Assembly (NCBI GenBank): GCA_963827655.1
Contig: CAWHCF010000049.1
Location: 320,001-384,000, forward strand
Length of the DNA: 64,000 nucleotides
Direction of reading: 5' to 3'
Source of the DNA: an uncultured Acidobacteriota bacterium
Lineage (GTDB): Bacteria; Acidobacteriota; UBA6911
Part shown: piece after piece, positions 1 to 64,000 of the stretch
Position numbering within the stretch: the stretch's first letter is position 1
How the letters are laid out: each line of letters opens with the position of its first letter
Notes under the pieces: generated by a model
Seen by the model: only the letters and a program-made list of their open reading frames with translations
Told to the model about the DNA's origin: nothing
Database searches by the model: none
Made by a program: the position numbers and the translations under genes

Positions 1-195
1 CCGCTTTGCTCGTCAACCTGTTCATCAATAGCTGGCGCGGCGGTCGAAGACCGGGCGCCCGCTAACCCGACATACGCGATTGACCTGGTACTCGACACTC
101 TGTTGTAGCCGCTTCGTCAAGACCTCCCTGGAGAGCGCTCCCTCAGAGAGGACCTCCCTCAAGAGTCTAAACCTAACCTTAAAGGAGGTACACAA

Positions 196-743
196 ATGAT
201 AGTGCGTCTACTTGTCATGCTTGGAAGCGCACTCCTGATTGCTTCCCGCAAGTGCGCAAGAGCAACACCCCGACACACTCGTCCCACGCGAAGGCTGCGG
301 CTGCGCCCGTCAGGGTCATCGATGGGTCCAAGACACCGGATGAGATCCCCCACGCCAATGCCTGGCGATTGTTCCTTCGGGCGTTTTCCGAATCAGCTGG
401 CCCGGAGACAAAGGTCGCGCGGGCGAAAACCGATGCCATCGGCCTGGACTCCGACGATGCGGCGGTCTTCCGCAGTACGATTGCCGAGTTTCACATCGAA
501 GTTTCCCGGCTCGAACAGCAAATTCAGTCGATCGGGCGCGCCGGTCCAGGCACAGCCGCGCACGCCGAGATTGCGCGCTTGAGGGCGGCCATCAACCGGC
601 TCGCGGTCGATGTACAGAACCGTCTGGAAGCCGGACTGAGTAAAGACGGAGCGAAAAAGCTCCGTGACTTTGTCCGTGCTCAAAGAAAGCACATGAAGGT
701 TGTTCAACTCCCTGCTGCCAGAGACAAGGAGGATTTAAGATGA
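196..743 (+). CDS. Secreted hypothetical helical protein (apparent frameshift near 245-270)
   Basis: AAAGGAGG RBS before ATG196 and a signal-peptide-like MIVRLLVMLGSALLIA. The body continues in ORF 252..743 (VIDGSKTPDEIP..AWRLFL); its stop overlaps the next ATG (ATGA). Confidence 0.6.
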
Positions 744-1786
744 GAACGCCAGCTTTAGCAGTTGCCACGCTGTTCCTGTTAACCGGATCAGGGGCGTATG
801 CGCAGCAGGTCAGCTACTATTCCTATGGGGTGGCTGACGATAACAACGCATATGCCTGGGCCGTGATTGATGACGGGGGCATGTATGGCGAGATCCACAT
901 GCCTGGACAAAGGGCGTCCCTGCGCAGTCCCTCCGGGAGAACTACCGGCGTCGTCTACTCACAGTCATACCGGATCGATTTATCCCTGCCACTGAACGAG
1001 GAGTACGGCAATTTCACCATCACCTCCTACCACTCGCTGTACTGCACGTACCTCGGGTGGATCCTGTACCAGGTGGCAAGCGCCTACGCCATCGACGTGC
1101 CACCGCTCTTTCATGTCTCGATGAGGGCCTTTATCCCCGAGAGGTTGCTCGAAGTACCCCTGTGGTGCTGGTACAACGGGCAGATAGGGATATACAATGC
1201 AGTTTTCCGGGGATAACCGTTGGTTCGACCCGATCGATGGATCCCCTTTTGGTCCCACCAGCTACCGCGCACAGACGACGACCATCGTTCGGCCCCGCGA
1301 TGGGACAATGTTCAGTGCGCCACGCATCACCGAACAGGAATAACCAAAGGCTACGGGTTCGACCCAGGAATCGACGATGAAAATCTAAATGATTGCTACC
1401 GGCTGGATCGAGTGGGGTACGGCGACCCCAGCTGGATGCGGGCGAGTGGCAGCCCGGTCGGCCCGATCACTAACCGCACGGTGCGCGCGCGGCTCTACGG
1501 TGCTGCTTACTCCACTGGGGCGCCATTGCCGGGTATCGATTATGACTTCACGGTCGATATCCAGGCCTACCGGCAGCCCTAGAGCTTTGCAAGGCAACCT
1601 GGGTGGCACGATTGTTACCCCGCCTACGAGATCTACATCCGCCGGCGACGCGACGGTCCGGCCACGACGGTGTATCAGTATGCGCCCCCCAGGCGCGATT
1701 GGGCCTACTTGATCGGTTGCCTCGAAACCTATAACCCGTACTACCCGAGGGTCCAGGTCGGCACTCACGCCGATGTGATCCCATAA
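740..1786 (+). CDS. Secreted protein with DUF3238-like C-terminal region (several apparent frameshifts)
   Basis: Signal peptide MRTPALAVATLFLLTGSGAYA. Stitching frames gives RAFIP...FRGDNRWFDP..TSYR...GIDYDFTVDI...HDCYPAYEIY...DVIP* (TAA 1784-1786). I recall the FIP / GDxR / HDxxPxYEIY pattern as DUF3238. Confidence 0.5.
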
Positions 1787-1796
1787 GGAGCGAAAT

Positions 1797-2601
1797 ATGA
1801 AACAGATTCTGCTAATTTTTGTTTTTGCTCTCTGTGCGCTGCCGGGCAGGGCGCAGTGCCTGACGTAGTCGCACACGTCAAGGATATACTGAGCGAAGAC
1901 CAGCAGGCCGTCGCACGCGCCAGAGAGCAGGAGCCATGCCGCCTTGAATCTATTCGAAGGACAACGCATTCTGGGATCGCGTCGTGTTGCCCTACCTCAA
2001 GAGCGAGAACCCGGGCACGCGCGCAGCGGCAACCGCTATCGCCCTGCATATGACTGCCATGCGGGCCGACGGCGCCGCCGTAATTACAAACTTTCTTCCG
2101 GTGTTTGCCGAACACTTGGCCGATCCGACCACCTTGGGACGGCAAAACACAGCAATTGCGGTGCATCACGTCATGGGCGTGCTCAACGACCCGCCCAAGG
2201 AGATCTTGCAAAAGATCGCTCTGGCTGCAACGGATGGCGACCGAGGTGTGCAGACTCGCCTTGGGCGCTGGCACGAGACGAACCCGATGCCGGAGTGGGT
2301 CAGCGACATCCTGTTAACCACGAAGCTCGACGAACAGGAGCGATTGCGTGCCCTGTCTCATGTCAGGGACATGCGGCCAGAGATTATGGCCAAACTCATT
2401 TACTCGCTGAGATCGGAAGACAAGGCTCTGGTCGAGGTTACGCTTTCGGCGATTGCAGAGCTTGGCCCGAAGGCCGCGGCGGCCTCTTCGGAGCTTCGCC
2501 GGCTGGCGCAAGAGTCGAGCGACGCGACAATCTCGAAGAGCGCGCTCGGTCTGGCCGAACGGCTGGAGTCGCCGCGCAAACAGCAACCACGTTTGCAATG
2601 A
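1797..2601 (+). CDS. Exported HEAT/ARM-repeat-like protein (frameshifts in 5' part)
   Basis: AAGGAG RBS and ATG1797 with signal peptide MKQILLIFVFALCALPGRAQ. ORF 1984..2601 has HEAT-like helices (LKSENPGTRAAATAIAL; LRSEDKALVEVTLSAIAELGPKAAAA). Confidence 0.55.
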
Positions 2602-3149
2602 AAGTGACTGAGACGACGAAGAAGACGGTTAACTGCGATAGCCCTTTTGGTTTTGGTTATTGCTGCGGAGGCTTGGGCGTATCTCCTCTTCCTATTGGCA
2701 CTGGCTTTTGCCATTGGGTTCCCTCATGGAGGGTAATGCGGGCACAAAAGAGCGAGTACGAAAGCCTGCGGTGGAAGTCGAAAGGCCGCCGCAGGCTTCG
2801 CTAATGCGGTGGAACGAGGCTACGCCTTCGCGCCCGTCATCAACGAAACGAAACCGTGCGCGAGCACCTTGGCGGCCACAAGTATCGGGACACTCTGATC
2901 CCCTGCAGCGCAGGGATGTAGAAAAGGTGAGCCGGGCCTGCATCCGGCGAGGCCTGGAGATCGAGCGTCCGGAGGTCCACAGCCCGGGCGCGCTGGCCTC
3001 GTGAGCTTGACGCGGGCGAGGAGGGCCGAGGCCCGGGTCACACACCAGTCTGCGGCTGGATCGGCGCGGCGCAGCCGAGGGGCAAAACGTGTGAGCGAGG
3101 CGGAAACGGAATCCGCCCGGACGCGCAAGGAGTTTCCTGAGCACCCCTT

Positions 3150-3272
3150 CTGAGCAAGATCTTCAAAGTAGATCCCCTCGTCTTGTCCCAAATGTCTCGG
3201 TGTCATGAAAAGCATCAGCTTCATCCGAGACCCCGCACTCATCAAGGAATTCTCCTTCATCTGAATCTTGGG
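3150..3272 (+). pseudogene. C-terminal relic of an IS91-family-like (Y2) transposase
   Basis: Stitched reading LSKIFKVDPLxCPKCLGVMKSISFIRDPALIKEILLHLNL matches the typical F-x-V-D-P-L-x-CPxC...M-x-I-x-F-I-x-D...I-L-x-H-L tail. Confidence 0.6.
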
Positions 3273-3646
3273 CAGTCCCCAAGCGAGAGCCTCGACTCGG
3301 CAAAAGAAAGCGCTTCGTTCGCGACGCACCGGCTTGACGGTGAAACATCGCCGGCTGTGGACGTGGGACTAACGGGCTTGACGAGACCTGTTCTTTGGCT
3401 TGTTCTTGGGATTCCTCGTAGCCGATAATCGACCAGACCGGTCAATCAGGTTCGGCGCTTGCCTGAGGTGAGTCGTCAAGAGTTTCGGCGGCTCATCGGC
3501 TACCTGGGAAGGGATGATGACGCGCTCGCGCCATCTTGAAGAAGAATGTTTTCGTGAACGGGACCTGAAGACACAGATTTCTCAAGGCTAGAAGAGACAC
3601 GAAGCAGGAACTTGGCAGCGGTGATTTTTCTTTTGTGGAGGCGAAC

Positions 3647-4900
3647 ATGAGGACTGCGTTTTTCATTCTTGTGGCGGCTGTCAGTTTGCCGGCCCAGGAG
3701 CCGAGCTACGATTTGCTCCTCAAGGGCGGTCATGTAATCGATCCCAAGAACAACATCAGCAAGGTTATGGATGTGGCGATCACGGGCGGAAAGATCACGC
3801 GCGTGGCCGAGAATATTCCAGCCGCGCAGGCCAAGACGGTCGCTAACGTGGGCGGACTGTATGTCACTCCGGGGCTGGTTGACATTCACGTCCATGTATA
3901 CACCGGCACCGCGCTCAGAGCCAGCACCGCAAGGACTGACACTAATGTGCAGGCGGATGCTTTCTCGTTTCGGAGCGGCGTGACGACGATGGTGGACGCT
4001 GGAACGTCCGGCTGGAAGAACTTTCCTGATTTCCGGGACGGTGTCATCAAGAAGTCCAGGACCCGTATCCTGGCAATGCTGAACATTGTCAGTGCCGGGA
4101 TGGGTACGGCGGCAGGCGAGAACGATCCGAGCGGTATGGATGCCGAGGCGTCGGCCAAGATGGCGAACGAGAATCCGGAGTATGTCGTGGGGTTCAAGAG
4201 CGCGCACTATGCGGGTCCCGGTTGGGCCTCGATCGATAACGCGGTAAAGGCGGGGAACCTGGCGAACGTACCGGTGATGGTCGATTTCGGGAGCATCACC
4301 AAGGATCGGAACCTTGATGGACTGCTGCGAGATAAGCTGCGGCCAGGCGACATTTACACTCACTGCTACTCGGGCCACCGGCTGGAGGTCCTGCCGGATG
4401 ACAAAGTGAACCCGGCGATGGTTGCAGGGCGGCAGCGAGGCATCTTCTTCGATATCGGGTTCGGGCAGGCGAGCTTCTACTGGTATGTGGCGGTGCCCTC
4501 GTACGATCAGAAGTTCTATCCGGACTCCATTTCCACTGACCTGCACCTGCGCAGCATGAACGCCGGTATGAAGGACATGCTCCAGTGCATGTCGAAAATC
4601 CTGGCTTTGGGTTCATCGCTCGAAGACGTGATCCGCATGTCCACGATAAATCCGGCGCGGCAGATCAAGAGGCCGCAGCTCGGCAACCTGGATCCGGGCG
4701 CCGAAGCTGATGTGAGTGTTCTGCGGCTGGACAAGGGAAATTTCGGCTTGCTGGATTCGGCCGGGGCCAGGTATCCCGGCAAGAGCTTGCTCGCCGCCGA
4801 GATGACGATCCGGAAAGGCGAAGTCGTGTGGGACCTCAACGGCCGGGCCGCTCGGGATTGGAAAGACTTTCCTTACCGCCGCCGTAGCGTCCCCCAGTAG
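3647..4900 (+). CDS. Secreted metal-dependent amidohydrolase/deacetylase (dihydroorotase-like superfamily)
   Basis: LLKGGHVIDP start, PGLVDIHVH metal motif, GVTTMVDAG, ISTDLH, TINPAR, G.L.PGAEAD; N-terminal signal peptide. Confidence 0.88.
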   Translation: MRTAFFILVAAVSLPAQEPSYDLLLKGGHVIDPKNNISKVMDVAITGGKITRVAENIPAAQAKTVANVGGLYVTPGLVDIHVHVYTGTALRASTARTDTNVQADAFSFRSGVTTMVDAGTSGWKNFPDFRDGVIKKSRTRILAMLNIVSAGMGTAAGENDPSGMDAEASAKMANENPEYVVGFKSAHYAGPGWASIDNAVKAGNLANVPVMVDFGSITKDRNLDGLLRDKLRPGDIYTHCYSGHRLEVLPDDKVNPAMVAGRQRGIFFDIGFGQASFYWYVAVPSYDQKFYPDSISTDLHLRSMNAGMKDMLQCMSKILALGSSLEDVIRMSTINPARQIKRPQLGNLDPGAEADVSVLRLDKGNFGLLDSAGARYPGKSLLAAEMTIRKGEVVWDLNGRAARDWKDFPYRRRSVPQ

Positions 4901-5169
4901 AGTCATTTGGGGACAGTCAGCAAGAACTGTTACAGTAAACTTCGGCTACACCAACGAGTTTTCTGCGATCGCATTGACGAGATCCAAAGGTTATGCCACC
5001 TGGTTTACGTGCTGGCGGCTTTCGCTTGACGTGTTTCGGATTGCGGGTATGATTGGCCAAACGGTTGAAAATAGTTGTTTTGGGCTTCTTTGCCTTGTTC
5101 GGACTCTCCTGTCAAGTGTTGACGGGGAGCGGGCGAAGAACTGCTCCCGCCAACAACGGAAGGAGACGC

Positions 5170-8100
5170 ATGGCCACGAGAAAGACGTCGTATGTTTTTT
5201 TGTGCGCGTTGAGCCTCAATCTGGTTTGCTTGCCGGTATTCGGCCAGGAAGTTCGAGGAAGCCTGCTCGGGCGTGTGACTGACGCTTCCGGGGCAGTCGT
5301 CCCGGGGGTGATGATTACGGTCACGAACCTTGAAACCAAAGTCTCCACCGAAACGATAACAAATGAAGAGGGCAACTACAGGGTTCCCTTCCTTCGCCCT
5401 GGTAACTTTAGCGTCACTGCAGAGCTGACGGGTTTCAAGAAGATCGACCGGACAGGGATTCGTGTGTCAGTCGGGTCGGATATTGCGGTGAACTTTGTCC
5501 TGGAGGTCGGCGGAATCGGCGAAACTGTCACCGTATCCGGAGCTGCGAGTCAGTTGGATGCTTCCACAGCGGATCTGGGACAGGTGGTTGAGAAAAATCA
5601 CATCGAGAACACCCAAACAAACTTAGTGCGGAACGTCTTGGCTCGACTCGAGGTCACAGCTTCTCTGACGCAGTTCCGGACTGGCGCCACGGGAACGGGC
5701 ACCACCTACACGAGCAGTGGGCAGTCTGATTTCAGCATTTCGGGTGGTGGCGGGAAGGGCGGTGGAAACGAAATCATGGTCGATGGAGTTCCAAATACGG
5801 TACCTAGCGGCGCCGGTGGAATCGCGCTTTTCATTCCGTCCTTGGATATGACTGACGAAGTGAAGGTCCACACGACCATGTTTGACGCGTCGTTGGGCCA
5901 TTCGAGCGGGGGCGCTGTCAACATAACTACCCGCGGAGGCACCAACGAGTATCATGGCGCTGCCTTTGGCTACAAACGCTTTAGAGAGCTGGATTCTAAC
6001 AGTTGGACCAACAATCGACTCGGCATCCCCTTGGGTAACGCCAAATATGGGCAGTACGGGGGCATTTTTGGGGGGCCGGTTAGGCTGCCCCACCTCTATG
6101 ACGGGCGTGGACGTTCCTTCTTCCTGGTTTCGTATGAGACTGATTCCGAAATACGGGGGGGCGATGCGCCCGATTTATTTCGGGTTCCGACTGCGTTGGA
6201 GAGAAAAGGAGACTTCTCTCAGACCCTGAATCAGCAGGGGACAGGCATACTGAGGATTTACGACCCTTGGACCACTATGGGAACCGGCGCAGCCGCGACG
6301 CGGACGCCATTCCCGAACTCGATTATCCCCGCTAGTCGCCTCACCCAGACCGGCTTGTCGGTGGCCAACCTTTACCCCCTGCCAAACATGCCCGGCTCAC
6401 CCCAGATTGGAGCCTACAACTGGTCGGTCACATCCACAAACAAGGTCTCACAGAGCCAATTCAGCATTCGAGAGGACCAGATCATCAGCGACCGACAGAG
6501 ACTGTTTGTCCGATTCAGCCGAATGTATCGGACGACGATAAGCCCGGAACGGTTTCCGGGCGCCGCCGGCTCTAACGACAGTGGGAACACCTTCGATTCC
6601 GTAGCCTTGGACGATACGATCACGTTCTCTCCGAAATTCACAGGCTCCCTGCGCTACGGTTTCGCAGAGCGGTACTCGTATTCCACACCGCATGGCAGCC
6701 TGCAAGACCCGTCCTCCCTGGCTTTGCCGGACGTGATTCTCGAAAACCAGTTCACCAAGGGCTTGCCAGTATTCAACCTGGGTGAGTTCATTCCGGTTGT
6801 GGGCGACTCGGAAAGCCACGGAAGGCTGTACTCGCACACCCTCCTGTCGACCTTTAACATGGTGCAGGGAAAACACACCCTGAAGTTTGGGTCGGATTAC
6901 CGGCTTTTTCGAAACAACGACATCAACCCGGGCGCCTCACAGTCAGGAACATTTGCATATAGCCCTACTTTTACTCAGGCCAACCCCTTCGTGGCAAGTT
7001 CCAGGAACGATTCGGGCACCGCGCTCTCTTCTCTGCTGCTTGGAATCCCGGACTCGGGCAGCCTCGGTTTTGTCAGCCCTCGGTCTCTGCAGAATCAGTA
7101 TCTGGCGTTGTTTCTTCAGGACGAGTGGAGAGTACGGCGAAACCTCACATTGACTCTGGGTGTGCGATACGAACTGGAAACGCCCTACACCGAGAGATTC
7201 AATCGAGTCTCCCACGGTTTTGACTTCGACGCGCAATCCCCTGTATCCGTGCCGGGCATGGATTTGCACGGCGGAGTGCTGTTCGCGGGAGTCGATGGAA
7301 ATCCTCGAGGCGTGGGGAGAGTTGATGCGAACAACTTCGGTCCTCGCTTTGGCTTCGCCTACAGCTTGAACAACAAAACCGTGTTCCGCGGGGGTTACGG
7401 ATTTTTCTACAGTGCCCAGACTTACGCTACCGACTTTTCCGGGAGTGTGGCTACCTTTGGCGCGGTGACTGCATACACGGGCACTATCGATTCTGGCGCA
7501 ACTCCGTTTACGACCCTGGACAACCCCTTTCCTGGCGGTGTGGTTCAGCCGAAGGGTAGTTCAGTCGGGCTGGCGGCACAATATGGGGACTCATTGATTG
7601 TATTGGATCAGAACAGGCTAAGCCCCTATAACCAGCAATGGCAATTGAGTATTCAGCGTGAATTTCCTTGGAGTGTCCTGGTGGAAGCAGCCTATGTCGG
7701 CATGCTGAGCCTCAAGCAGCTGGAGAGCTTTGACCTGAACGAGAAGCCGGATCAATACCTGGCGCTGGGGGCGCAAGAAAACCAAAACGTGGCCAATCCC
7801 TTCTTCGGGGTCTTCCCTCCCACCACACCCTTGGGAAGGGGCGCGACGATACGCCAGGGGCAGTTATGGAAGCAGTATCCCCAGTACAACAGCATCACCC
7901 TGCAAGGCGCCAACACCGGGCGTGCGATCTATCATGCGCTGGATTCGAGAGTAGAGAAGCGCTTCACTGACGGGCTCAACTTCCTCGTCTCGTACAGCTG
8001 GTCCAAGGTGATACAAAATAATACAACGAGTATCGTCAATGAGCGGAATTACCGCAGTGTTTCCTTTCGTGATCTGGGTCACGTGGTCAAGATTTCCACA

Positions 8101-8661
8101 GTGTACGAGTTGCCTCTCGGTCCAGGCAAAGCTTTCTTATCGTCGAGTGGATTCCTGGGAGGACTGGTGGGGGGCTGGAAGATTTCGGGATACTTCTGGT
8201 CGAGAACAGGATCGCCTCTCTCTATCACCGATGTTAACGGCAGGCCCATTGTTCTGCGTAACCCTTCGAAAGGCGGATCGGTCAAGGATAAACTAGGCGA
8301 TGTTGTCGATCCGGTTACGAGGCAGGTCCTGAATCCTTTCTTCGACACGACGGCATTTGCCCGGTTGCCAAACCAATACACGATCTCGCCCACGTCGCCC
8401 CAGCTGGACTTTCTGCGCGGCCCAGCCATTATCGGGCTTAACGGCTCCCTCGTGAAGACCACGAGAATAACGGAAGGTGTGCAGCTTGAATTCCGAGTGG
8501 ATGCGAGCAATGTCACCAACTCGCCCCAGTTTGATCTCCAGGGAGCGACTGTGCAACCGCAGGGGATAGGATTAGACATGGCGAATCCTGCCACGTTCGG
8601 CGTGATCACCCAGGCAGGTTTCGGCCGGAAAGTACAGTTGGGTGCACGATTGACGTTTTGA
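5170..8661 (+). CDS. TonB-dependent receptor, Oar-like, with N-terminal carboxypeptidase-regulatory-like domain
   Basis: GRVTDASGAVVPG..ITVTN, GG.VNITTRGGTN.YHG, QDEWRV..NLTL.LG.RYE, NNFGPRFGFAY, C-terminal R.VQLGARLTF; AGGAG RBS before ATG5170. Confidence 0.93.
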   Translation: MATRKTSYVFLCALSLNLVCLPVFGQEVRGSLLGRVTDASGAVVPGVMITVTNLETKVSTETITNEEGNYRVPFLRPGNFSVTAELTGFKKIDRTGIRVSVGSDIAVNFVLEVGGIGETVTVSGAASQLDASTADLGQVVEKNHIENTQTNLVRNVLARLEVTASLTQFRTGATGTGTTYTSSGQSDFSISGGGGKGGGNEIMVDGVPNTVPSGAGGIALFIPSLDMTDEVKVHTTMFDASLGHSSGGAVNITTRGGTNEYHGAAFGYKRFRELDSNSWTNNRLGIPLGNAKYGQYGGIFGGPVRLPHLYDGRGRSFFLVSYETDSEIRGGDAPDLFRVPTALERKGDFSQTLNQQGTGILRIYDPWTTMGTGAAATRTPFPNSIIPASRLTQTGLSVANLYPLPNMPGSPQIGAYNWSVTSTNKVSQSQFSIREDQIISDRQRLFVRFSRMYRTTISPERFPGAAGSNDSGNTFDSVALDDTITFSPKFTGSLRYGFAERYSYSTPHGSLQDPSSLALPDVILENQFTKGLPVFNLGEFIPVVGDSESHGRLYSHTLLSTFNMVQGKHTLKFGSDYRLFRNNDINPGASQSGTFAYSPTFTQANPFVASSRNDSGTALSSLLLGIPDSGSLGFVSPRSLQNQYLALFLQDEWRVRRNLTLTLGVRYELETPYTERFNRVSHGFDFDAQSPVSVPGMDLHGGVLFAGVDGNPRGVGRVDANNFGPRFGFAYSLNNKTVFRGGYGFFYSAQTYATDFSGSVATFGAVTAYTGTIDSGATPFTTLDNPFPGGVVQPKGSSVGLAAQYGDSLIVLDQNRLSPYNQQWQLSIQREFPWSVLVEAAYVGMLSLKQLESFDLNEKPDQYLALGAQENQNVANPFFGVFPPTTPLGRGATIRQGQLWKQYPQYNSITLQGANTGRAIYHALDSRVEKRFTDGLNFLVSYSWSKVIQNNTTSIVNERNYRSVSFRDLGHVVKISTVYELPLGPGKAFLSSSGFLGGLVGGWKISGYFWSRTGSPLSITDVNGRPIVLRNPSKGGSVKDKLGDVVDPVTRQVLNPFFDTTAFARLPNQYTISPTSPQLDFLRGPAIIGLNGSLVKTTRITEGVQLEFRVDASNVTNSPQFDLQGATVQPQGIGLDMANPATFGVITQAGFGRKVQLGARLTF

Positions 8662-8865
8662 GTGAAGTTTTGCGGCTGCCAGGCGCCACCGGCATCGCAA
8701 GCGACACTCATACCCAGTTTCCGCCCTCACGATCGTGGCTAGAATAGGCAACTGTCGGGCATGTAAGCACACGCTTCCAGGCTTGCAGGATCTCGCGACG
8801 AGTCACTACACAAGCGATTCAGACCGGTGCAGGGATGGAAAAAGTGAAAGGGAAAGGAATATTTT

Positions 8866-10191
8866 ATGAAGACACCATCAATAACATCAAAAACATTAGC
8901 TACCAGCCTTTTGTTGTTATGTTGTTTTCTGGTAGTCGGCGCTGCTAACGAACAAACTTCGAATGTCGGTAAACGTTACCCATCTGAAACACGAGTACTA
9001 GTTGACCGGATCACAGGCTTCCCAATCACGGCATTGACCGCCTCCCCAGCCAAGGATTTCATTTTATACCAGACCCACCCTCAGTGGACATCCGACGGCA
9101 AGTACATCATCTTTCGCTCGAATCGCACAGGCAATAGCACGCTAAGACATGGGCTTTCACAGGTCTTTGCAGTCGACGAAGTTGCGGGCGACATTATACA
9201 ACTCACTGATGGGCCTGGTACCATCACCGGTACCGGCGCCCTTTTTGTTTCCCGGAAGTCGATGCACTTCTACTACTTTAGGGGAAACCCCGGCGAACCT
9301 CGTAAGTTTATTGAGTTAAAGCTCGCTCCGCTCTTCAACGATAGTAAGGCTGGAACCATGAAACCGGCCGCTAGTTATGAGCGTGTTATCATGACCATAC
9401 CTGACATCATGACAGATGTAGGCGCGTTTACGCTCGATGCAGATGAAAAGTCTGCTTACATTTCAGGTTTAGCTAAAGATTTTCCTGGGAAAATCGATCA
9501 AGCTCATAAAAAAGAGGTGGACCCTCGCCAGCAGGCAATCTGGAAAATTGACATCCAATCCGGCCAGATTTCCAGGGTAATTGACGTGCCGTTGCCCATC
9601 CGCATTCACCATATGCAGGCAAATCCATGGGTACCAGGCGAAATCGAGTATGCCGATGGAGGCTCAAATGCCGCTCAACGGACGTGGCTTGTAAATGCCG
9701 ACGGATCAGGCAACAGACCCTTATATAAGGAAGCCGAGGGAGAGTGGGTAAGGCACGAAGTCTGGGTAGATGCCGATCATATGTATTTCGAAGTACAAAA
9801 GACCAACATACTCTATAAGGAGGAGGGAGAGAAATTACAGAGTTCGGCTACTAGACCAACTGGAATTTTTTCCATCAACGTTCGAACCAAAGAGGTCAAA
9901 GTTCTTGGCCAACTCGCTGGAGAAGGAGACGAAGGATTCGAGCATTGCGATGGTTCCTCGGATGGCAAATGGGCCGTCGCCGATACTTACCGGGGAGACA
10001 TCTACCTGATCAACGTTCGAACGGGCGAGCAAACGCTTCTGACCACCGGCCATAAGATGAAGCCAGATCATTGCCATCCGACGTTTAGCCCCGATAATAA
10101 GCGAATACTGATTCAGTCGGGCCTCCTTTCCGACGGCAAAACTCTTAACCTTATGACAATCACGATTCCGCCGTCGTTACAAAGACAATAA
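8866..10191 (+). CDS. Oligogalacturonate-lyase-like (Ogl/PD40) beta-propeller, periplasmic
   Basis: Signal peptide; D..TG..I..LT, YQTHPQWTSDGKYIIFRS, HMQANP, RHEVW, HCHPTFSPD.KRILIQS. Confidence 0.75.
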   Translation: MKTPSITSKTLATSLLLLCCFLVVGAANEQTSNVGKRYPSETRVLVDRITGFPITALTASPAKDFILYQTHPQWTSDGKYIIFRSNRTGNSTLRHGLSQVFAVDEVAGDIIQLTDGPGTITGTGALFVSRKSMHFYYFRGNPGEPRKFIELKLAPLFNDSKAGTMKPAASYERVIMTIPDIMTDVGAFTLDADEKSAYISGLAKDFPGKIDQAHKKEVDPRQQAIWKIDIQSGQISRVIDVPLPIRIHHMQANPWVPGEIEYADGGSNAAQRTWLVNADGSGNRPLYKEAEGEWVRHEVWVDADHMYFEVQKTNILYKEEGEKLQSSATRPTGIFSINVRTKEVKVLGQLAGEGDEGFEHCDGSSDGKWAVADTYRGDIYLINVRTGEQTLLTTGHKMKPDHCHPTFSPDNKRILIQSGLLSDGKTLNLMTITIPPSLQRQ

Positions 10192-10206
10192 TCAATTCGA
10201 AAAAAC

Positions 10207-10260
10207 TCACCACAGAGACACGGAGAAGATTTGGATTGTTTTCTCCGTGTCTCCGTCGTG
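10207..10260. repeat. REP-like palindrome (GAGACACGGAGAA ... TTCTCCGTGTCTC)
   Basis: 13-bp perfect inverted repeat in the intergenic gap. Related CCACGAAGACACGAAG-type purine-rich units occur near 13965, 23355 (reverse), 56543 and 60809. Confidence 0.55.
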
Positions 10261-10273
10261 ACGAAAGAGGAGC

Positions 10274-12533
10274 ATGAGGAATAAGAGGAAGCTAGCTTGT
10301 ATTTGGTTTGTCGCAGCTGTACTCCTATCCTCCTCCAGCGGGCGCCAACGAGAAACCGCACCCGCCGGTGGGCTCAAGAACATGCTCACGAACTACTTGA
10401 CCGCGATTGCCGAGAGGCAATGGAAAGAGCGAGCCGAGGCGATCGCGGCCATTCGGACGCCCGCCGAAGTCGCTAGACGGCAGGCTTATGCCCGTTCGCG
10501 AATCCTCGAGTCGTTCGGTGGTTTTCCCGAAGAACGGACAGCTCTGCGTGCGAGGATCATAGGTGCGTTTACGCGAGAAGGCTACCGCGTGGAAAAACTC
10601 ATTTATGAGAGCCTTCCCGAGTTTTATGTCACCGCCAATGTTTATGTGCCGCTGCAGGCTAGGCCGCCCTTCCCGGCAGTTTTGCTCACAGCGGGGCACA
10701 GCGGGATGAACGGCAAAGATTTGTCCACCACTCAGCAAATAGCAGGCTCTCTGGCCCGGCGCGGTATTCTGGCCCTGGCTTACGATCCGATCGGCCAGGG
10801 AGAACGCCTGCAATATTTTGATCCGGAGGTCGGCCGCTCGCTCGCAACCCTGAGCGACGACCGAGGCACAACGCGCGAACACATGATGGCGGACTGGCAA
10901 TGCCGGCTGACGGGCGGAAATTTTGCGCGCTATGAGATTTGGGACGGCGTTCGAGCCGTGGATTACCTGTTGGAGCGACACGACGTCGATCCGAAACGCA
11001 TCGGCGTAACGGGTTGGTCCGGTGGAGGCACACAGGCAGCCTACCTGGCCGCTTTGGAGCCACGCCTCGCAACGTCCGCCAGCGTTAACTACATGACAAA
11101 GTGGGACACTTTGTGGACGTACCCGGGACCTCAGGTGCGCCGAGATGTTACTCACCAACTTCATTAAGGACGGCCTGGATTTCGGCGACTGGGCGATACT
11201 GATTGCTCCCAGGCCCTTCAACATCGTCGCGGGAAAGCTCGACATGTTTCCGATCGAGGGTACCCGCGCAACCGCCGCTGAAGCACGCCGCATCTATGAA
11301 ATACTGGGCAAGCCGGAGGCGGCTGGATTCTTCGAGGATGAGGGTCCCCACGGATATTGGCAGAGACGACGCGAGGAGACTGTCCGTTGGATGCAGCGGT
11401 GGCTGAACGATCAGCCAGGAGATTCGGGCCACGAGCCGGAGATAACGATCGAACCCGATGAGACCTTGAACTGCACGCCCACCGGCCACCTTTCCACGTC
11501 CCTGAAGGGAAAGACCGTTCACCTGCTAAACCGCGCTTTGGCGGAGAAGCAGTACGCCGAGCGTACGGCGACCAAGGTCGCGGATCCGGCCAAGATGCGG
11601 TCGGTGATTGCCAAGCGCATTGGTGTTACGGTCAACGTTGACGCCGAGCGTGCTGCTCCCATCACGTCACGCCGCGGCGAAGTGACCCGTAAGGGATACC
11701 GGATCGAAGACGTCGCCCTGGAGACCGAGAGAGACATTACTGTACCCGCACTGGTGCTGGTTCCCGAGCGGGGCGAGGGGCGGAAGCCCGCGATTCTGCT
11801 CGTGGACTCGGCCGGCAAGCCGACTCGCCTGACGCAGGACGAGGGCAGAGATCGGTCGGACCGATGGGACGGGGATGCAATGGTGGAAGCGGGTTTCGTC
11901 GTAATGGCGGCGGATCTGCGCGGCTGGGGCGAGAGCTTCCCGGCGTACCCAATGAATAAAATGAATAAGTCGGGCTATAACGGATTCTCGATTGAGCATC
12001 AGTCAGCTCAATGGGCTCTGCTGGTGGGCAGGAGGCTGGTGGGCATGCAGGTAGACGACTTGTTGCGCTCGTTCGACTATCTGGCGTCTCGCCCCGACGT
12101 AGACCCGCAACGTATCTCCCTTTTCGGCAAAGGCGACGGCGGCACCGTTGCTCTTTATGCCGCGGCCCTCGAACCACGAATCGAGAAAGTCGTCTCAGAA
12201 AGCGCACTGTCGTCATACATGGATGTGACTCGCTGGAAGTTCCACCGGAATCTGGAGCGCATCATCGTTCCCGGTGTGTTGAAAGACTTCGACCTGCCCG
12301 ACGTGGCCAGGATGATCGCTCCGCGACCAACGTGGATCGTGTCACCCGTAACCCCAACTCGCGTGGCCGCCTCGTTGCAAGAGGTTTCTGAAGACTACGC
12401 TCCGGCACTGGCGGCCTTCAAGCGCGCCGGCCGGCCAGATAACCTCCGAGTTATCAGTAGACTTTCCGGGGTGAGTTTCGAGAAGGTGTACCAATCGTGG
12501 ATGATTCCTTCGCGAGTCGCGCAGACTCGATGA
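10274..12533 (+). CDS. Tandem alpha/beta-hydrolase (acetylxylan-esterase-like), split by a frameshift at ~11140
   Basis: Domain 1: YRVEKLIYES.P, GHS, YDPIGQGER, GVTGWSGGG nucleophile elbow. Domain 2: DLRGWGE, DYL.SRPDVD..RI, FDLPDV. ORFs 10274..11167 and 11145..12533 overlap. Confidence 0.8.
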
Positions 12534-12882
12534 TCTTCCTCGTCGAGAGCGGTAGAGGGCGCTGATCCGTGAGATCGGGTTCCAGGCTTCCGATGCGGCA
12601 CCCAAACGTGCGGCCTGGTCAAGATCGCGCCGAATCGACGCGCCGCAAGGTTGGGACTGGCAAAGAGGATCGCCGGGAACGCTATTCATCCTATCTCGCA
12701 GGACGGAGGAAGCACCTCGGCAAAGCGAGGATCAGCCATGGGGCTTAGAAACTGGAGTGTTTTTGGCGCCTCGCAAGAAGGGGATGCGCAAAAGCGAAGT
12801 CTTCCATCCGTTCGATTCCGCGTCCGTTTCCCGATGAATTCCCACACCGCTTCTCTTTTTACGTTACGTCATCACCACCTTC

Positions 12883-13458
12883 TCAAGGGGTCGACCGCAG
12901 AGATCGGCGGATGAACCTCTTTAGCCGACGAAGCCCCTGGACACTGCGATGGCGCAATGTGGAATAGGGAATCCCTCTCTCGGCGCCGGCATCTCGAATC
13001 GATGCGGCGCCCGGCTCCAGGACGGTCAGATAGAGGGCTTCGTATTGCTTTGTGGGAAGACGCGCCAGTCCCTCTTTCAGCAGCTTCGTGAGTCGCTCCG
13101 TCTGATCGGACTCTTCCTGGTTTTCCAGCATAGCCTGGGGGCTGACGCTTTCTGAAGCCGACAATGTCTGCTCCTTTAAAGGAAGGCAGCGAAGCCGCTC
13201 GCGCCTTCGGCAGTGATACGACTCGATCGCGGTATTGCTGATTGCCCGGCTCAGGTACATCCTGGCCTCTTCTTCCGATCGAAAGGGGCGATCACGGAGA
13301 AGCACGCGGCGCACCGCTTCCTGTATCACATCCTCGGCGTCTTGCTGGTTGCCGACTATCCGCAGGACGAAGCGAAACCATTTGTCGCCATGCCGCCGAA
13401 TCAGCGCGGCTATGATGTTCCGCAAGTCCAGGCTGTCAACATCCCCCGTATTCATCAA
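12883..13458 (-). CDS. ECF sigma-70 family RNA polymerase sigma factor
   Basis: Region 2: RIVGNQQDAEDVIQEA..YLSRAISN. Region 4: LARLPTKQYEAL..SIRDAG..GIPYSTLRHR. Confidence 0.82.
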   Translation of the reverse strand: MMNTGDVDSLDLRNIIAALIRRHGDKWFRFVLRIVGNQQDAEDVIQEAVRRVLLRDRPFRSEEEARMYLSRAISNTAIESYHCRRRERLRCLPLKEQTLSASESVSPQAMLENQEESDQTERLTKLLKEGLARLPTKQYEALYLTVLEPGAASIRDAGAERGIPYSTLRHRSVQGLRRLKRFIRRSLRSTP

Positions 13459-13579
13459 TTTCTTGGCTCAAATGGCAGAACGGTTGTTAGAAAGGTGCAC
13501 CATGTGTGCCGCTCCTAATGTTTCGAACAGCGGCTTTGTATTTCATGGAATTCGCGCGAGCCTCGATTTGACCTCCAGG

Positions 13580-13936
13580 ATGCCTCGACAACCGAGTCAT
13601 GAGCCGGCGCATCGCGAGTTTGTGCGCGCGTTGGAAATTGCGCGCGGCAGGCTGGCAGTCGCAATGGCGATGGAATCGAAAACCACTCCGCCCGATCGCT
13701 GGAGGTACTATCGGGAGACAGAAGACAGGATGCGGCGATATCTGAAAAAGCTGAGATCCGACCGGCGCTCAGAATTGGAAGAGCGGGTGGACTTGCTTGA
13801 ATTGGCAAGAGCGTTGAAGCGGCTTCCTTTTGCCCCCAACCACAGCGTTGCGCGCCACGGAGAGGCCCACCAGCTCTGCCAGAAGCTGAGAGAGATCCTG
13901 GCGCCGCTGGAGCAGCTCGAAACCGAGTCTTCGTGA
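13580..13936 (+). CDS. Hypothetical small helical protein divergent from the ECF sigma
   Basis: ATG13580 within ORF 13235..13936; helical composition; no recognised motif. Confidence 0.45.
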   Translation: MPRQPSHEPAHREFVRALEIARGRLAVAMAMESKTTPPDRWRYYRETEDRMRRYLKKLRSDRRSELEERVDLLELARALKRLPFAPNHSVARHGEAHQLCQKLREILAPLEQLETESS

Positions 13937-14031
13937 CTTCGTGGTTAGAGCTGTCTGACAAATACCACCAAGACTCAAAGACCGAAGAAACACCAAGACT
14001 CTCGGGGTTAATGCTCTTTGCGCGCGGCTTG

Positions 14032-14060
14032 TTGAATTCTTGAAAGTGTGTTCCTATAAT
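14032..14060 (+). promoter_or_regulatory. Sigma70-type promoter upstream of coaD
   Basis: TTGAAT (14032-37), 17-bp spacer, TATAAT (14055-60). Confidence 0.65.
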
Positions 14061-14178
14061 ACGCCGTCTTTGTAAACGGAACGACTCAAGGGTTGGCTTC
14101 ACGAAACGCGATTCATGGGAATCTGTTGCGGCTGGCGGCCGACCGCGGTTCCGGCTATGATTTCCACGTGGGTTATTG

Positions 14179-14673
14179 ATGAAGATTCGAGCCGTTTATC
14201 CTGGAACCTTTGACCCGGTGACCAATGGGCACATTGATCTCATCCAGCGAAGTGCGGAGCTCTTCGACCGGGTCATCGTCGCGGTTTTGATGAATACCGA
14301 AAAGAGCCCGCTATTTACCGTTGCCGAGCGCGTCGAAATGCTCGAGGAAGCAGTCGAGGGGCTGAAGAATGTCTCGGTGACGACTTTCCAGGGCCTCCTG
14401 GTCGATTTCGCCGATCAGAGCAAGGCCACCGTTATTGTGCGAGGTATCCGTGCAGTATCCGATTACGAATATGAGCTTCAGATGGCGCTCATGAACCGAC
14501 GTCTTTCCCCTCATGTGGAAACAGTCTTCCTGATGCCGGCGGAAACCTACTCCTACCTGAGTTCGCGCTTGGTCAAGGAGATATCGCAACTGGGCGGCTC
14601 GGTCCGCGGTCTTGTTCCATCTGCCGTCGAAGAACGGCTCAGATTCAAACAACAACATATGGTTTCTTCCTAG
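14179..14673 (+). CDS. coaD: Pantetheine-phosphate adenylyltransferase
   Basis: AVYPGTFDPVTNGHIDLI, RGIRAVSDYEYELQMALMNR, SSRLVKEI. Confidence 0.97.
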   Translation: MKIRAVYPGTFDPVTNGHIDLIQRSAELFDRVIVAVLMNTEKSPLFTVAERVEMLEEAVEGLKNVSVTTFQGLLVDFADQSKATVIVRGIRAVSDYEYELQMALMNRRLSPHVETVFLMPAETYSYLSSRLVKEISQLGGSVRGLVPSAVEERLRFKQQHMVSS

Positions 14674-14687
14674 GAGAAACGACGTCT

Positions 14688-15896
14688 ATGGCTTTGGTTA
14701 AGTCAGCGCGACTGTTTGCCCAACGGCTCCAGAACGTGGAGGAGTCCTCTACCATGCAGGTCATGATTGCGGCCCAAAAACTCAAGTCCGAAGGGGTCGA
14801 GGTCGTCGATCTTGGAGCCGGAGAGCCTGATTTCAATACCCCTGAGAATATCAAGGAAGCCGCCAAGAGGGCGATCGACGCAAATTTCACCCGCTACACT
14901 CCCGCAGTCGGTGTTGCCCCGCTTCGGGATGCCATCCTGCGCCGATATCGCGAAGACTTCGGTGTGGAGCGAAAAAGGGATGAAGTGATCGCGACGGTCG
15001 GGGGCAAGCATTCGATTTTTAACACGATGCTGGCCCTGATCGACCCTGGCGACGACGTAATCATCCCCGCTCCTTACTGGGTCACCTTTCCCCAGGTGGT
15101 CCACCTCTGCGGCGGAAGACCGGTTATTGTTGAAACGTCCCCCGAACAGGGTTTTTCCATTACGAGCGAACTCATTCAGAAGCACATCAGCGACCGAACG
15201 AAACTCGTTATCCTCAACTCCCCGTGTAATCCGACCGGGGCAGTGATCGCGCCCGGAGAATTCCTGAAGATCTGCCAGCTGGCAGCGGAGCGCGAAATCT
15301 ACGTTCTTTCGGACGAATGCTATCAGGTTTTTCTCTACGACGGCCTGCAGCCGTCCACCGCCGCGGCGGTGCCGGAACACCTGCGCCGCTGGGTGATTGT
15401 GTCGGGTTCGTTGTCGAAGACCTACGCGATGACCGGGTGGCGCCTCGGTTACACCATCGGACCTTCCGAACTGGTTGCGCAGATGGCGAAGATTCAAGGG
15501 CACGAGACCTCGAATCCCACGTCGATCGCTCAGGCCGCCGGAATTGAAGCGCTGACCGGCTCCCAGGATTCGGTCCGTGAAATGATTCGCGAGTATGAGC
15601 GGCGGCGGAATTTCCTTGTGCCGGCTCTGAATCAGATTCCCGGTGTCCGCTGCTTCACGCCCCAGGGTGCCTTTTACGTCTATCCTGATATCCGTGCCTT
15701 CCTCCACAACGGACTGAAGACGTCCGACGACTTTGCCGGCCGGCTTTTATCCGAGGCTCACGTTGCGGTCACCCCTGGCTCGGGTTTCGGGATGGATGGC
15801 TTTATTCGCATATCCTATGCCGCGGCTTACACGGCGCTCGAGGAAGCCGTCAGACGGCTCGCGAATTTCCTGCGTTCCTTGGAGTCCAGGCGATGA
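14688..15896 (+). CDS. aspC: PLP-dependent aspartate aminotransferase (class I/II)
   Basis: GAGEPDFNTP, NSPCNPTG, SDECY, SLSKTYAMTGWRLGY (PLP lysine), PQGAFY. Confidence 0.9.
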   Translation: MALVKSARLFAQRLQNVEESSTMQVMIAAQKLKSEGVEVVDLGAGEPDFNTPENIKEAAKRAIDANFTRYTPAVGVAPLRDAILRRYREDFGVERKRDEVIATVGGKHSIFNTMLALIDPGDDVIIPAPYWVTFPQVVHLCGGRPVIVETSPEQGFSITSELIQKHISDRTKLVILNSPCNPTGAVIAPGEFLKICQLAAEREIYVLSDECYQVFLYDGLQPSTAAAVPEHLRRWVIVSGSLSKTYAMTGWRLGYTIGPSELVAQMAKIQGHETSNPTSIAQAAGIEALTGSQDSVREMIREYERRRNFLVPALNQIPGVRCFTPQGAFYVYPDIRAFLHNGLKTSDDFAGRLLSEAHVAVTPGSGFGMDGFIRISYAAAYTALEEAVRRLANFLRSLESRR

Positions 15897-15948
15897 GCAC
15901 GCGAAGGGCATCAACCCGGAGCGTGCAAAAGACGCCCAACGTTTCTCG

Positions 15949-16509
15949 ATGACGTATCGACCGGGAAGGCAAACTCTAATCTGCCTTGCTGCGCTGGTAA
16001 CGCTGGCCGCTAAAGCTCATGCCGGTGACTTCTCAATACATGCCGGTTACCTTAATCCGGGAGATCTGACGGTTGAGAACGTGACCAGGAGCCTGGACGG
16101 CAGCGGAATCTATGGGGTTCGTTTCGGGGGCACATTTGCCCGTATTTTCGGTATCGAAGAGACCCTTGCCTATAGTCCCAACTTTTTGCGCACAGGGGAT
16201 TTCGCGCAGTCGGAGGATGTGAAGGGATTTATTACCAGCACAAACTTCGTTTTGAGCATGCCGAGCGGCTACGTCATTCCTTATGCCACGGTGGGGGTCG
16301 GCACGATCACTCGATTTGGTTCTGGCCCCGACTTTCGCTTCGGTACCAAGTTCGCGCTGAATTATGGCGGTGGTTTGAAGCTTCCACGTCTGGCGGGACC
16401 CTTAGGATTGAGGTTTGACGCCCGCGGTTACAGGGCCGAGGACATCTTTTCAGAGAGCCTGAACATTTTCGAAGTTAGCGCTGGAGTGCTCTTCACCTTC
16501 GGCCGTTGA
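15949..16509 (+). CDS. Outer-membrane beta-barrel protein (OmpA-like 8-stranded)
   Basis: Signal peptide; PYATVGVG, NYGGGLK, LRFDARGY, C-terminal SAGVLFTF. Confidence 0.75.
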   Translation: MTYRPGRQTLICLAALVTLAAKAHAGDFSIHAGYLNPGDLTVENVTRSLDGSGIYGVRFGGTFARIFGIEETLAYSPNFLRTGDFAQSEDVKGFITSTNFVLSMPSGYVIPYATVGVGTITRFGSGPDFRFGTKFALNYGGGLKLPRLAGPLGLRFDARGYRAEDIFSESLNIFEVSAGVLFTFGR

Positions 16510-16571
16510 GATACCCGCCCATGTAAAAAGTACCTTTCAACTCAGCACTTTTTACTTTCTACTTCTTTTGC

Positions 16572-17801
16572 ATGAGCTCGCGCCCAGGATTTCACCTGCC
16601 GTTCAAGAGATCTCCGTCACGCCGAGAACAACGAGAAATCGAGGAGATGATTGCGACCCTGGCAAGCCGCGCTCTTGCCATCGTCGATCTTCCCGATCGC
16701 AAACTCTTTCTCGAAAAAGAAATCAAGCAGGGATTCCACTTCCGGCGGGTCGAGATTCTTCTGAAGCCAGAAGGACCTGAACGCTACGCGTCCGAGAGTA
16801 TCAGGGTGCGAAACCTGCTTGCTCGAACCCTGGGGATCCTCTCAGGGAGCAAAAAACCCTTCCTCAGCGGCGCGATTGCTAAGGAGCTCGGCGTGGCCGC
16901 CATTCTCGAGCCACTCGGGGGCACGCATGCTTTCCCGATTCGACAGGGAGCGGAAACGCTCGGACTTCTGATTTTTGACGCATCGCCCCAGGCGCAACTC
17001 CCGCGGTACACGGAGGAGAAGCTGCTGGACCTCTGCCGCCAGATCGCCGTGGTATTTGAGAACTCGGACCTCTTGCGCAACAAATTGGAACTGGAGCGAG
17101 CGCTTGCCCGCCAGGCTCAGATGGTGCAGCTGGGGGAAATGACCGCCCGGATCGCTCATGAGATAAAAAACCCGTTAAGTTCGATCAAGACCATCATCCA
17201 GGTCATGTGCGAGGACCGGAGTCTGCAGCCGGGCTACAAGCAGGATCTGGAGTTGATTAATCGCGAGATCGATCGGCTCAGCGACTCTGTCGGCCAGCTT
17301 CTGAGCTTCTCACGGCCAACCCCCGATCCAGGGGGAATCCTGAGTCTCCGGGATGAGGCCGAATCGGTGATACTCTTTCTGGAGCGCGACATTCAAAATG
17401 CGGGAGTGATCGTCGCGAATGAAATACCCCGGGAACTCTCGGGGGTTTCCGGTACCCCTTCAGCCTTTCGCGAGATTTTCATGAATCTCGTCCTTAATTC
17501 GATCCAGGCTGGAGGGAAAGGGACTCACATTACCTTCTCGGCCTGGGAGGGGGTCCTGGAGGATGGCTCGGAGCGTTTCGTGCTGCTTGTGGTAGAAGAT
17601 GACGGCTCCGGGATACCGGAGGAAGCACAGGCAAAGGTTTTTACTCCCTTCTTCACGACCAAACTGCGCGGGACCGGCCTGGGGTTGGCGATCGTCAAGC
17701 GAAACGTAGAACAATTGGGCGGCCGTATTACTCTCGAAAGTCCAGCGAGAAACGGTAAGGGCGCCCGCTTCCTGATTCATCTCCCGGTCGCGGCGCGGTG
17801 A
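16572..17801 (+). CDS. GAF-containing sensor histidine kinase
   Basis: H-box IAHEIKNPL, N-box NLVLNSIQA, G boxes DDGSGI, FFTTK..GTGLGL. Confidence 0.92.
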   Translation: MSSRPGFHLPFKRSPSRREQREIEEMIATLASRALAIVDLPDRKLFLEKEIKQGFHFRRVEILLKPEGPERYASESIRVRNLLARTLGILSGSKKPFLSGAIAKELGVAAILEPLGGTHAFPIRQGAETLGLLIFDASPQAQLPRYTEEKLLDLCRQIAVVFENSDLLRNKLELERALARQAQMVQLGEMTARIAHEIKNPLSSIKTIIQVMCEDRSLQPGYKQDLELINREIDRLSDSVGQLLSFSRPTPDPGGILSLRDEAESVILFLERDIQNAGVIVANEIPRELSGVSGTPSAFREIFMNLVLNSIQAGGKGTHITFSAWEGVLEDGSERFVLLVVEDDGSGIPEEAQAKVFTPFFTTKLRGTGLGLAIVKRNVEQLGGRITLESPARNGKGARFLIHLPVAAR

Positions 17802-17854
17802 AAAATTGGGGACGTCCCCAATTTTTGCGTTAAGCTGGGGTTCGGGAGCGACTC

Positions 17855-19240
17855 ATGAAGTACAAGATCCTCATCGTCGACGACGAAGAAGCGGCGCGCT
17901 ACGGCATGCGCAAGGCTTTGCAGTCCAAGGAGAATCTTCTCCTCGAGGCGAGCGATCTCCGGATGGCTCGTTTTATAGTTGAGAAGGAGGAGCCTGCCCT
18001 GGTTCTTCTGGATGTTAATCTGCCGGATGGATCCGGTATCGATTTCCTGAAGGAGGTGGCCGCCCGCGCGGACCCACCGGCTGTTATCGTGATCACAGCC
18101 CATGGTTCCGAACGTGTGGCCATCGAGGCGATTCGGGCCGGAGCTTATGAATATCTTTCGAAGCCTTTCGAAGTGGATGAGCTGCGGCTCCTGGTCAAAA
18201 ACGCGCGCGAGCGAACCTTTCTCGCCGAAGAAAACCGGATTCTGAAGGAGGAGCTGAGGCAGGAAACAGGCTTCGGAGCCATGGTGGGGAGCAGCCCCGC
18301 GATGAAGAAGATCTTCGAAGTCGTGGAACGAGTGGCTCCTACGGACGTCTCAGTACTCATAAGGGGGGAAAGCGGGACGGGAAAGGAACTGGTCGCCCGC
18401 GAGATCCACCGGCGCAGCGGGCGCTCGGGCATGCCCTTCGTCGCGCTGAACTGCGCCGCTCTTCCCGACGCTCTTATTGAGAGCGAGCTGTTCGGCCATG
18501 AAAAGGGGGCTTTCACCGGAGCCGCCGCGCGCCGGCAGGGGAAGTTCGAGCTTGCCGATGGGGGTACGCTCTTGCTTGATGAAATCGGCGATATGGCTCT
18601 GGCGACTCAAGCCAAAGTCTTGAGGGTGCTGGAGGAGAAACAGTTTGAACGCCTTGGTTCCGCAGAGACTCTGACTTCTGATGTCCGGATCGTCTGCGCC
18701 ACCCATCGTGATCTGGCGCAGGCCATCGAGGCGTCAGAGTTTCGCGAAGACCTCTACTACCGCATTCATGTGGTCACCATAGAAATTCCTCCGCTGCGGG
18801 ATCGGCAGCCAGATATCGAGTCTTTGCTCGAGCACTTCGCGGCGCGCTTTACCGAGAAATACCGCATCGAATGGAAAGGCTTTACGGAAGCAGCGCGCAG
18901 AAGACTTTTGAACTATCCCTGGCCCGGAAACGTTCGGGAATTACGCAACGTCGTCGAGAGATGCGTGGTGTTGAGTCTCGAGGGACCAATCGATGTTGCG
19001 GAGCTTCCGGCAGAACTGATTTCGCAAGCGCCCGGAGTTCGAGGCGCCCAAGGGGCCGAAGAAGTCTGGCAGCTTCCGTACGAAGAAGCCCGGGCGTCAT
19101 TCGAAAAGAACTATCTGCTTCAGGTTCTGGAACAGAATGGAGGAAACATCAGCCAGGCAGCGGCCAGAATGGGTATTCACCGGCAGACGCTGCAGTACAA
19201 GCTCAAACAACTTGGCATTCGCAAGTCCTGGGCAGAGTGA
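17855..19240 (+). CDS. Sigma54-dependent (NtrC/AtoC-family) response regulator
   Basis: Receiver domain, GESGTGKE, ESELFGHEKGAFTGA, WPGNVRELRN, Fis-type HTH. Confidence 0.95.
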   Translation: MKYKILIVDDEEAARYGMRKALQSKENLLLEASDLRMARFIVEKEEPALVLLDVNLPDGSGIDFLKEVAARADPPAVIVITAHGSERVAIEAIRAGAYEYLSKPFEVDELRLLVKNARERTFLAEENRILKEELRQETGFGAMVGSSPAMKKIFEVVERVAPTDVSVLIRGESGTGKELVAREIHRRSGRSGMPFVALNCAALPDALIESELFGHEKGAFTGAAARRQGKFELADGGTLLLDEIGDMALATQAKVLRVLEEKQFERLGSAETLTSDVRIVCATHRDLAQAIEASEFREDLYYRIHVVTIEIPPLRDRQPDIESLLEHFAARFTEKYRIEWKGFTEAARRRLLNYPWPGNVRELRNVVERCVVLSLEGPIDVAELPAELISQAPGVRGAQGAEEVWQLPYEEARASFEKNYLLQVLEQNGGNISQAAARMGIHRQTLQYKLKQLGIRKSWAE

Positions 19241-19243
19241 GCC

Positions 19244-19395
19244 GATTGCAGATTGCGGATTGCAGATTGCGGATTGAAAAACACCGATGACGAGTTGCGG
19301 TTCATCGAAGAGTCAATCCGCAATCCGAAATCCGCAATCCGCAATGGATATGGGTGTGTCTTTCAATCCGCAATCTGCAATCTGCAATCCGCAAT
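19244..19395. repeat. Inverted heptamer tandem repeats (GATTGC[A/G] arm; CAATC[C/T]G arms)
   Basis: GATTGCA/GATTGCG x4-5 at 19244-19276 and complementary CAATCCG/CAATCTG runs at 19314-19345 and 19364-19395. Confidence 0.85.
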
Positions 19396-19399
19396 TGAT

Positions 19400-20288
19400 A
19401 TGAGACTTGCCATTATCGTGAATCGGGCCGCCGGCGGCGGGCGCTCTTACAAGAAGTTAGAACGATATCTCAAGAACTGGCCGCATCACGATTGGAGCGT
19501 GGAGGTTCATTCCACTTATGCGCCGGGTCACGCGGGCGAGATCGCCAAGGAGTTGCTCGCAAACCCTCCCGATCTCCTGGCGATCTGCGGTGGCGACGGT
19601 ACTGTTAACGAGGTTGCCTCGCGGGTTCCTAATCCCCCGTTTCCGATCGCCTTGCTTCCTGCCGGCACGGCTAATGTCCTCGCCCGGGAACTCGGCCTCC
19701 CCATGGATCCGGTGAGCGCGCTCAAGATTGCCTTTGAGAGAGTCGTGCGTCGAGTTGACCTGGGCATCTTGCGGGCGCGAACCGAGCATTACTTCCTTCT
19801 GATGGCCGGCATAGGCTTCGATGCGTACATAGTCTCGAAGGTGAATTTACGCTTCAAGCAAAAGATGGGCATCGCCGCATACTATGGGGCCACGTTGAAA
19901 CACGTTCTGACATATTCCTTTCCCGAGTTTGAGCTTGCGACCGAGAGCCAAACGGTCCGCGCGACATCGTGCCTCATCGCTAACGCGCAGAGCTACGGCG
20001 GCGGCCTGGTGCTCACCCCGGGCGCCGACATGAGTGACGGCGTCCTGGATATTCTGGTGCTGTCCGACAAGCCGAAGATCGATTATCTCCGCTTTATTGT
20101 CGCGGCGTGGCGCGGGCATCCGGACAAAGTACCCCTGGGCGCTTCATTTGAAGGCACGGACGGCAAGGATCTCAGGTCCGCGTGGTATCTGGGCCCACGT
20201 GGACGGTGAATTAGTCGGCACGCTTCCCCTGGAAGTAGGCGTGGTACCTGCTTCATTTCCCCTGGTGGTAGGAACGAGCGGTAAGTAA
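19400..20288 (+). CDS. Diacylglycerol-kinase-family lipid kinase (YegS/BmrU-like), frameshift near 20135
   Basis: IIVNRAAGGG, GGDGTVNEV, LPAGTAN.LAREL, AGIGFDA, YGGG; C-terminal HVDGE lies in ORF 20034..20288. Confidence 0.88.
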
Positions 20289-20316
20289 GGGTTCGGATTC
20301 TCTTTGCGTCTTCGCG

Positions 20317-21756
20317 GTGAGGCAGGCATTGTTTCGCGTGGCAATTGTGGGACGGCCGAATGTAGGGAAGTCGACCCTCTTTAACCGGCTCTATGGTTCA
20401 AGGAGGGCGATTGTGGGTGACGAACCGGGCATCACGCGAGACCGTATCCAGGGGATTGTGCGCTGGGGCGGGAGGACGATCCAGCTCCTGGATACGGGAG
20501 GAATGGTGCCAGGCAGCGCCGATATCATTCCGGCAAAGACTCTTGAACAAGTGCAGGTTGCAATTGGTGAATCGGATCTTCTGCTGCTGGTCGTGGACGG
20601 ACGCGCTGGAATCACCGCTGTGGACGAGCAACTGCTCCCCACGTTGCGTAAAGCCGGCCGGCCGGTCTGGGTTGTGGTAAACAAGATTGATACTCCGGAA
20701 CTCGAACCGGAAACGGCCGCCTTCTATGCGCTCGGATTCGAAAAGGTCCTGGCTGTTTCGGCCGAGCATGGCCGCGGAATCGGCGAGCTTCTGGATGAGA
20801 TCACGGCTCGCGCGGAGGAGAGTCCCTCCGGCATCGAGCCGGAGCAGTTCGACGAAATCGGCGTCGCGGTGGTGGGACGGCCCAATGTCGGAAAGTCGTC
20901 GCTCGTGAACCGCCTTCTGGGAGTCGAGCGTTGTATCGTGAGCGAAATCCCCGGGACTACGCGCGACGCGATCGACACACTCCTGCTGCGAGACGGCGTC
21001 CGGTACCGCATTGTGGATACGGCGGGAATTCGGAGAAAGGGGAGCACCGAGCAGCGAACGGAGAAGATCAGCGTGGTCATGGCGCGAAAGAACCTGACGC
21101 GAGCGGATGTGGCTCTCCTGCTGATCGATGCAGTCGAGGGTGTGACCAAGCTGGACGCGGCGATCGGAGGCTACGCTTACGAATCCGCGTGCTCGGTCAT
21201 CATCATTCTCAACAAATGGGACCAGGTGCAAAAGGATGAAGACACTCTCCAGGAATACACCGACTCCATTCATCGCCGGATGAAGTATCTGAGCCATGCC
21301 CCGATCCTGACGGTTTCGGCCTTGACCGGACAGCGGGTTTCGAAGATTTTCGATATCATACGCAAGGCTTCCGAAAGCCGTCGGGTGCGGATTTCGACCG
21401 GAGTGCTCAACAACCTGTTTGTTCCCGACCTCTCCGAGAAATTCTCGGCTCGAAATCCCGCCGCGAAGCTGGGGATACGGTACATTACCCAGGCGAGTTC
21501 CGACCCTCCAACCTTTGTGGTTTTCACATCCGGCACGAAGCCGTTGCACTTTTCCACTGAACGATACCTGGTGAACCAGTTGCGAGAGAAGTTTGGCTTT
21601 TACGCGGCGCCTATCCGAATCCAGCAGCGACTGAAGAAGCGCCGCAAGCGTCGCCGGCGGATAGGGCATCGGTCCTGGCGTTTTTTCGAGTCCTTGGGTC
21701 GTAGCGGTGAATTCACACAGGCCGAGGGGATTGACACTCATTTGGCTCGCCTCTAG
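20317..21756 (+). CDS. der: Ribosome biogenesis GTPase Der/EngA (true stop may be the TAG at ~21664)
   Basis: Two G domains (GRPNVGKS x2, DTGG/DTAG, NKID/NKWD) plus a KH-like PPTFVVF tail. Confidence 0.96.
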   Translation: MRQALFRVAIVGRPNVGKSTLFNRLYGSRRAIVGDEPGITRDRIQGIVRWGGRTIQLLDTGGMVPGSADIIPAKTLEQVQVAIGESDLLLLVVDGRAGITAVDEQLLPTLRKAGRPVWVVVNKIDTPELEPETAAFYALGFEKVLAVSAEHGRGIGELLDEITARAEESPSGIEPEQFDEIGVAVVGRPNVGKSSLVNRLLGVERCIVSEIPGTTRDAIDTLLLRDGVRYRIVDTAGIRRKGSTEQRTEKISVVMARKNLTRADVALLLIDAVEGVTKLDAAIGGYAYESACSVIIILNKWDQVQKDEDTLQEYTDSIHRRMKYLSHAPILTVSALTGQRVSKIFDIIRKASESRRVRISTGVLNNLFVPDLSEKFSARNPAAKLGIRYITQASSDPPTFVVFTSGTKPLHFSTERYLVNQLREKFGFYAAPIRIQQRLKKRRKRRRRIGHRSWRFFESLGRSGEFTQAEGIDTHLARL

Positions 21757-21759
21757 TAT
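21731..21759 (+). promoter_or_regulatory. Sigma70-type promoter for the IHF-MerR-tRNA unit
   Basis: TTGACA (21731-36), 17-bp spacer, TAGTAT (21754-59). Confidence 0.65.
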
Positions 21760-21809
21760 GGGACGTTCATCCTTTTCCAACCCAATCTTCACAAAACGAT
21801 GCGGAAAGA

Positions 21810-22085
21810 TTGAATGTGAACAAAGACGATCTCAGTAAAGCGATTCACGACGTGCATGGAGGCATGTCGTATGCGGATTCCCAGCGGATTGTGGACCTGA
21901 TTCTCGACATAATCAAAGGCAGGCTGAGTCGCGGCGAGAAAGTCCTGATCAGCGGATTTGGCTGCTTTCGCATAGTCAAGCGAAAGGACAGAAAAGGGGT
22001 GAATCCCCAGACCGGGGCTGCCATCATTATTCCCGGCAGGAAGGCCATTACCTTCAAGCCGTCAAAATACTTGAAATCGGTCTAA
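21810..22085 (+). CDS. ihfA: HU/IHF-family DNA-binding protein (IHF-alpha by synteny)
   Basis: [30 protein letters not shown]; conserved IHF-MerR-tRNA-Pro order. Confidence 0.75.
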
Positions 22086-22090
22086 GTGCC

Positions 22091-22480
22091 ATGAAGTTCG
22101 AGCCGAAGAAGCTTTATTACCGCATTGGTGAAGTCTGTGAGATCGTCGGCGTCGAGGCTCACGTCCTTCGCTACTGGGAAACCGAGTTTTCCCGCCTGGC
22201 GCCCCCCAAGAACAAGTCCGGCCAGCGAACCTACAGACCCAAGGACATAGAGCTGCTTCTTCAGATCCGAAAGCTTCTCTACGAAGACGGATTCACGATT
22301 GCTGGAGCGCGGAAGCAACTCACGGCGGGTGGGCTGCCTGAGAACGGTTCCGCCTCGCCGAGCTCGGCGCCGTCCAAGCCCGCGCATCACCCTGCCAAGC
22401 CGTCGGAAGCGCCGGCGCAGCGTCTGCGGCAGCTCCGCAAGGAGCTGGAGAACATATTGACTTTGCTCGAGCGCGAATGA
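22091..22480 (+). CDS. MerR-family transcriptional regulator
   Basis: [46 protein letters not shown]. Confidence 0.93.
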
Positions 22481-22497
22481 TAGTGTTCGAGCCCGGT

Positions 22498-22574
22498 CGG
22501 GACGTAGCGCAGCCTGGTAGCGCACACGCTTGGGGTGCGTGTGGTCGGTGGTTCAAATCCACTCGTCCCGACCA
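22498..22574 (+). tRNA. tRNA-Pro(GGG)
   Basis: CGGGACG acceptor pairs with CGTCCCG-ACCA; anticodon arm CACGC-TTGGGGT-GCGTG; T-loop GGTTCAAATCC. Confidence 0.97.
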
Positions 22575-22590
22575 TTTTTTCTAGCGGCCT

Positions 22591-23340
22591 GTGTCACTTG
22601 TCCTCCTCACCAACGACGATGGAATAGAAGCCGAAGGTCTGAAATGCCTCGAGGACGCGCTTCGAGGTCTTGCGGACACTCTTGTCGTGGCACCCGACAG
22701 GGAACGGAGCGCGATCAGCCACGCCCTCACGATTCACACTACCCTCGAGCTGATCAAGGTATCCAAGAACCGCTACACTCTGAATGGCACCCCGGCGGAC
22801 TGCATCATCTACGCGCTGACACATCTCACGGAGCGGCCTCCGCATCTGGTGATTTCGGGGATCAATCACGGAGCCAATCTGGGTGACGACATCATGTATT
22901 CGGGAACAGTAGCGGCTGCGCGCGAAGCATCGCGGCACGGAGTTCCGTCGCTTGCCGTATCCCAGGCTTACGCCGACGCGCCCATACGTTTCGACCGTGG
23001 GGCCAAGTTCATTCGAAACCTGGCCAAGATGATGCTCGAATTAAGAGGCGGAGCCGGCATGTGCCTCAACGTGAATATACCGGTGGGTAAAGTTCGCGGC
23101 GTGATGGTTACGAGACAGGGCTGTACCTTCCACTTCCCGCATTTTAATTCGCTGGATCTCCGGCCACCCCCCGGCGGTCGCTACCGGAGACGCGACGATA
23201 AGGCGGTAAGGTCGGCAATCACCCTCGATTTCAAAGCCATTATTGAGAACTATATTTCCGTGACACCCCTTCAGCGCGACCAGACCGACTACACGACCGT
23301 GCAATCCTTGCTAAAGGATACCTCCCGTCTCTTTCAGTGA
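22591..23340 (+). CDS. surE: 5'/3'-nucleotidase SurE
   Basis: LLTNDDGI, VAPDRERS, GTPADC, SGIN.GANLG.D..YSGTV.AA.E, ISVTPL. Confidence 0.96.
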   Translation: MSLVLLTNDDGIEAEGLKCLEDALRGLADTLVVAPDRERSAISHALTIHTTLELIKVSKNRYTLNGTPADCIIYALTHLTERPPHLVISGINHGANLGDDIMYSGTVAAAREASRHGVPSLAVSQAYADAPIRFDRGAKFIRNLAKMMLELRGGAGMCLNVNIPVGKVRGVMVTRQGCTFHFPHFNSLDLRPPPGGRYRRRDDKAVRSAITLDFKAIIENYISVTPLQRDQTDYTTVQSLLKDTSRLFQ

Positions 23341-23455
23341 TTGCGTTTGGAGCTTCGCGTTTCTTCGTGTCTTCGAGTCTTAGCGGTTGGTTCGGGTCCG
23401 TCTTGGGCATTGATCGGGTGGGCGAATTAAGCTAGCATTTTCCGCTGATTCTGGA

Positions 23456-23532
<77 letters not shown>

Positions 23533-23806
23533 TCTCTCTCCGAATACGATCTCCGGCATAAAGTTAATAAAATCATTAGATTCAAAATAGACCTCGGTGG
23601 TTTCTAACCACTGAAAACTGGGGCCTTTTGAGGTTCCCCAATGGTCATCTGTTTGCCGGTGTGCTAGAAATGTGCTACTTCTCCAGGAAACGACTTGATC
23701 ACCGTCGCAATCCGTCCGCCAAACGGGAGCGGATGAGGTTCAACCATTCTCACCCCGGCACGCGATCCGGAGTCTCTTGCTCAGAACGCATGTCCTAGCT
23801 TAATCT

Positions 23807-24072
23807 TTGTTCTCATCACGGCTCGTGAGTCGCGCAACCTTCGACGAAGTTGCCAGACTCAGGGTCGAGGGCCTGAACAAGTCTGCGATCGCCCTGGTAA
23901 AGCGGATCGCCTGGAATACCGTCGCTCGATGGCTCGAAAAGGCAGCCCATTCGTGTCGGTTCAACGATCGAAGAATAGCAACTCTCGCAGTCGCGGAGCT
24001 TCAGGCGGACGAGATTCGGACGATCGTCGGCAGCAAGGAACATCCAATCTGGGTCTTCACCACGATTGATGT
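23807..24072 (+). pseudogene. IS1-family-like transposase fragment
   Basis: HTH (EGLNKSAIA..NTVARWL) followed by ELQADEIRTIVGSK..WVFTTIDV (DE..VG.K..W...ID pattern), then truncated. Confidence 0.65.
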
Positions 24073-24124
24073 CCAGCATCCGCCGCCGCGACGACGGCCT
24101 GCTCCAGATCAGCACACCTCCCGA

Positions 24125-24550
24125 TCAACGCCACGAAGATACGGGTCGCCGGCGAGACGCCCAGCACATCAACCTCGCAGCAGGCGGATCACGTCCGGCA
24201 TCGAAAGCGCCTCTCGGCAGCGAACCGTCACGCCTCGAGCATTCACCACCTCGACCGCCTAGGGTGACGGCGGCGCAAGCAACGGAGGCATCTTGATCTC
24301 GCTGAAGATAACCGCGGGAGTTGTCGTTCGTTTCGCCTCGGCTAGCCAGCGCCTCAGCGTCCAGAGCGACATCCGCTCTCGGGCAGCGAACGCAGCCGCA
24401 GTCAGGCCGCTCTTGTGGAACCGCTCAAGGATCTCGGCGCGCTGCGCTCTATTTGTTCGGCGTGCCTGTTTCGGAATCCGTGCATCCGACATGCCCCCAG
24501 ATTATCCGCTCGAGACAGGGATAGCCAGATGCACCCTGGTTACCGCTTAC
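24125..24550 (-). mobile_element. IS66-family left-end remnant: TIR, tnpA (internal stop) and first codons of tnpB
   Basis: Minus strand begins GTAAGCGGTAAC (IS66-type GTAAGCG terminus). TnpA-like ERFHKSGLTAAAFAARERMSLWTLRRW..*AVEVVNARGVTVRC (24492-24169), then TnpB-like start MLGVSPATRIFVAL. Confidence 0.8.
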
Positions 24551-27500
24551 GAACACATCCCTCTACATTTACAAAGAAGTCGAACGGCCTCCTCTCTGCC
24601 AGTCCGATAACAAGCTGGACCAGGACTGACTCATTGGTGGTCAGCGTATCATCAGCGCCAGCATCAATGGCTTGCTTGCTGCCGGGCCCTCCGTTCCCCT
24701 CTGTGGCACTGACGAGCCTATTCCCATTGGACAGCGTCACGACATTCACTTTGAGGGGTTGGAAGATCTCCTTCGTGCTGGCATTGGTGAGCCTGGCGGT
24801 AATCGTAAACCTGCCAGCGGGCGCACCCGGACTGGGGGTGGGATCAAAGGAGGTTTGTGTCACAACAAAAGTGACCAGATCATTGACAATCTGTTGCTCA
24901 CACATCTGCTGCAAGGAGGCGCAATAGCGCCCGCCGGTGTTGGTCGTGGGAGACTCCCCCCCAGACGATCATTTCACTCCCGGTCCAGACCGCAGTGTGA
25001 CCGGATCGTGCACTGGGTGCATTCAGCGTGCTCGTGGGCCTCCAGCTGTCGGTTGCCGGATCGTAGCGCCCGCCGGTGTTGAAGACGGTAGAAACCGGTC
25101 TCCCCCCCAGACGATCATTTCACTACCGGTCCAGACCGCGCTGTGACCAGATCGTGCGCTGGGTGCATTCAGCGTGCTCGTGGGCCTCCAGCTGTCGGTT
25201 GCCGGATCGTAGCGCCCGCCGGTGTTGAGGTAAGGAAGACGGTGCCTCCCCCCCAGACGATCATTTCACTGCCCGGTCCAGACCGCGCTGTGACAGATCG
25301 TGCGCTGGGTGCATTCAGCGTGCTCGTGGGCCTCCAGCTGTCGGTTGCCGGATCGTAGCGCCCGCCGGTGTTGGGTGCGAGATCCCCCCCAGACGATCAT
25401 TTCATGCCCGGTCCAGACCGCAGTGTGACTGGATCGTGCGCTGGGTGCATTCAGCGTGCTCGTGGGCCTCCAGCTGTCGGTTGCCGGATCGTAGCGCCCG
25501 CCGGTGTTGAAGAAGGTAGAAGGAACTGCAGCCTCCTCCCCAGACGATCATTTCATGCCCGGTCCAGACCGCGGTGTGACTGGATCGTGCGCTGGGTGCA
25601 TTCAGCGTGCTCGTGGGCCTCCAGCTGTCGGTTACTGGATCGTAGCGCCCGCCGGTGTTGAAGAGGTAGAAGGACTGGCAGTTCCCCCCCAGACGATCAT
25701 TTCACTCCCGGTCCAGACCGCGCGTGTGACCAGATCGTGCGCTGGGTGCATTCAGCGTGCTCGTGGGCCTCCAGCTGTCGGTTGCCGGATCGTAGCGCCC
25801 GCCGGTGTTGAAGAATAGGAACTCGGCGAGCATCTCCTCCCCAGACGATCATTTCACTCCCGGTCCAGACCGCGGTGTGACCGCTCGTGCGCTGGGTGCA
25901 TTCAGCGTGCTCGTGGGCCTCCAGCTGTCGGTTGCCGGATCGTAGCGCCCGCCGGTGTTGGTAGACAGGGAATCCCCCCCCAGACGATCATTTCATGCCC
26001 GGTCCAGACCGCGGTGTGACCACGTCGTGCGCTGGGTGCATTCAGCGTGCTCGTTGGCCTCCAGCTGTCGGTTGCCGGATCGTAGCGCCCGCCGGTGTTG
26101 AAGTCGAGGGAAATCCCCCCCAGACGATCATTTCATGCCCGGTCCAGACCGCGGTGTGACTGCTTCGTGCGCTGGGTGCATTCAGCGTGCTCGTGGGCCT
26201 CCAGCTGTCGGTTGCCGGATCGTAGCGCCCGCCGGTGTTGAGGCAAGGAAACTCGGTGCCTCCTCCCCAGACGATCATTTCACTCCCGGTCCAGACCGCG
26301 GTGTGACTGCCTCGTGCGCTGGGTGCATTCAGCGTGCTCGTGGGCCTCCAGCTGTCGGTTGCCGGATCGTAGCGCCCGCCGGTGTTGAGGCGGCAGGAAC
26401 CCGGTGCTCCTCCCCAGACGATCATTTCACTGCCCGGTCCAGACCGCAGTGTGACTGGATCGTGCGCTGGGTGCATTCAGCGTGCTCGTGGGCCTCCAGC
26501 TGTCGGTTGCCGGATCGTAGCGCCCGCCGGTGTTGAAGTAGGTAGGAGCACCGCCGCTCCCCCAGACGATCATTTCATGGCCGGTCCAGACCGCGCTGTG
26601 ACCAGATCGTGCGCTGGGTGCATTCAGCGTGCTCGTGGGCCTCCAGCTGTCGGTTGCCGGATCGTAGCGCCCGCCGGTGTTGAGTGGTAGGAAACTCGGT
26701 GCCTCCCCCCAGACGATCATTTCACTCCCGGTCCAGACCGCGCTGTGACCGGCTCGTGCGCTGGGTGCATTCAGCGTGCTCGTGGGCCTCCAGCTGTCGG
26801 TTGCCGGATCGTAGCGCCCGCCGGTGTTGGTAGAAGGGATCCCGGAGACTCCTCCCCAGACGATCATTTCACTCCCGGTCCAGACCGCCGTGTGACCGGC
26901 TCGTGGGTCAGGGGGAGCTGGCGTTGGAGTCCAGGTGTCATCAGCGCACGAGTTCAAGGCCGGCTCTATTTTCGCCAGAAAATACCCATATCCCTGCCCG
27001 GCCACTTCTCCCCGTAGCTGCGGTCGCACTCTACTCCACCACTCTGCGAACGCTTCCTTCTTCCACTCCACGGTCGCCACCTTCAGTCGCGCTCCATCCT
27101 TTTCCACGACTGCCGCCACGTAGAACCGGTCCTCTTCCTCCTGTAACCGGCTCAGCTCACCCAGCGGCAGCCGATCCAACTCCTCCCGTACATCACGCTG
27201 CTCTCCCCCGAACTGGGCGCTAGTTTCCTTTCCTCCCGCGAATAACCGCGCCAGCTCGCGCACCTTCGCCTCCCAGTGCTCGGAACTCAATACCACTCTG
27301 TTCTCATGCTCCGATTCCTCCTGGCTTCCTCCTTTCACCCACTCCAGCTCTCGATACTCCCCGCTCATTTTCCCCATCTGTCTCGGCGTCCCGTACGAGC
27401 TCAGTTCCCCCTCCGCCCGCCGCTTCAGCTCTCCGTGATACCGCTCATCCGAGGCATACCAGCTCCTGATCAGCCGATGCGCCAGCGCCGGCCGCGCCAC

Positions 27501-27959
27501 GCACTCCGCGATCACAAAGGGATCATGCCCTAAAGCTGCCCATAGCTCCTCGAGCATCTCCGGCCGTTTCGTCTGCCGGGCCATCCGGTTCATCTCCGCC
27601 TGCAACTGCTCACCTGTAATCGGGCGCTGCCAATAGGCCTCGAGAGCTTCCGACTGGCGCAAATAATCTTTCACCTTCCCGACGATGGTCGAAAGCGGCA
27701 TTACCTGGTCCAATGATGGCTTTGGCTCGGGATTCTCCTCCGGCCATATCCTGTGACGCCAGTAAACTTCCTCGATCGCCCGTTGGTAAACTACACGCTC
27801 TTCGAAGGTCAAACTCCTCTGCTCTGTGTGCACGCCCGCTCTGCCTGCCCCAATCCAGGAATAAGCCAGCGGTGTCGTCGAAATGCCTAAAGCGATCAGC
27901 ACCAGTGCCAGCCCCACCCCATCTCTGCCGTGATTTGTTGAGTGATTCCGGTCTATCAT
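24540..27959 (-). CDS. Secreted Kelch-repeat protein (14 repeats) with shared C-terminal domain; frameshifts within repeats
   Basis: AGGAGG RBS, ATG27959 and hydrophobic signal. N-domain LTFEERVVYQRAIEEVYWRHRIWP; 14 x HTAVWTGSEMIVWGG..NTGGRYDPATDSW; C-domain is ORF 24540..24914. Confidence 0.8.
24925..26900 (-). repeat. 14 tandem ~140-155-bp Kelch-coding repeats with near-identical frameworks
   Basis: CAGACGATCATTT and GCGCCCGCCGGTGTTG each counted 14 times. Confidence 0.92.
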
Positions 27960-28274
27960 TGCGGTCCTCCTTGTTTTGAGAGCCCTGCTCAATGAACCGA
28001 GACTACACAAGGCAGCGTTGGATGGGGGGATTCATCCGAGTTCAGCATGAAAGATTCGATGCGCGGACTATATGCTTAGTAAAGCAGCAAATCAATTTCA
28101 GACCCAAGATCTTGCGTGCAAGGGGGCCTCGAGCCTTGTCATAGGAAGCAAAAGGCATATTCATAAAGGATCCTCCTGGAAGATTCCGTTTCTTGCAGCA
28201 TCGCTGACTACGGATCTTTCGACTACTGCCCGCCCCGCAAGGCGGTGAAGCCTTTGTGGCGAAGCTCGATGCCA

Positions 28275-28449
28275 GTCACCCGGCGGCGCACGCCTCGGCC
28301 AGGCTCACCCCGTGCAGATTGCCCATGAGATCCGTCCCCGGTGTGGCGCCCGCGCAGCCGGAGCCTGACAGCAGAGGGTGAGATTCCCCCGATAATCCAG
28401 GTTGAATTCCTCGAGTTCGAGCGGGGCACAGGAGGAAAAAGGAGCGTCG
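28275..28449 (-). pseudogene. Radical SAM/SPASM gene relic (paralog of 37322..38371)
   Basis: Minus strand encodes CAPLELEEFNLDYRGNLTLCCQ..GTDLMGNLHGVSLAEAC, matching CAPLELEEFNLDHRGNVTLCCQ..GTDVIGNLREVSLAEAC. Confidence 0.8.
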
Positions 28450-28562
28450 CGCGCTGCGCTCTATTTGTTCGGCGTGCCTGTTTCGGAATCCGTGCATCCG
28501 ACATGCCCCCAGATTATCCGCTCGAGACAGGGATAGCCAGATGCACCCTGGTTACCGCTTAC
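28450..28562 (-). mobile_element. IS66 left-end copy 2 (~113 bp)
   Basis: Essentially identical to 24438-24550, including the GTAAGCG terminus and tnpA start MSDARIPKQARRTNRAQRA. Confidence 0.8.
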
Positions 28563-31263
28563 GAACACATCCCTCTACATTTACAAAGAAGTCGAACGGC
28601 CTCCTCTCTGCCAGTCCAATAACAAGCTGGACCAGGACTGACTCATTGGTGGTCAGCGTACCATCAGCGCCAGCATCAATGGCTTGCTTGCTGCCGGGCC
28701 CTCCGTTCCCCTCTGTGGCGCTGAGGAGCCTATTCCCATTGGACAGCGTCACGACATTCACTTTGAGGGGTTGGAAGATCTCCTTCGTGCTGGCATTGGT
28801 GAGCCTGGCGGTAATCGTAAACCTGCCAGCGGGCGCACCCGGGCCGGGGGTGGGATCAAAGGAGGTTTGTGTCACAACAAAGGTGACCAGATCATTGACA
28901 ATCTGTTGCTCACACACCGGTAGTGGAACACCAGCGGAGAGATTCGGGTCGAGCTTGGCGACAAAGACTTCACCGTCGCCTGCAAAGGTCATGTCCGCTG
29001 AGCCTGCCCCGATGCCGGAAAAGTCGGGGGAGGTTGTACCACCCGCCACATAAACATTCCCCATGCTGTCCAGGGCGACGGCACTAGCGCCCTCAAAACC
29101 ACTCCCCCCCAGGAAGGTGGCCGCCAAGAGCGTGCCGAGCTTGGCATCGAGCTTCGCCACAAAGGCGTCATTGGATCCACCAAACGTGCTATCGGCCGAG
29201 CCCACTCCGATCCCAGGAAAGTTGGGGGAGTTTGTAAGACCCGCCACATAGACGTTCCCCATGCTGTCCAGGGCAAGGGCACCAGCGATTTCAGTAAATA
29301 AAGAAGCAGGGCTCCCCCCCAGGAAGGTGGCTCCCAGGAGCGTGCCGAGGTTGGCATCGAGCTTCGCCACAAAGCCTTCCCAGGCTCCAGCAAAAGTACT
29401 GTCGGCCGAGCCCGCCCCAATGCCCGGAAAGTCGGGGGAGGTTGTACCACCCGCCACATAAACATTCCCCATGCTGTCCAGGGCGAGGGCAAAACCTGCG
29501 TCAGAATCACCAATTATGCGGAGACCACTCCCCCCCAGGAAGGTGGCCGCCAGCAGTCTGCTGAGATTGGCATCGAGCTTCGCCACAAAGGCTTCCTGGC
29601 CTCCAGAAAAGGCGCTGTCGGCCGAGCCCACTCCGATCCCAGGAAAGTCGACAGATCCTGTCCAACCCGCCACATAGACATTACCCAGGCTGTCCAGGGT
29701 GAGGACATCGGCGCCTTCACCACGGCTCCCCCCCAGGAAGGTGGCGGCCAGCAGTCTGCTAAGATTGGCATCGAGCTTCGCCACAAAGGCTTCACTGAAT
29801 TCAGAAAAGGTGCTGTCGGCCGAGCCCACCCCGACCCCGGGGAAGTCTGAGGACCCTGTGAAACCCGCCACATAGACATTTCCCATGCTGTCCAGGGCGA
29901 GGGCATTGGCGGAATCACCACTGCTCCCCCCCAGGAAGGTAGCCGCCAAGAGCGTGCTGAGATTGGCATCGAGCTTCGCCACAAAGGCTTCACCGAATTC
30001 AGAAAAGGTGCTGTCGGCTGAGCCCGCCCCGACCCCGGGGAAGTCTGAGGACCCTGAGGAACCCGCCACATAGACATTCCCGATGCTGTCCAGGGCGAGG
30101 GCTCCAGCGAAGTCTTCAGCACTTCCCCCAAGGAAGGTGGCCGCCAGGAGCGTGCTGAGATTGGCATCGAGCTTGGCAACAAAGACTTCACGGTTTCCTG
30201 CAAAGGTGCTGTCGGCCGAGCCCGCCCCGATCCTGGGGAAGTCTGAGGACACTGTGGAACCCGCCACATACACATTCCCCAGGCTGTCCATGGCGAGGGC
30301 AGCAGCGAAGTCTTCAGCACTCCCCCCCAGGAAGGTGGCGGCCAGAATAGGATCGATCACCAACTCTTTTGTCTTGTCATACGCGCCAACCTCAAAGCCG
30401 TACTCATTGCCCTTTACTACATAGGCTACCGCCACCAACTCTTGCTTGCCTCTCTCTTCTTGATAGGCCACAGGCTTGGAGAATGTCACTGTCCCCAGCT
30501 TTGTCTTGACTTCCAATTCCCCCTGCTTGGTGATCTTTAATCCCTTCCCGCCTCGCATCCGCAGCTTGATCTGCTCCGGCCGACCTCCAGGTCGCACATA
30601 AAAGAGCTTTTCCGTCGTGTGCCCATAGGCCTTGAGCTTCACTTCCACTCCCGCATACACTTCTCCCAGACTCACACAATCGTATGTGGGAATATCATTC
30701 GTCCACTTCGATCGGTTATTCCCCTTGAAGTAGTTCAGCTTGGTAGTCGTCTTGCCCTCTCCCTGCACTGCTGTCACTGCTCCCCCTACCAGCTCCTCCC
30801 GCAAAGCGACTGCCTGGCCTGGACTTTTTCCCTTCCCCTGGGACAGGGCATACACGAACGCACCTTTCTGTGTTACAAAAACAGTTCCCCCAAAGATAGG
30901 GGCATAGAAGGTGACCTCTGCTTCCGTCTGTCCCTGATTCTTGATAAAAGGAATATGCAGCTTCCCGATCTTCTGCCGGACTGCCTTTAGGAGCTTGTCC
31001 TTGTCGCTATGCGCACGTGATGGCTGCGAGACGTCCTGGTTACCATCGGCGGAGTGGCGATCGGCCCCCAGAGCCCCTGGCCCACCAAAGTGTCCGAAAG
31101 CCAGGAGAGAGACGATCAAGGCCACCACAGACATACGCAGCGCTCTGCCGGACGGCCTCTTGCAACTGTTTTCTGCCTTGGTTTGCCGCTTCAGCTTCGG
31201 CTCCCGCCATGTTTTTGTGTTCTTTTGTGCTGCTTGCGATAGTCGAACTGCTTCCTCTTCCAT
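28552..31263 (-). CDS. Secreted SBBP (seven-bladed beta-propeller) repeat protein, copy 1, with shared C-terminal domain
   Basis: Intact ORF (track start GTG31281; RBS-supported ATG MEEEA at 31263). N-domain FIKNQGQ..LNYFKGN..ELVIDP; 7 x ATFLGGS..ALALDSMGNVYVAG.T.S.DFP..EAFVAKLD. Confidence 0.88.
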   Translation of the reverse strand: MEEEAVRLSQAAQKNTKTWREPKLKRQTKAENSCKRPSGRALRMSVVALIVSLLAFGHFGGPGALGADRHSADGNQDVSQPSRAHSDKDKLLKAVRQKIGKLHIPFIKNQGQTEAEVTFYAPIFGGTVFVTQKGAFVYALSQGKGKSPGQAVALREELVGGAVTAVQGEGKTTTKLNYFKGNNRSKWTNDIPTYDCVSLGEVYAGVEVKLKAYGHTTEKLFYVRPGGRPEQIKLRMRGGKGLKITKQGELEVKTKLGTVTFSKPVAYQEERGKQELVAVAYVVKGNEYGFEVGAYDKTKELVIDPILAATFLGGSAEDFAAALAMDSLGNVYVAGSTVSSDFPRIGAGSADSTFAGNREVFVAKLDANLSTLLAATFLGGSAEDFAGALALDSIGNVYVAGSSGSSDFPGVGAGSADSTFSEFGEAFVAKLDANLSTLLAATFLGGSSGDSANALALDSMGNVYVAGFTGSSDFPGVGVGSADSTFSEFSEAFVAKLDANLSRLLAATFLGGSRGEGADVLTLDSLGNVYVAGWTGSVDFPGIGVGSADSAFSGGQEAFVAKLDANLSRLLAATFLGGSGLRIIGDSDAGFALALDSMGNVYVAGGTTSPDFPGIGAGSADSTFAGAWEGFVAKLDANLGTLLGATFLGGSPASLFTEIAGALALDSMGNVYVAGLTNSPNFPGIGVGSADSTFGGSNDAFVAKLDAKLGTLLAATFLGGSGFEGASAVALDSMGNVYVAGGTTSPDFSGIGAGSADMTFAGDGEVFVAKLDPNLSAGVPLPVCEQQIVNDLVTFVVTQTSFDPTPGPGAPAGRFTITARLTNASTKEIFQPLKVNVVTLSNGNRLLSATEGNGGPGSKQAIDAGADGTLTTNESVLVQLVIGLAERRPFDFFVNVEGCVRKR

Positions 31264-31394
31264 GTTTATCTCCCTAGCCACTAGTTTCGCGGCCTCAATC
31301 TGCCATTAGAGGATCCAGGTGCTCTGGCAACTGATCTTTTGCATAGTTTCTCCATCTCTTTCCGTCCCTATGCTGTCGTCTAGGAACAAAAGAT

Positions 31395-31715
31395 GGCTTA
31401 CCAGAGCACTAGCGCATCCCACCCAGAGGAGCTTGTGCAATCCAGATACTTCACACGGTACCAGCACGGGAAATGATCCAGCGGCCTCCACGCTCCGTTC
31501 TGCACTCGCAGGTGCTTTCGGCCAGGCAGGTCGTCACCCGGTGGCGAAACTGCGCGCACGCTTCGCCAGACTCACCCGTGCAGATTGCCCATGAGAATCC
31601 GTCGCCGGTGTGGCGCTGCGCAGCCGGAGCCTGACAGCAGAGCGTGAGATTCCCCCGATAATCCAGGTTGAATTCCTCGAGTTCGAGCGGGGCACAGGAG
31701 GACAAAGGAGCGTCG
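31395..31715 (-). pseudogene. Radical SAM/SPASM C-terminal relic immediately upstream of SBBP copy 1
   Basis: Stitched CAPLELEEFNLDYRGNLTLCCQ..MGNLH..QFRHRVTTCLAE..LDHFPCWYRVKYLD versus intact ..NFRLRVARYLDD..LDHFPCWYCMKYLD. Confidence 0.82.
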
Positions 31716-31829
31716 CGCGCTGGGCTCTATTTGTTCGGCGTGCCTGTTTCGGAAGCTGTGCATCCGACATGCCCCCCGGAATATCCGCTCGAGACAGGGA
31801 TAGCCGGATGCACCCTGGTTACCGCTTAC
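31716..31829 (-). mobile_element. IS66 left-end copy 3 (diverged)
   Basis: GTAAGCGGTAACCAGGGTGCATC terminus at 31829; tnpA start MSDAQLPKQARRTNRAQRA. Confidence 0.78.
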
Positions 31830-34555
31830 GAATACACCCCTCTACATCCACAAAGAAGCTGAACGGCCTACTCTCTACCAGTCCAATAACAAACTGGACC
31901 AGGACTGACTCATTGGTGGTCAGGGCATCATCAGCGCCAGCATTAATGCTCTGCTTGCTGCCGGGCCTCCTCCGTTCCCCTCTGTAGCGCTGAGGAGCCT
32001 ATTCCCATTGGACAGTGTCTTGACACTCACTTTGAGGGGTTGGAAGATGCCCTCCGTGCTGGCATTGGTAAGCCTGGCGTTAATCGTAAATCTGCCAGCG
32101 GGCGCACCCGGACCGGGGGTGGGGTCAAAGGAGGTTTGTGTCACAACAAAGGTGACCAGGTCATTGACAATCTGTTGCTCACACACCGGTAGTGGAACAC
32201 CAGCGGAAAGATTCGCGTCGAGCTTGGCGACAAAGACTTCACCGTCGCCTGCAAAGGTCATGTCCGCTGAGCCTGCCCCGATGCCGGGAAAGTCAGCGGA
32301 GGTTGTACCACCCGCCACATAAACATTCCCCATGCTGTCCAGGGCGACGGCACTAGCGCCCGTCAGAACTACTCCCCCCCAGGAAGGTGGCCGCCAAGAG
32401 CGTGCCGAGATTGGCATCAAGCTTCGCCACAAAGGCTTCATTGAATCCACCAAACGTGCTATCGGCCGAGCCCACTCCGATCCCAGGAAAGTCGCGGGAG
32501 TTTGTAAGACCCGCCACATAGACATTCCCCATGCTGTCCAGGGCAAGGGCACAAGCGATTTCAGAAAATAAAAAAGCAGCTCCCCCCCAGGAAGGTGGCT
32601 CCCAGGAGCGTGCCGAGATTGGCATCGAGCTTCGCCACAAAGCCTTCACCATACAACAAAAGTACTGTCGGCCGAGCCCGCCCCGATGCCCGGAAAGTCG
32701 GCGGAGCTTGTGATACCCGCCACATAAACATTCCCCATGCTGTCCAGGGCGAGGGCACCAACGCCGTCAGAATCACCAAAAATGCGGACCACTCCCTCCC
32801 AGGAAGGTGGCCGCCAGCAGTCTGCCGAGATTGGCATCGAGCTTCGCCACAAAGGCTTCCTGGCTTCCAGAAAAGGCGCTGTCGGCCGAGCCCCCCGGAC
32901 CCCGGGGAAGTCTGAGGATTGTGTGAAACCCGCCACATAGACATTCCCCATGCTGTCCAGGGCGAGGGTCACCAGCCGGAATACCACCGCCGCTCCCCCC
33001 CAGGAAGGTGGCCGCCAGAAGTCTGCTAAGATTGGCATCGAGCTTCGCCACAAAGGCCTCACCGTCTCCAGAAAAGGCGCTGTCGGCCGAGCCCGCCCCG
33101 ATCCCGGGAAAGTCGGCGGAAAAGGTGAAGCCCGCCACATAGACATTCCCGATGCTGTCCAGGGCGAGGGCATTGGCGGAATCAGCACTGCTCCCCCCCA
33201 GGAAGGTGGCCCCCAGCAGTCTGCTAAGATTGGAATCGAGCTTCGCCACAAAGGCTTCACCGCCTCAGCAAAGATGCTGTCGGCTGAGCCCGCCCCGACC
33301 CCGGGGAAGTCTGAGGACTCTGTAAAACCCGCCACATAGACATTCCCCATGCTGTCCAGGGCGAGGGCACAACCTCAGCGAAATCGACCACTCCCCCCCA
33401 GGAAGGTGGCCGCCAGCAGACTACTGAGATTGGCATCGAGCTTCGCCACAAAGGCTTCACTGTCTCCTGCAAGGATGACAAGGTGCTGTCGGCTGAGCCC
33501 GCCCCGACCCCGGGAAAGTCGGTGGATTCTGTAGAACCCGCCACATAGACATTCCCCATGCTGTCCAGGGCGATGGCGAAAGGTTGCAGCGAAATCGTCA
33601 AAACCACTCCCCCCAAGGAAGGTCGCCGCCAGGATAGGATCGATCACCAACTCTTTTGTCTTGTCATACTCGCCAACCTTAAAGCCGTACTCATTTCCCT
33701 TTACTACATAGGCCACCGCCACCAACTCTTGTTTGCCTCCCTCGTCCTGATAGGCCACAGGCTTGGAGAATCTCACTGTTCCCAGCTTTGTCTCGACCTC
33801 CAGTTCCCCCTGCTCAGCGACCTTTACTCCCTTCCCACCCTGCACCCGCACCTTGATCTGTTCCGGCCGAGCTCCAGGTCGCACATAAAAGAGCTTCTCC
33901 GCCGTGTGCCCATAGGCCTTGAGCTTCACTTCCACTCCCTCATACACTTCTCCCAGACTCACACAATCGTATGCGGGAATATCATTCGTCCACTTCGATC
34001 GGTTATTCCCCTTGAAGTAGTTCAGCTTGGTAGTCGTCTGACCCTCTCCCTCCACTGCTTTCACTTTTCCCCCTACGAGCTCCTCCCGCAAAGCGACTCC
34101 CCGGCTTGGCCTCTTTCCCTCCCCTTGGGACAGGGCATACACGAACGCGCCTTTCTGTGTGACAAAAACCGTTCCCCCAAAGGTAGGGGCATAGAAGGTG
34201 ACCTCTGCATCCGTCTGTCCCTGATTCTTGATAAAAGGAATATGCAGCTTCCCGATCTTCTGCCGGACTGCCTTTAGGACGTTGTCCTTGTGGCCAAGCG
34301 CATGTGATGGCTGCGAGACGAAAACGCCCTGGGTACCATCGGCGGAGTGGCGATCGGCCCCTAGAGCCCCTGCTCCACCAAAGTGTCCGAGAGCCAGCAG
34401 AGAGACGATTAAGGCCACCAGAGACACACGCAGCGCTCTGCCGGACGGCCTCTTGCCACTGTTTTCTGCCTTGGTTGCCGCTTCAGCTTCGGCTCCCGCC
34501 ATGTTTTTGTGCTCTCCTGTGCTGCTTGCGATAGCCGAACTGTTTCCTCTTCCAT
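31819..34555 (-). CDS. SBBP repeat protein, copy 2 (many frameshifts; pseudogene or sequencing error)
   Basis: Collinear with copy 1 from MEEETVRLSQAAQESTKTWREPKLK through 7 SBBP repeats to ..VEGCIRKR*; pieces in ORFs 33375..34502, 32773..33249 and 31920..32552. Confidence 0.78.
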
Positions 34556-34689
34556 GGTCATCTCCCTGGCCACTAATTTGTCGGCCTCAATTTGCTATTA
34601 GCGTTCCCTATTAGTTCTCTCCATCTCTTTCCGTCTTTATGCCGTCGTCTAAGAACAAAAGTTGGCTACCAGAGCACTAGCACATCTTC

Positions 34690-35090
34690 AGAAGAGCTTG
34701 TGCAATCCATGGAGCATTGCTCAAGGATTGTGTTGAAAGTGCTGCTAAGTCCCCGGCGGCGGGAGAGTGGCTCAGAAAGGAGCTTCGCTGAATTATCCAG
34801 GGGCACGCCCTCCGGCACCGACTGCCGTCTTTTTCAGGTGCCAGATGGCTGCTTCCACCTCACGCCGCTCGTGCGGGGCGAGGTCAAGCTGCTGGAACGC
34901 TGTCTCCGGCGTGGGCATGACGTGCCCAAAGCGCACCCCCTGGTTCCCAAGACGGCCCGCGAGCCCAACCATTTCGATGTATAAGCATTTTCTATCCCCA
35001 AGAGGGTTGGAGAGGCAAGCGAAATTCCGGCGCGGGCGAGGGTCGGCAGGTCTGTTCGGTGGCACCTGTTGAGAATTCGACTTGACATCT
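34690..35090 (-). pseudogene. Radical SAM gene relic (middle part) upstream of SBBP copy 2
   Basis: IEMVGLAGRLGNQGVRFGHVMPTPETAFQQLDLAPHERREVEAAIWHLKK matches intact AEMIELAARLGSSGVRFGHLMPTPETALRGLDLSPVQRRGVEAEIWRLQK. Confidence 0.82.
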
Positions 35091-35321
35091 CGGAAGCGGC
35101 ACATGACCATAGGGGCAGCTTACTTCACTCTGGAGCGGGTTCACTCTACTGGTGTTTACGCCTGCTGCGGAGGTAGCGCCCTTGTTCTGAGATGCGATAA
35201 GAAGAATTCTCCCCAAGCCAAACTCTGCCCGAGCTGGTAAGGGATGGCCGGGTTGCCGCGGCCGGCAGCATTCAGCCACCAACGGTGGCCTGGGGGGATT
35301 CTTGACTTTCAGGGTAACGTG

Positions 35322-35826
35322 ATGTTGGCTTGCTGTCGATCTTTTCGTACCGTCCGAGAACGCGTCGCCCAGGCATGGCTTGCCGCTCGTCTAGGCAGTT
35401 TCCTTTGTCTACTGCCGGTTCTTCTTCGTATCTACTCTCTTCCGCGCGTCCTGCAGCGGCTCGGGAAACCTTCGCAAGACCCCTGGGGGAGGTTTTTGCA
35501 GTTCGAATCAATTGTTCAGGTTGTCAGGAGGATGAGCAACTTGCCGTTTTTACGTCCCCCTCTCTTTCCCCGCTCCTGTCTTCTTCATTCTCTGATCTAC
35601 TACCACGCGTTGCGCGGGCGCGGGATACACCGTACAGATTCATTTTGGGATTCGCAGGACCGGGGCGGAACTGCAAGGTCATAGCTGGCTAACCATACCC
35701 AAAATGCCAGCCGCCCAAGGAAATCGCACGAAAGCGTTTAATACAATTTTTTCGTACCCTTCGACTTCATTCTTGTCTTCTGGCCAGGAGGCCAACAGAA
35801 TTGAGAACGAAGTTAAGTCCACTTAG
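35322..35826 (+). CDS. Lasso-peptide-B2-like leader peptidase (transglutaminase-like Cys protease), frameshift at ~35620
   Basis: FPRSCLLHSLIYYHALR (catalytic Cys), then shifted frame GYTVQIHFGIRRTGAELQGHSWLT (catalytic His in GHxW), stop TAG 35824-26. Start uncertain (35244 or 35322). Confidence 0.8.
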
Positions 35827-35839
35827 CATGGAGGCATCG

Positions 35840-36019
35840 ATGGACGAAAAGAAAACAGAAAATTCGCTCGAAGAACACGACCAGGAGAAATCTGTCGCTT
35901 TTTCGCCGCCACGCAAAAAGGCCTGGGAAGAGCCGAGGCTGTCGTATGTCAAACCCAAGCTTACGATACATGGGTCGCTGAAGGAGCTGACTGGTTTCTT
36001 CGGCGGATTTACTCCCTGA
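35840..36019 (+). CDS. RiPP precursor peptide (59 aa) with lasso-type leader
   Basis: GGAGG RBS; MDEKKTENSLEEHDQEKSVAFSPPRKKAWEEPRLSYVKPKLTIHGSLKELTGFFGGFTP contains the YxxPxL-x3-G-x5-T leader signature; flanked by B2 and PqqD genes. Confidence 0.85.
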   Translation: MDEKKTENSLEEHDQEKSVAFSPPRKKAWEEPRLSYVKPKLTIHGSLKELTGFFGGFTP

Positions 36020-36169
36020 TGACTTTTGTACTTTTGGAGGAAAGGCGATCGCCGTCCTGTAAGCGGATAAGGATCGAGAGGACGGTCTGAGAGATGGGAC
36101 GCCAATCGGAAGGGCCGTCGAATCCCAAGTGCAAACGTAACGCCGCGCTACTGAATACCTCAGGCAAAA

Positions 36170-37303
36170 TTGAAGCCCATCCTTACCTACCCAAAGCAAC
36201 CGAGAAGAGGGAAGCGCACTTACTACGCCCTTCACGATCTCTTGCTGGAGGTGGAAGAAGAAACAGAGGGAGACGGAAAGGATCTGGCACGGCTTCTGTG
36301 CGACCTGACGTGTGTGCAAGCCGGGCCTCGGGCCCACAACCCAAGTCTTCGAATCACCGTCGCCAATGACGTGAATTTGCGCAGAATCCCGAGAGGTTGC
36401 CGGGAGGTTCTTCAGGCTGATGGATTCAGCGGGCTCGAGAGAGCGGGTGAGTTCTACTTGACCGACGGCTCATCTCTGTTTCGCCTGCGGCCTTTGCTGT
36501 CCCGGGGGGATGCTCAGATAGCTCCTTCGTTTTTTGATAAACCGCCAATCCTTCAAAGAAACTTCTGGGCTTTTGGGCTACTGAAACTCCTGAGACCCTT
36601 GGGTGTGTATAGTCTTCATGCCGCCGGTGTGGCCGCTAGCAAGGAACTGGGCGTCTTGATCGTCGGGGAATCGGGCAGTGGGAAATCCACTCTGGCGTTA
36701 GACTTGATCCGACAAGGCTGGAGCTACCTTGGGGATGATGCGGTACTCCTCCGGATGCAGCCGGAGGGCGTGGAGGCGCTGGCATTCCGTAGGAATTTCT
36801 ATGTCGATGCTAGCGCCGGTGGAGACAATTTAGATTTTCCCTTAGGCGAGCATGTGCCGGATTCCTTTGGGAGGAGAAGGCGAATGGTACATGTCGAAGA
36901 AGCCCGTCCAGAACAATACATTGCCGCGTGCATCCCGCGTGTTCTTCTATTCTCAAAAATCATTGCCGGCTCGCAGAGTACGCTCGCTCCTTTGGACCGT
37001 AGCATCGCCCTCAAGCGCTTGCTCGCCGCCAGTGGCCCGCAATTGTTTGACCGAAACACCATGGCTGAACACCTGGAACTCCTTAGTGTTCTCTTGCGGC
37101 AGACGGTTAGCTACCAGTTAACCGCCGGGCGCGACCTTTACCGCAATCCTGTCAAACTCGCGAATCTGCTTCGTGCTTCATTTCATAATTACGGTGACTT
37201 TGCGCCGCCGCGGGGGATGGCGGGCGTTGCATTGCCTCCGAGAGGAAAAAGAACACCGCCGCGCAAGCCAGCTTCAAGTAGCATAGTTATGAAAGAAGAC
37301 TGA
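36170..37303 (+). CDS. HPr-kinase-related P-loop kinase (RiPP-cluster type)
   Basis: LHAAGVA..GVLIVGESGSGKSTLAL..GWSYLGDDAVLL. Confidence 0.82.
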   Translation: MKPILTYPKQPRRGKRTYYALHDLLLEVEEETEGDGKDLARLLCDLTCVQAGPRAHNPSLRITVANDVNLRRIPRGCREVLQADGFSGLERAGEFYLTDGSSLFRLRPLLSRGDAQIAPSFFDKPPILQRNFWAFGLLKLLRPLGVYSLHAAGVAASKELGVLIVGESGSGKSTLALDLIRQGWSYLGDDAVLLRMQPEGVEALAFRRNFYVDASAGGDNLDFPLGEHVPDSFGRRRRMVHVEEARPEQYIAACIPRVLLFSKIIAGSQSTLAPLDRSIALKRLLAASGPQLFDRNTMAEHLELLSVLLRQTVSYQLTAGRDLYRNPVKLANLLRASFHNYGDFAPPRGMAGVALPPRGKRTPPRKPASSSIVMKED

Positions 37304-37321
37304 GGCCCCAGGACAGACGAC

Positions 37322-38371
37322 ATGGCGCGACTTGTTATAGAGCTGACCAATCGGTGCAACCTGATGTGTGAACACTGCTTCGACGAGAGGCATGCTGGCA
37401 CCGGGGACCTGCCGTTGGAAGTCATCGACAAAGTGCTTGGGGAAGGGAAGAGTTGTGGTATCGACCACCTGGCTTTTACTGGCGGAGAGCCGACCATTCA
37501 TCGTCAGTTTCATGAAATCGTGCGTCGCGTCTGCAATGCTGCGTACACCTTTAGCCTCGTTAGCAACGGCACTACTTTTCCCGAAGTGTATCCGTTGCTT
37601 GTCGAGAACCAAAGATGGTTCAAGGGCGTAACCTTCAGCCTTGATGGAGCACGACAGGAAACCCATGATGCGTTGCGGGGAAATGGATCGTATCGTCGAG
37701 TAGCAAAGGCAGTCAGCATCTGTGCTTTCAAGAACATCCCCTTTACCCTCAATATGGTCCTGACTGCCAAGAATCGAACAGAAATAGCAGAAATGATCGA
37801 ACTGGCTGCCCGATTGGGAAGTAGCGGGGTGCGCTTCGGCCACCTGATGCCGACACCTGAGACGGCACTGCGAGGTCTCGATCTTTCCCCTGTGCAACGG
37901 CGGGGAGTGGAAGCAGAGATCTGGCGACTCCAGAAGAGTGCTCCGGTGCCGGTCTATATGGCGCCCGGATACTACAGCGAATCCCCCTTCTTTCCGTGTG
38001 CCCCCCTGGAACTTGAGGAATTCAACCTGGACCACCGGGGGAACGTTACCCTCTGCTGTCAGCTTTCAGGCTATTCAGGACCAGTATCCGGCACTGACGT
38101 CATAGGCAATCTGCGCGAGGTAAGCCTCGCCGAAGCGTGCAACAACTTCCGACTGCGAGTGGCTAGATACCTGGACGACAAGCGGGATCGGATCCGCCAA
38201 GGAGCATTTAGCGATCTGGACCATTTTCCTTGCTGGTACTGCATGAAATATCTGGACAAAGTGACCCGACTCAAAAACTTTCCACAGCACTCGTGGGCCC
38301 ACGAGAATGCCGAGATTATTGCTGAGGGAGTACATGTTCACTCTGGATCAAAAGCTTGGAGTTCACCCTGA
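37322..38371 (+). CDS. Radical SAM protein with SPASM/twitch-like C-terminal Cys region (peptide maturase)
   Basis: ELTNRCNLMCEHC (CxxxCxxC), FTGGEP, SLDG..HD..RG.GSY; C-terminal PC..GNVTLCC..IGNL..CWYC. Confidence 0.92.
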   Translation: MARLVIELTNRCNLMCEHCFDERHAGTGDLPLEVIDKVLGEGKSCGIDHLAFTGGEPTIHRQFHEIVRRVCNAAYTFSLVSNGTTFPEVYPLLVENQRWFKGVTFSLDGARQETHDALRGNGSYRRVAKAVSICAFKNIPFTLNMVLTAKNRTEIAEMIELAARLGSSGVRFGHLMPTPETALRGLDLSPVQRRGVEAEIWRLQKSAPVPVYMAPGYYSESPFFPCAPLELEEFNLDHRGNVTLCCQLSGYSGPVSGTDVIGNLREVSLAEACNNFRLRVARYLDDKRDRIRQGAFSDLDHFPCWYCMKYLDKVTRLKNFPQHSWAHENAEIIAEGVHVHSGSKAWSSP

Positions 38372-38618
38372 GGTTGTTGATACCGAACTCGACACGAGTG
38401 AAACGGCTCTGCTCCACCTCGGAAGCAAAATCTACTACAGCCTCAACGCGACAGGAGTGCGGGTTTGGCAGGGTCTCAAGCAGGGACTCACGCTGAACCA
38501 GATCAGTCAGAGTCTTCAGGAAGAGTTTGATGTGGATGCTCAGACGGCCAACCGCGGTGTGCTTGAACTCGTTGAGGATCTCAGCCAGCAAGGGCTGGTT
38601 CAAGTTCTCGACCCATGA
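38334..38618 (+). CDS. PqqD-family RiPP recognition element (RRE)
   Basis: LLHLGSKIYYSLNATGVRVWQGL..ISQSLQEEFDVD..VLELVEDLSQQGLV; GAGGGAG RBS. Confidence 0.9.
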   Translation: MFTLDQKLGVHPEVVDTELDTSETALLHLGSKIYYSLNATGVRVWQGLKQGLTLNQISQSLQEEFDVDAQTANRGVLELVEDLSQQGLVQVLDP

Positions 38619-39134
38619 TCATCCGTCCGGCCAGGGGTGAAGATCTCCCGAGTTTGGCCGTCCTCTTTCGACAAGAGATCGCGTATCAGAGGCAGATCTG
38701 TCCATTTTGGGAGCTCTCGCCTCAGTTCGATTGTCTGAGCTTTTTGCAGACCAAGCTGAGCAATCCCCACGAGCGGCTGTTTGTAGCGGAGCGAAACGCG
38801 CAACTATTAGGTTATATCCTTGTCCGGGTCATCCAGGCGCCTCACCATCGTTTTCCGAGAAACATCTTTAGACATTTTTTTTCAGAGAAATCAACTCTTG
38901 CATTCATCCGGCCGCCCAACACTGGCTCCATTGAGGACTGCTATGTCGAACCACAGTCGCGGCGGCAGCGAGTGGGCAGCGCTCTGTTGAAACAGGGTCT
39001 TGAGATGGTTGGAGGCACAAGGGGTAAGGCACATAGAGCTCGCAGTCTCCGCGGGAAATGGAGATGGCATTGCTTTTTGGGAGAGGCAGGGCTTCGTCTC
39101 GTCTCGATTCCTTATGTTCAAGGAGATCGGCTGA
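38615..39134 (+). CDS. GNAT-family N-acetyltransferase (frameshift at ~39005)
   Basis: MIIRPA..DL, CYVEPQSRRQRVGSALL (motif A); shifted tail WLEAQGVRHIELAVSAGN..IAFWERQGF*. Confidence 0.85.
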
Positions 39135-39137
39135 ATT

Positions 39138-40397
39138 ATGCAATGGATTCCTCCGTTGAATCTATCTCCTGAATGGAGATTTGTACTCGCGTCCGCCCGA
39201 ACCGACATTCCTCTGCATGACCTGCAGATTGGTCTAGCTAGCCAGGATTTAGATTGGGATCGCGTGACAGAAATCTCATACCGGCATGGTATAGCGCCGC
39301 TGATCTATTACAACCTCAAGCGCCGCGAGGTTACCGGTGTCGTGACAAGCAGTGCGTTGAACAAATTGAAGGAATCCTATTACGGCAATGCAGCCAGAAA
39401 TGGACTTCTTTACCGTGAACTGCATAAGGTCCTGGGATCCCTCAAAGATGTGGGAATTGAGGTTATTGTGCTGAAGGGCGCAATGCTTGCGGAGACCGTA
39501 TATCCGAATCGAGCTCTAAGACCGATGAACGATATCGATCTTCTGGTCAGAAAGGAAGCTGTATCGAGAGCCGAGGATAAGCTCGCTGAGCTTGGCTACA
39601 GTTTGCGCGAAAGTCCCAGATCGAAAGAATGGTTTAAAGAATATCATCACCATTTACCTCTTGTCAGGTACGAGGCCGGTCCCCTCGAAATTCACTTGGA
39701 AGTTCATTGGGATATCCAAGGCCCAGGGAAACCGTTCAAGATAGGGATCGACAGAATTTGGAGCACAGCACTGCCGGTCACGATAGCCGGTGTTGAGTGC
39801 TCCGTGCTGTCCAGGGAGGACTTGCTACTGCATCTATGCCTCCATACCTGTCACCCCCACAAGTTGACCGGCGGGATAAGATCTCTTTGCGATATCGCCG
39901 AAACTATCCAGCGGTATGGTCGACAGATCGACTGGAATCAGTTACAGACTCGTTCGTCTCGATGGCGAATAAATCAATACGTTTACCTCACGCTGCGTCT
40001 CGCCAAGGAGCTATTGGGAGCGGAGGTTCCGGATCCCGTATTAGACTCTCTTGAGCCCCACGGCTTCGACCGCGGGCTGGTCCGGTGGGCAAAAGAAGAG
40101 ATTCTGGGAGACAAGGAAGCTTCCCCAATCTTTCCTGAGCTCGCGCAACTATGGAGCGGGCGCCGTATTAAAGACAGGTTGCAGATCCTGGTGAGGATAC
40201 TTTCCCCAAAATTAATCGCAAAGTATCAGGGAATTTCGCCGGCGTCAAAGAGAATCTATCTCCATTATCCGGCACGGCTCAAAACCCTTTTCTTGCGGTA
40301 TGGTCCGGTGCTGTGGGGCCTGGTTCGTTGCGATCGGAAACTAACAGCGGCAGCGGAGGGAAAAGCGCGATTGGCGGAGTGGCTGAATAAGTGCTGA
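39138..40397 (+). CDS. Nucleotidyltransferase family protein (NTP_transf_5-type, as in lasso/RRE clusters)
   Basis: DWD....HGIAPL, IVLKGAMLAETVYP...RPMNDIDLLV, LEVHW, LLHLCLH, LCDIAE. Confidence 0.88.
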   Translation: MQWIPPLNLSPEWRFVLASARTDIPLHDLQIGLASQDLDWDRVTEISYRHGIAPLIYYNLKRREVTGVVTSSALNKLKESYYGNAARNGLLYRELHKVLGSLKDVGIEVIVLKGAMLAETVYPNRALRPMNDIDLLVRKEAVSRAEDKLAELGYSLRESPRSKEWFKEYHHHLPLVRYEAGPLEIHLEVHWDIQGPGKPFKIGIDRIWSTALPVTIAGVECSVLSREDLLLHLCLHTCHPHKLTGGIRSLCDIAETIQRYGRQIDWNQLQTRSSRWRINQYVYLTLRLAKELLGAEVPDPVLDSLEPHGFDRGLVRWAKEEILGDKEASPIFPELAQLWSGRRIKDRLQILVRILSPKLIAKYQGISPASKRIYLHYPARLKTLFLRYGPVLWGLVRCDRKLTAAAEGKARLAEWLNKC

Positions 40398-40475
40398 CGT
40401 CAGGCGAAATTTGGATTCCTTACAGGCACTCTCGTTCGTTGAAAGCGTATCAAGAATTACCTGAAAGGAGTCATC

Positions 40476-40495
40476 GTGGCAAGTCGACTACGTGA
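40476..40495 (+). repeat. 20-bp direct repeat, copy A (GTGGCAAGTCGACTACGTGA)
   Basis: Exact match at 41859-41878. Confidence 0.85.
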
Positions 40496-40777
40496 GCCAG
40501 TTGACCGAGTCGAAGGATTCAGAGGCCGAACCCATCTACTTCTGTTTAGACGCCGAGAACGGATGATCTCGACCGTATTGTGCTTTGCGCCGTGACGGGT
40601 GGAGTGAGGCATTAATCGTCAGGTGTTGCACGAAGGAATCGGGCGTGAGGACGACGCTGAGGCGCAACGAAACTCGCGTGATATAGTGCGACAATCCGCA
40701 AAAGCTTGAAACACATCCTGGGCAAATTTTGACACAGCGAATGCACGTGAGCGTGTGTCAGGAAGGCACGGTGAGTC

Positions 40778-41795
40778 ATGAATACACAGAACAGTAACAC
40801 GATCGGTTTCAACAGATGGTTTGGGATGATGTGCGTGTGGGGAGTGGCGGCCCTGATTGCGCTGACCGCGACGTCTGCGGAGGCCGCGGGATTTAACGTC
40901 AATAGCGAGGTGACGTTCACTCCGCTCCCCTCGACATACACGACGACCACCAGCACGACCGGCTGTCCGGCAGCATTTTCCGGAAAGTTCACCTTTACCG
41001 CCCTGTTAACGAATAAGACCGGAAGCCCGGCGATGCCGGGTCTGACCGTCCGCGTCGTGACGCTCACCAACGGTAATCTGCTGCTGGACCCGCAAACCAA
41101 CGCCGTCCTAGGCGGAGAGGGCGCGGAGATGACAGTACCCAAGGTGGAGCAGTATGCCGACGGCCTGCTCAGTCCGGGCGAGTCGGTGAACGTCCCGTTC
41201 TCGGTGTGCTTAAAGACATTTCAACCGTTTCAGTTTTTCGTGGACGTGTTCGGTGTCGTGACCCGATTGGTCAGCATCAACCGGTTTGGAACCGGGTCCG
41301 GCAATGGCTCTTCGTTTGTCCGCCCAGCGGCGATCAGCGCGGACGGCCGTTTCGTGGCATTCGACAGCGCAGCGAGCGATTTGGTGGCAAACGATACCAA
41401 CGGCTACCGACGACGTGTTCGTGCGGGATCTGCAGCTGGGGACGACTACGTTGGTGAGCATCAACCGGTTTGGAACCGGGTCCGGCAATGGCTCCTCCTT
41501 CGCCTCCGTGATCAGCGCGGACGGCCGTTTCGTGGCGTTTCCAGCGCAGCGAGCGATTTGGTGGCAAACGATACCAACGGTATACCAACGACGTGTTCGT
41601 GCGGGATCTGCAGCTGGGGACGACTACGTTGGTGAGCATCAACCGGTTTGGAACCGGGTCCGGCAATGGCTCTCGGTTGGTCTCCGTGATCAGCGCGGAC
41701 GGCCGTTTCGTGGCATTCAGAGCGTTGCGAGCGATTTGGTGGCCAACGATACCAACGGTACCAGCGACCTGTTCGTGCGTCCTGTCGCGCCCTGA
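40778..41795 (+). CDS. Secreted protein: shared ~115-aa domain plus 3 TolB/PD40-like repeats (frameshifted)
   Basis: Signal peptide; domain ..GNLLL..LSPGESVNVPF..FQFFVDVFG; repeats ISADGRFVAF.S.ASDLVANDTNG..DVFVRDL. Confidence 0.75.
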
Positions 41796-41858
41796 GGAAG
41801 TGCGGAATTCAGGATCTTTCACAGGCGTTGCACAATCATTCACTGCCCCGACTTAGTG

Positions 41859-41878
41859 GTGGCAAGTCGACTACGTGA
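41859..41878 (+). repeat. 20-bp direct repeat, copy B
   Basis: Exact match at 40476-40495. Confidence 0.85.
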
Positions 41879-41942
41879 CGGATTTTAATATGAAATTACA
41901 ATGGCAGATTAAGGTCACGAAACTAATGGCGCGGAGGTAACC

Positions 41943-44649
41943 ATGGAAGAGGAAGAAGTTCGGTTATCACAAGCAGCACAGGAGAGCACAAAAACATGGC
42001 GGGAGCCGAAGCTGAAGTGGCAAACCAAGGCAGAAAACAGTTGCAAGAGGCCGTCCGGCAGAGCGCTGCGTGTGTCTCTGGTGGCCTTAATCGTCTCTCT
42101 GCTGGCTCTCGGACACTTTGCTGGGGCAGGGGCTCTAGGGGCCGATCGCCACTCCGCCGATGGTACCCAGGGCGTTTTCGTCTCGCAGCCATCAGATGCG
42201 CATAGCGACAAGGACAACATCCTAAAAAACAGTCCGGCAGAAGATCGGGAAGCTACATATTCCTTTTATCAAGAATCAGGGACAGACGGATTCAGAGGTC
42301 AGCTTCTATGCCCCTACCTTTGGCGGAACGGTTTTTGTCACACAGAAAGGCGCATTCGTGTATGCCCTGTCCCAGGGGAAGGGAAAGAGGCAACAGGGGA
42401 GTCGCTTTGCGGGAGGAGCTGGTAGGGGGAGCAGTGAAAGCAGTGCAGGGAGAGGGCAAGACGACTACCAAGCTGAACTACTTCAAGGGGAATAACCGAT
42501 CGAAGTGGACGAATCACATTCCCACATACGATTGTGTAAGTCTGGGAGAAGTGTATGCGGGGGTGGAAGTGAAGCTCAAGGCCTATGGGCACACGGCGGA
42601 AAAGCTCTTTTATGTGCGACCTGGAGCTCGGCCGGAGCAGATCGAGCTGCGGATGCGAGGCGGGAAGGGATTAAAGATCACCAAGCAGGGAGAACTGGAG
42701 GTCGAGACGGAGCTGGGGACAGTGACATTCTCCAAGCCTGTGGCCTATCAGGAAGAGGGAGGCAAGCAAGAGTTGGTGGCGGTGGCCTATGTAGTAAAGG
42801 GCAGTGAGTACGGTTTTAAGGTTGGCGAGTATGACAAGACAAAAGAGTTGGTGATCGATCCTATCCTGGCGGCCACCTTCCTGGGGGGGAGTGGTCTTGA
42901 CGCCATTAGTGACTTCGCCCTGGACAGCATGGGGAACGTCTATGTGGCGGGTGTCACAACCTCTCCACGACTTTCCCCACATCGGGACGGGCTCAGCCGA
43001 CAATACCTTTGCAGGCGGCACTGAAGCTTTTGTCGCCAAGCTCGATGCCACTCTCAGCACGCTCCTGGCGGCCACCTTCCTCGGGGGAGTGGCTTTTTTG
43101 GTGAGGAGGCTGGGGCCCTTGCCCTGGACAGCGTGGGGAATGTCGATGTGGCGGGTTCCACAGACTCCTCAGACTTTCCCGGGGTCGGGGCGGGCTCGGC
43201 CGACAGCACCCTTGTGGAGGGCAGTGACGTTTTTGTGGCGAAGCTCGATGCCAATCTCCGCACGCTCCTGGCGGCCACCTTCCTGGGGGGGAGTATTCAA
43301 GACTTCGCTGGTGCCCTCGCCCTGGACAGCATGGGGAATGTCTATGCGGCGGGTTTCACCGTTCCGTCGACTTTCCTGGGATCGGAGTGGGCTCGGCCGA
43401 CAGTACCTTTGCTGGAGCCTGGGAAGGCTTTTGTGGCGAAGCTCGATGCCAATCTCAGGACACTGCTGGCCGTCACCTTCCTGGGGGGGAGTGGTGTTGA
43501 CGCCATTAATGCCCTCACCCTGGACAGCATGGGGAATGTCTATGTGGCGGGTTGGACAGCCTCCTCAGACTTCCCCGGGGTCGGGGCGGGCTCGGCCGAC
43601 AGCACCTTTGCTGGAGGCAGTGAAGCCTTTGTGGCGAAGCTCGATGCCAATCTAAGCAGACTGCTGGCGGCCACCTTCCTGGGGGGGAGTGCTGTTAATA
43701 ATGAACAGGTTCATGCGGCCTCGCCTTGGACGGCACGGGGAATGTCTATGTGACGGGCTTCACAGAATCCGCCGACTTTCCTGGGGTCGGGGGGCGGTTC
43801 GGCCGACAGCACCTTTGCTGGAGGCAGTGAAGCCTTTGTGGCGAAGCTCGATGCCAATCTTAGCAGACTGTCTGGCGGCCACCTTCCTGGGGGGGAGTGG
43901 TGTTGACTCCGCTCTCTGCCCTCGCCTTGGACGGCACGGGGAATATCTATGTGACGGGTGGCACAGGATCCACCGACTTTCCTGGGGTCGGGGGCGGTTC
44001 GGCCGATAGTCACCTTTGCTGGAAGCAATGAAGCCTTTGTCGCCAAGCTCGATGCCAATCTCGGCACTCTGCGAGCGGCCACCTTCCTGGGGGGAGCAGT
44101 AGTGAAGGCGCCGGTGCCCTCGCCCTGGACAGCATGGGGAATGTCTATGTGGCGGGTTCCACGGAGTCCTCAGACTTCCCCGGGGTCGGGGCGGGCTCAG
44201 CTGACGTGACCATTGCCGGAGGCAATGAAGCCTTTGTCGCCAAACTCGACCCGAATCTCTCTCGTGATGTTCCACTACCGGTGTGTAAGCAACAGATTGT
44301 CAATGACCTGGTCACCTTTGTTGTGACACAAACCTCCTTGGACCCTACCCCCGGCCCTCGTGCGCCCGCTGGCAGGTATACGATTACCGCCAGGCTCACC
44401 AACGCCAGCACGAAGGACATCTTCCAACCTCTCAAAGTGAACGTCGTGACGCTGTCCAATGGGAATAGGCTCGTCAGCGCCACAGAGGGGAACGGAGGGC
44501 CCGGCAGCAAGCAGGGCATTAATGCTGGCGCTGATGATACCCTGACCGCCAATGAGTCAGTCCTAGTCCAGTTTGTTATCGGATTGGTCGAGAGGAGCCC
44601 CTTCAGTTTCTTTGTAAATGTAGAGGGATGTGTTCGCGCTGACCCCTAG
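41943..44649 (+). CDS. SBBP repeat protein, copy 3 (opposite strand; many frameshifts) with un-interrupted C-terminus VEGCVRADP
   Basis: GGAGG RBS, MEEEEVRLSQAAQESTKTWREPKLK, 7 SBBP repeats, C-domain in ORF 44134..44649. Confidence 0.8.
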
Positions 44650-44934
44650 TCGTCATTGGAAGGAAAGGAAGATCATGTACTGACTCAAAGTAACAGATGC
44701 GTCATTAAAAGATGCGAACTCCATGAGGCAGAATCGGTTTGAAGACAGATGTGGATGGTTGGCCAGACTCTCTCGAATTGGAGCCTCCAGCTTGTTCCAG
44801 TGTCCAGGCATCGATTCTTTGGTACAGCAGCGAACGCAACTCGAATCCTTTGGTGAAACGCATCATCTCGATTGTACGCGGCGAGTTGGGATCCAGGTGT
44901 CCCATAATAACGCCGATCAAAGGGAGAATTCTCT

Positions 44935-45480
44935 ATGAGCCTACTGTCATGCCGGTTGAGAAACGTAGTGACGCTGGTGGCTTTCTTTGGCGCCTTTGCG
45001 ACCGTTGGACTTGCCCGTGACTGGAGCTTGAATCTGAGACAGGGGAATCAAGATTCAGCAAGATTCACTCTAAAGGTTAAAGACGGGAGGGTGTCGATTG
45101 GGGCGAAAGACATCTCCGTCGCAGAAATCTTCAAGGACCTCAGTCAGCAGACCGGAATACCTATTGAAAATACGCTGAGAACTGAAGAAAGGATCACGAT
45201 CCAGTTTAGCGATTTGCCGATGGCGGAAGCGGTGGCGAGGCTGGCTAACGTATTGATCTTCTATGACAAGAATCCTGCCGATCCAACATCTCCGCGGATC
45301 GTCAAGATCGTAGTATCTGCGAAGGGGAAGGAAGTTTCGGCTACCGCCCTCAAGCCTGCCCCTGCCGCCGGTGCGGTTGGAGAACCTGAGAAGACTCCGG
45401 CACCCAAGCCTTTCGAGTTTGTCTTGGACCCGTCCAAGCCTTCACAGGCGCCCGAGAAGAAGACTCGCAAGGAGAACTAG
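44935..45480 (+). CDS. Exported protein with secretin/TonB N-terminal (STN/N0)-like domain
   Basis: Signal peptide; VSIGAKDISVAEIFKDLSQQTGIPI..ITIQFSDLPMAEAVARL pattern; Pro-rich tail. Confidence 0.6.
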   Translation: MSLLSCRLRNVVTLVAFFGAFATVGLARDWSLNLRQGNQDSARFTLKVKDGRVSIGAKDISVAEIFKDLSQQTGIPIENTLRTEERITIQFSDLPMAEAVARLANVLIFYDKNPADPTSPRIVKIVVSAKGKEVSATALKPAPAAGAVGEPEKTPAPKPFEFVLDPSKPSQAPEKKTRKEN

Positions 45481-45495
45481 TCTCCCGAACCTCAC

Positions 45496-45900
45496 ATGAG
45501 AAATTTTCTCTGGCTTGGCGTTGTCCTGGGGTTTGTCAGTATTCGGTTAGCTTCCGCAGGGGAGAAAGTCAGCCAAGGTGTTATTGAGGCTCTGCGGAGA
45601 GAAGGTGGAGCGAACGTAGTTGTCGCACTTGTAGAGCCTCTGTCCATGCGGGCGCCGCGGATTGATCTGCCCACACTGAGGAGCGAGATCGCGAGTATGC
45701 AGTCTCAGGTGTTGTCGACACTGGACCCTACGGATTACCGCGAGAGGCACAGGTATGAGACTATCCCCAGCTTGGCCATTTGGGTCGCGAAGGCGGGGCT
45801 TGCGAAGTTAATAGCGCATCCCAAAGTAGTGAGAATCGACCTGGATGTCGGCGGTACAGGGAAGCCTAGAAAAAGAAAGTGCGATAGGCACCGCAAATAG
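45496..45900 (+). CDS. Stand-alone S8 propeptide (I9-like) paralog of the next gene's N-terminus
   Basis: Aligns residue-for-residue with 45939 protein aa 1-121 up to IDLDVGGTG, then ends in a basic tail. Confidence 0.7.
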   Translation: MRNFLWLGVVLGFVSIRLASAGEKVSQGVIEALRREGGANVVVALVEPLSMRAPRIDLPTLRSEIASMQSQVLSTLDPTDYRERHRYETIPSLAIWVAKAGLAKLIAHPKVVRIDLDVGGTGKPRKRKCDRHRK

Positions 45901-45938
45901 GGGTCAATGGAGCTGAACGTCGTGCTGCGAGGTGGGTC

Positions 45939-47570
45939 ATGAAAAATTTACTATGGCTTGGGATTCTCCTGGGGTTTGTCGGTGTTCGATTAGCTTCCGC
46001 ACAGGAGAAAGTCGGTCAAGGCGTTATCGAGATTCTACAAAGAGAGGGTGGGGCGAACGTAGTCATCGCACTCGTGGAGCCTCCATCCATGCGGGCATCG
46101 CAGATTGATCTGCCCATCTTGAGGAGCGAGATTGCCAGTCTACAAGCTCAGGTGTTATCCACCTTATATGCTTCGGATTACCGTGAGAGACATAGATTCC
46201 GAGCTGTGCCCGCCTTGGCGGGCCGGGTAAGCAGGGCTGGACTTGCAGAACTTGTAGCAAATCCCAACGTGGTGAAAATCGACCTGGATGTTGGCGGTAC
46301 CGGGAGCCTAGCAAACAGTGTCCCGCTCATTCGTGCTGATGATTGGCACGCACTCGGAATCACGGGTAGGGGGGTGGTAGTGGCCGTACTTGATACGGGG
46401 ATTGATACGGATCATGTCGACCTAGCCGATGATCTTGTTCACCAAGAATGTTTTCTTGATTTCGACGGAGCAATTAACGGGGTAGGGCGCTGTCCCAACG
46501 GTAGTGATAGACAATCGGGAGACGGCGCGGCAGAAAGCGGACTAAACCACGGGGTGATGACGACAGGGATAATCACTTCACGAGGGACCGTGAGTTCAGT
46601 TGGCGTTGCACCGGATGCTAAAATCGTGTCGATTAAGGTCCTCGATAACACCCAACCTGCTGGCATATTCGCATTTTTCTCAGAGTTAGTAGCCGCGTTG
46701 GATTTCATTATCAACAATCGCCCCGATGTGAAAGTCATCAATATGAGCCTTGGGACGTTTGCTTTGTTCGCGGGTAACTGTGATAGCGCGACAGCCTTCA
46801 ACATGGCCGGCGCAGCTGCCATCAATACGTTACGGAAAAATGGGGTAATCGCCTTTGCGGCTTCAGGTAATAATGGATCAGGAACTCAGATGACGTCTCC
46901 TGCCTGTATCAGTAACGTGGTATCGGTGGGAGCTACGAATAATGTCGATAATGTAGCAGCTTTCACAAACAGTAATGCTTTTCTCGATCTTATGGCGCCC
47001 GGGGTTTATATCACATCTACGGCGTTGGCTAATGGAATCGCAACCGGGTCCGGAACGAGCTTCGCAAGTCCTCACGCGGCGGGTTGTGCCGCTCTGTTCG
47101 TTGATGCGGGGATAGCTGTAAGTCCTGCCCAGATTGAGGCGCGCCTAAAAGCATCGACGGTACGGATTACTGATCCGAAAAATGGTCTTGCATTTCCAAG
47201 GCTCGACTGCTTTGTTGGTGTGGAGATTGTTAACGACTTGGTCTCAGTGGCTCCATTAGTCACTTCCTCAAGTACTACTCCGGTTCCGAATGGTCCTGCT
47301 GGAATATTCGGTATTATAACAACCTTTACCAACACCAGTTCCACTTCTATACTGAATCCATTCTTTGGAGTTGTAGAACTCTCCGGTGGAAACTTGTTGC
47401 TCAATGCCGATAGTGGTCCAGGTGGAGTTGGAGCCACTTTGACTCCTAATGTAGGCGCTGATCGGATTTTATCACCGGGAGAATCTTTTAATGTGATTTT
47501 TATAGTTGGTCTTCAATCCAGTCAGCGTTTCACATTCTTTGTCAATCTGTCAGGAGTGCCAGATCCATAA
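45939..47570 (+). CDS. Secreted S8 (subtilisin-like) serine protease with shared C-terminal domain
   Basis: Triad motifs VAVLDTG, NHG, GTSFASPH; oxyanion AASGN; signal plus propeptide. Confidence 0.92.
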   Translation: MKNLLWLGILLGFVGVRLASAQEKVGQGVIEILQREGGANVVIALVEPPSMRASQIDLPILRSEIASLQAQVLSTLYASDYRERHRFRAVPALAGRVSRAGLAELVANPNVVKIDLDVGGTGSLANSVPLIRADDWHALGITGRGVVVAVLDTGIDTDHVDLADDLVHQECFLDFDGAINGVGRCPNGSDRQSGDGAAESGLNHGVMTTGIITSRGTVSSVGVAPDAKIVSIKVLDNTQPAGIFAFFSELVAALDFIINNRPDVKVINMSLGTFALFAGNCDSATAFNMAGAAAINTLRKNGVIAFAASGNNGSGTQMTSPACISNVVSVGATNNVDNVAAFTNSNAFLDLMAPGVYITSTALANGIATGSGTSFASPHAAGCAALFVDAGIAVSPAQIEARLKASTVRITDPKNGLAFPRLDCFVGVEIVNDLVSVAPLVTSSSTTPVPNGPAGIFGIITTFTNTSSTSILNPFFGVVELSGGNLLLNADSGPGGVGATLTPNVGADRILSPGESFNVIFIVGLQSSQRFTFFVNLSGVPDP

Positions 47571-47791
47571 CAGCCCGTGAAAGTTAATGAACTGGTAGGC
47601 CAACTCGACCGCGAGAGACTAGCAAAAGTAGAGAGGATCGCTCCCTGCCGCCGTAAACGTGCCGTTGTTATCGCTATCAGTCTCATTTCGACGCTCCTGG
47701 CGTAGTCATTCCCACGAGAAAAGAAATTCTCATTTTCCCTCACACAGCGGTCTGAGCTACGCTAGAGTCTTACAACCAATGGAGTCGGTCA

Positions 47792-48769
47792 ATGGCTCGC
47801 GATCCCTTCGTTTTTGTTGGCACGCTAGGCCAGGGAATCTTTCGCTCCGATGACGGCGGGCTTTCGTTCGTTCGCAAGAGTGTCGGGATGAACTTCGAAT
47901 GCGACGTGCGGGCTCTGGCGGTGCATCCCCAGAATCCGCGGCTGCTATATGCCGGAACCAACGAAGGGCTGTACCGCAGTGACGATGCCGGCGAGCATTG
48001 GGCCCGTCTCGATTCGCCCATGAATCACCTGGTCACGTGGTGTGTGCTGGTCGATCCGCGGCAGCCGGAGGTATTGTTTGCCGGAACACGACCGGCGCGT
48101 ATCTTCCGCTCGACAGACGCCGGTCGCAACTGGGTGCAGCTCGATGTCGCGATCGCCCAGCATTGCGACAACCTGGTCTACAATCGGGTGACCACACTGT
48201 TGCCCGATCCAAACGTCTTCGAAGGGTTGTGGGCCGGGATCGAGATTGATGGTATTTGGGGGAGCTCTGATCTCGGTGAAAGCTGGTCACGGCATAGTGC
48301 AGGGTTGTCTTCGCTCGATATCCATTCGATGGTAATCGTTCCGCGCGACGGGGCTTCACGACGCATCTTCGCATCGACGAACAACGACCTGAACCTGAGT
48401 ACCGATGAAGGCCGGATGTGGCGGCCGCAGAGTCTCCAGGCGAAGTTCGAACTGCCCTACTTTCGCGGAACCGCGCAGAAGTCCAATGACGCAAACGTCC
48501 TGCTTCTGGGCAACGGAGACGCGCCGCCAGGTCGCGTCGGGGCCCTGTGGCGATCCGGCGACGGCGGCATCACGTGGGACCAGGCACAGTTGCCGTGCGT
48601 GCCAAACAGCACGATCTGGGGGTTCGCGGTTCATCCCGCCGATCCTGACCGGATTTACACATACAGCGTCAGCGGCGAGCTGTACGGGTCGGTAGACGGC
48701 GGGATCGAATGGGAGAAGCTCCCGCGTGAGTTTGGCGAAATCCGGGCCGTCTTGTGGACTCCCGCTTGA
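47792..48769 (+). CDS. BNR/Asp-box repeat (WD40/YVTN-like) beta-propeller protein
   Basis: Repeated RSDDGG.SF / RSDDAGEHW / RSTDAGRNW / RSGDGGITW Asp-boxes. Confidence 0.85.
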   Translation: MARDPFVFVGTLGQGIFRSDDGGLSFVRKSVGMNFECDVRALAVHPQNPRLLYAGTNEGLYRSDDAGEHWARLDSPMNHLVTWCVLVDPRQPEVLFAGTRPARIFRSTDAGRNWVQLDVAIAQHCDNLVYNRVTTLLPDPNVFEGLWAGIEIDGIWGSSDLGESWSRHSAGLSSLDIHSMVIVPRDGASRRIFASTNNDLNLSTDEGRMWRPQSLQAKFELPYFRGTAQKSNDANVLLLGNGDAPPGRVGALWRSGDGGITWDQAQLPCVPNSTIWGFAVHPADPDRIYTYSVSGELYGSVDGGIEWEKLPREFGEIRAVLWTPA

Positions 48770-48789
48770 CCGTTTTGAGAACGAGCGAA

Positions 48790-49260
48790 TGAAAGTGAAA
48801 CCGAAAAACTCGGTTCCGTCCGAAAAGCGCTGGAGCAGGCCGACGGAAGCTACGACTGGAGCGCGCAGGTAGAAGTGCAGCGGCTGGCCGCTTCTGCCTG
48901 GGTGGCGCACGCGGAAGGAAACAACGAGGAGGCAGTCCGGCTGATGCGCTCGGCTGCTGAGCTGGAAGACACGACCGGGAAACATCCAGTCACGCCGGGA
49001 GCGGTCCTTCCCGCACGGGAGCTGTTGGGAGATCTCTTCCTCGAGCTCGACCAGCCGACGCGGGCATTGCCTGAATTTGAAACTGCGCTCCGCAATTTGC
49101 CGAAGCGGTTCAATGCGACCTACGGCGCTGCGCGCGCAGCCGAGCTGTCAGGCGACCGAAAAAGGCGAAAGAGCGTTACACGGAACTGATCGAACTTTGC
49201 GCCGATGCCGATTCTGCCAGGCTGGAACTGCAAAATGCGAGGGCATTCCTGCAGCGCTAA
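48790..49260 (+). pseudogene. C-terminal fragment of a TPR protein (5' part absent)
   Basis: QVEVQRLAASAWVAHAEG..KHPVTPGAVLPARELLGDLFLE..RFNATYGAARAAE..ELQNARAFLQR*; no full-length N-terminus. Confidence 0.6.
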
Positions 49261-49576
49261 GGTCCCAGCCTCGCTGGTGAGGGCGCAGTCCGTTCTACCA
49301 GCTTCTAAGATATACAAGGTCCGCCGGCCGAGGGGGCCGGAGTTGTCTGACAATGATCGTAAAAGTGGTTGATCTAGCGGCTGGGCGCTCAAGGCAGGTA
49401 CTGATCCCGACATCGCGGGTCGTGACATCGTCAACAGGGCTGATTTCCTGGACCGCCGTCGAAATCAACCATCGATCAGCTACGTCGCAACTTTACCCTG
49501 CGACACTCCAGTGGAGCGATGGTTTACGATGTGGCTACCGCCTGACGCCTACACCATGCTGCCCGGAACGTGGTTT

Positions 49577-49954
49577 CTAAATAGCGATCTTGAGCGCTAT
49601 TTCACTGTAGAGCGTTTCTGGAACCTTGACGCGACGCTTTCCAGCGCTTCGGCCTGCGGTCAACTTGACGACACCGTACCCCTCGAGGAGATGTAGATCC
49701 TCCTGAACGTTCTTTAGGTTCCGGTTCAGCTTCTTTGCGAGCTGGTAGATCGAGCTCGGGCGCTCGGTTCGGATCGCTCGGAGGAGGGCCAGGCGATTTG
49801 GCGTGAGGAGGTTGCGGGCTGCTTCGATGCTGGCGAAGTAAACGCCTTCTCGACGTCGAACTCGGCGGCCCGCATCCAGCGCTTTATACGCCTCTCGGAA
49901 TTCTTTCATCGCCTTTTCCACAGGTTTGATCCTTATCGTTAAGGTCTTGGCCAT
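49577..49954 (-). CDS. Winged-HTH antitoxin-like protein (HVO_A0114/MarR-like)
   Basis: F.SIEAARNLLTPNRLALL..PSSIYQLAKKLNRNLKNVQEDL..L...G.V; overlaps the upstream toxin gene. Confidence 0.8.
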   Translation of the reverse strand: MAKTLTIRIKPVEKAMKEFREAYKALDAGRRVRRREGVYFASIEAARNLLTPNRLALLRAIRTERPSSIYQLAKKLNRNLKNVQEDLHLLEGYGVVKLTAGRSAGKRRVKVPETLYSEIALKIAI

Positions 49955-50247
49955 TTTCTCTCGCCTACGATCCATCTTACATCCGACGCAAAGTCCGCAA
50001 GGAGTCTGTCGACATCCACGAACACATAAGGCTCTTCGATCCCTTCGATGTGGCGATGGTGCCCTTTGGGCCGATGGTTGTCGTACAGTATCGCAGGGAC
50101 AGTCTCGCCGCGCCGGATGAACGCCAACCGGTACCGCACCCCCGACGTGTTCTGGGACGTTGCGGGAACCTTCCAGAGCACCAGTTCCACGATGTTGCCC
50201 GCCTCATCTATGACCTTCTCGCGAAAGATCAGTGATGCACGCGCCAT
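49939..50247 (-). CDS. DUF6516/TumE-like toxin of a type II TA pair
   Basis: IVELVLWKVP..GVRYRL..YDNHRPKGHHRH..E.Y.F....L..DF..DV. Confidence 0.78.
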   Translation of the reverse strand: MARASLIFREKVIDEAGNIVELVLWKVPATSQNTSGVRYRLAFIRRGETVPAILYDNHRPKGHHRHIEGIEEPYVFVDVDRLLADFASDVRWIVGERKWPRP

Positions 50248-50875
50248 CGCAGCTTCCAATATATGGCATTACGTGCCATGTATCAAGCCAAACATATCAA
50301 CCCGGCGAGGCCTGGAAAGAGAGGGGCGTTCCGGGATGGACTCGGCCAGGTATTCATCCGTCGCGAATGCGGAAATCCTGCGCAGAACAGCGTACATGCT
50401 CGATACGCGGTTAAGAAAGGCGGAGGAAGATCAGAGATGGAAACTTTCTCCCGGTTAGACCAATTACCGCTGGGAAATCTAGGTCCTGCGTAAGGTGGTT
50501 CGAATTCTCAGCGATGGCTCCCAACAATACTCTGGTCGGCAGCAGAGGCGTCAACCAGGAACGAGCACGACGTTGTAACCGAGAGAGCGCAGAAGCGCAC
50601 ACTTCGTCGCGATGAGACATGTCCGAAAGAAAGGTCAAAGTCATGAACCACCCGAAAACCTCAAACAAGCACTGTTGCTGACTCAGTGGGCTCCAACCGA
50701 GAAAAATGCGTGAGGCTTCGGCCGAGAAACTTGGATCTTCGTTCTGCGCATGCTCTGTGGTCGATTACCCGAACGAATGAAAACAGCCCGCCCTAGTCTG
50801 TCTGACCACTGCGAGCATGCTCGATTCCTGGCAGGCTGTTGGCCTGAGATTTCTTCAAATACAAAGACCCTTCGG

Positions 50876-51488
50876 TTACTTGCGCATGGGACGCAGCTTG
50901 ATATTGCGGAACTCGATCCGGTTGTCCTTCTGGCACTGGAAGCCAACCACACCGGAAGAGTGTTTGGACTCCCGCGCGTCGAGCAAAGTCTTGCCGTTAA
51001 GCACAACCACGAAGCGGTCGCCCTCGGCCGTGATCTCGTAGCTGTTCCACTGGTCCGGGAGGATCTTGGTAGCGGCTGCCTTGAGCGATCCTACCAGGCT
51101 GCCGGTGTTGAATCCCGCCGGCTGATAATCCCAGATCTGGAGTTCGTAGCCTGTGATGTGCGGCTGCCCTTCCTTCTGCGAGCGCAGGAAAATGCCGCTG
51201 TTCACCTTCTCCGGGCCGCGGAACTCCAGCTTCAGAAGCGAAATCGGAGAACGATGCCGAAGTGCCAATCCAGCTCGGCATCGTCCCCGCGCAGACCATC
51301 GCTCCATTCTCCGCCTTCCAGTCTCCCGTCCCGTGCGTCTCCCATCCGTCGAGACTCTTGCCGTCGTATAAAAGCACCCAGCCTTCCGCCGCCTCTTTCT
51401 GAGTGAGCGTATTGGGCCGGTCCTGACCGCGGACCGCACTCGCCGCCAGCGCCACGAGACCGATCCCGATAACCAATTGGCGAACCAT
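50876..51488 (-). CDS. DUF1080 (3-keto-disaccharide hydrolase-like) secreted protein, frameshift at ~51235
   Basis: NTLT..E...GW.LL.DGKSLDGW, NSGIFLR, GYELQI, WN.YEI...G, G..GFQ, IEFRNIKLR. Confidence 0.88.
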
Positions 51489-51566
51489 GAAAAAATACCT
51501 CCGTGTCTCCGGCTGATTATCCAGTTTCAGAACCGCCCATGACGGAGCGGCCGGTGGCCGTTCTCC

Positions 51567-52529
51567 TCACCACGGCATCGACCTCTTACTGAATTTCCGG
51601 CCTTTCTCGGCAGCCGCCTGACCGCCGGCGCAGATCATGACGCCCTCCTTGATCATGTCTTCGACGTTATTCTCACCGCAGGCGTTCAGGAAGAAGATCT
51701 TCGCCTCCTTGGTGGCCTTGAGGACACGGGAGCGCGCCTGAAGCATCACCGGCGGAAACTGCCGTTCGCCTCCGCCCGGCCCCTCGCTCTGGGTCAGGCC
51801 GACCAGTGACCATCCCATGTCTCCGGGTCCCCACTCGGCAAACCCGACGCCCGGCACCTTGGACACCTTCTCGGCATTGGCCAGGGCATGCTTGTCTTCG
51901 ATCTTCAGTCCCAGCAGGATCTCGCCATTCTTGTTAAGCGGCCAGGGATCGGCCTTTTTCAAGTACTCGGTGGCAGGGATGCCCCAGATCTGCGCCGCAA
52001 AACCCTGGCTGCCGCTGCCACGGAATCCTTCGCCAATTCCGACAACTTTTTCGGCAAACGGATACCGGCTGGCCTCGACCATGATCCGGATCGCCTCCGG
52101 GGAGCGCGCGTGACACAAAAGAATCCCGTGGACCCCGCAGGCCAGCACCTGCTGCACGACCCAGTAATTCGCCCGCATGCTGATCTCGTCCAGACCCAGG
52201 ACTGGAAGGGTGGCGATGACGGCCGGTGTCCGATGGCCGCTCTTGGTCGGGCCGCCTTCCACCAGACCGCGCATGAACTCGCGCAGAGCCGTCATGTCAA
52301 ACGCGCCGTGCTCCATCTCGTAGTTGATGTAGTCGGCGTAGGTCTGGGCCAGTTTCTTCCCCTCCTCAAAGCCGCCGCGCCCGCCCGTGTAGTAAATCGG
52401 CTGGCCCTGCTCGAGCAGTTCAATAGCCTTGTTGATTCGTTTAGGCTTTCCAGTCGCCGGGTTTTGCGCCGCCAGTGGCGCGGCAGCCAGCACGATGGCA
52501 ATTAGCGTGAATACAAAAGATCTCTTCAT
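51567..52529 (-). CDS. HpcH/HpaI aldolase/citrate-lyase family protein with signal peptide
   Basis: EMEHGAFD, QVLACGVHGI, LKIED..A..N, EWGPGDMG.S. Confidence 0.75.
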   Translation of the reverse strand: MKRSFVFTLIAIVLAAAPLAAQNPATGKPKRINKAIELLEQGQPIYYTGGRGGFEEGKKLAQTYADYINYEMEHGAFDMTALREFMRGLVEGGPTKSGHRTPAVIATLPVLGLDEISMRANYWVVQQVLACGVHGILLCHARSPEAIRIMVEASRYPFAEKVVGIGEGFRGSGSQGFAAQIWGIPATEYLKKADPWPLNKNGEILLGLKIEDKHALANAEKVSKVPGVGFAEWGPGDMGWSLVGLTQSEGPGGGERQFPPVMLQARSRVLKATKEAKIFFLNACGENNVEDMIKEGVMICAGGQAAAEKGRKFSKRSMPW

Positions 52530-53100
52530 GTTCTCTTTCCTCCTGATGGGGGCTCGACCGGTGGCCAAACGCCAAGGCAGGTGAGCTTCGTCGCGTACTT
52601 GTACCGCTGTTTCTATCCCCGACGCCGTGGGAGGCGCAAGCGAATTTTGGCAGGCGGGTCGGTAAGGCTGATCTCAGGCCATGCTCGAGCAGGAATGAAT
52701 GCGCGGACAGCGCTCTATAACACCGGTGCGGAATTCTCCCTTGCGGACGGAGATGGCAAAAGAATTTTCGGTGGCATGGACGTTTTTGAACTCAGATTCC
52801 GCCTTTATGGCTAAGGGCAGCAATCAACTGGTCCCTGAGAGTGGTGAAGCCGTTCGGCAAGGACCGGCGCTACCCGAGTTCAACCCGCAGGCGAGCCATC
52901 AAACACCGGATATTGTGCGCAGCGTGACTGAGGCCGCGGCGACCGTGCTCCGGCTAACAGCGCCGGACCCGCAATGAGGCCGATTACTCTGACTCGGCCG
53001 CCTGCAAAGCTATCCAGGAGGGCGGTCCACGCCACTTCTACTCACAGCTCACCAAAAACAAACCTCAGGCCCTCGCCTGAGAGACGAAAGGAACACCACA

Positions 53101-53673
53101 ATGAAACGGACTATCAAAATCACCCTGCTTGCTGTAGCCCTGGCTATTCTCGCCAGCCTGCCCGGTATAGTGCCCGGCTTCAGACCTCTGGTTGAACTGC
53201 CAGGTATCGTGAAGGCCGCCAATAAACATAACCTCACCTTCGATGTAGCGTGCGACTGCCGCATGGCCTCACCGGCATTCATCAGTGGGAACCGGGGCGA
53301 TGCTTGGATTGTTAGCGGCAAGATCTTTCCTGCCGGGACGCTTCCAGCCGGAACCGCCACCAACGATCCGACTCTGCCCGTCCGCGGAGTCGCCCCGATC
53401 GGCGATTGGACCTGTCGCGGCCAAAGCGCTTTCCCATTTCCGCCTGCCGTCGCCGCGGCTTACAGCGCTACACCCTTCGCCTTCAACACCCAGTACTTCA
53501 TCCTGAACGACGGCCGGGCGTTGACCGTGGAAGGCTATGCCATTCCAACCGGAGAGCGATTGTCGCTGACAGGGGGCATCGGCGGCTTCAGTGGCGCCGG
53601 CGGTGACGTCGAAGAAGGGCCATTCGGCACTAATGCCACCGGATGTCCGAACTTCCATCCGTCTGCGCAGTAA
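53101..53673 (+). CDS. Secreted hypothetical beta-barrel protein (possibly dirigent/allene-oxide-cyclase-like)
   Basis: Signal peptide; GD..IV.G.I, IG.W.C.G, LTGGIGGFSGAGG.V motifs. Confidence 0.55.
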   Translation: MKRTIKITLLAVALAILASLPGIVPGFRPLVELPGIVKAANKHNLTFDVACDCRMASPAFISGNRGDAWIVSGKIFPAGTLPAGTATNDPTLPVRGVAPIGDWTCRGQSAFPFPPAVAAAYSATPFAFNTQYFILNDGRALTVEGYAIPTGERLSLTGGIGGFSGAGGDVEEGPFGTNATGCPNFHPSAQ

Positions 53674-53729
53674 AGAAACGCGGCCAAAGCTGACTGGGTC
53701 ACCCACGACAGCGGTCCAGTTACGCGGCG

Positions 53730-56321
53730 ATCTGTAGCCTTCCCAGCGCTTCTTCATCTCCGCCATGAACTGAAGGAAGGCAGGGTCTTTGCGGATCGGG
53801 TCCAGGAACGAGTCGCGCGCAAAGAGTGGATAGCAGGGGAAGCCTTCATTAACCGTTATGCGCAGCCACTTCACGGCTTCTTCACTCTTGCCTCCCAGCG
53901 CGTAGATGCGGGCGAGTTCGTACGTGGAATGATGATACCCGCGGGATTGTTCGGACCTTTTCTAAAACTGAAAGGGCCACCGCTTCAGCCTCCTGGTGTT
54001 TCCCCTGCAAAGCCAGCAACAATGCCCGGTATACGCGGGTCCACGGGCGGTTGGGATCTTGATACTCCTGCTCGACCCGCGGTTCGGCTTCCTTCAACAT
54101 TCTCTTTTCGACGTAATATCTGAGATCGGGTCCCCGATTGAAAAATCTTTTGTTCGCCTCTAAACCCTCATCGGGTCTGGCCGATTGAAGATAGTGGACG
54201 ACATAGTATTCTTTGGTCCGATCGTTATTAGGGTCTATCTTCAGGGCTAACTCAAACTCTTCGACCGCCTGCTTTTCCAGGCCGATGTGGTGGTAGAGGT
54301 CCGCTAGTTCGGAATGGCCCGCGTTAGGATCATGCTCTTGTGCCAGACGCAACTCGCGAATTGCAGTTTCAACCTGCCACCCTTCGTACTGGCTGAAGGA
54401 AATGAAATAACGCGCCGCGTGAACTTCAGCCAGTTGCGGATCGAGTCTTTCCGCGATGCCAAGTTCCTGTTTCGCCTGTTCAATCAGAGTAGGATTGTTT
54501 TCCTGAAACACGGCTATCCGAGCATAGGCATACCCAAGTTGAGCGTGAGCCAGGGCATATTTCGGATCAAGATCAATCGCTTTCTTAAAGAGATCGATCG
54601 CCAGTTCGGACTCTGATCACTATTGAGACTGGGACCAATACCACCAGAGTGATAGATGGCCTTCGCGTAGTAGCTATAGGCTTCGAGGTTCGAGGTATAG
54701 CGGTTGGTGAGCCGTGCGTGCTGCGCCGGGCTGAGCTTGAGTGCTCAGACGCTGCGCCACCTGCTGCGAAACCTTGTCTCTGAATTGCGAACATGTCGGT
54801 CAAGCGCTCATCAAACTGCTCGGCCCACAACGAGGCGCTATCCTCGACTCTGATCAGATTCACGGTCACTCGCAACTGGTCGCCCACTTGCAGGAACGTG
54901 CTGTCGAGCACGGCATCCACCTTCAGCTCGCGGCCGCTGCGAGCGCGTCCATTTCCGGGTTAACATATTTGCGCACCGCGCTGGGCGGGCGCACCGTCAG
55001 TTCGCCGCTCTGGCTGACCTTCGTGATGATCTCGGTCGCGATGCCCAGTCCGAGGTAGTCCTCCGTCGGCTCACCGGATTGAGCGATTTGAACGGCAGCA
55101 CTGCGAGTGATCTGATTTCAGGCTGTGACCCTGCCGGCGGGCTTCGCCAGAGCAACCAGGAGCCGAGTCCTGCCATCACGACCACGATCACCGCAGCCCA
55201 GGCCAGCCTGACGCGAGAGCTGAGCCAACCGCCCCACCTGAGGCCGGGCGCGCTGACTGTGCTGGTCACGGTTAACTCTTTCGCCCTTTCTTCCAGCTCC
55301 TGGTACAGGGCCTTCAGATCCCGGAGCACGTCCTTGATGGTTTGATAGCGCTCCTCACGGTCTTTGCGCAGCGCTTTCGTCACGATCCGCTCCAGCTCGA
55401 CCGGAACCTCAGGTAAGAACTGGGTGAGTGGAAGCGGCTCCTTGGCCAGGAGCGCCGCAATCACGTCGCTCGAGGTCTTGCCTTCGAATGGGGCGCGCCC
55501 CGCGATCATCTCGTAGAGGACAACGCCCAGGCTGAAGATGTCACTGCGCGCATCCACCTTCTGCCCCCGTGCCTGTTCCGGTGACATATAGTGCACGGTG
55601 CCCATCACCACGCCGGCCTCCGTGCTGACTTCGGCCAGCCGTCAATGCCGCAGTGTCTATGGCCTGCACGCGTGGCTCGGTCAACTTGGCCAGGCCAAAG
55701 TCCAAGACTTTGACGTACCCATCGCGCCGGAGCATGACGTTCTCGGGCTTGACGTCGCGATGCACAATCCCGGCCTCGTGCGCCGCGGCTAAAGCACTCG
55801 CAACTTGCACGGCCACGTCGAGGGCTTCTCTGATCTCGAGCCTCGCGCTCTTCATCCGCTGGCGCAGCGTCTGGCCGTCGATGAACTCGGTGACGAGGTA
55901 ATGTCTCCCGTCAACTTGCCCGATCTCGTGAATGGTGAGGATATTCGGATGGTTGAGCGCCGAGGCCGCCCGCGCCTCTTGCTCGAAGCGGCGCACTCGC
56001 TCGGCCTCTTGGGTGAAGCGGGCCGGCAGCAGCTTGAGCGCGACTTTACGTCTCAGCCTCTGATCCTCGGCCAGGTAGACTTCCCCCATCCCGCCCGCGC
56101 CGAGCAGCGAGAGAATCTGGTAGTGGCCAATCCGTTGCCCAATCAAGGCCGGCACTGAAGCCTGCAGCCTGCGCGCGCGACGCGATCAGCGACTCGACTT
56201 CCCGCCGCAGGGCCTCATCGCCGGCGCACGCTTGAGCAAGGAAAGCCGCCCGCTGACCAGGTTCCAGCTCCAAAGCCGCGTGAAAGATCTGGCCGATTTG
56301 CTGATGCCGCTCAGGCGTCAT
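53730..56321 (-). CDS. Ser/Thr protein kinase with TM, TolB-N-like and TPR regions (several frameshifts; 3' end uncertain)
   Basis: MTPERHQQI leader; [45 protein letters not shown], TPRs, C-terminal D..LDPIR.DP.F. Confidence 0.88.
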
Positions 56322-56572
56322 AAACAGAGTATGCGTGACGAGTCAGGATTATCAAAACAGTCCCTACTCACTCGTCACGGTTCACTGTTGGGCGAGGGCG
56401 TCCTCATCTCATCCCCTCAGGTGCCGAGCTGGTCATGGGATGGCAGAGATTATAACACCGGTGCGGAATTTCTCTTCTTCGCAGCCTCACCGAGATTTCT
56501 GGTATTTCTTCGTGTCTTAGAGGTGTTTGTTTCGCAGCGCTAACCACGAAGACATGAAGAAACCGGGCATCG

Positions 56573-57943
56573 CTAACGGGCGAGCGCCTCGGAGAGCACC
56601 TTGCCCGGCAGGCCCGGCATGCTGAGGTCGAGCAGGTGCGCGATCGTCGGCGCCACATCGTAGTTCGTCGTGTGGGGCAGCCGCGCGCCGCGCCGGACCC
56701 GGTCTCCCGAAAGCACGAGCGCAGGATACATCCGCGGATGGCTCGGCAAGTAGCCGTGGCCGTGGTACGGCCTTTCTTTCGGCATCGGCCGGGTCGACTT
56801 TACAGACCGATCGGCGGCCAGGTGGGTGTCGATGTCGGCCAGGATCGCGTAATGTCCCTGCACGTAGGGACTCTCCTCGTAGCGCGGCAGGCCGAGCCCA
56901 TGGAGATCTTCCGGGCGCACCACGCGGGCGACGCCCTCGAGCTTGAGGGCCCGCTCGAAGACCTTCTCGAGGGCCGGGAGATCGCGCGTCCGGTCGAACT
57001 TCTGGTCGAGCTCGATCCAGAGTGTCCAGTCGCCTCCGTGGAGCCGGACACGGTCCGTGAGGCCGGCCTCTTCGAAGAGCGGGTAAAGGTTGACCTGGCG
57101 CGCTACCGTGTGGAAACCGTGGTCGGCGACGATGAAGAACGTAGTGCGCGCCTCGATTCCGGCGTCCCGGACCGCCTGGCGCAAAACCCCGACGCAGGCG
57201 TCGGCGTTGGTCAGAGCGGCGGCGGCCAGGTAGTGGTCCGGGCCATAGCTATGTTGCGCGTCGTCGGTCGCGAGAAAATGAATGGCAAGCAGGTTGGGAC
57301 GGTGGGCGCGGATGGTATGGGCGGCCGCCCGCGCCAGAACCGCGTCGGCGGCCCCCTTGAAGCCCGGCGAGCGGTACCACTCGTAGTAAAGGTCGATCGG
57401 AACACCTGCCTGCCGCAGCGCCGCCAGGAAGCGAGGCTCGGCCCCGGTCGGGTCGGCATTGTTGCTCGAGTCGAGTGTCTCCGGCAGGTTATAGTCGATG
57501 GCCGGGTCCCCCTTGGTCTCGGGCCAGAAGAAAGCGGCCGTCGTCAGTCCTTTGCGCTTCGCGGCGTCGAAGAGCGTCGGGACCAGGATCGACTCCGATC
57601 GAAGCTTGTTGGTGGGGTGAAACGACTCTCCGGTCGTGCGGTGGCGCAGGCGGTTGGAGAGAACGCCGTGGACCCGGGGCGCGACGCCGGTGATGAGCGT
57701 CGTATGGGCTGGATGCGTCACGCTTGGGAAGACGGTCTCGCTGCTGGCGGCCTGCGCACCCTCGGCAGCCAGCGCCCGGATGTTGGGGAGGGAGAGCTTC
57801 GGGTTGTCGAGATGATAGGCCGCGAAGCCGTCGATCGATACCAGCACCACGTACCCAACCTCGGCTCCGGGCGCGAGCGCGGCCACGATAATGACAAGCA
57901 GCGCGGGCAGTGCACGCAGGCACAGAAATCGAGGCATAGTCAT
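56573..57943 (-). CDS. Alkaline-phosphatase superfamily type I phosphodiesterase / nucleotide pyrophosphatase
   Basis: VLVSIDGF, PSVTHPAHTTLITG..P..HG, D..QH..GP, ADHGF, HGY, DVAPTIA. Confidence 0.9.
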   Translation of the reverse strand: MTMPRFLCLRALPALLVIIVAALAPGAEVGYVVLVSIDGFAAYHLDNPKLSLPNIRALAAEGAQAASSETVFPSVTHPAHTTLITGVAPRVHGVLSNRLRHRTTGESFHPTNKLRSESILVPTLFDAAKRKGLTTAAFFWPETKGDPAIDYNLPETLDSSNNADPTGAEPRFLAALRQAGVPIDLYYEWYRSPGFKGAADAVLARAAAHTIRAHRPNLLAIHFLATDDAQHSYGPDHYLAAAALTNADACVGVLRQAVRDAGIEARTTFFIVADHGFHTVARQVNLYPLFEEAGLTDRVRLHGGDWTLWIELDQKFDRTRDLPALEKVFERALKLEGVARVVRPEDLHGLGLPRYEESPYVQGHYAILADIDTHLAADRSVKSTRPMPKERPYHGHGYLPSHPRMYPALVLSGDRVRRGARLPHTTNYDVAPTIAHLLDLSMPGLPGKVLSEALAR

Positions 57944-58168
57944 GAACCGCATCTTGTATCACGCGCGCGGTTAAATGGAAAGGACAGGGCTCGTTCGAGT
58001 CGCAGTCTGCGACCGGATCCCGCCCGGTCGACGTGCTCAATCGTCTGGTCCCGCGCCAATCAGGTTCGCGGCAATTGCGCTCCGACCGATTGAAGCGGCT
58101 AGAGGCAGTCCCGAATTCGCCGCACGTGTGATAGAGTACCTCCCCCACGTAACCAAGGAGGTGATTCG

Positions 58169-58642
58169 ATGACCACCAGGAAGTTGTGTTTGCCTGGGCT
58201 CGGGATATGCGTGGCCTTGGGTATCATTGGGGTAGGTAGAATCCCGGCCTCGACTCAAACTAAATCCGACCAGCCAAAGGCTCCCGACATCGAGACCATA
58301 ACCGCCGAAGAGCTGAAAGCGAAAGTAGTCAAGAAAGAACCCGTCACAATCATAGATGTTCGCGCGAGCGACGCGTACGTCAGCAGCGAAAACAAGATCG
58401 AGGGTGCCATCTTTGTAAGGTTCAGAAGACTCAAAACCCGACTTGCCCAGCCGCCTCTCAAGGATGTTCCTCGCGACCGGGAAATCGTTACTTACTGCGC
58501 CTGCCCGAACGAGGAAACAAGCATCCGCGCCGCGCAACTTTTCTTGGAAGCAGGCTTCCAGCGCGTACGGGTTTTGAAGGGGGGATGGCAGGCGTGGCTC
58601 AAGGCCAATGGCGGGATGGAATCACGGCCGAAGGGGCCGTAA
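58169..58642 (+). CDS. Exported rhodanese-like domain protein
   Basis: AAGGAGG RBS; ITAEELK..IIDVR, IVTYCACP.E.TS.RAA, LKGGW.AW. Confidence 0.88.
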   Translation: MTTRKLCLPGLGICVALGIIGVGRIPASTQTKSDQPKAPDIETITAEELKAKVVKKEPVTIIDVRASDAYVSSENKIEGAIFVRFRRLKTRLAQPPLKDVPRDREIVTYCACPNEETSIRAAQLFLEAGFQRVRVLKGGWQAWLKANGGMESRPKGP

Positions 58643-59446
58643 GTACGGTTGAGGGGCATGGGCGCGATCGTGACGAAGACAGAAAAAAAACGCGATCAGA
58701 ACGTTTTTCTCTTGACATCGCCGTCAAGGATTCAATAAATTGGCCGCCTTCACGTTCCGTTCAATAAATTGTCGTTCTCTCTGCAACCGCATTCACCAGA
58801 GGGAGCGGTCGCAAGAGAGTTCAAGCAGCCTCTGGCACACTTTTGAACTATTAGGTTTGGTCGCCAGATGAAGGGGAAGCAGCGGCCGGTACGTGGGTTT
58901 GCCCCGCGTCGTTTAACCTGTAGTTCCTCCGGATTTCCGCGGCACACGAGCACGGTAGCTCCGTCATCGTCGTTGCCGGCCGAAACCACCAACTAAGTCT
59001 TCCTCGTAAGCTTCTCATCCGACGGTCTTCAAGCGACTCGAGAAGCTTGATCTGCCGGTTTTGTTTTTACGGCATCGCTCCCTCTAGGGTAGAGCGATCA
59101 CCTGAAATGCGGTTTTTCAACCGATTCAGGTCTCTAGCGCTTTTCCAGCACAAAGTAAACAGCTAGGCTCGGCTAGTAACCACAACTGTGGCTAGAAGCC
59201 TGGGCGAAACTTCCAGGATCGCCCACGATACCTGTGTGCCCGGATGTTTCCAGGGCACGCCGGCAGTTGAGTTGCCCGTGCTTCGACGGTAGAGGTGTGC
59301 CTCGCGGAGTTGCGAGCGAGACACCTGGCAAAGGCCGTGCTGTGCGACAAGCGACTGCCGTCCAGTTTCGCGGTGCTCGAGGTGCGCCCTCTTGGTTTCT
59401 ACTCCAGGCTGCTAGGGCAGTCTTCCTAAGAAGGGGGAAACTAACA

Positions 59447-60723
59447 ATGAAGCTTCTGAAAATCTCTGTGTCGTTGGTTTTTATGATCGTGTTGTTCTGG
59501 CCAATGATCTGAATTCCGTCACGGGAGACGATTCCGCCAGAGAAGCTCCCACTACTGACTTGAACGTCCTTACCGACGATATTTTCAACGGGTTCGGCGA
59601 CAAGGGCCGTCCTGTGGACGAATGCTCGAATCCGCCGGTGGCGAACCGCTCGTTCGAAGATAACAAGTTCATATTCGACGAGCGCGAGACTCCGGAGGAC
59701 GGGCTGGGTCCGGTCTATAACGATCTCGGCTGCGGCTCCTGCCATCAGAACCCGGAGAGCGGCGGCATCAGCCAGATCAACGAACTGCGGGCCGGACATG
59801 TGTCTAAGCGGCAACTTCGTTGATCCTCCAGGTGGTTCGCTGATTCAACTGCGGGCGCTCGCCGCCCCCATACAGGAGCGTCTGGACGACGCCCCGCTCG
59901 AAAACATCAGGACCTTTCGAACGACTCTCAACGTCATCGGCGACGGCTTCATCGAGGCCATCGCCAACAGTAAAATCGAAGAGATTCAGGATCGACCAGC
60001 CGTCAGGCTTCCAGGGCACCATCATCAGGGTTCCGGTGGTCGAAGACCGCGGTACGCTTCGCGTGGGCCGCTTCGGCTGGAAGAACCAGCATGCCAGTCT
60101 GGTGTCGTTCTCCGGTGATGCATATTTCAACGAAATGGGCATCACCAATCCGTTTGACGGGAATGGCGGAAGGAGAGAGAACACCTCTCTGGGCGACTCG
60201 GTCGCAGCATTCGACCGAGTAGCAGACCCCGAGGACGATGGCGAGGATGTCGAAGCCTTCGCCAATTTCATGAGAGCCACCAGCGCTCCCGGCCGCGGGC
60301 CGATCACACTCCGCGGTTCGTCGCGGTGAGGATCTGTTTGAGGAAGTATCCTGCTCTCAATGTCACACTCCGACGATGACTACCGCAGAACCCGGCACCC
60401 TTATCAACGGCGGCCAGTTCAGAGTGCCGTCAGAGCTGGGCAACAAGATCATCCACCCGTTCAGCGATTTCCTGCTGCACGACATCGGGACCGGTGACGG
60501 GATCGTCCAGAACGGCGGTCAGGCCACCCGGAACATGGTGCGAACGCCGCCGCTTTGGGGTGTGCGCACTCGCCCGATGCTGATGCACGACGGGCAGTCG
60601 TTCACCTTCAACGAGGCGATTCAGCGCCACGCGGGTGTGGGCGGCACAATTTCAAGGAACTCCTTTAACGCCCTGTCCTCCTCGCAAAAGGCGGATCTTA
60701 TTGCGTTCCTGAAGTCGCTGTGA
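59447..60723 (+). CDS. Di-heme oxidoreductase (DHOR/DUF1111) family protein, about 4 frameshifts
   Basis: GLGPVYN..CGSCH, G.G.IEAI, GRFGWK, AY.NEMGIT, CSQCHTP, SDFLLHD.G, RT.PLWG, MHDG. Confidence 0.85.
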
Positions 60724-60759
60724 AGTCACCGGCCTCAGGGTCAGGTGGAGAATATGGAC

Positions 60760-60793
60760 AGAGGCTCGCCGCTGAGTTTTTGGGCGAGCCTCT
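60760..60793 (+). terminator. Hairpin downstream of the DHOR gene
   Basis: AGAGGCTCGCC ... GGCGAGCCTCT 11-bp stem; weak U-tract. Confidence 0.45.
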
Positions 60794-60860
60794 CGTCTTA
60801 TCTAAAGCCACCACGAAGACACGAAGACACAATTCATGAAGTAGCCAGGTCATGTATATG

Positions 60861-61701
60861 ATGTCAGAACTACCAAACAAACTCTTTAATGTAGTCTGTT
60901 CTTGCCGGGGTGTGCATCCTTTCGCTCAGTTGCTCCAAGCCGCCGGAGACAAGCAAGGTGGAGCCACCGCCCCGAGCTGAGTCAAGATCAACTCCAGCGC
61001 CGGTCACGCCCAGGGGGATGCTCAACCCTCCGCCGCCCGAACCTGAGGAAGTCAACAGGGCGGTTAGACGCGTGTTCAAGGATGCCGTGATCATTGATAC
61101 CAGGAGCAGCCCCTATTTCATGGCAGGCGACTTCAACGGGGACCTTACACAGGACATCGCTGTAGTGGTGAAGCCCACCGTGGCCCGGCTGCCGGAGATC
61201 AATGACGAACTGGCCAACTGGATACTGGTGGACCTGAAGAACTCGTATCAGTCCAGGCCTCACGCTGGAATGGTGAGGCTGCCGCCAAGAGTTCGCGTGA
61301 ACGACGGAGACATTCTGTTGGCAGTCATTCACGGGTTTGGATTCAATGGCTGGAGGGACGATCAGGCAACCCAGACCTACGTGCTCAAGAATGCCGCCGG
61401 TGCCGGGATGAGGACCGAGGCGCGCCAGCAGGTGGTCAGGCCCGACACCCAGGACAAGCTGCCACGCATCCGGGGTGACGTGATCGCGCAGAGCATGGAG
61501 GGGCAGGCCGGCTTCCTCTATTACAACGGGGCCAGGTACGCCTGGTACGATCCGCGCACTTACAAGGCGGACGCGCTGGCCGGGCGGCCCACGGCAGGAC
61601 ACACGAGACGATGCGGTAGCGGGCAAGGCACTGAGGGTCGTGCGGTTTTCGGTGTGCGTCGGGCAAAACATTCAAGCTTTGCGGGCGGCGACGTGTGGTA
61701 A
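60861..61701 (+). CDS. Putative lipoprotein with GDFNGD (FG-GAP-like) motif; both ends uncertain
   Basis: Lipobox-like LSLSC after a hydrophobic stretch (start needs a 1-nt shift), Pro-rich linker, AGDFNGDLTQDIAVVV. Confidence 0.6.
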
Positions 61702-62082
61702 GCGGTCCGGAGAGTGCGCGACCGGCGATGTTGATGTCATCAGCCGGCCACGCGCTCGGTTGCTGCTCTATGGGTCGAGGTGGTGCGCCCCGTCAGCGCT
61801 CGACCGGCGGGACCCAGCGGAGAAGTTTCTCTCCAGGGGCTGGGTCTCTGCTGGCTGAGGATTCTCCAGAAGGGTTCCGGTACTCTTCGCACCGGCACAC
61901 ATCCCGAATCAACGGATCGCCGTCTCAGGGCAGGGCAGAACCGAACCGTGCGCCCGAACTGAGGGTTCCGGCTACGACATTACCCGCAGCGTCCTGAGCG
62001 CCCTGATGCCAGAACTGATTGCCGATGACGCCCAGATGTTCGAGGATAGTACACTCGGGAGATTCCCTGCCGCCGGTGAGGC

Positions 62083-62226
62083 GTAGATTACATTGATTGC
62101 GCCGGCATTCGTGAATCCCGCGACGTCTTCTTCCGCGACGCCGATGGCGAGGTCTGCAGCACCGTCACCGTTAAAGTCTCCGGTGGTGAGGGCCGACCCG
62201 AAGCGGTCGTTCTCCTCAGCCTCATC
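62083..62226 (-). pseudogene. Isolated FG-GAP (integrin-alpha-like) repeat fragment
   Basis: Minus strand reads DEAEENDRFGSALTTGDFNGDGAADLAIGVAEEDVAGFTNAGAINVIY with no start or context. Confidence 0.65.
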
Positions 62227-62684
62227 TAAGATCGCAGAACTTCACACTGGGCGAAATCAGTCATCGATCATGGACCAAACTGCTGCGGCTCGCAGGCTGC
62301 TCGCAACTCGCACGGTCGCATCCGACGATCCGAGCCTGGAGCATGCCGAAGGACATGCTGCCTGATCCAGTCCGGCCGAAGCTGGCCATGGCGCGTCGGA
62401 TGAAGCTGAAGATACGCCATGGTCGTGAACGTGTCTGGAAAATCGTAGAGACACGGGATCTTTTGGCGTAGAATCTGCGCGAACAAGGGGCCTGGCCGCT
62501 CAGATCACGCGCGGATTGTCCGTCGTTCGCAGAACGCGACATAATCCTGAACGTGGAAGCAGAGGCAGTCACGGCCTGGGCTTAGATGCCAAAGTGCCGC
62601 TTGTTTTTTCTATCCGCTCCCACGCGGAGTCTTTGCTGAGGAACGTGGTGCCGGGGAACCCGGAGGACCTGCTGGAAAAGGAGT

Positions 62685-64000
62685 ATGCCCATGAGCGATG
62701 ACGCCGACGGCGTCATGAACCGCGGCGCCGGTAGACCGCCGACCGACGAAGCCGAGGTGCGGGCAGCCGTCGAGCGAGCGCATGCGCTCCTCGGCGGCGC
62801 GGCCGGCCGTCGACGCCGACGACGTCGAGGCGCGCCTTACTCGCATCGGCGAGATGATCCGCCTGGCCAGGCGCCTGGAGCGGCCCGGCGGGCAGGACCA
62901 GGTGGCACGAGCGCTCGTCGAAAACGCACGGGCAGCCGCGATGGATCTGGCGCAGCGTCTCGACCTCGACCAATTCTCGGAACGCGCGAGGGATGGAACG
63001 GCCTCGATCGATGACTTCGCCGGGCTACGGCGGCGCATCGACCACACCATACGCGTGTCCAGACACCTCGAGTATTTCGGTGAGCGAACTCACGCACGGA
63101 CACTGTTGGCCAGCGCGCGGGTCGCTGCCATCAATCTCGCTGTTGACATCCTTCGCGGCGCCGGGAGCACGCCAGGCGAGACCTTGGCCCTGGCTAAGCT
63201 CCTCGACCGCCTTGACGAGTTCAACTTCGCGTGGAGGATTCTCGACAAGGCCCGCGAGCATCGTGACTTCGGCAGAGAGCCCGGCGAGCGGATCCGGATC
63301 GTCCAGAAGCGGGCACTCTACACATACAAGGATGTCACCCAGCCTCTCGGCAAGCGGCTCGACGAGGCGCTGACATTTCTTGAGAACGAGGCAGAGCTGA
63401 AGACAACGACAGATCAGGAGACGCTCGGCCTGGCGGGGGCTATCCACAAGCGGAAATGGGAGCTCACCAAGAACGACCGCCACCTGAACGACTCGTACGC
63501 CTATTACCATAAGGGATACGCCCAGAAGCCGTGGAAGGATCAGGGGTATACGAGCATCAACGCCGCCTACCTCCTGGACTTGCTCGCCCAGGCGCATCGA
63601 GCCCTGCCGGAGCAGGCCGAGGCACACCGTCATCGGGCAGACGAGATCAGGGCGGAGATCATCTCCGTCGTCCCCGAGATGCCGAAGCAGCCCGGTCAGG
63701 AGTGGCTGGAGGACATGTGGTTCTTCTACAGCACGGTCGGCGAGGCGTACTTCGGCCGTGGCGATTTCGACAAGGCTCACCTGTGGCTGGTGACCAAGCC
63801 GGAGCTGCGCGGTGTGCGCCCGCCGGACTGGGAGTTCGAGACGACGGCGCGACAGCTTGCCGAATTGGTGCGGATCCGAAATCCCGACGTCGACTTCGCG
63901 TCGACGCCGGCATGGATGGCCTTCAGGCAGTTCCTCTCTGAAAGCCCGCTCGGCGGGGGAGGCGACGTGAGCAGCGAGGCTGTGGGGCGGCTCGCCGACG
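62685..64000 (+). CDS. Large TPR protein (DUF4071/TRAF-binding-like), truncated by window end; frameshift at ~62800
   Basis: AAGGAG RBS; frame from ~62800 stays open to 64000: QKRALYTYKD..QETLGLAGAIHKRKWE..YY.KGY..GYTSINAA..WFFYSTVGEAYFG..WEFETTARQL. Missing from the ORF track because it has no stop. Confidence 0.75.

Follow-up and report, generated by a model that had tools for sequence, protein, structure and literature searches.

We identified a unit of about 115 amino acids, encoded six times in the window (the whole 64,000-nucleotide stretch analysed), as a genuine, still unnamed β-sandwich domain family on secreted proteins, and found a genetic link between this domain and a peptide-maturation (RiPP) cassette. 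Modelling of the complex suggests that the domain may be a receptor module for the cassette's peptide, a reading to which we assign a probability of about 0.5.

The domain family

Translations and alignment recovered all six copies where the original prediction had placed them:

24543-24902, minus strand: copy 1, C-terminal in the Kelch-type gene (profile E 3e-63)
28555-28914, minus strand: copy 2, C-terminal in SBBP1 (profile E 3.7e-63)
31822-32186, minus strand: copy 3, C-terminal in SBBP2, split by a frameshift near 31960
40892-41260, plus strand: copy 4, N-terminal in the PD40-type gene (translation, profile)
44281-44646, plus strand: copy 5, C-terminal in SBBP3, the copy itself intact
47220-47567, plus strand: copy 6, C-terminal in the S8 protease (profile E 2.5e-51)

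A five-copy profile located the domain at these six places only in the whole 8.18-Mb genome, all within 23 kb; it gave seven matches, two of them to the halves of the split SBBP2 copy. The divergent S8 and PD40-type copies, on whose kinship the prediction had staked the family, aligned significantly and far beyond chance (BLASTP: SBBP1 versus S8, 2e-21; SBBP1 versus PD40-type, 4e-16; S8 versus PD40-type, 3e-12). As also anticipated, neither a Pfam nor an NCBIfam model covers the domain. The best Pfam match was a LapA domain (E 0.0064, 17.3 bits against a cut-off of 27), the S8 copy gave zero Pfam matches at E ≤ 10, the NCBIfam scan yielded no meaningful match, and a profile search of PDB sequences reached a best E of only 0.73.

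The family comprised 1348 protein clusters (50% identity) in a profile search at E ≤ 1e-3, 922 at ≤ 1e-10 and 48 at ≤ 1e-30. Pfam partners were present in 41 of 110 scanned relatives and include SBBP/DUF7948, FG-GAP, beta-helix, PD40, TIG, Laminin_G_3, Peptidase_C1 and GSDH, which bears out the prediction of a modular tag attached to secreted proteins of widely differing kinds. Among 229 occurrences, 178 end within 12 residues of the C-terminus, 34 are internal and 17 N-terminal; in PD40-type proteins the domain lies directly behind the signal peptide. The records holding domain loci are labelled Acidobacteriota, Acidimicrobiia, a betaproteobacterium and a deltaproteobacterium. Distribution is patchy, with the domain in one of 60 relatives. 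Weak matches (E 1e-8 to 1e-17) occurred in five of 400 same-phylum genomes, and the precursor described below in none of these 400, indicating that distant forms of the domain occur without this peptide.

The AF2 model of the SBBP1 domain (pLDDT 97.1, pTM 0.87) showed seven strands in a confidently predicted but generic β-sandwich. Foldseek returned a chitinase C-terminal domain as best match (8ose, E 3.5e-3), and the best VIA match reached Z 7.8, closely followed by CBM2, transglutaminase barrels and macroglobulin domains at equal rank.

Host genes

The tagged genes and their neighbours are as follows:

about 24540-28031, minus strand: Kelch-type gene, frame-disrupted between 24968 and 26430
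28552-31281, minus strand: SBBP1, intact DUF7948 and SBBP-repeat protein (Pfam DUF7948 4.7e-53, SBBP 3.6e-36)
31822-34594, minus strand: SBBP2, tandem SBBP1 paralogue, disrupted (three frames, two in-frame stops)
40778-41795, plus strand: PD40-type gene with signal peptide, domain copy 4 and propeller repeats
41934-44649, plus strand: SBBP3, inverted SBBP1 paralogue, disrupted (four frame segments and in-frame stops)
44935-45480, plus strand: p189, a 181-aa companion protein with homologues that adjoin domain genes elsewhere
45496-45900, plus strand: incomplete second copy of the S8 protease N-terminal (pro)region, 72% identical to 45939-46304
45939-47570, plus strand: S8 subtilase with signal peptide (Pfam Peptidase_S8 6.9e-40)

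The hosts are not six otherwise unrelated proteins, as had been proposed, since SBBP1, SBBP2 and SBBP3 are paralogues with 86-89% DNA identity over about 3 kb (89% between the SBBP2 and SBBP1 units). Furthermore, the Kelch-type gene and SBBP1 share 97.9% identity at their 3' ends (24427-24904 in the former), including about 113 nt past the stop codon. The only intact hosts are SBBP1 (917-aa open frame) and the S8 protease (543 aa). Frame changes or in-frame stops interrupt the Kelch-type, SBBP2, SBBP3 and PD40-type genes in this assembly, and with four of six tagged genes disrupted the locus may be decaying here. Kelch matches in Pfam fell on two fragments of the Kelch-type gene, 26045-26476 and 26430-28031. 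The PD40-type gene undergoes two frame changes after about 41400. Its window fragments gave no Pfam PD40 match at E ≤ 1, but the gene is 67-70% identical to P0009 and P0025, the latter with PD40 repeats in Pfam.

The maturation cassette

Amid these genes, a RiPP cassette spans 35241-40397 on the plus strand:

35241-35692, plus strand: lasso-B2-like (Transglut_core3-type) leader protease homologue (B2 genes of loci L011, L014, L018 and L048/49 matched in tblastn)
35828-36019, plus strand: 63-aa precursor peptide (NCBIfam lasso_leader_L3, 20.1 bits against a cut-off of 19)
36170-37303, plus strand: HprK-like kinase (Pfam Hpr_kinase_C 5.4e-09; NCBIfam HprK_rel_A/B below cut-off)
37322-38371, plus strand: radical-SAM enzyme (Pfam Radical_SAM 1.5e-22)
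38307-38618, plus strand: PqqD-family peptide chaperone, RRE (Pfam PqqD 4.3e-17; NCBIfam lasso_PqqD 4.6e-13, below cut-off)
38615-39172, plus strand: GNAT acetyltransferase (Pfam Acetyltransf_1 6.5e-09; L014 has a GNAT in the same position)
39138-40397, plus strand: PF14907 (NTP_transf_5) nucleotidyltransferase (Pfam 2.2e-65)

The B2-like gene of the window itself gave no match in the Pfam scan; the B2 genes of the four other loci match Pfam Transglut_core3 or NCBIfam lasso_biosyn_B2. For the radical-SAM enzyme, the nearest NCBIfam models were SPASM-type peptide/cofactor maturases, each below cut-off, and the GNAT is present only in some cassettes. The cassette is without a lasso cyclase, and Pfam scans that took in its 20-kb flanks revealed neither this enzyme nor a SipW-like peptidase or MsbA-like transporter. 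The window did not show an exporter of the peptide either.

The precursor, the sole such peptide in its genome, joins a leader W-E-E-P-R-L...K-P-K-L-T-I-H-G to a core G-F-F-G-G-F-T-P. It is conserved in 13 other loci, the shared pattern being a leader of lasso type, W-x-x-P-x-L, followed by a very short core, G-F-F-G-x-F-[S/T]-P. According to the available text of PMC13381572, discrete lasso-type RREs recognise [Y/W]xxPx[L/V/I/F/A]; that of PMC8498205 describes lasso precursors whose C-terminal Ser is phosphorylated by HPr-kinase homologues, with hexoses then put on that phosphate by a nucleotidyltransferase. By analogy with lasso-peptide enzymology, B2 would remove the leader, the radical-SAM enzyme would alter the Phe-rich core, the HprK-like kinase would phosphorylate the Ser/Thr beside the last Pro, and the nucleotidyltransferase might decorate the peptide further.

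Linkage of domain and cassette

The original prediction had proposed looking for a neighbourhood bias towards RRE and radical-SAM genes, and this bias proved strong. Through the domain alone we independently retrieved 44 loci, most on short contigs; in 24 of them at least one cassette or companion gene lay near the domain gene (22 when cassette genes alone were counted). L014, L039, L048 and L055 shared the same gene order. Seen from the peptide, a domain gene lay within 10 kb of the precursor in five of six precursor genomes (G000, G014, G437, G438, G441); G439 has a complete cassette and no domain gene within 10 kb. In 20 of the 44 loci no cassette gene was seen; eight of these are shorter than 3 kb, but L010, L012, L016 and L032 extend over 9.5-20 kb. 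The protein encoded at 44935, put forward earlier as a possible partner, had been called STN-like, a label that Pfam did not confirm, no family matching at E ≤ 1. It is a conserved companion of domain genes, with homologues in seven of the 44 loci (L014, L015, L039, L048/49, L040, L046), and consists of an N-terminal hydrophobic segment, a small folded part and a Pro/Lys-rich tail.

Predicted complex of domain and precursor

When the domain was modelled with the unmodified precursor, the median score was 0.73 (runs 0.85, 0.70 and 0.73), compared to 0.02 for the best of three controls. Among solved complexes, 116 of 157 attained the score mark, as did 2 of 215 mismatched pairs, counts that apply only roughly here because our own alignments served as input. 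The runs had at least 97% of contacts in common, with a partner pLDDT of 45-46. The core of the precursor was predicted to lie on the domain's most conserved strand, residues 54-63 (L-T-G-F-F-G-G-F-T-P) contacting domain residues 7, 12, 14, 17, 19, 29-30, 32, 34, 36, 55-56, 101 and 104-113. The four most conserved columns of the 229-sequence alignment (F107, L101, V111, G30) all fall in the predicted interface. Mean conservation there was 2.65 versus 2.20 bits (permutation p 0.035), a modest enrichment; most of the conserved residues in the interface are hydrophobic, and their conservation may reflect no more than a place in the core. The docking role suggested earlier for the domain draws its support from the model only, and the partner predicted there is the cassette's short peptide and not another tagged protein.

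Fused tails and alternative explanations

Of 228 family members, 13 continue past the domain with a basic tail, about 35 aa long, whose end reads ...V-T-x-K-G-F-F-G-R-F-R-P. This end parallels the leader/core junction of the free precursor, ...V-T-(A)-G-F-F-G-G-F-[S/T]-P, with Arg where free cores have Ser/Thr. The AF2 model of one whole fused protein (P0076) left its G-F-F-G-R-F-R-P tail disordered (pLDDT 49-56, no strand), giving no sign of docking in cis.

Such tails are hard to explain without a functional link, and they speak against a possible, though rather doubtful, alternative: that the domain is a generic structural or adhesive β-sandwich (a stalk, cell-surface module or CBM-like polysaccharide binder) that makes no contact with the peptide, its linkage to the cassette reflecting a shared horizontally moving island or one lifestyle. 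The merely generic fold matches, the patchy spread, the transposase, DDE endonuclease and integrase near some loci and the 20 loci without a cassette gene all agree with this explanation. It is opposed by the complex prediction, which passed its controls, and by the recurrence of the linkage across records of all four taxonomic labels, in which the passenger domains vary and the tag stays constant.

The tails could also mean that the cassette enzymes act on the tagged proteins themselves. The domain would then present their C-terminal end, often ...S-P, ...S-N-P or a G-F-F-G-R-F-R-P tail, to the radical-SAM enzyme, the nucleotidyltransferase or the kinase ahead of export, and the free precursor would be the minimal form of the same substrate. 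We consider this unlikely. The tails do mimic the leader/core junction, further members end in ...S-N-P or ...G-S-P, and the N-terminal extension of SBBP1-3 contains W-R-E-P-K-L, which fits the RRE recognition pattern; moreover, what the paeninodin kinase recognises is a C-terminal Ser, the remaining peptide mattering little (available text of PMC8498205). Yet the precursor profile detected a leader-like motif in none of the 228 family members, W-x-[ED]-P-x-L occurred in none, and the Arg of the fused tails replaces the Ser/Thr that a kinase would require. Most members stop a few residues past the last strand without a conserved acceptor, and in 17 of the 229 occurrences the domain is N-terminal.

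Sorting was among the roles named in the original prediction. A C-terminal domain that signals secretion or sorting to its own export or attachment machine, like the type IX secretion CTD, is highly improbable: the 178 C-terminal placements on very varied cargo and a size and β-sandwich fold that we take to be similar to those of type IX CTDs would suit it, but the 17 N-terminal and 34 internal occurrences argue against it, no Pfam or NCBIfam sorting-domain model matches, secretion genes do not recur in the neighbourhoods, and the domain is found in Acidimicrobiia-labelled records as well as in Proteobacteria and Acidobacteriota.

We regard the receptor module as the likeliest explanation. The modified core, once exported, would form an extra strand along the domain's last and most conserved strand (P-F-x-F-F-V), its phenylalanines sitting in a groove made with the first two long strands, and the docked peptide would mark, link or anchor each tag-bearing protein.

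Comparison with known systems

PQQ with its quinoprotein propellers and mycofactocin with its dehydrogenases are peptide-derived small molecules whose cognate partner family is encoded alongside. They share with the present system a short ribosomal precursor, a PqqD-type chaperone, a radical-SAM enzyme and a partner-protein family known by gene linkage and patchy co-distribution. The cassette here adds a lasso-type leader protease, a kinase and a nucleotidyltransferase. Unlike in those systems, what stays constant among the partners is a small, non-catalytic β-sandwich on many unrelated secreted proteins, which points to docking or anchoring in preference to an active-site redox cofactor.

Clathrin adaptors bind short aromatic-Gly peptide motifs through β-sandwiches of the ear or appendage type (GAE, gamma-adaptin ear), and the domain is likewise a small β-sandwich predicted to carry a short linear aromatic/Gly peptide on its surface. 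Ear-type fold matches (3mnm, Z 7.1; 2ymt, Z 6.8; 1w80, Z 6.9) are in the range of chance resemblance. The ears are eukaryotic and cytosolic, whereas the domain is bacterial, extracellular and without sequence relation to them, so that the likeness would be an analogy of mechanism only. Cohesin-dockerin and similar tags assemble secreted enzymes; here, too, one small module occurs on many secreted proteins with differing catalytic or binding parts, encoded in arrays. The predicted partner in our case is a modified RiPP peptide of about eight residues and not a scaffold protein, and a cohesin module reached only Z 6.2 in the fold search.

The clusters for the phosphorylated or phosphoglycosylated lasso peptides paeninodin and pseudomycoidin and those for the linear polyphosphorylated peptides (LPP) of Bacillota, as described in the available text of PMC8498205 and PMC13381572, have in common with the cassette a discrete RRE, the [Y/W]xxPx[L..] leader motif, an HprK-like kinase and an uncharacterised NTP transferase. 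The lasso clusters also have a B2-type protease, and LPP cassettes likewise have no macrolactam cyclase. The same text makes no mention of an associated family of tagged secreted proteins. Compared to those clusters as described there, the flanks here are without lasso cyclase, SipW-like peptidase and MsbA-like transporter, and the cassette is set apart by its radical-SAM enzyme and by a Phe/Gly-rich core of 8-16 residues.

Results and discussion

In translation, one recurring unit of about 115–120 residues was found in each of the six stretches assigned to it by the original prediction. An alignment of the five intact window copies (A1) contained 30 invariant columns, and a profile made from it recovered the six window places and no others in the 8,177,139-base, 53-contig genome, bearing out the predicted placement. 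The copies of the Kelch-type protein, SBBP1 and SBBP3 shared 88–98% identity, and those of the S8 protease and the PD40-type protein were ca. 40% identical to these three. BLASTP between the divergent copies gave E values of 2e-21, 4e-16 and 3e-12, demonstrating that the S8 and PD40-type copies align significantly with the rest, while the SBBP2 copy was split by a frameshift. The hosts had been described as six otherwise unrelated proteins. This number reduces to four kinds of host, since SBBP1–3 are paralogues (89% DNA identity for the tandem copy, 86% for the inverted copy). Furthermore, the Kelch-type gene and SBBP1 end almost alike: over the final 479 nt of the former, ca. 113 nt of which lie beyond the stop codon, they share 97.9% identity. 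The tag has thus recently moved from gene to gene. Signal-peptide-like N-termini were recognized by eye on SBBP1, the S8 protease, the PD40-type protein and the product of 44935–45480. The earlier labels "STN-like" for the latter and "PD40" for the window fragments received no support from Pfam at E ≤ 1. Additional features were located within or next to the host genes:

24925–26905 (−): body of the Kelch-type gene, tandem repeats of ca. 147 bp with ca. 90% mutual identity, where its reading frame is most broken
44935–45480 (+): protein of 181 aa without a Pfam family; hydrophobic segment at the N-terminus, tail rich in Pro and Lys
45496–45900 (+): open frame immediately preceding the S8 protease gene; it repeats the signal peptide and pro-region of that protease (45939–46304) at 72% identity

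The 45496–45900 frame either encodes a propeptide-like protein in its own right or is what a duplication left behind. Homologues of the 181-aa protein adjoined tagged genes in the retrieved loci L014, L015, L039, L040, L046 and L048/49, and this companion protein may serve the system as an accessory or scaffold.

Only two host genes were intact, that of SBBP1 with an open frame of 917 aa and that of the S8 protease with 543 aa; the Kelch-type, SBBP2, SBBP3 and PD40-type genes showed frame changes or in-frame stops. Stop-codon reassignment was considered and rejected: TGA readthrough lengthened the frames, yet SBBP2, SBBP3 and the PD40-type gene also shift frame repeatedly, so that recoding fails to explain the broken genes. 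Coverage by long frames per 20 kb was 0.67 at the locus compared to a genome median of 0.86, which places the locus in the bottom 2%. The disruptions extend beyond the tagged genes in this assembly, as two genes outside the locus were likewise split between two frames:

50879–51566 (−): 3-keto-disaccharide hydrolase
55000–56185 (−): Ser/Thr protein kinase

Four public read runs (X1–X4) yielded short, low-depth contigs, 93–99% alike, that lay mostly over the cassette described below and covered almost nothing of SBBP2 and SBBP3. Since unrelated window genes are also split and the public contigs miss the broken genes, the disruptions may represent either real decay or assembly error.

Searched with the profile, 1.84 billion representative proteins yielded 1348 matches at E ≤ 1e-3, 922 at E ≤ 1e-10 and 48 at E ≤ 1e-30. 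Pfam partners were present in 41 of the 110 first-listed relatives and absent from the other 69. The partner families comprised SBBP, DUF7948, DUF5122, FG-GAP, right-handed beta-helix/NosD, PD40 and TIG, as well as Laminin_G_3, Vgb_lyase, lactonase, GSDH, Peptidase_C1 and HYR. In these 110 relatives no Pfam match overlapped the domain, and matches to TIG, Big_1, HYR and similar families fell outside its range. When the search was repeated with the S8 copy as its starting point, 92 proteins came up, either new or overlapping with the first set; they were named "hypothetical" or after their passenger part, and some were labelled Candidatus Loosdrechtia, Chloroflexota, Anaerolineae or Planctomycetes. 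Two subtypes of the domain could be distinguished, one free of cysteine and one with two conserved cysteines (T-G-C-P and I-C-L), the N-terminal copies belonging to the latter.

The sole Pfam family to score on the domain was LapA (PF20579), and it stayed below its gathering cut-off of 27 bits throughout: the Kelch-type copy reached 17.3 bits (E 0.0064), two other copies 13.3 and 16.9 bits, and the S8 and PD40-type copies had no score. CARDB, DUF11, Big, FN3, PKD and TIG gave no match at E ≤ 10 in Pfam (five copies) or NCBIfam (four copies), and the same held at this threshold in both collections for models of the type IX secretion C-terminal domain (CTD) or other sorting domains. NCBIfam produced nothing meaningful on the domain copies, and a profile search of PDB sequences nothing below E 0.73. 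The assumption of a domain outside known families was thus upheld: by sequence, it belongs to no described family among those tested.

The two groups of tagged genes are separated by a plus-strand operon that resembles a cassette for the maturation of a ribosomal peptide:

35241–35692 (+): homologue of a B2-like protease, by tblastn to the B2 genes of loci L011, L014 and L048
35828–36019 (+): 63-aa precursor frame, above the cut-off of an NCBIfam leader model and with homologues
thereafter, ending at 40397 (+): HprK-like kinase, radical-SAM enzyme, PqqD, GNAT and PF14907 nucleotidyltransferase

The B2 genes of the three loci match Transglut_core3/lasso_biosyn_B2, and the window copy alone has no Pfam match. 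The 63-aa frame scored 20.1 bits against the NCBIfam model "lasso RiPP family leader peptide" (lasso_leader_L3, cut-off 19), and clear homologues of it immediately precede the kinase gene elsewhere among the loci. Alignment of the precursors (A4) revealed an invariant leader pattern, W-x-x-P-x-L...P-x-L-T-x-H-G-x-L-x-x-x-T, with W33-x-x-P36-x-L38 invariant, and a core (A)G-F-F-G-x-F-[S/T/D]-P that is sometimes followed by a short Pro/Gly tail. PqqD, the putative recognition element (RRE), matched its Pfam family at 4.3e-17. The Pfam family of the Asn-synthetase-like lasso cyclase was detected neither in the window frames (ca. 17.8–53.7 kb) nor in loci L011, L014, L015, L018, L023, L038, L039, L048 and L053, and the window core, G-F-F-G-G-F-T-P, lacks Asp or Glu as an acidic ring-closing residue. 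Signal-peptidase and ABC-transporter families were also absent from the Pfam scans of the window. Other genes lie at a greater distance:

5053–8658 (+): 1202-aa outer-membrane protein (CarboxypepD_reg and OMP_b-brl_4)
49580–50268 (−): TumE-toxin-like gene adjoining an HVO_A0114/HTH_20 regulator just beyond the island, probably a toxin-antitoxin pair

Sigma-54 regulators and TPR-linked kinases occur in the window as well; together with the outer-membrane protein, we take them to be gene content typical of Acidobacteriota.

To follow the domain into other genomes, 44 loci were retrieved via the domain alone (5 from species-representative genomes, 2 from the one relative out of 60 that has the domain, and 37 metagenome contigs, the latter mostly 1–6 kb). 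The retrieval patterns came from two narrow domain alignments, A1 (5 loci) and A3 (37 loci), and the family extends beyond their reach. At least one cassette or companion gene was detected near the domain gene in 24 of the 44 loci by tblastn with the cassette proteins and a Pfam cross-check, and in 22 when the companion protein alone was not counted; 8 of the 20 negative loci were shorter than 3 kb. Owing to near-duplicates (L022/L023, L048/L049, L041/L042/L044), these counts are not fully independent. The original prediction had named as its adverse case a generic Ig-like family with no neighbourhood bias; no such family was matched, and the bias was observed. Full synteny with the window, in the order B2, precursor, kinase, radical-SAM enzyme, PqqD, sometimes GNAT, nucleotidyltransferase, with tagged genes flanking, was seen in L014 (labelled deltaproteobacterium), L039, L048 and L055 (from genome G437, whose locus L010 is labelled Acidobacteriota). 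Tagged genes often formed arrays of two to five.

The relation was also followed from the peptide side. A precursor was present in four of the five genomes behind L010–L014, and a contig end cuts the cassette in the fifth. Of six genomes with a detected precursor, five had a tagged gene within 10 kb of it; the exception, G439, combines a complete cassette with a single tagged gene on another contig. The precursor profile, with 15 candidates scored per genome, found none in 400 other genomes of the window's phylum or in 400 of another phylum (that of genome G441), so that the step from cassette to tagged proteins was judged in six genomes only. A close form of the domain occurred in 1 of 60 relatives, and 5 of 400 genomes, none of them with the precursor, had weak matches to the domain that fell in very large proteins. 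Domain and precursor are both rare. In G437 (contig C12 with L055 and L056), most domain matches covered only the C-terminal ca. 85 profile positions, which include the strand predicted below to bind the peptide; four such short-match genes were arrayed 55 kb from the cassette and two more flanked it.

AlphaFold2 predicted a seven-stranded fold with high confidence from a 35-row alignment (pLDDT 97.1, pTM 0.87). Foldseek gave no match at E ≤ 1e-3, the best being a Clostridium chitinase C-terminal domain (E 3.5e-3, TM 0.44). An exhaustive VIA search ended in a plateau from Z 7.8 to 6, a range that the tool itself calls common, populated by chitinase and CBM2 modules, transglutaminase barrels, macroglobulin domains and adaptor ear domains. 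The foremost entries, 8ose (Z 7.8, rmsd 2.6, 92 aligned) and 3ndy (Z 7.5), were tied with many unrelated sandwiches. The model thus describes a beta-sandwich whose topology is ordinary and for which no structural relative could be singled out. Mere co-inheritance of a generic sandwich domain with the cassette is one alternative explanation, which we regard as doubtful.

That the tagged proteins are themselves substrates of the cassette enzymes appears improbable, given that leader-like motifs were found in none of 228 family members. As a separate observation, SBBP1–3 of the window carry K-T-W-R-E-P-K-L-K in N-terminal extensions, ahead of a hydrophobic signal-like segment:

31150–31290 (−): motif region of SBBP1
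34440–34590 (−): motif region of SBBP2
41940–42080 (+): motif region of SBBP3

The stretch fits the W-x-E-P-x-L recognition motif of the precursor leader and is shared by 0 of 228 other family members. It may have arisen by chance or been left behind by recombination with the precursor gene, or it may be a genuine handle for the RRE.

Across 229 occurrences in the 228 proteins, the domain ended within 12 residues of the C-terminus in 178, followed an N-terminal signal-like segment in 17, typically before PD40 repeats, and was internal in 34. A secretion CTD is very hard to reconcile with the latter two groups, which do not place the domain at the extreme C-terminus. In 13 of the 34 internal occurrences, the domain was followed by a basic tail of ca. 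35 residues ending in ...[V]-T-x-K-G-F-F-G-R-F-R-P, zero to ten residues from the stop (one member has C for G). The tail resembles the leader/core junction of the free precursor, ...V-T-(A)-G-F-F-G-G-F-[S/T]-P. Fusion of elements that are separate elsewhere is classical evidence of joint working, and these 13 members thus link domain and peptide directly. A second type of tail was noted behind the domain in six members (P0082, P0111, P0116, P0188, P0202, P0203; two labelled Chloroflexota or Anaerolineae). It consists of an acidic stretch and a C-terminal ...L-[FY]-[FLI]-P-[LMIV]-[LIV]-x-x and may be a different sorting or docking signal.

On the basis of the fused tails, we predicted the complex of the domain (broad alignment A2) with the precursor (A4), the peptide being modelled unmodified. 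The median score was 0.73 (runs 0.85, 0.70, 0.73), while the best of three controls reached 0.02. Among solved complexes, 116 of 157 attain this mark, as do 2 of 215 mismatched pairs. At least 97% of contacts were common to the runs. The partner pLDDT of 45–46 is expected for a mostly disordered leader. In the model, the confident contacts corresponded exactly to the core (precursor residues 54–63, L-T-G-F-F-G-G-F-T-P), which was placed along domain residues 104–113, the P-F-x-F-F-V strand, with further contacts to the first two long strands (residues 12, 14, 32, 34 and 36). Conservation across the 229-sequence alignment was highest at F107, L101, V111 and G30, and all four columns fell into the predicted interface, whose columns averaged 2.65 bits compared to 2.20 bits for the rest (permutation p 0.035). 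Conserved hydrophobic residues of this kind may simply be core residues of the fold. Docking of a fused tail in cis was not seen in an AlphaFold2 model of a whole fused protein (P0076), where the tail was disordered.

Proposed function and comparison with known systems

We propose, with a probability of roughly 0.3, a peptide-based extracellular assembly in which the modified core G-F-F-G-x-F-[S/T]-P serves as universal adaptor or anchor and docks secreted proteins via one receptor domain. In analogy to lasso-peptide enzymology, PqqD would bind the W-x-x-P-x-L leader, a motif class treated in section 6 of PMC13381572. The radical-SAM enzyme would alter the Phe/Gly core and B2 would remove the leader. 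The HprK-like kinase would then phosphorylate the Ser/Thr that precedes the final Pro, a phosphate that the nucleotidyltransferase would extend, as described for paeninodin and pseudomycoidin in PMC8498205. GNAT may, by pure conjecture, cap the new N-terminus. Once exported, this tiny peptide, by then altered by the radical-SAM enzyme, phosphorylated and decorated, would find its receptor in the tag carried by secreted propellers, proteases, nucleases and lectin-like proteins. Depending on the partner to which its decoration fixes it, the peptide might anchor, cross-link or regulate them; alternatively, the tag of the S8 protease might hold the peptide as substrate. Where a member ends in the peptide motif itself, as a C-terminal tail, head-to-tail chains could form.

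If the proposed assembly is correct, a ribosomal natural product would act as structural ligand instead of antibiotic, signal or cofactor, which would be a new use, and as adaptor for secreted enzymes it would widen the known roles of ribosomal peptides. A domain of more than 1000 protein clusters from soil and sediment bacteria would gain a name and a testable function, and annotation could be extended to proteins that now go as "hypothetical" or by the name of the passenger part alone. The product and role of a radical-SAM/kinase/nucleotidyltransferase cassette with a lasso-type leader are undescribed; a likely protein partner turns this orphan RiPP cluster into a concrete binding experiment between an 8-residue peptide and a 115-residue domain, and could provide a small genetically encodable tag-and-ligand pair. 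In the literature searched, subscription journals excepted, we found neither the cassette nor the domain described, nor any RiPP receptor tag on many kinds of secreted protein.

The window cassette shares with lasso pathways the [Y/W]xxPxL leader motif, a discrete PqqD-type RRE and a B2 cysteine protease, but differs in that no macrolactam cyclase was found and that the core has no acidic residue to close a ring. It comes closest to the clusters for phosphorylated lasso peptides and for linear polyphosphorylated peptides (LPP), to which it adds a radical-SAM enzyme. According to section 6 of PMC13381572, LPP clusters combine a SipW-like signal peptidase I and an MsbA-like transporter with RRE, HprK-like kinase and NTP transferase. 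The window cassette likewise has RRE, kinase and NTP transferase, whereas the window scans show a radical-SAM enzyme and a B2 protease in place of the SipW and transporter families. Unlike the type IX secretion CTD, the domain also stands N-terminally or internally. Its predicted likeness to CBM2 and chitinase C-terminal domains (Z 7.8, 7.5) is level with that to unrelated sandwiches, and from the described Ig-like families (CARDB, DUF11, Big, FN3, PKD, TIG) it is set apart by the missing model match and by its neighbourhood bias. PQQ and mycofactocin are peptide-derived molecules with a linked family of partner proteins, and they offer the nearest conceptual precedent for a peptide accompanied by linked tagged proteins.

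Follow-up and report, generated by a model that had tools for sequence, protein, structure and literature searches.

The 64,000-nt window analysed here (assembly GCA_963827655.1, contig CAWHCF010000049.1, positions 320,001 to 384,000 of the forward strand) comes from an uncultured Acidobacteriota bacterium (UBA6911). Open reading frames and family profile searches placed seven operon genes head to tail on the + strand, and the complete set claimed in an earlier note on this DNA was recovered in place:

35244 (or in-frame ATG 35322) to 35826, + strand: B2-like leader peptidase (transglutaminase-like), split near 35619
35244..35619, + strand: N-terminal part of B2, with the catalytic Cys; tiles the N-terminal two thirds of the B2 of 47 relatives
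35620..35826, + strand, +1 frame: C-terminal part of B2, with the catalytic His and a PF13471 match
35840..36019, + strand: precursor of 59 aa (NF033521 lasso_leader_L3, 21.6 bits against a cut-off of 19)
36170..37303, + strand: HPr-kinase-like protein of the HprK/PEPCK fold (PF07475, 36.3 bits against 33.3)
37322..38371, + strand: radical SAM enzyme (PF04055, 81 bits)
38307..38618, + strand: PqqD, a discrete RiPP recognition element (RRE) (PF05402, 63 bits)
38615..39134, + strand, split near 39003: GNAT acetyltransferase (PF00583 on both pieces)
39138..40397, + strand: PF14907 (NTP_transf_5) nucleotidyltransferase-fold protein (E 2.2e-65)

As the earlier note also stated, the window has no asparagine-synthetase-like cyclase, and a PF00733 search detected none on the window's contig; the genome's seven PF00733 matches fall on contigs C44, C2, C8, C6 and C17. 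The B2 and GNAT genes are present, though not as intact frames, each carrying a +1 frameshift in the window assembly (near 35619 and 39003, respectively). Neither the B2 pieces nor the whole B2 were assigned to a family at default thresholds. Only the C-terminal piece matched PF13471, over positions 72-116 (E 1.5e-4, 22 bits against a cut-off of 26), and the N-terminal piece by itself had no Pfam match. In the B2 alignment the Cys is kept in 48/48 rows that have a residue there and the His in 48/48 rows.

The radical SAM enzyme carries CX3CX2C at residues 12-19 and ends in a short SPASM/twitch-like region rich in Cys; it has no fused N-terminal RRE. Cys 12, 16, 19, 45, 226, 245, 246, 304 and 307 are invariant in the homologue alignment, in which only five C-terminal Cys are conserved. 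The radical SAM part of an earlier radical SAM/SPASM call holds, while the SPASM part is borderline (PF13186, 21.3 bits against a cut-off of 21.5). The search returned 881 homologues at E<=1e-10, and the nearest solved folds are SkfB, BlsE, SuiB and CteB (TM about 0.6).

Conservation of the gene set and the precursor

Recurrence in 120 related syntenic loci from metagenomes and MAGs labelled as many phyla, among them Acidobacteriota, Nitrospirota and Planctomycetota, puts the arrangement far beyond chance. Precursor, HprK-like kinase, radical SAM enzyme and PqqD form the core in that order, usually joined by the B2 peptidase and the PF14907 transferase. Counted among loci with enough flanking DNA for each gene, the kinase adjoins the radical SAM gene in 78/80, and PqqD is present in 85/95, the transferase in 32/43, B2 in 30/43 and the optional GNAT in 5/43. 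B2 went undetected in about 30% and the transferase in about 26% of eligible loci, shares that may include divergent copies missed by tblastn. A conserved exporter was not found, with one ABC_tran match among 48 large flanking ORFs. The gene set is real and widespread, and a literature search returned no publication on this cyclase-less radical SAM operon family.

Conservation of the 59-aa ORF beside orthologous enzymes was likewise borne out, since it is present in 59 of the 72 loci with enough upstream DNA. In the window precursor, the 7-residue core FFGGFTP comes after a lasso-type leader, YxxPxLx3Gx5T. Across an alignment of 54 precursors the family motifs, F/YxxPxLx3Gx5T in the leader and FFGxF[S/T]P in the core, are nearly invariant: P39 is invariant, P32, L34, F36, L41, G45, T51, F53, F54, G55 and F57 are conserved at >=90%, and 21/54 sequences match NF033521. 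Among 66 distinct cores, 51 contain FFGxF, 52 have no Asp or Glu, just 4 place an Asp or Glu at core positions 7-9, and 2 contain Cys; with acidic residues and Cys this scarce, a lasso macrolactam or a thioether is not possible.

Ser or Thr stands at x4 or x6, flanking the third Phe, in 64/65 cores. These candidate phosphorylatable residues lie near, not at, the C-terminus, and no single position holds one in every core. Directly after the third Phe, 12/65 cores have another residue (V, A, R, I, F, Y, Q, D) or none in place of Ser/Thr; these loci still keep the kinase gene, so that the position of the putative phosphate acceptor is not fixed.

A candidate RiPP pathway

The first reading of the operon as a candidate new RiPP family is supported. 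We consider it probable that the operon makes a small peptide by reusing the leader recognition and removal of lasso pathways, with the radical SAM enzyme replacing the lasso cyclase. Radical SAM chemistry, phosphorylation, nucleotidylation or glycosylation, and acetylation are inferred steps. PqqD would present the precursor to the leaderless radical SAM enzyme, which would modify the invariant FFGxF core; our best guess for this step, held with low confidence, is a crosslink within the peptide, carbon-carbon or carbon-heteroatom, in which a Phe takes part. The HprK-like kinase, its tetrad intact, would then phosphorylate the core Ser/Thr flanking the third Phe, an assignment to which we give even chances. 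By analogy with PsmN, which we take to be a PF14907 protein, the PF14907 protein may decorate the phosphate. The B2 Cys peptidase is predicted to cleave one residue past the conserved Thr, and the GNAT, where present, could acetylate the new N-terminus.

PqqD is the equivalent of lasso B1, and its best NCBIfam models are lasso PqqD chaperones (49.7 and 46 bits, below their cut-offs). A model of the PqqD-precursor complex supports binding of the leader motif by the discrete PqqD protein: ipSAE was 0.62 against 0.01 for the best control, at a mark reached by 58/80 solved complexes and 2/110 mismatched pairs, three runs shared >=88% of contacts with a partner pLDDT of 55, and the modelled interface comprised precursor residues 33-47. 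Solved lasso B1-leader complexes exist, so that this pass may merely reflect likeness to those.

The kinase has a P-loop and a His-Lys-Asp-Asp tetrad, whose residues H150, K172, D189 and D190 are invariant in 58/58 and 37/37 kinase sequences. Its AF2 model (pLDDT 87) has PEPCK and HprK/P as nearest folds. Relatives are 313-378 aa long, mostly about 335, and in the 377-aa ORF the final ~40 residues are not conserved, with a tail pLDDT of <50. The four tetrad residues were shown to be essential in lasso kinases (PMC9266682).

Several known systems resemble the operon in part. Linear polyphosphorylated peptides (LPP; lppA-K-B-S-D-N), as described by Popov et al. 2026 (PMC13381572), are likewise a cyclase-less RiPP family built from the lasso toolkit, with an HprK kinase, an NTP-transferase and an RRE to which a YxxP motif of the leader binds (binding that is predicted by modelling for the present family). 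The present family differs in its B2-type peptidase, central radical SAM enzyme, short FFGxF cores and hosts labelled Acidobacteriota, Nitrospirota, Planctomycetota and others.

The uncharacterised SynChlorMet and HPr-rel-A/B systems (NCBIfam TIGR04248-04251, TIGR04352, TIGR04355), brought up in the earlier note, have in common the combination of HprK-like, PqqD-like and radical SAM proteins. This resemblance of gene combination stands, whereas membership does not, as all models score far below cut-off (ScmE 76.5 against 400, ScmD 23 against 100, HprK_rel_A 32 against 200, HprK_rel_B 36.5 against 200); the present family also differs in having one radical SAM enzyme, a lasso-type precursor and a B2 peptidase. 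With SkfB, SuiB (streptide), CteB and PqqE with PqqD, the radical SAM enzyme shares its core, a Cys-rich C-terminal extension and a PqqD-type element. It is 14-22% identical to these RRE-dependent peptide maturases, has only about five auxiliary Cys, and its RRE is a separate protein. The present substrate contains no Cys, Lys or Trp, and therefore none of their known crosslinks applies.

Neighbouring secreted proteins and alternative readings

An unannotated domain of about 115 residues, carried by secreted proteins and linked to the operon, is new in the present analysis and absent from the earlier note. The neighbouring features are:

24543..24905, - strand: further domain copy (tblastn and profile matches); may be the C-terminus of a Kelch-repeat gene at 26427-28010 (Kelch Pfam matches)
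28552..31281, - strand: secreted DUF7948/SBBP-repeat protein of 909 aa (Pfam); its last ~130 residues are the domain, 28555-28956
31822..34502, - strand: second SBBP-repeat gene in several broken frames, domain at the end (pieces 31822-31965 and 31944-32225)
40778..41856, + strand: secreted repeat protein in three overlapping frames, domain at 40883-41287 directly after the signal peptide
41943..44649, + strand: third SBBP-repeat gene in several broken frames, domain at the end, 44242-44637
44935..45480, + strand: 181-aa protein of no known family (no Pfam match)
45939..47570, + strand: secreted S8 subtilase (PF00082, E 6e-40), domain at the end, 47199-47567

The 181-aa protein had tblastn matches in 17/62 loci of >=7 kb, in most cases directly 5' of B2 or of the precursor. 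The tight link to domain-bearing secreted proteins suggests a role that the pathway above does not cover. The biosynthesis could be the same while the peptide, instead of serving as a free natural product (an antibiotic, for example), acts together with its secreted neighbours by way of the domain that they share, as a ligand, anchor, cofactor-like subunit or regulator; we regard this as possible but doubtful. It would fit the distribution of the domain, which occurs at six places in the 8.2-Mb genome, all within 12 kb of the operon and nowhere else, lies 0-2652 nt from operon genes in 38/120 related loci, and, among the 62 loci of >=7 kb, neighbours the operon in 32. The only strong genome-wide matches adjoin the operon in G062 (1/1) and G061 (2/2), as does one of two in G014. 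The domain is C-terminal on proteins with differing N-terminal parts (SBBP, subtilase, lactonase-like propeller, cadherin-like and others), a pattern typical of a binding or sorting module, and a weak lead points to carbohydrate-binding modules. Against this, tblastn found no copy in 30/62 loci of >=7 kb, the match in G063 is weak and not adjacent to the operon, in the only two other genomes of the phylum sample with both a related kinase and a distant form of the domain the two are not side by side, and no peptide exporter is encoded.

The kinase-like protein might instead bind ATP as a partner or scaffold for the radical SAM enzyme, like the uncharacterised ScmC of SynChlorMet, and not phosphorylate the peptide. 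Its place directly upstream of the radical SAM gene and the shifting core hydroxyl agree with this, as do the HprK-like, radical SAM and PqqD sets presumably defined by NCBIfam, here matched below threshold. The invariant tetrad and the Ser/Thr beside the third Phe speak for phosphorylation, and those relatives that have been characterised, in lasso and LPP biosynthesis, are genuine peptide kinases; a role as partner or scaffold alone is unlikely.

It is similarly improbable that, although the operon family is real, the window copy is decaying, with B2 and GNAT as true pseudogenes and the product no longer made. Besides the two frameshifts, the window B2 has Gln at His+12, which is E/D in 42/47 relatives (Q also in L048), and lacks the conserved Gly at His+7. 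Remnants of a second radical SAM copy and several broken SBBP genes surround the operon; the remnants were detected by tblastn of the enzyme against its own genome:

34775..34975, - strand: remnant of residues 157-223, 61% identical
31440-31714 and 28288-28448: further remnants, each after an SBBP gene

The kinase, radical SAM enzyme, PqqD, transferase and precursor are nevertheless full-length, and soil relatives' contigs ~97% identical to the window lack exactly the two extra bases (one base fewer at 35619 in a relative's contig, and at 39003 in contigs of two runs), and GNAT reads in a single frame in relatives, L022 and L025 among them. The contigs lacking the extra bases come from relatives in other samples and not from the window strain, in which the frameshifts could be real. 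The radical SAM or kinase gene is likewise split in MAG loci L114, L118, L125 and L129, as is the transferase of G014, which points to indel-prone assemblies; assembly error is more likely than decay as the source of the extra bases.

An ordinary lasso cluster with its cyclase and true precursor elsewhere in the genome, despite the lasso-type leader, PqqD, B2, kinase and transferase, is very improbable and already contradicted by the mostly non-acidic cores, the 7-residue window core, a genome with no second PF13471 gene found, 0/120 related loci with a cyclase match (tblastn with the genome's seven PF00733 proteins, E<=1e-3), and the relative G014, whose operon is intact and whose one weak PF00733 match, on another contig, is no credible cyclase. 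A cognate cyclase, part of what the earlier note named as refuting its reading, was not found in these searches.

Paeninodin/pseudomycoidin-type lasso clusters comprise A, B1, B2, C and D with the HprK-like kinase K and the NTP-transferase N. Common to both are the [Y/W/F]xxPxL...T leader, the discrete PqqD-type RRE, the B2 Cys peptidase, the HprK-like kinase with His-Lys-Asp-Asp and the uncharacterised nucleotidyltransferase-fold protein. In contrast, the present operon has no macrolactam synthetase, acidic acceptor residue or ABC exporter, its likely acceptor Ser/Thr is internal or penultimate and not C-terminal, its cores are as short as 7 residues, and a radical SAM enzyme is added.

Operon content and conservation

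The + strand at 35244-40397 has seven genes arranged head to tail. An earlier note had described them as a contiguous set of B2 peptidase, precursor, HPr-kinase-like, radical-SAM (rSAM), PqqD, GNAT and nucleotidyltransferase genes and read them as a lasso-like RiPP operon. The B2 and GNAT genes are each frameshifted in this assembly. The other five are as follows.

35840-36019, +, precursor, 59 aa; NF033521 (lasso leader peptides), 21.6 bits against a cut-off of 19
36170-37303, +, HPr-kinase-like protein; PF07475
37322-38371, +, radical-SAM enzyme; PF04055, 81 bits
38307-38618, +, PqqD protein; PF05402, 63 bits
39138-40397, +, PF14907 transferase; PF14907, E 2e-65

The C-terminal piece of B2 alone matched PF13471 (E 1.5e-4, 22 bits against a cut-off of 26), and a PF13471 search over the whole genome gave no match. 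For PqqD, lasso PqqD chaperone models were the best NCBIfam matches, yet stayed below cut-off (49.7 against 70). The 40-residue tail of the window's kinase shows no conservation, and the true stop may therefore come earlier, near the rSAM start or overlapping it, which is the arrangement in relatives; at this 3' end (37222-37276), relatives' contigs carry compensating one-base indels. A promoter and terminator scan returned no more sites than in shuffled sequence.

The +1 frame changes, near 35619 in B2 and near 39003 in GNAT, were checked against contigs with near-identical DNA over the operon from four soil-metagenome runs. At 35619, the sole covering contig (run X1; 16 mismatches in 672 bases) has one base fewer, as do both covering contigs (runs X1 and X2) at 39003, and these one-base differences are exactly the two +1 shifts. 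The B2 pieces and the GNAT pieces are each in a single frame in all related loci, and comparable splits hit other operon genes in several related MAG loci; the transferase of the relative G014 is split too. As judged from these sequence comparisons, an assembly error is favoured, given the relatives' contigs that lack the extra bases, the single-frame relatives and the similar splits in MAG loci. The compared contigs belong to relatives and not to the source strain, which leaves some room for genuine decay of B2 and GNAT in this strain; we consider that unlikely.

At E<=1e-10, 881 homologues of the rSAM were found; the top 120 are 65-91% identical to it, and one is named Terriglobia by its source. 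Only 2/60 relatives' genomes gave an rSAM match at E<=1e-20, one being G014, with an intact syntenic operon. Pattern scans yielded 80 metagenome loci from 500 relatives and 80 genome loci from 219, 39 of the genome loci being family members; a genome-contig scan with a single rSAM protein gave no loci and the alignment-based scan succeeded. The MAGs of these family genome loci are labelled Nitrospira, anammox Planctomycetes, Trueperaceae, Chloroflexi, Thermodesulfobacteriota, Acidobacteriota and others, and some labels may be unreliable. Gene presence was counted by tblastn with the window and G014 proteins over those of the 120 related loci (the family) that had enough flanking DNA.

Operon genes in eligible loci of the family; counts are lower bounds
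Kinase directly upstream of rSAM: 78/80
Precursor: 59/72
PqqD: 85/95
Transferase: 32/43
B2: 30/43 (13 upstream, 17 downstream)
GNAT: 5/43

With the precursor in 59/72 eligible loci, and 54 aligned, the 59-aa ORF is conserved beside orthologous enzymes. Tandem arrays of two or three precursor genes occur in some loci (L025:1693-2227; L103), and the core of one L025 copy is degenerate and lacks FFGxF. In G061, a Nitrospiraceae-labelled MAG, the whole operon and a domain-bearing neighbour occur twice, on two contigs (L096 and L098) at the same local coordinates, which could reflect either a genuine duplication or a duplicate introduced by the assembly.

Elsewhere in the same genome, at locus L172 (contig C4, 157671-164609), an unrelated second HprK-like kinase (28% identical) is paired with a PF14907-like transferase (24% identical). 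This pair lies among large membrane proteins near another radical-SAM/SPASM gene, and its NCBIfam matches are all far below cut-off.

Precursor peptide and absence of a lasso cyclase

Across the 54 aligned precursors, P39 is the sole invariant Pro, and P32, L34, F36, L41, G45, T51, F53, F54, G55 and F57 are at least 90% conserved, alignment position F36 being Y in the window. The leader pattern, [F/Y]xxPxLx3Gx5T, matches the lasso RRE-binding motif with penultimate Thr given in the accessible text of PMC13381572. Family precursors show the lasso-leader signature ([Y/W]xxPx[L/V/I] with Thr at -2), and 21/54 match NF033521 at E<=0.01. The residue after the conserved Thr is Gly in 45/66 and Ala in 12/66 distinct sequences; between it and the core motif lie 0-7 variable residues.

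Features of the core, the part after the leader; x4 and x6 flank the third Phe of FFGxF, and the counts come from related sequences and so overstate independent support
FFGxF: 51/66 distinct cores
FFxxF: 58/66 distinct cores
Ser/Thr after the third Phe (x6): 53/65 cores
Pro following x6: 58/65 cores
Core ending at that Pro: 27/65 cores; other cores have tails of 1-25 residues
Ser/Thr flanking the third Phe on one or both sides: 64/65 cores; the exception has Tyr there
No acidic residue anywhere: 52/66 distinct cores
Asp/Glu ring acceptor at core positions 7-9: 4/66 distinct cores
Any Cys: 2/66 distinct cores

The C-terminal Ser that is the phospho-acceptor of phosphorylated lasso peptides and linear polyphosphorylated peptides (LPPs) is not a feature of these cores, those that stop at the Pro having it after Ser/Thr. 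Cys, the thioether donor of sactipeptide and ranthipeptide cores, is confined to the two cores counted. Judged from their sequences, the great majority of cores can form neither a lasso macrolactam nor a sacti-type thioether, since few have an acidic residue at positions 7-9, most have no Asp/Glu at all and hardly any contain Cys. A three-residue cyclophane (triceptide) was rejected as a specific reading under the triceptide rule, because the third residue of the FFG/FGx triplets is often Gly, which is without a C-beta.

The earlier note had also seen no asparagine-synthetase-like cyclase in the window, and the wider searches bear this out. PF00733 had no match on the window's contig (C49), the genome's seven matches lying on five other contigs, and those seven proteins gave 0 tblastn matches at E<=1e-3 in the 120 family loci. 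G014 (88% complete, operon intact) has one weak PF00733 match, on a different contig. When Pfam families were tallied over 48 large flanking ORFs, weak evidence alone, PF00733 was not among the families listed (top 25 of 97). The 1.7-kb gaps between kinase and rSAM in loci L057-L067 were considered as a place for a hidden cyclase and rejected, as they hold no long ORF, or just a 113-aa ORF that we take from its sequence to be a toxin-antitoxin-like insert.

Enzymes, related systems and proposed biosynthesis

The kinase tetrad H150, K172, D189 and D190 is invariant in 58/58 and 37/37 aligned sequences, and the AF2 model (pLDDT 87) has a PEPCK/HprK fold. The His-Lys-Asp-Asp tetrad is essential in lasso-peptide kinases by mutagenesis, according to the accessible text of a review (PMC9266682). 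Family B2 proteins have the catalytic Cys and His in 48/48 rows and the acidic residue in 42/47; in the window's B2, Gln stands at His+12, where 42/47 relatives have Glu or Asp, and this is independent of the frameshift. The rSAM begins directly at its CX3CX2C motif and so has no fused RRE. Downstream it keeps only C226-x13-G-x4-C245-C246 and C304-x2-C307, against the seven Cys and two auxiliary clusters of a full SPASM domain, and it scored 21.3 bits against the PF13186 (SPASM) cut-off of 21.5. No NCBIfam model came near its cut-off for this protein. The closest folds to its model (pLDDT 76) were SkfB, BlsE, SuiB and CteB (TM ~0.6); SkfB and BlsE have a single-cluster twitch domain. The transferase had no meaningful match by sequence among solved structures.

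A modelled complex of PqqD with the precursor reached an ipSAE of 0.62 against 0.01 for the best control, a mark reached by 58/80 solved complexes and 2/110 mismatched pairs; at least 88% of contacts agreed between runs, with a partner pLDDT of 55. The predicted interface covers precursor residues 33-47, that is, the leader motif. Since solved lasso B1-leader complexes exist, the model shows likeness, not proof.

Among characterised systems, the phosphorylated lasso peptides (paeninodin, pseudomycoidin) and the LPPs of Bacillota come closest; the LPPs, too, derive from the lasso toolkit and do without a cyclase (PMC13381572, accessible text). With the tailoring pair of both, the family shares the kinase tetrad, and with lasso clusters the leader motif and a PqqD-like RRE; PF00733 was not found on the window's contig or in the 120 loci, and most cores have no Asp/Glu acceptor. 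The B2 peptidase, the central rSAM, the short FFGxF core and the hosts set it apart from phosphorylated lasso peptides and LPPs alike. The LPP system has a SpI-like peptidase, LppS, and an MsbA-like exporter, whereas the peptidase here is B2-type; ABC_tran had one match among the 48 large flanking ORFs. The similarity to SynChlorMet and HPr-rel cassettes drawn in the earlier note goes no further than resemblance, the SynChlorMet models scoring far below cut-off (ScmE 76.5 against 400, ScmF 70 against 400, ScmD 23 against 100) and ScmC not being among the matches listed. In the accessible part of the RRE-Finder paper, lasso-type RRE matches adjacent to rSAM enzymes, about 300 of them, are treated as false positives. 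A literature search outside supplementary files, which may list such clusters, found no study of this gene set and none joining HprK, radical SAM and RiPP. Overall, the results support the reading of a cyclase-less lasso-like RiPP operon, and we regard it as a candidate new RiPP family.

The data establish the gene content, its conservation and the impossibility of a lasso ring; the route in six steps that we propose goes beyond them and is inferred. PqqD would hold the precursor leader while the rSAM modifies FFGxF, a Phe-based crosslink being a guess; the kinase would then phosphorylate the Ser/Thr flanking the third Phe. The PF14907 protein may decorate the phosphate, as an analogy with PsmN suggests; PsmN is required for adding a hexose to phosphoserine (PMC6993621, accessible text). 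B2 would next remove the leader, and GNAT, where present, would acetylate the new N-terminus.

If this holds, an uncharacterised RiPP family occurs in MAGs labelled as many phyla, from uncultured soil, sediment and wastewater bacteria, with a new radical-SAM reaction on an all-Phe/Gly motif. An rSAM would have taken the lasso cyclase's place with the lasso leader, RRE and peptidase kept, suggesting that RiPP classes arise by module swapping, and peptide phosphorylation would extend beyond lasso peptides and LPPs.

A secreted-protein domain linked to the operon

The window adds a specific link between the operon and a new domain of about 115 residues, common to the secreted proteins around it and ending in a conserved ...SPGE...F.FFVDVLG stretch. 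In the window, three DUF7948/SBBP-repeat proteins carry it, along with an S8 subtilase, a repeat protein and one further fragment. Pfam offers no fitting family for the domain, with 0-2/41 members matching any family at E<=0.1, and a protein atlas search returned hypothetical clusters only, with a weak lead to cellulose-binding modules. In the 8.2-Mb genome, tblastn and profile searches agree that the domain occurs only in the window, at six sites within 24.5-47.6 kb.

Of the 120 related loci, 38 carry the domain (32/62 of those of at least 7 kb). The nearest copy lies 0-2652 nt from operon genes, usually just upstream on the same strand, and in 15/15 cases examined by coordinates the domain is C-terminal on proteins with unrelated N-terminal parts. 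Genomes and MAGs of relatives were searched in full with the domain profile.

Whole-genome profile searches for the operon-linked domain
G062: 1/1 match beside the operon
G061: 2/2 matches beside the operon's two copies
G014: 1/2 matches beside the operon; no operon gene lies within 9 kb of the other one
G064: weak match, located within the operon locus
G063: weak match only, distant

In 301 genomes of the phylum, the domain (E<=1e-8) was found in 6, a related kinase (E<=1e-20) in 16 and both in 3. The two co-holding genomes besides this one showed no adjacency of domain and kinase, a comparison of little power as the exact operon is rare in this sample.

A doubtful but possible reading is that operon and domain form one system. 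The rSAM-modified, phosphorylated FFGxF peptide would be a dedicated ligand, anchor or cofactor-like subunit, recognised by the new module at the C-terminus of secreted enzymes and beta-propeller proteins, and the whole would be a peptide-based sorting, anchoring or activation system, not an antibiotic pathway, with RiPP chemistry of a new class as its basis. The operon's exclusive genomic link to the domain gives a concrete, testable lead to the purpose of such peptides, which the accessible text of PMC13381572 describes as open even for characterised phosphorylated lasso peptides and LPPs.

A 181-aa protein without known family (44935-45480) also lies near the operon in 17/62 loci of at least 7 kb. 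The three SBBP paralogues (within 24543-47567) flank the operon in inverted arrangement, with a - strand pair at 28552-34502 and a single + strand gene at 41943-44649; 2/3 of them, and also the gene at 40778-41856, have multiple frame breaks. Fragments of a second rSAM gene from the same family (42-64% identical) alternate with SBBP-repeat genes in the window.

28288-28448, -, rSAM fragment, residues 220-273
31440-31714, -, rSAM fragment, residues 220-312
34775-34975, -, rSAM fragment, residues 157-223

The fragments look like what is left of a second, inverted copy of the operon whose unit of rSAM 3' end and SBBP gene was tandemly duplicated, a reading suggested by three related loci (L013, L092 and L129) with an SBBP-domain gene between rSAM and PqqD. 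At 45496-45900 (+), a 134-aa ORF repeats the signal peptide and propeptide-like N-terminal region of the S8 subtilase at 45939 and looks like a truncated duplicate.
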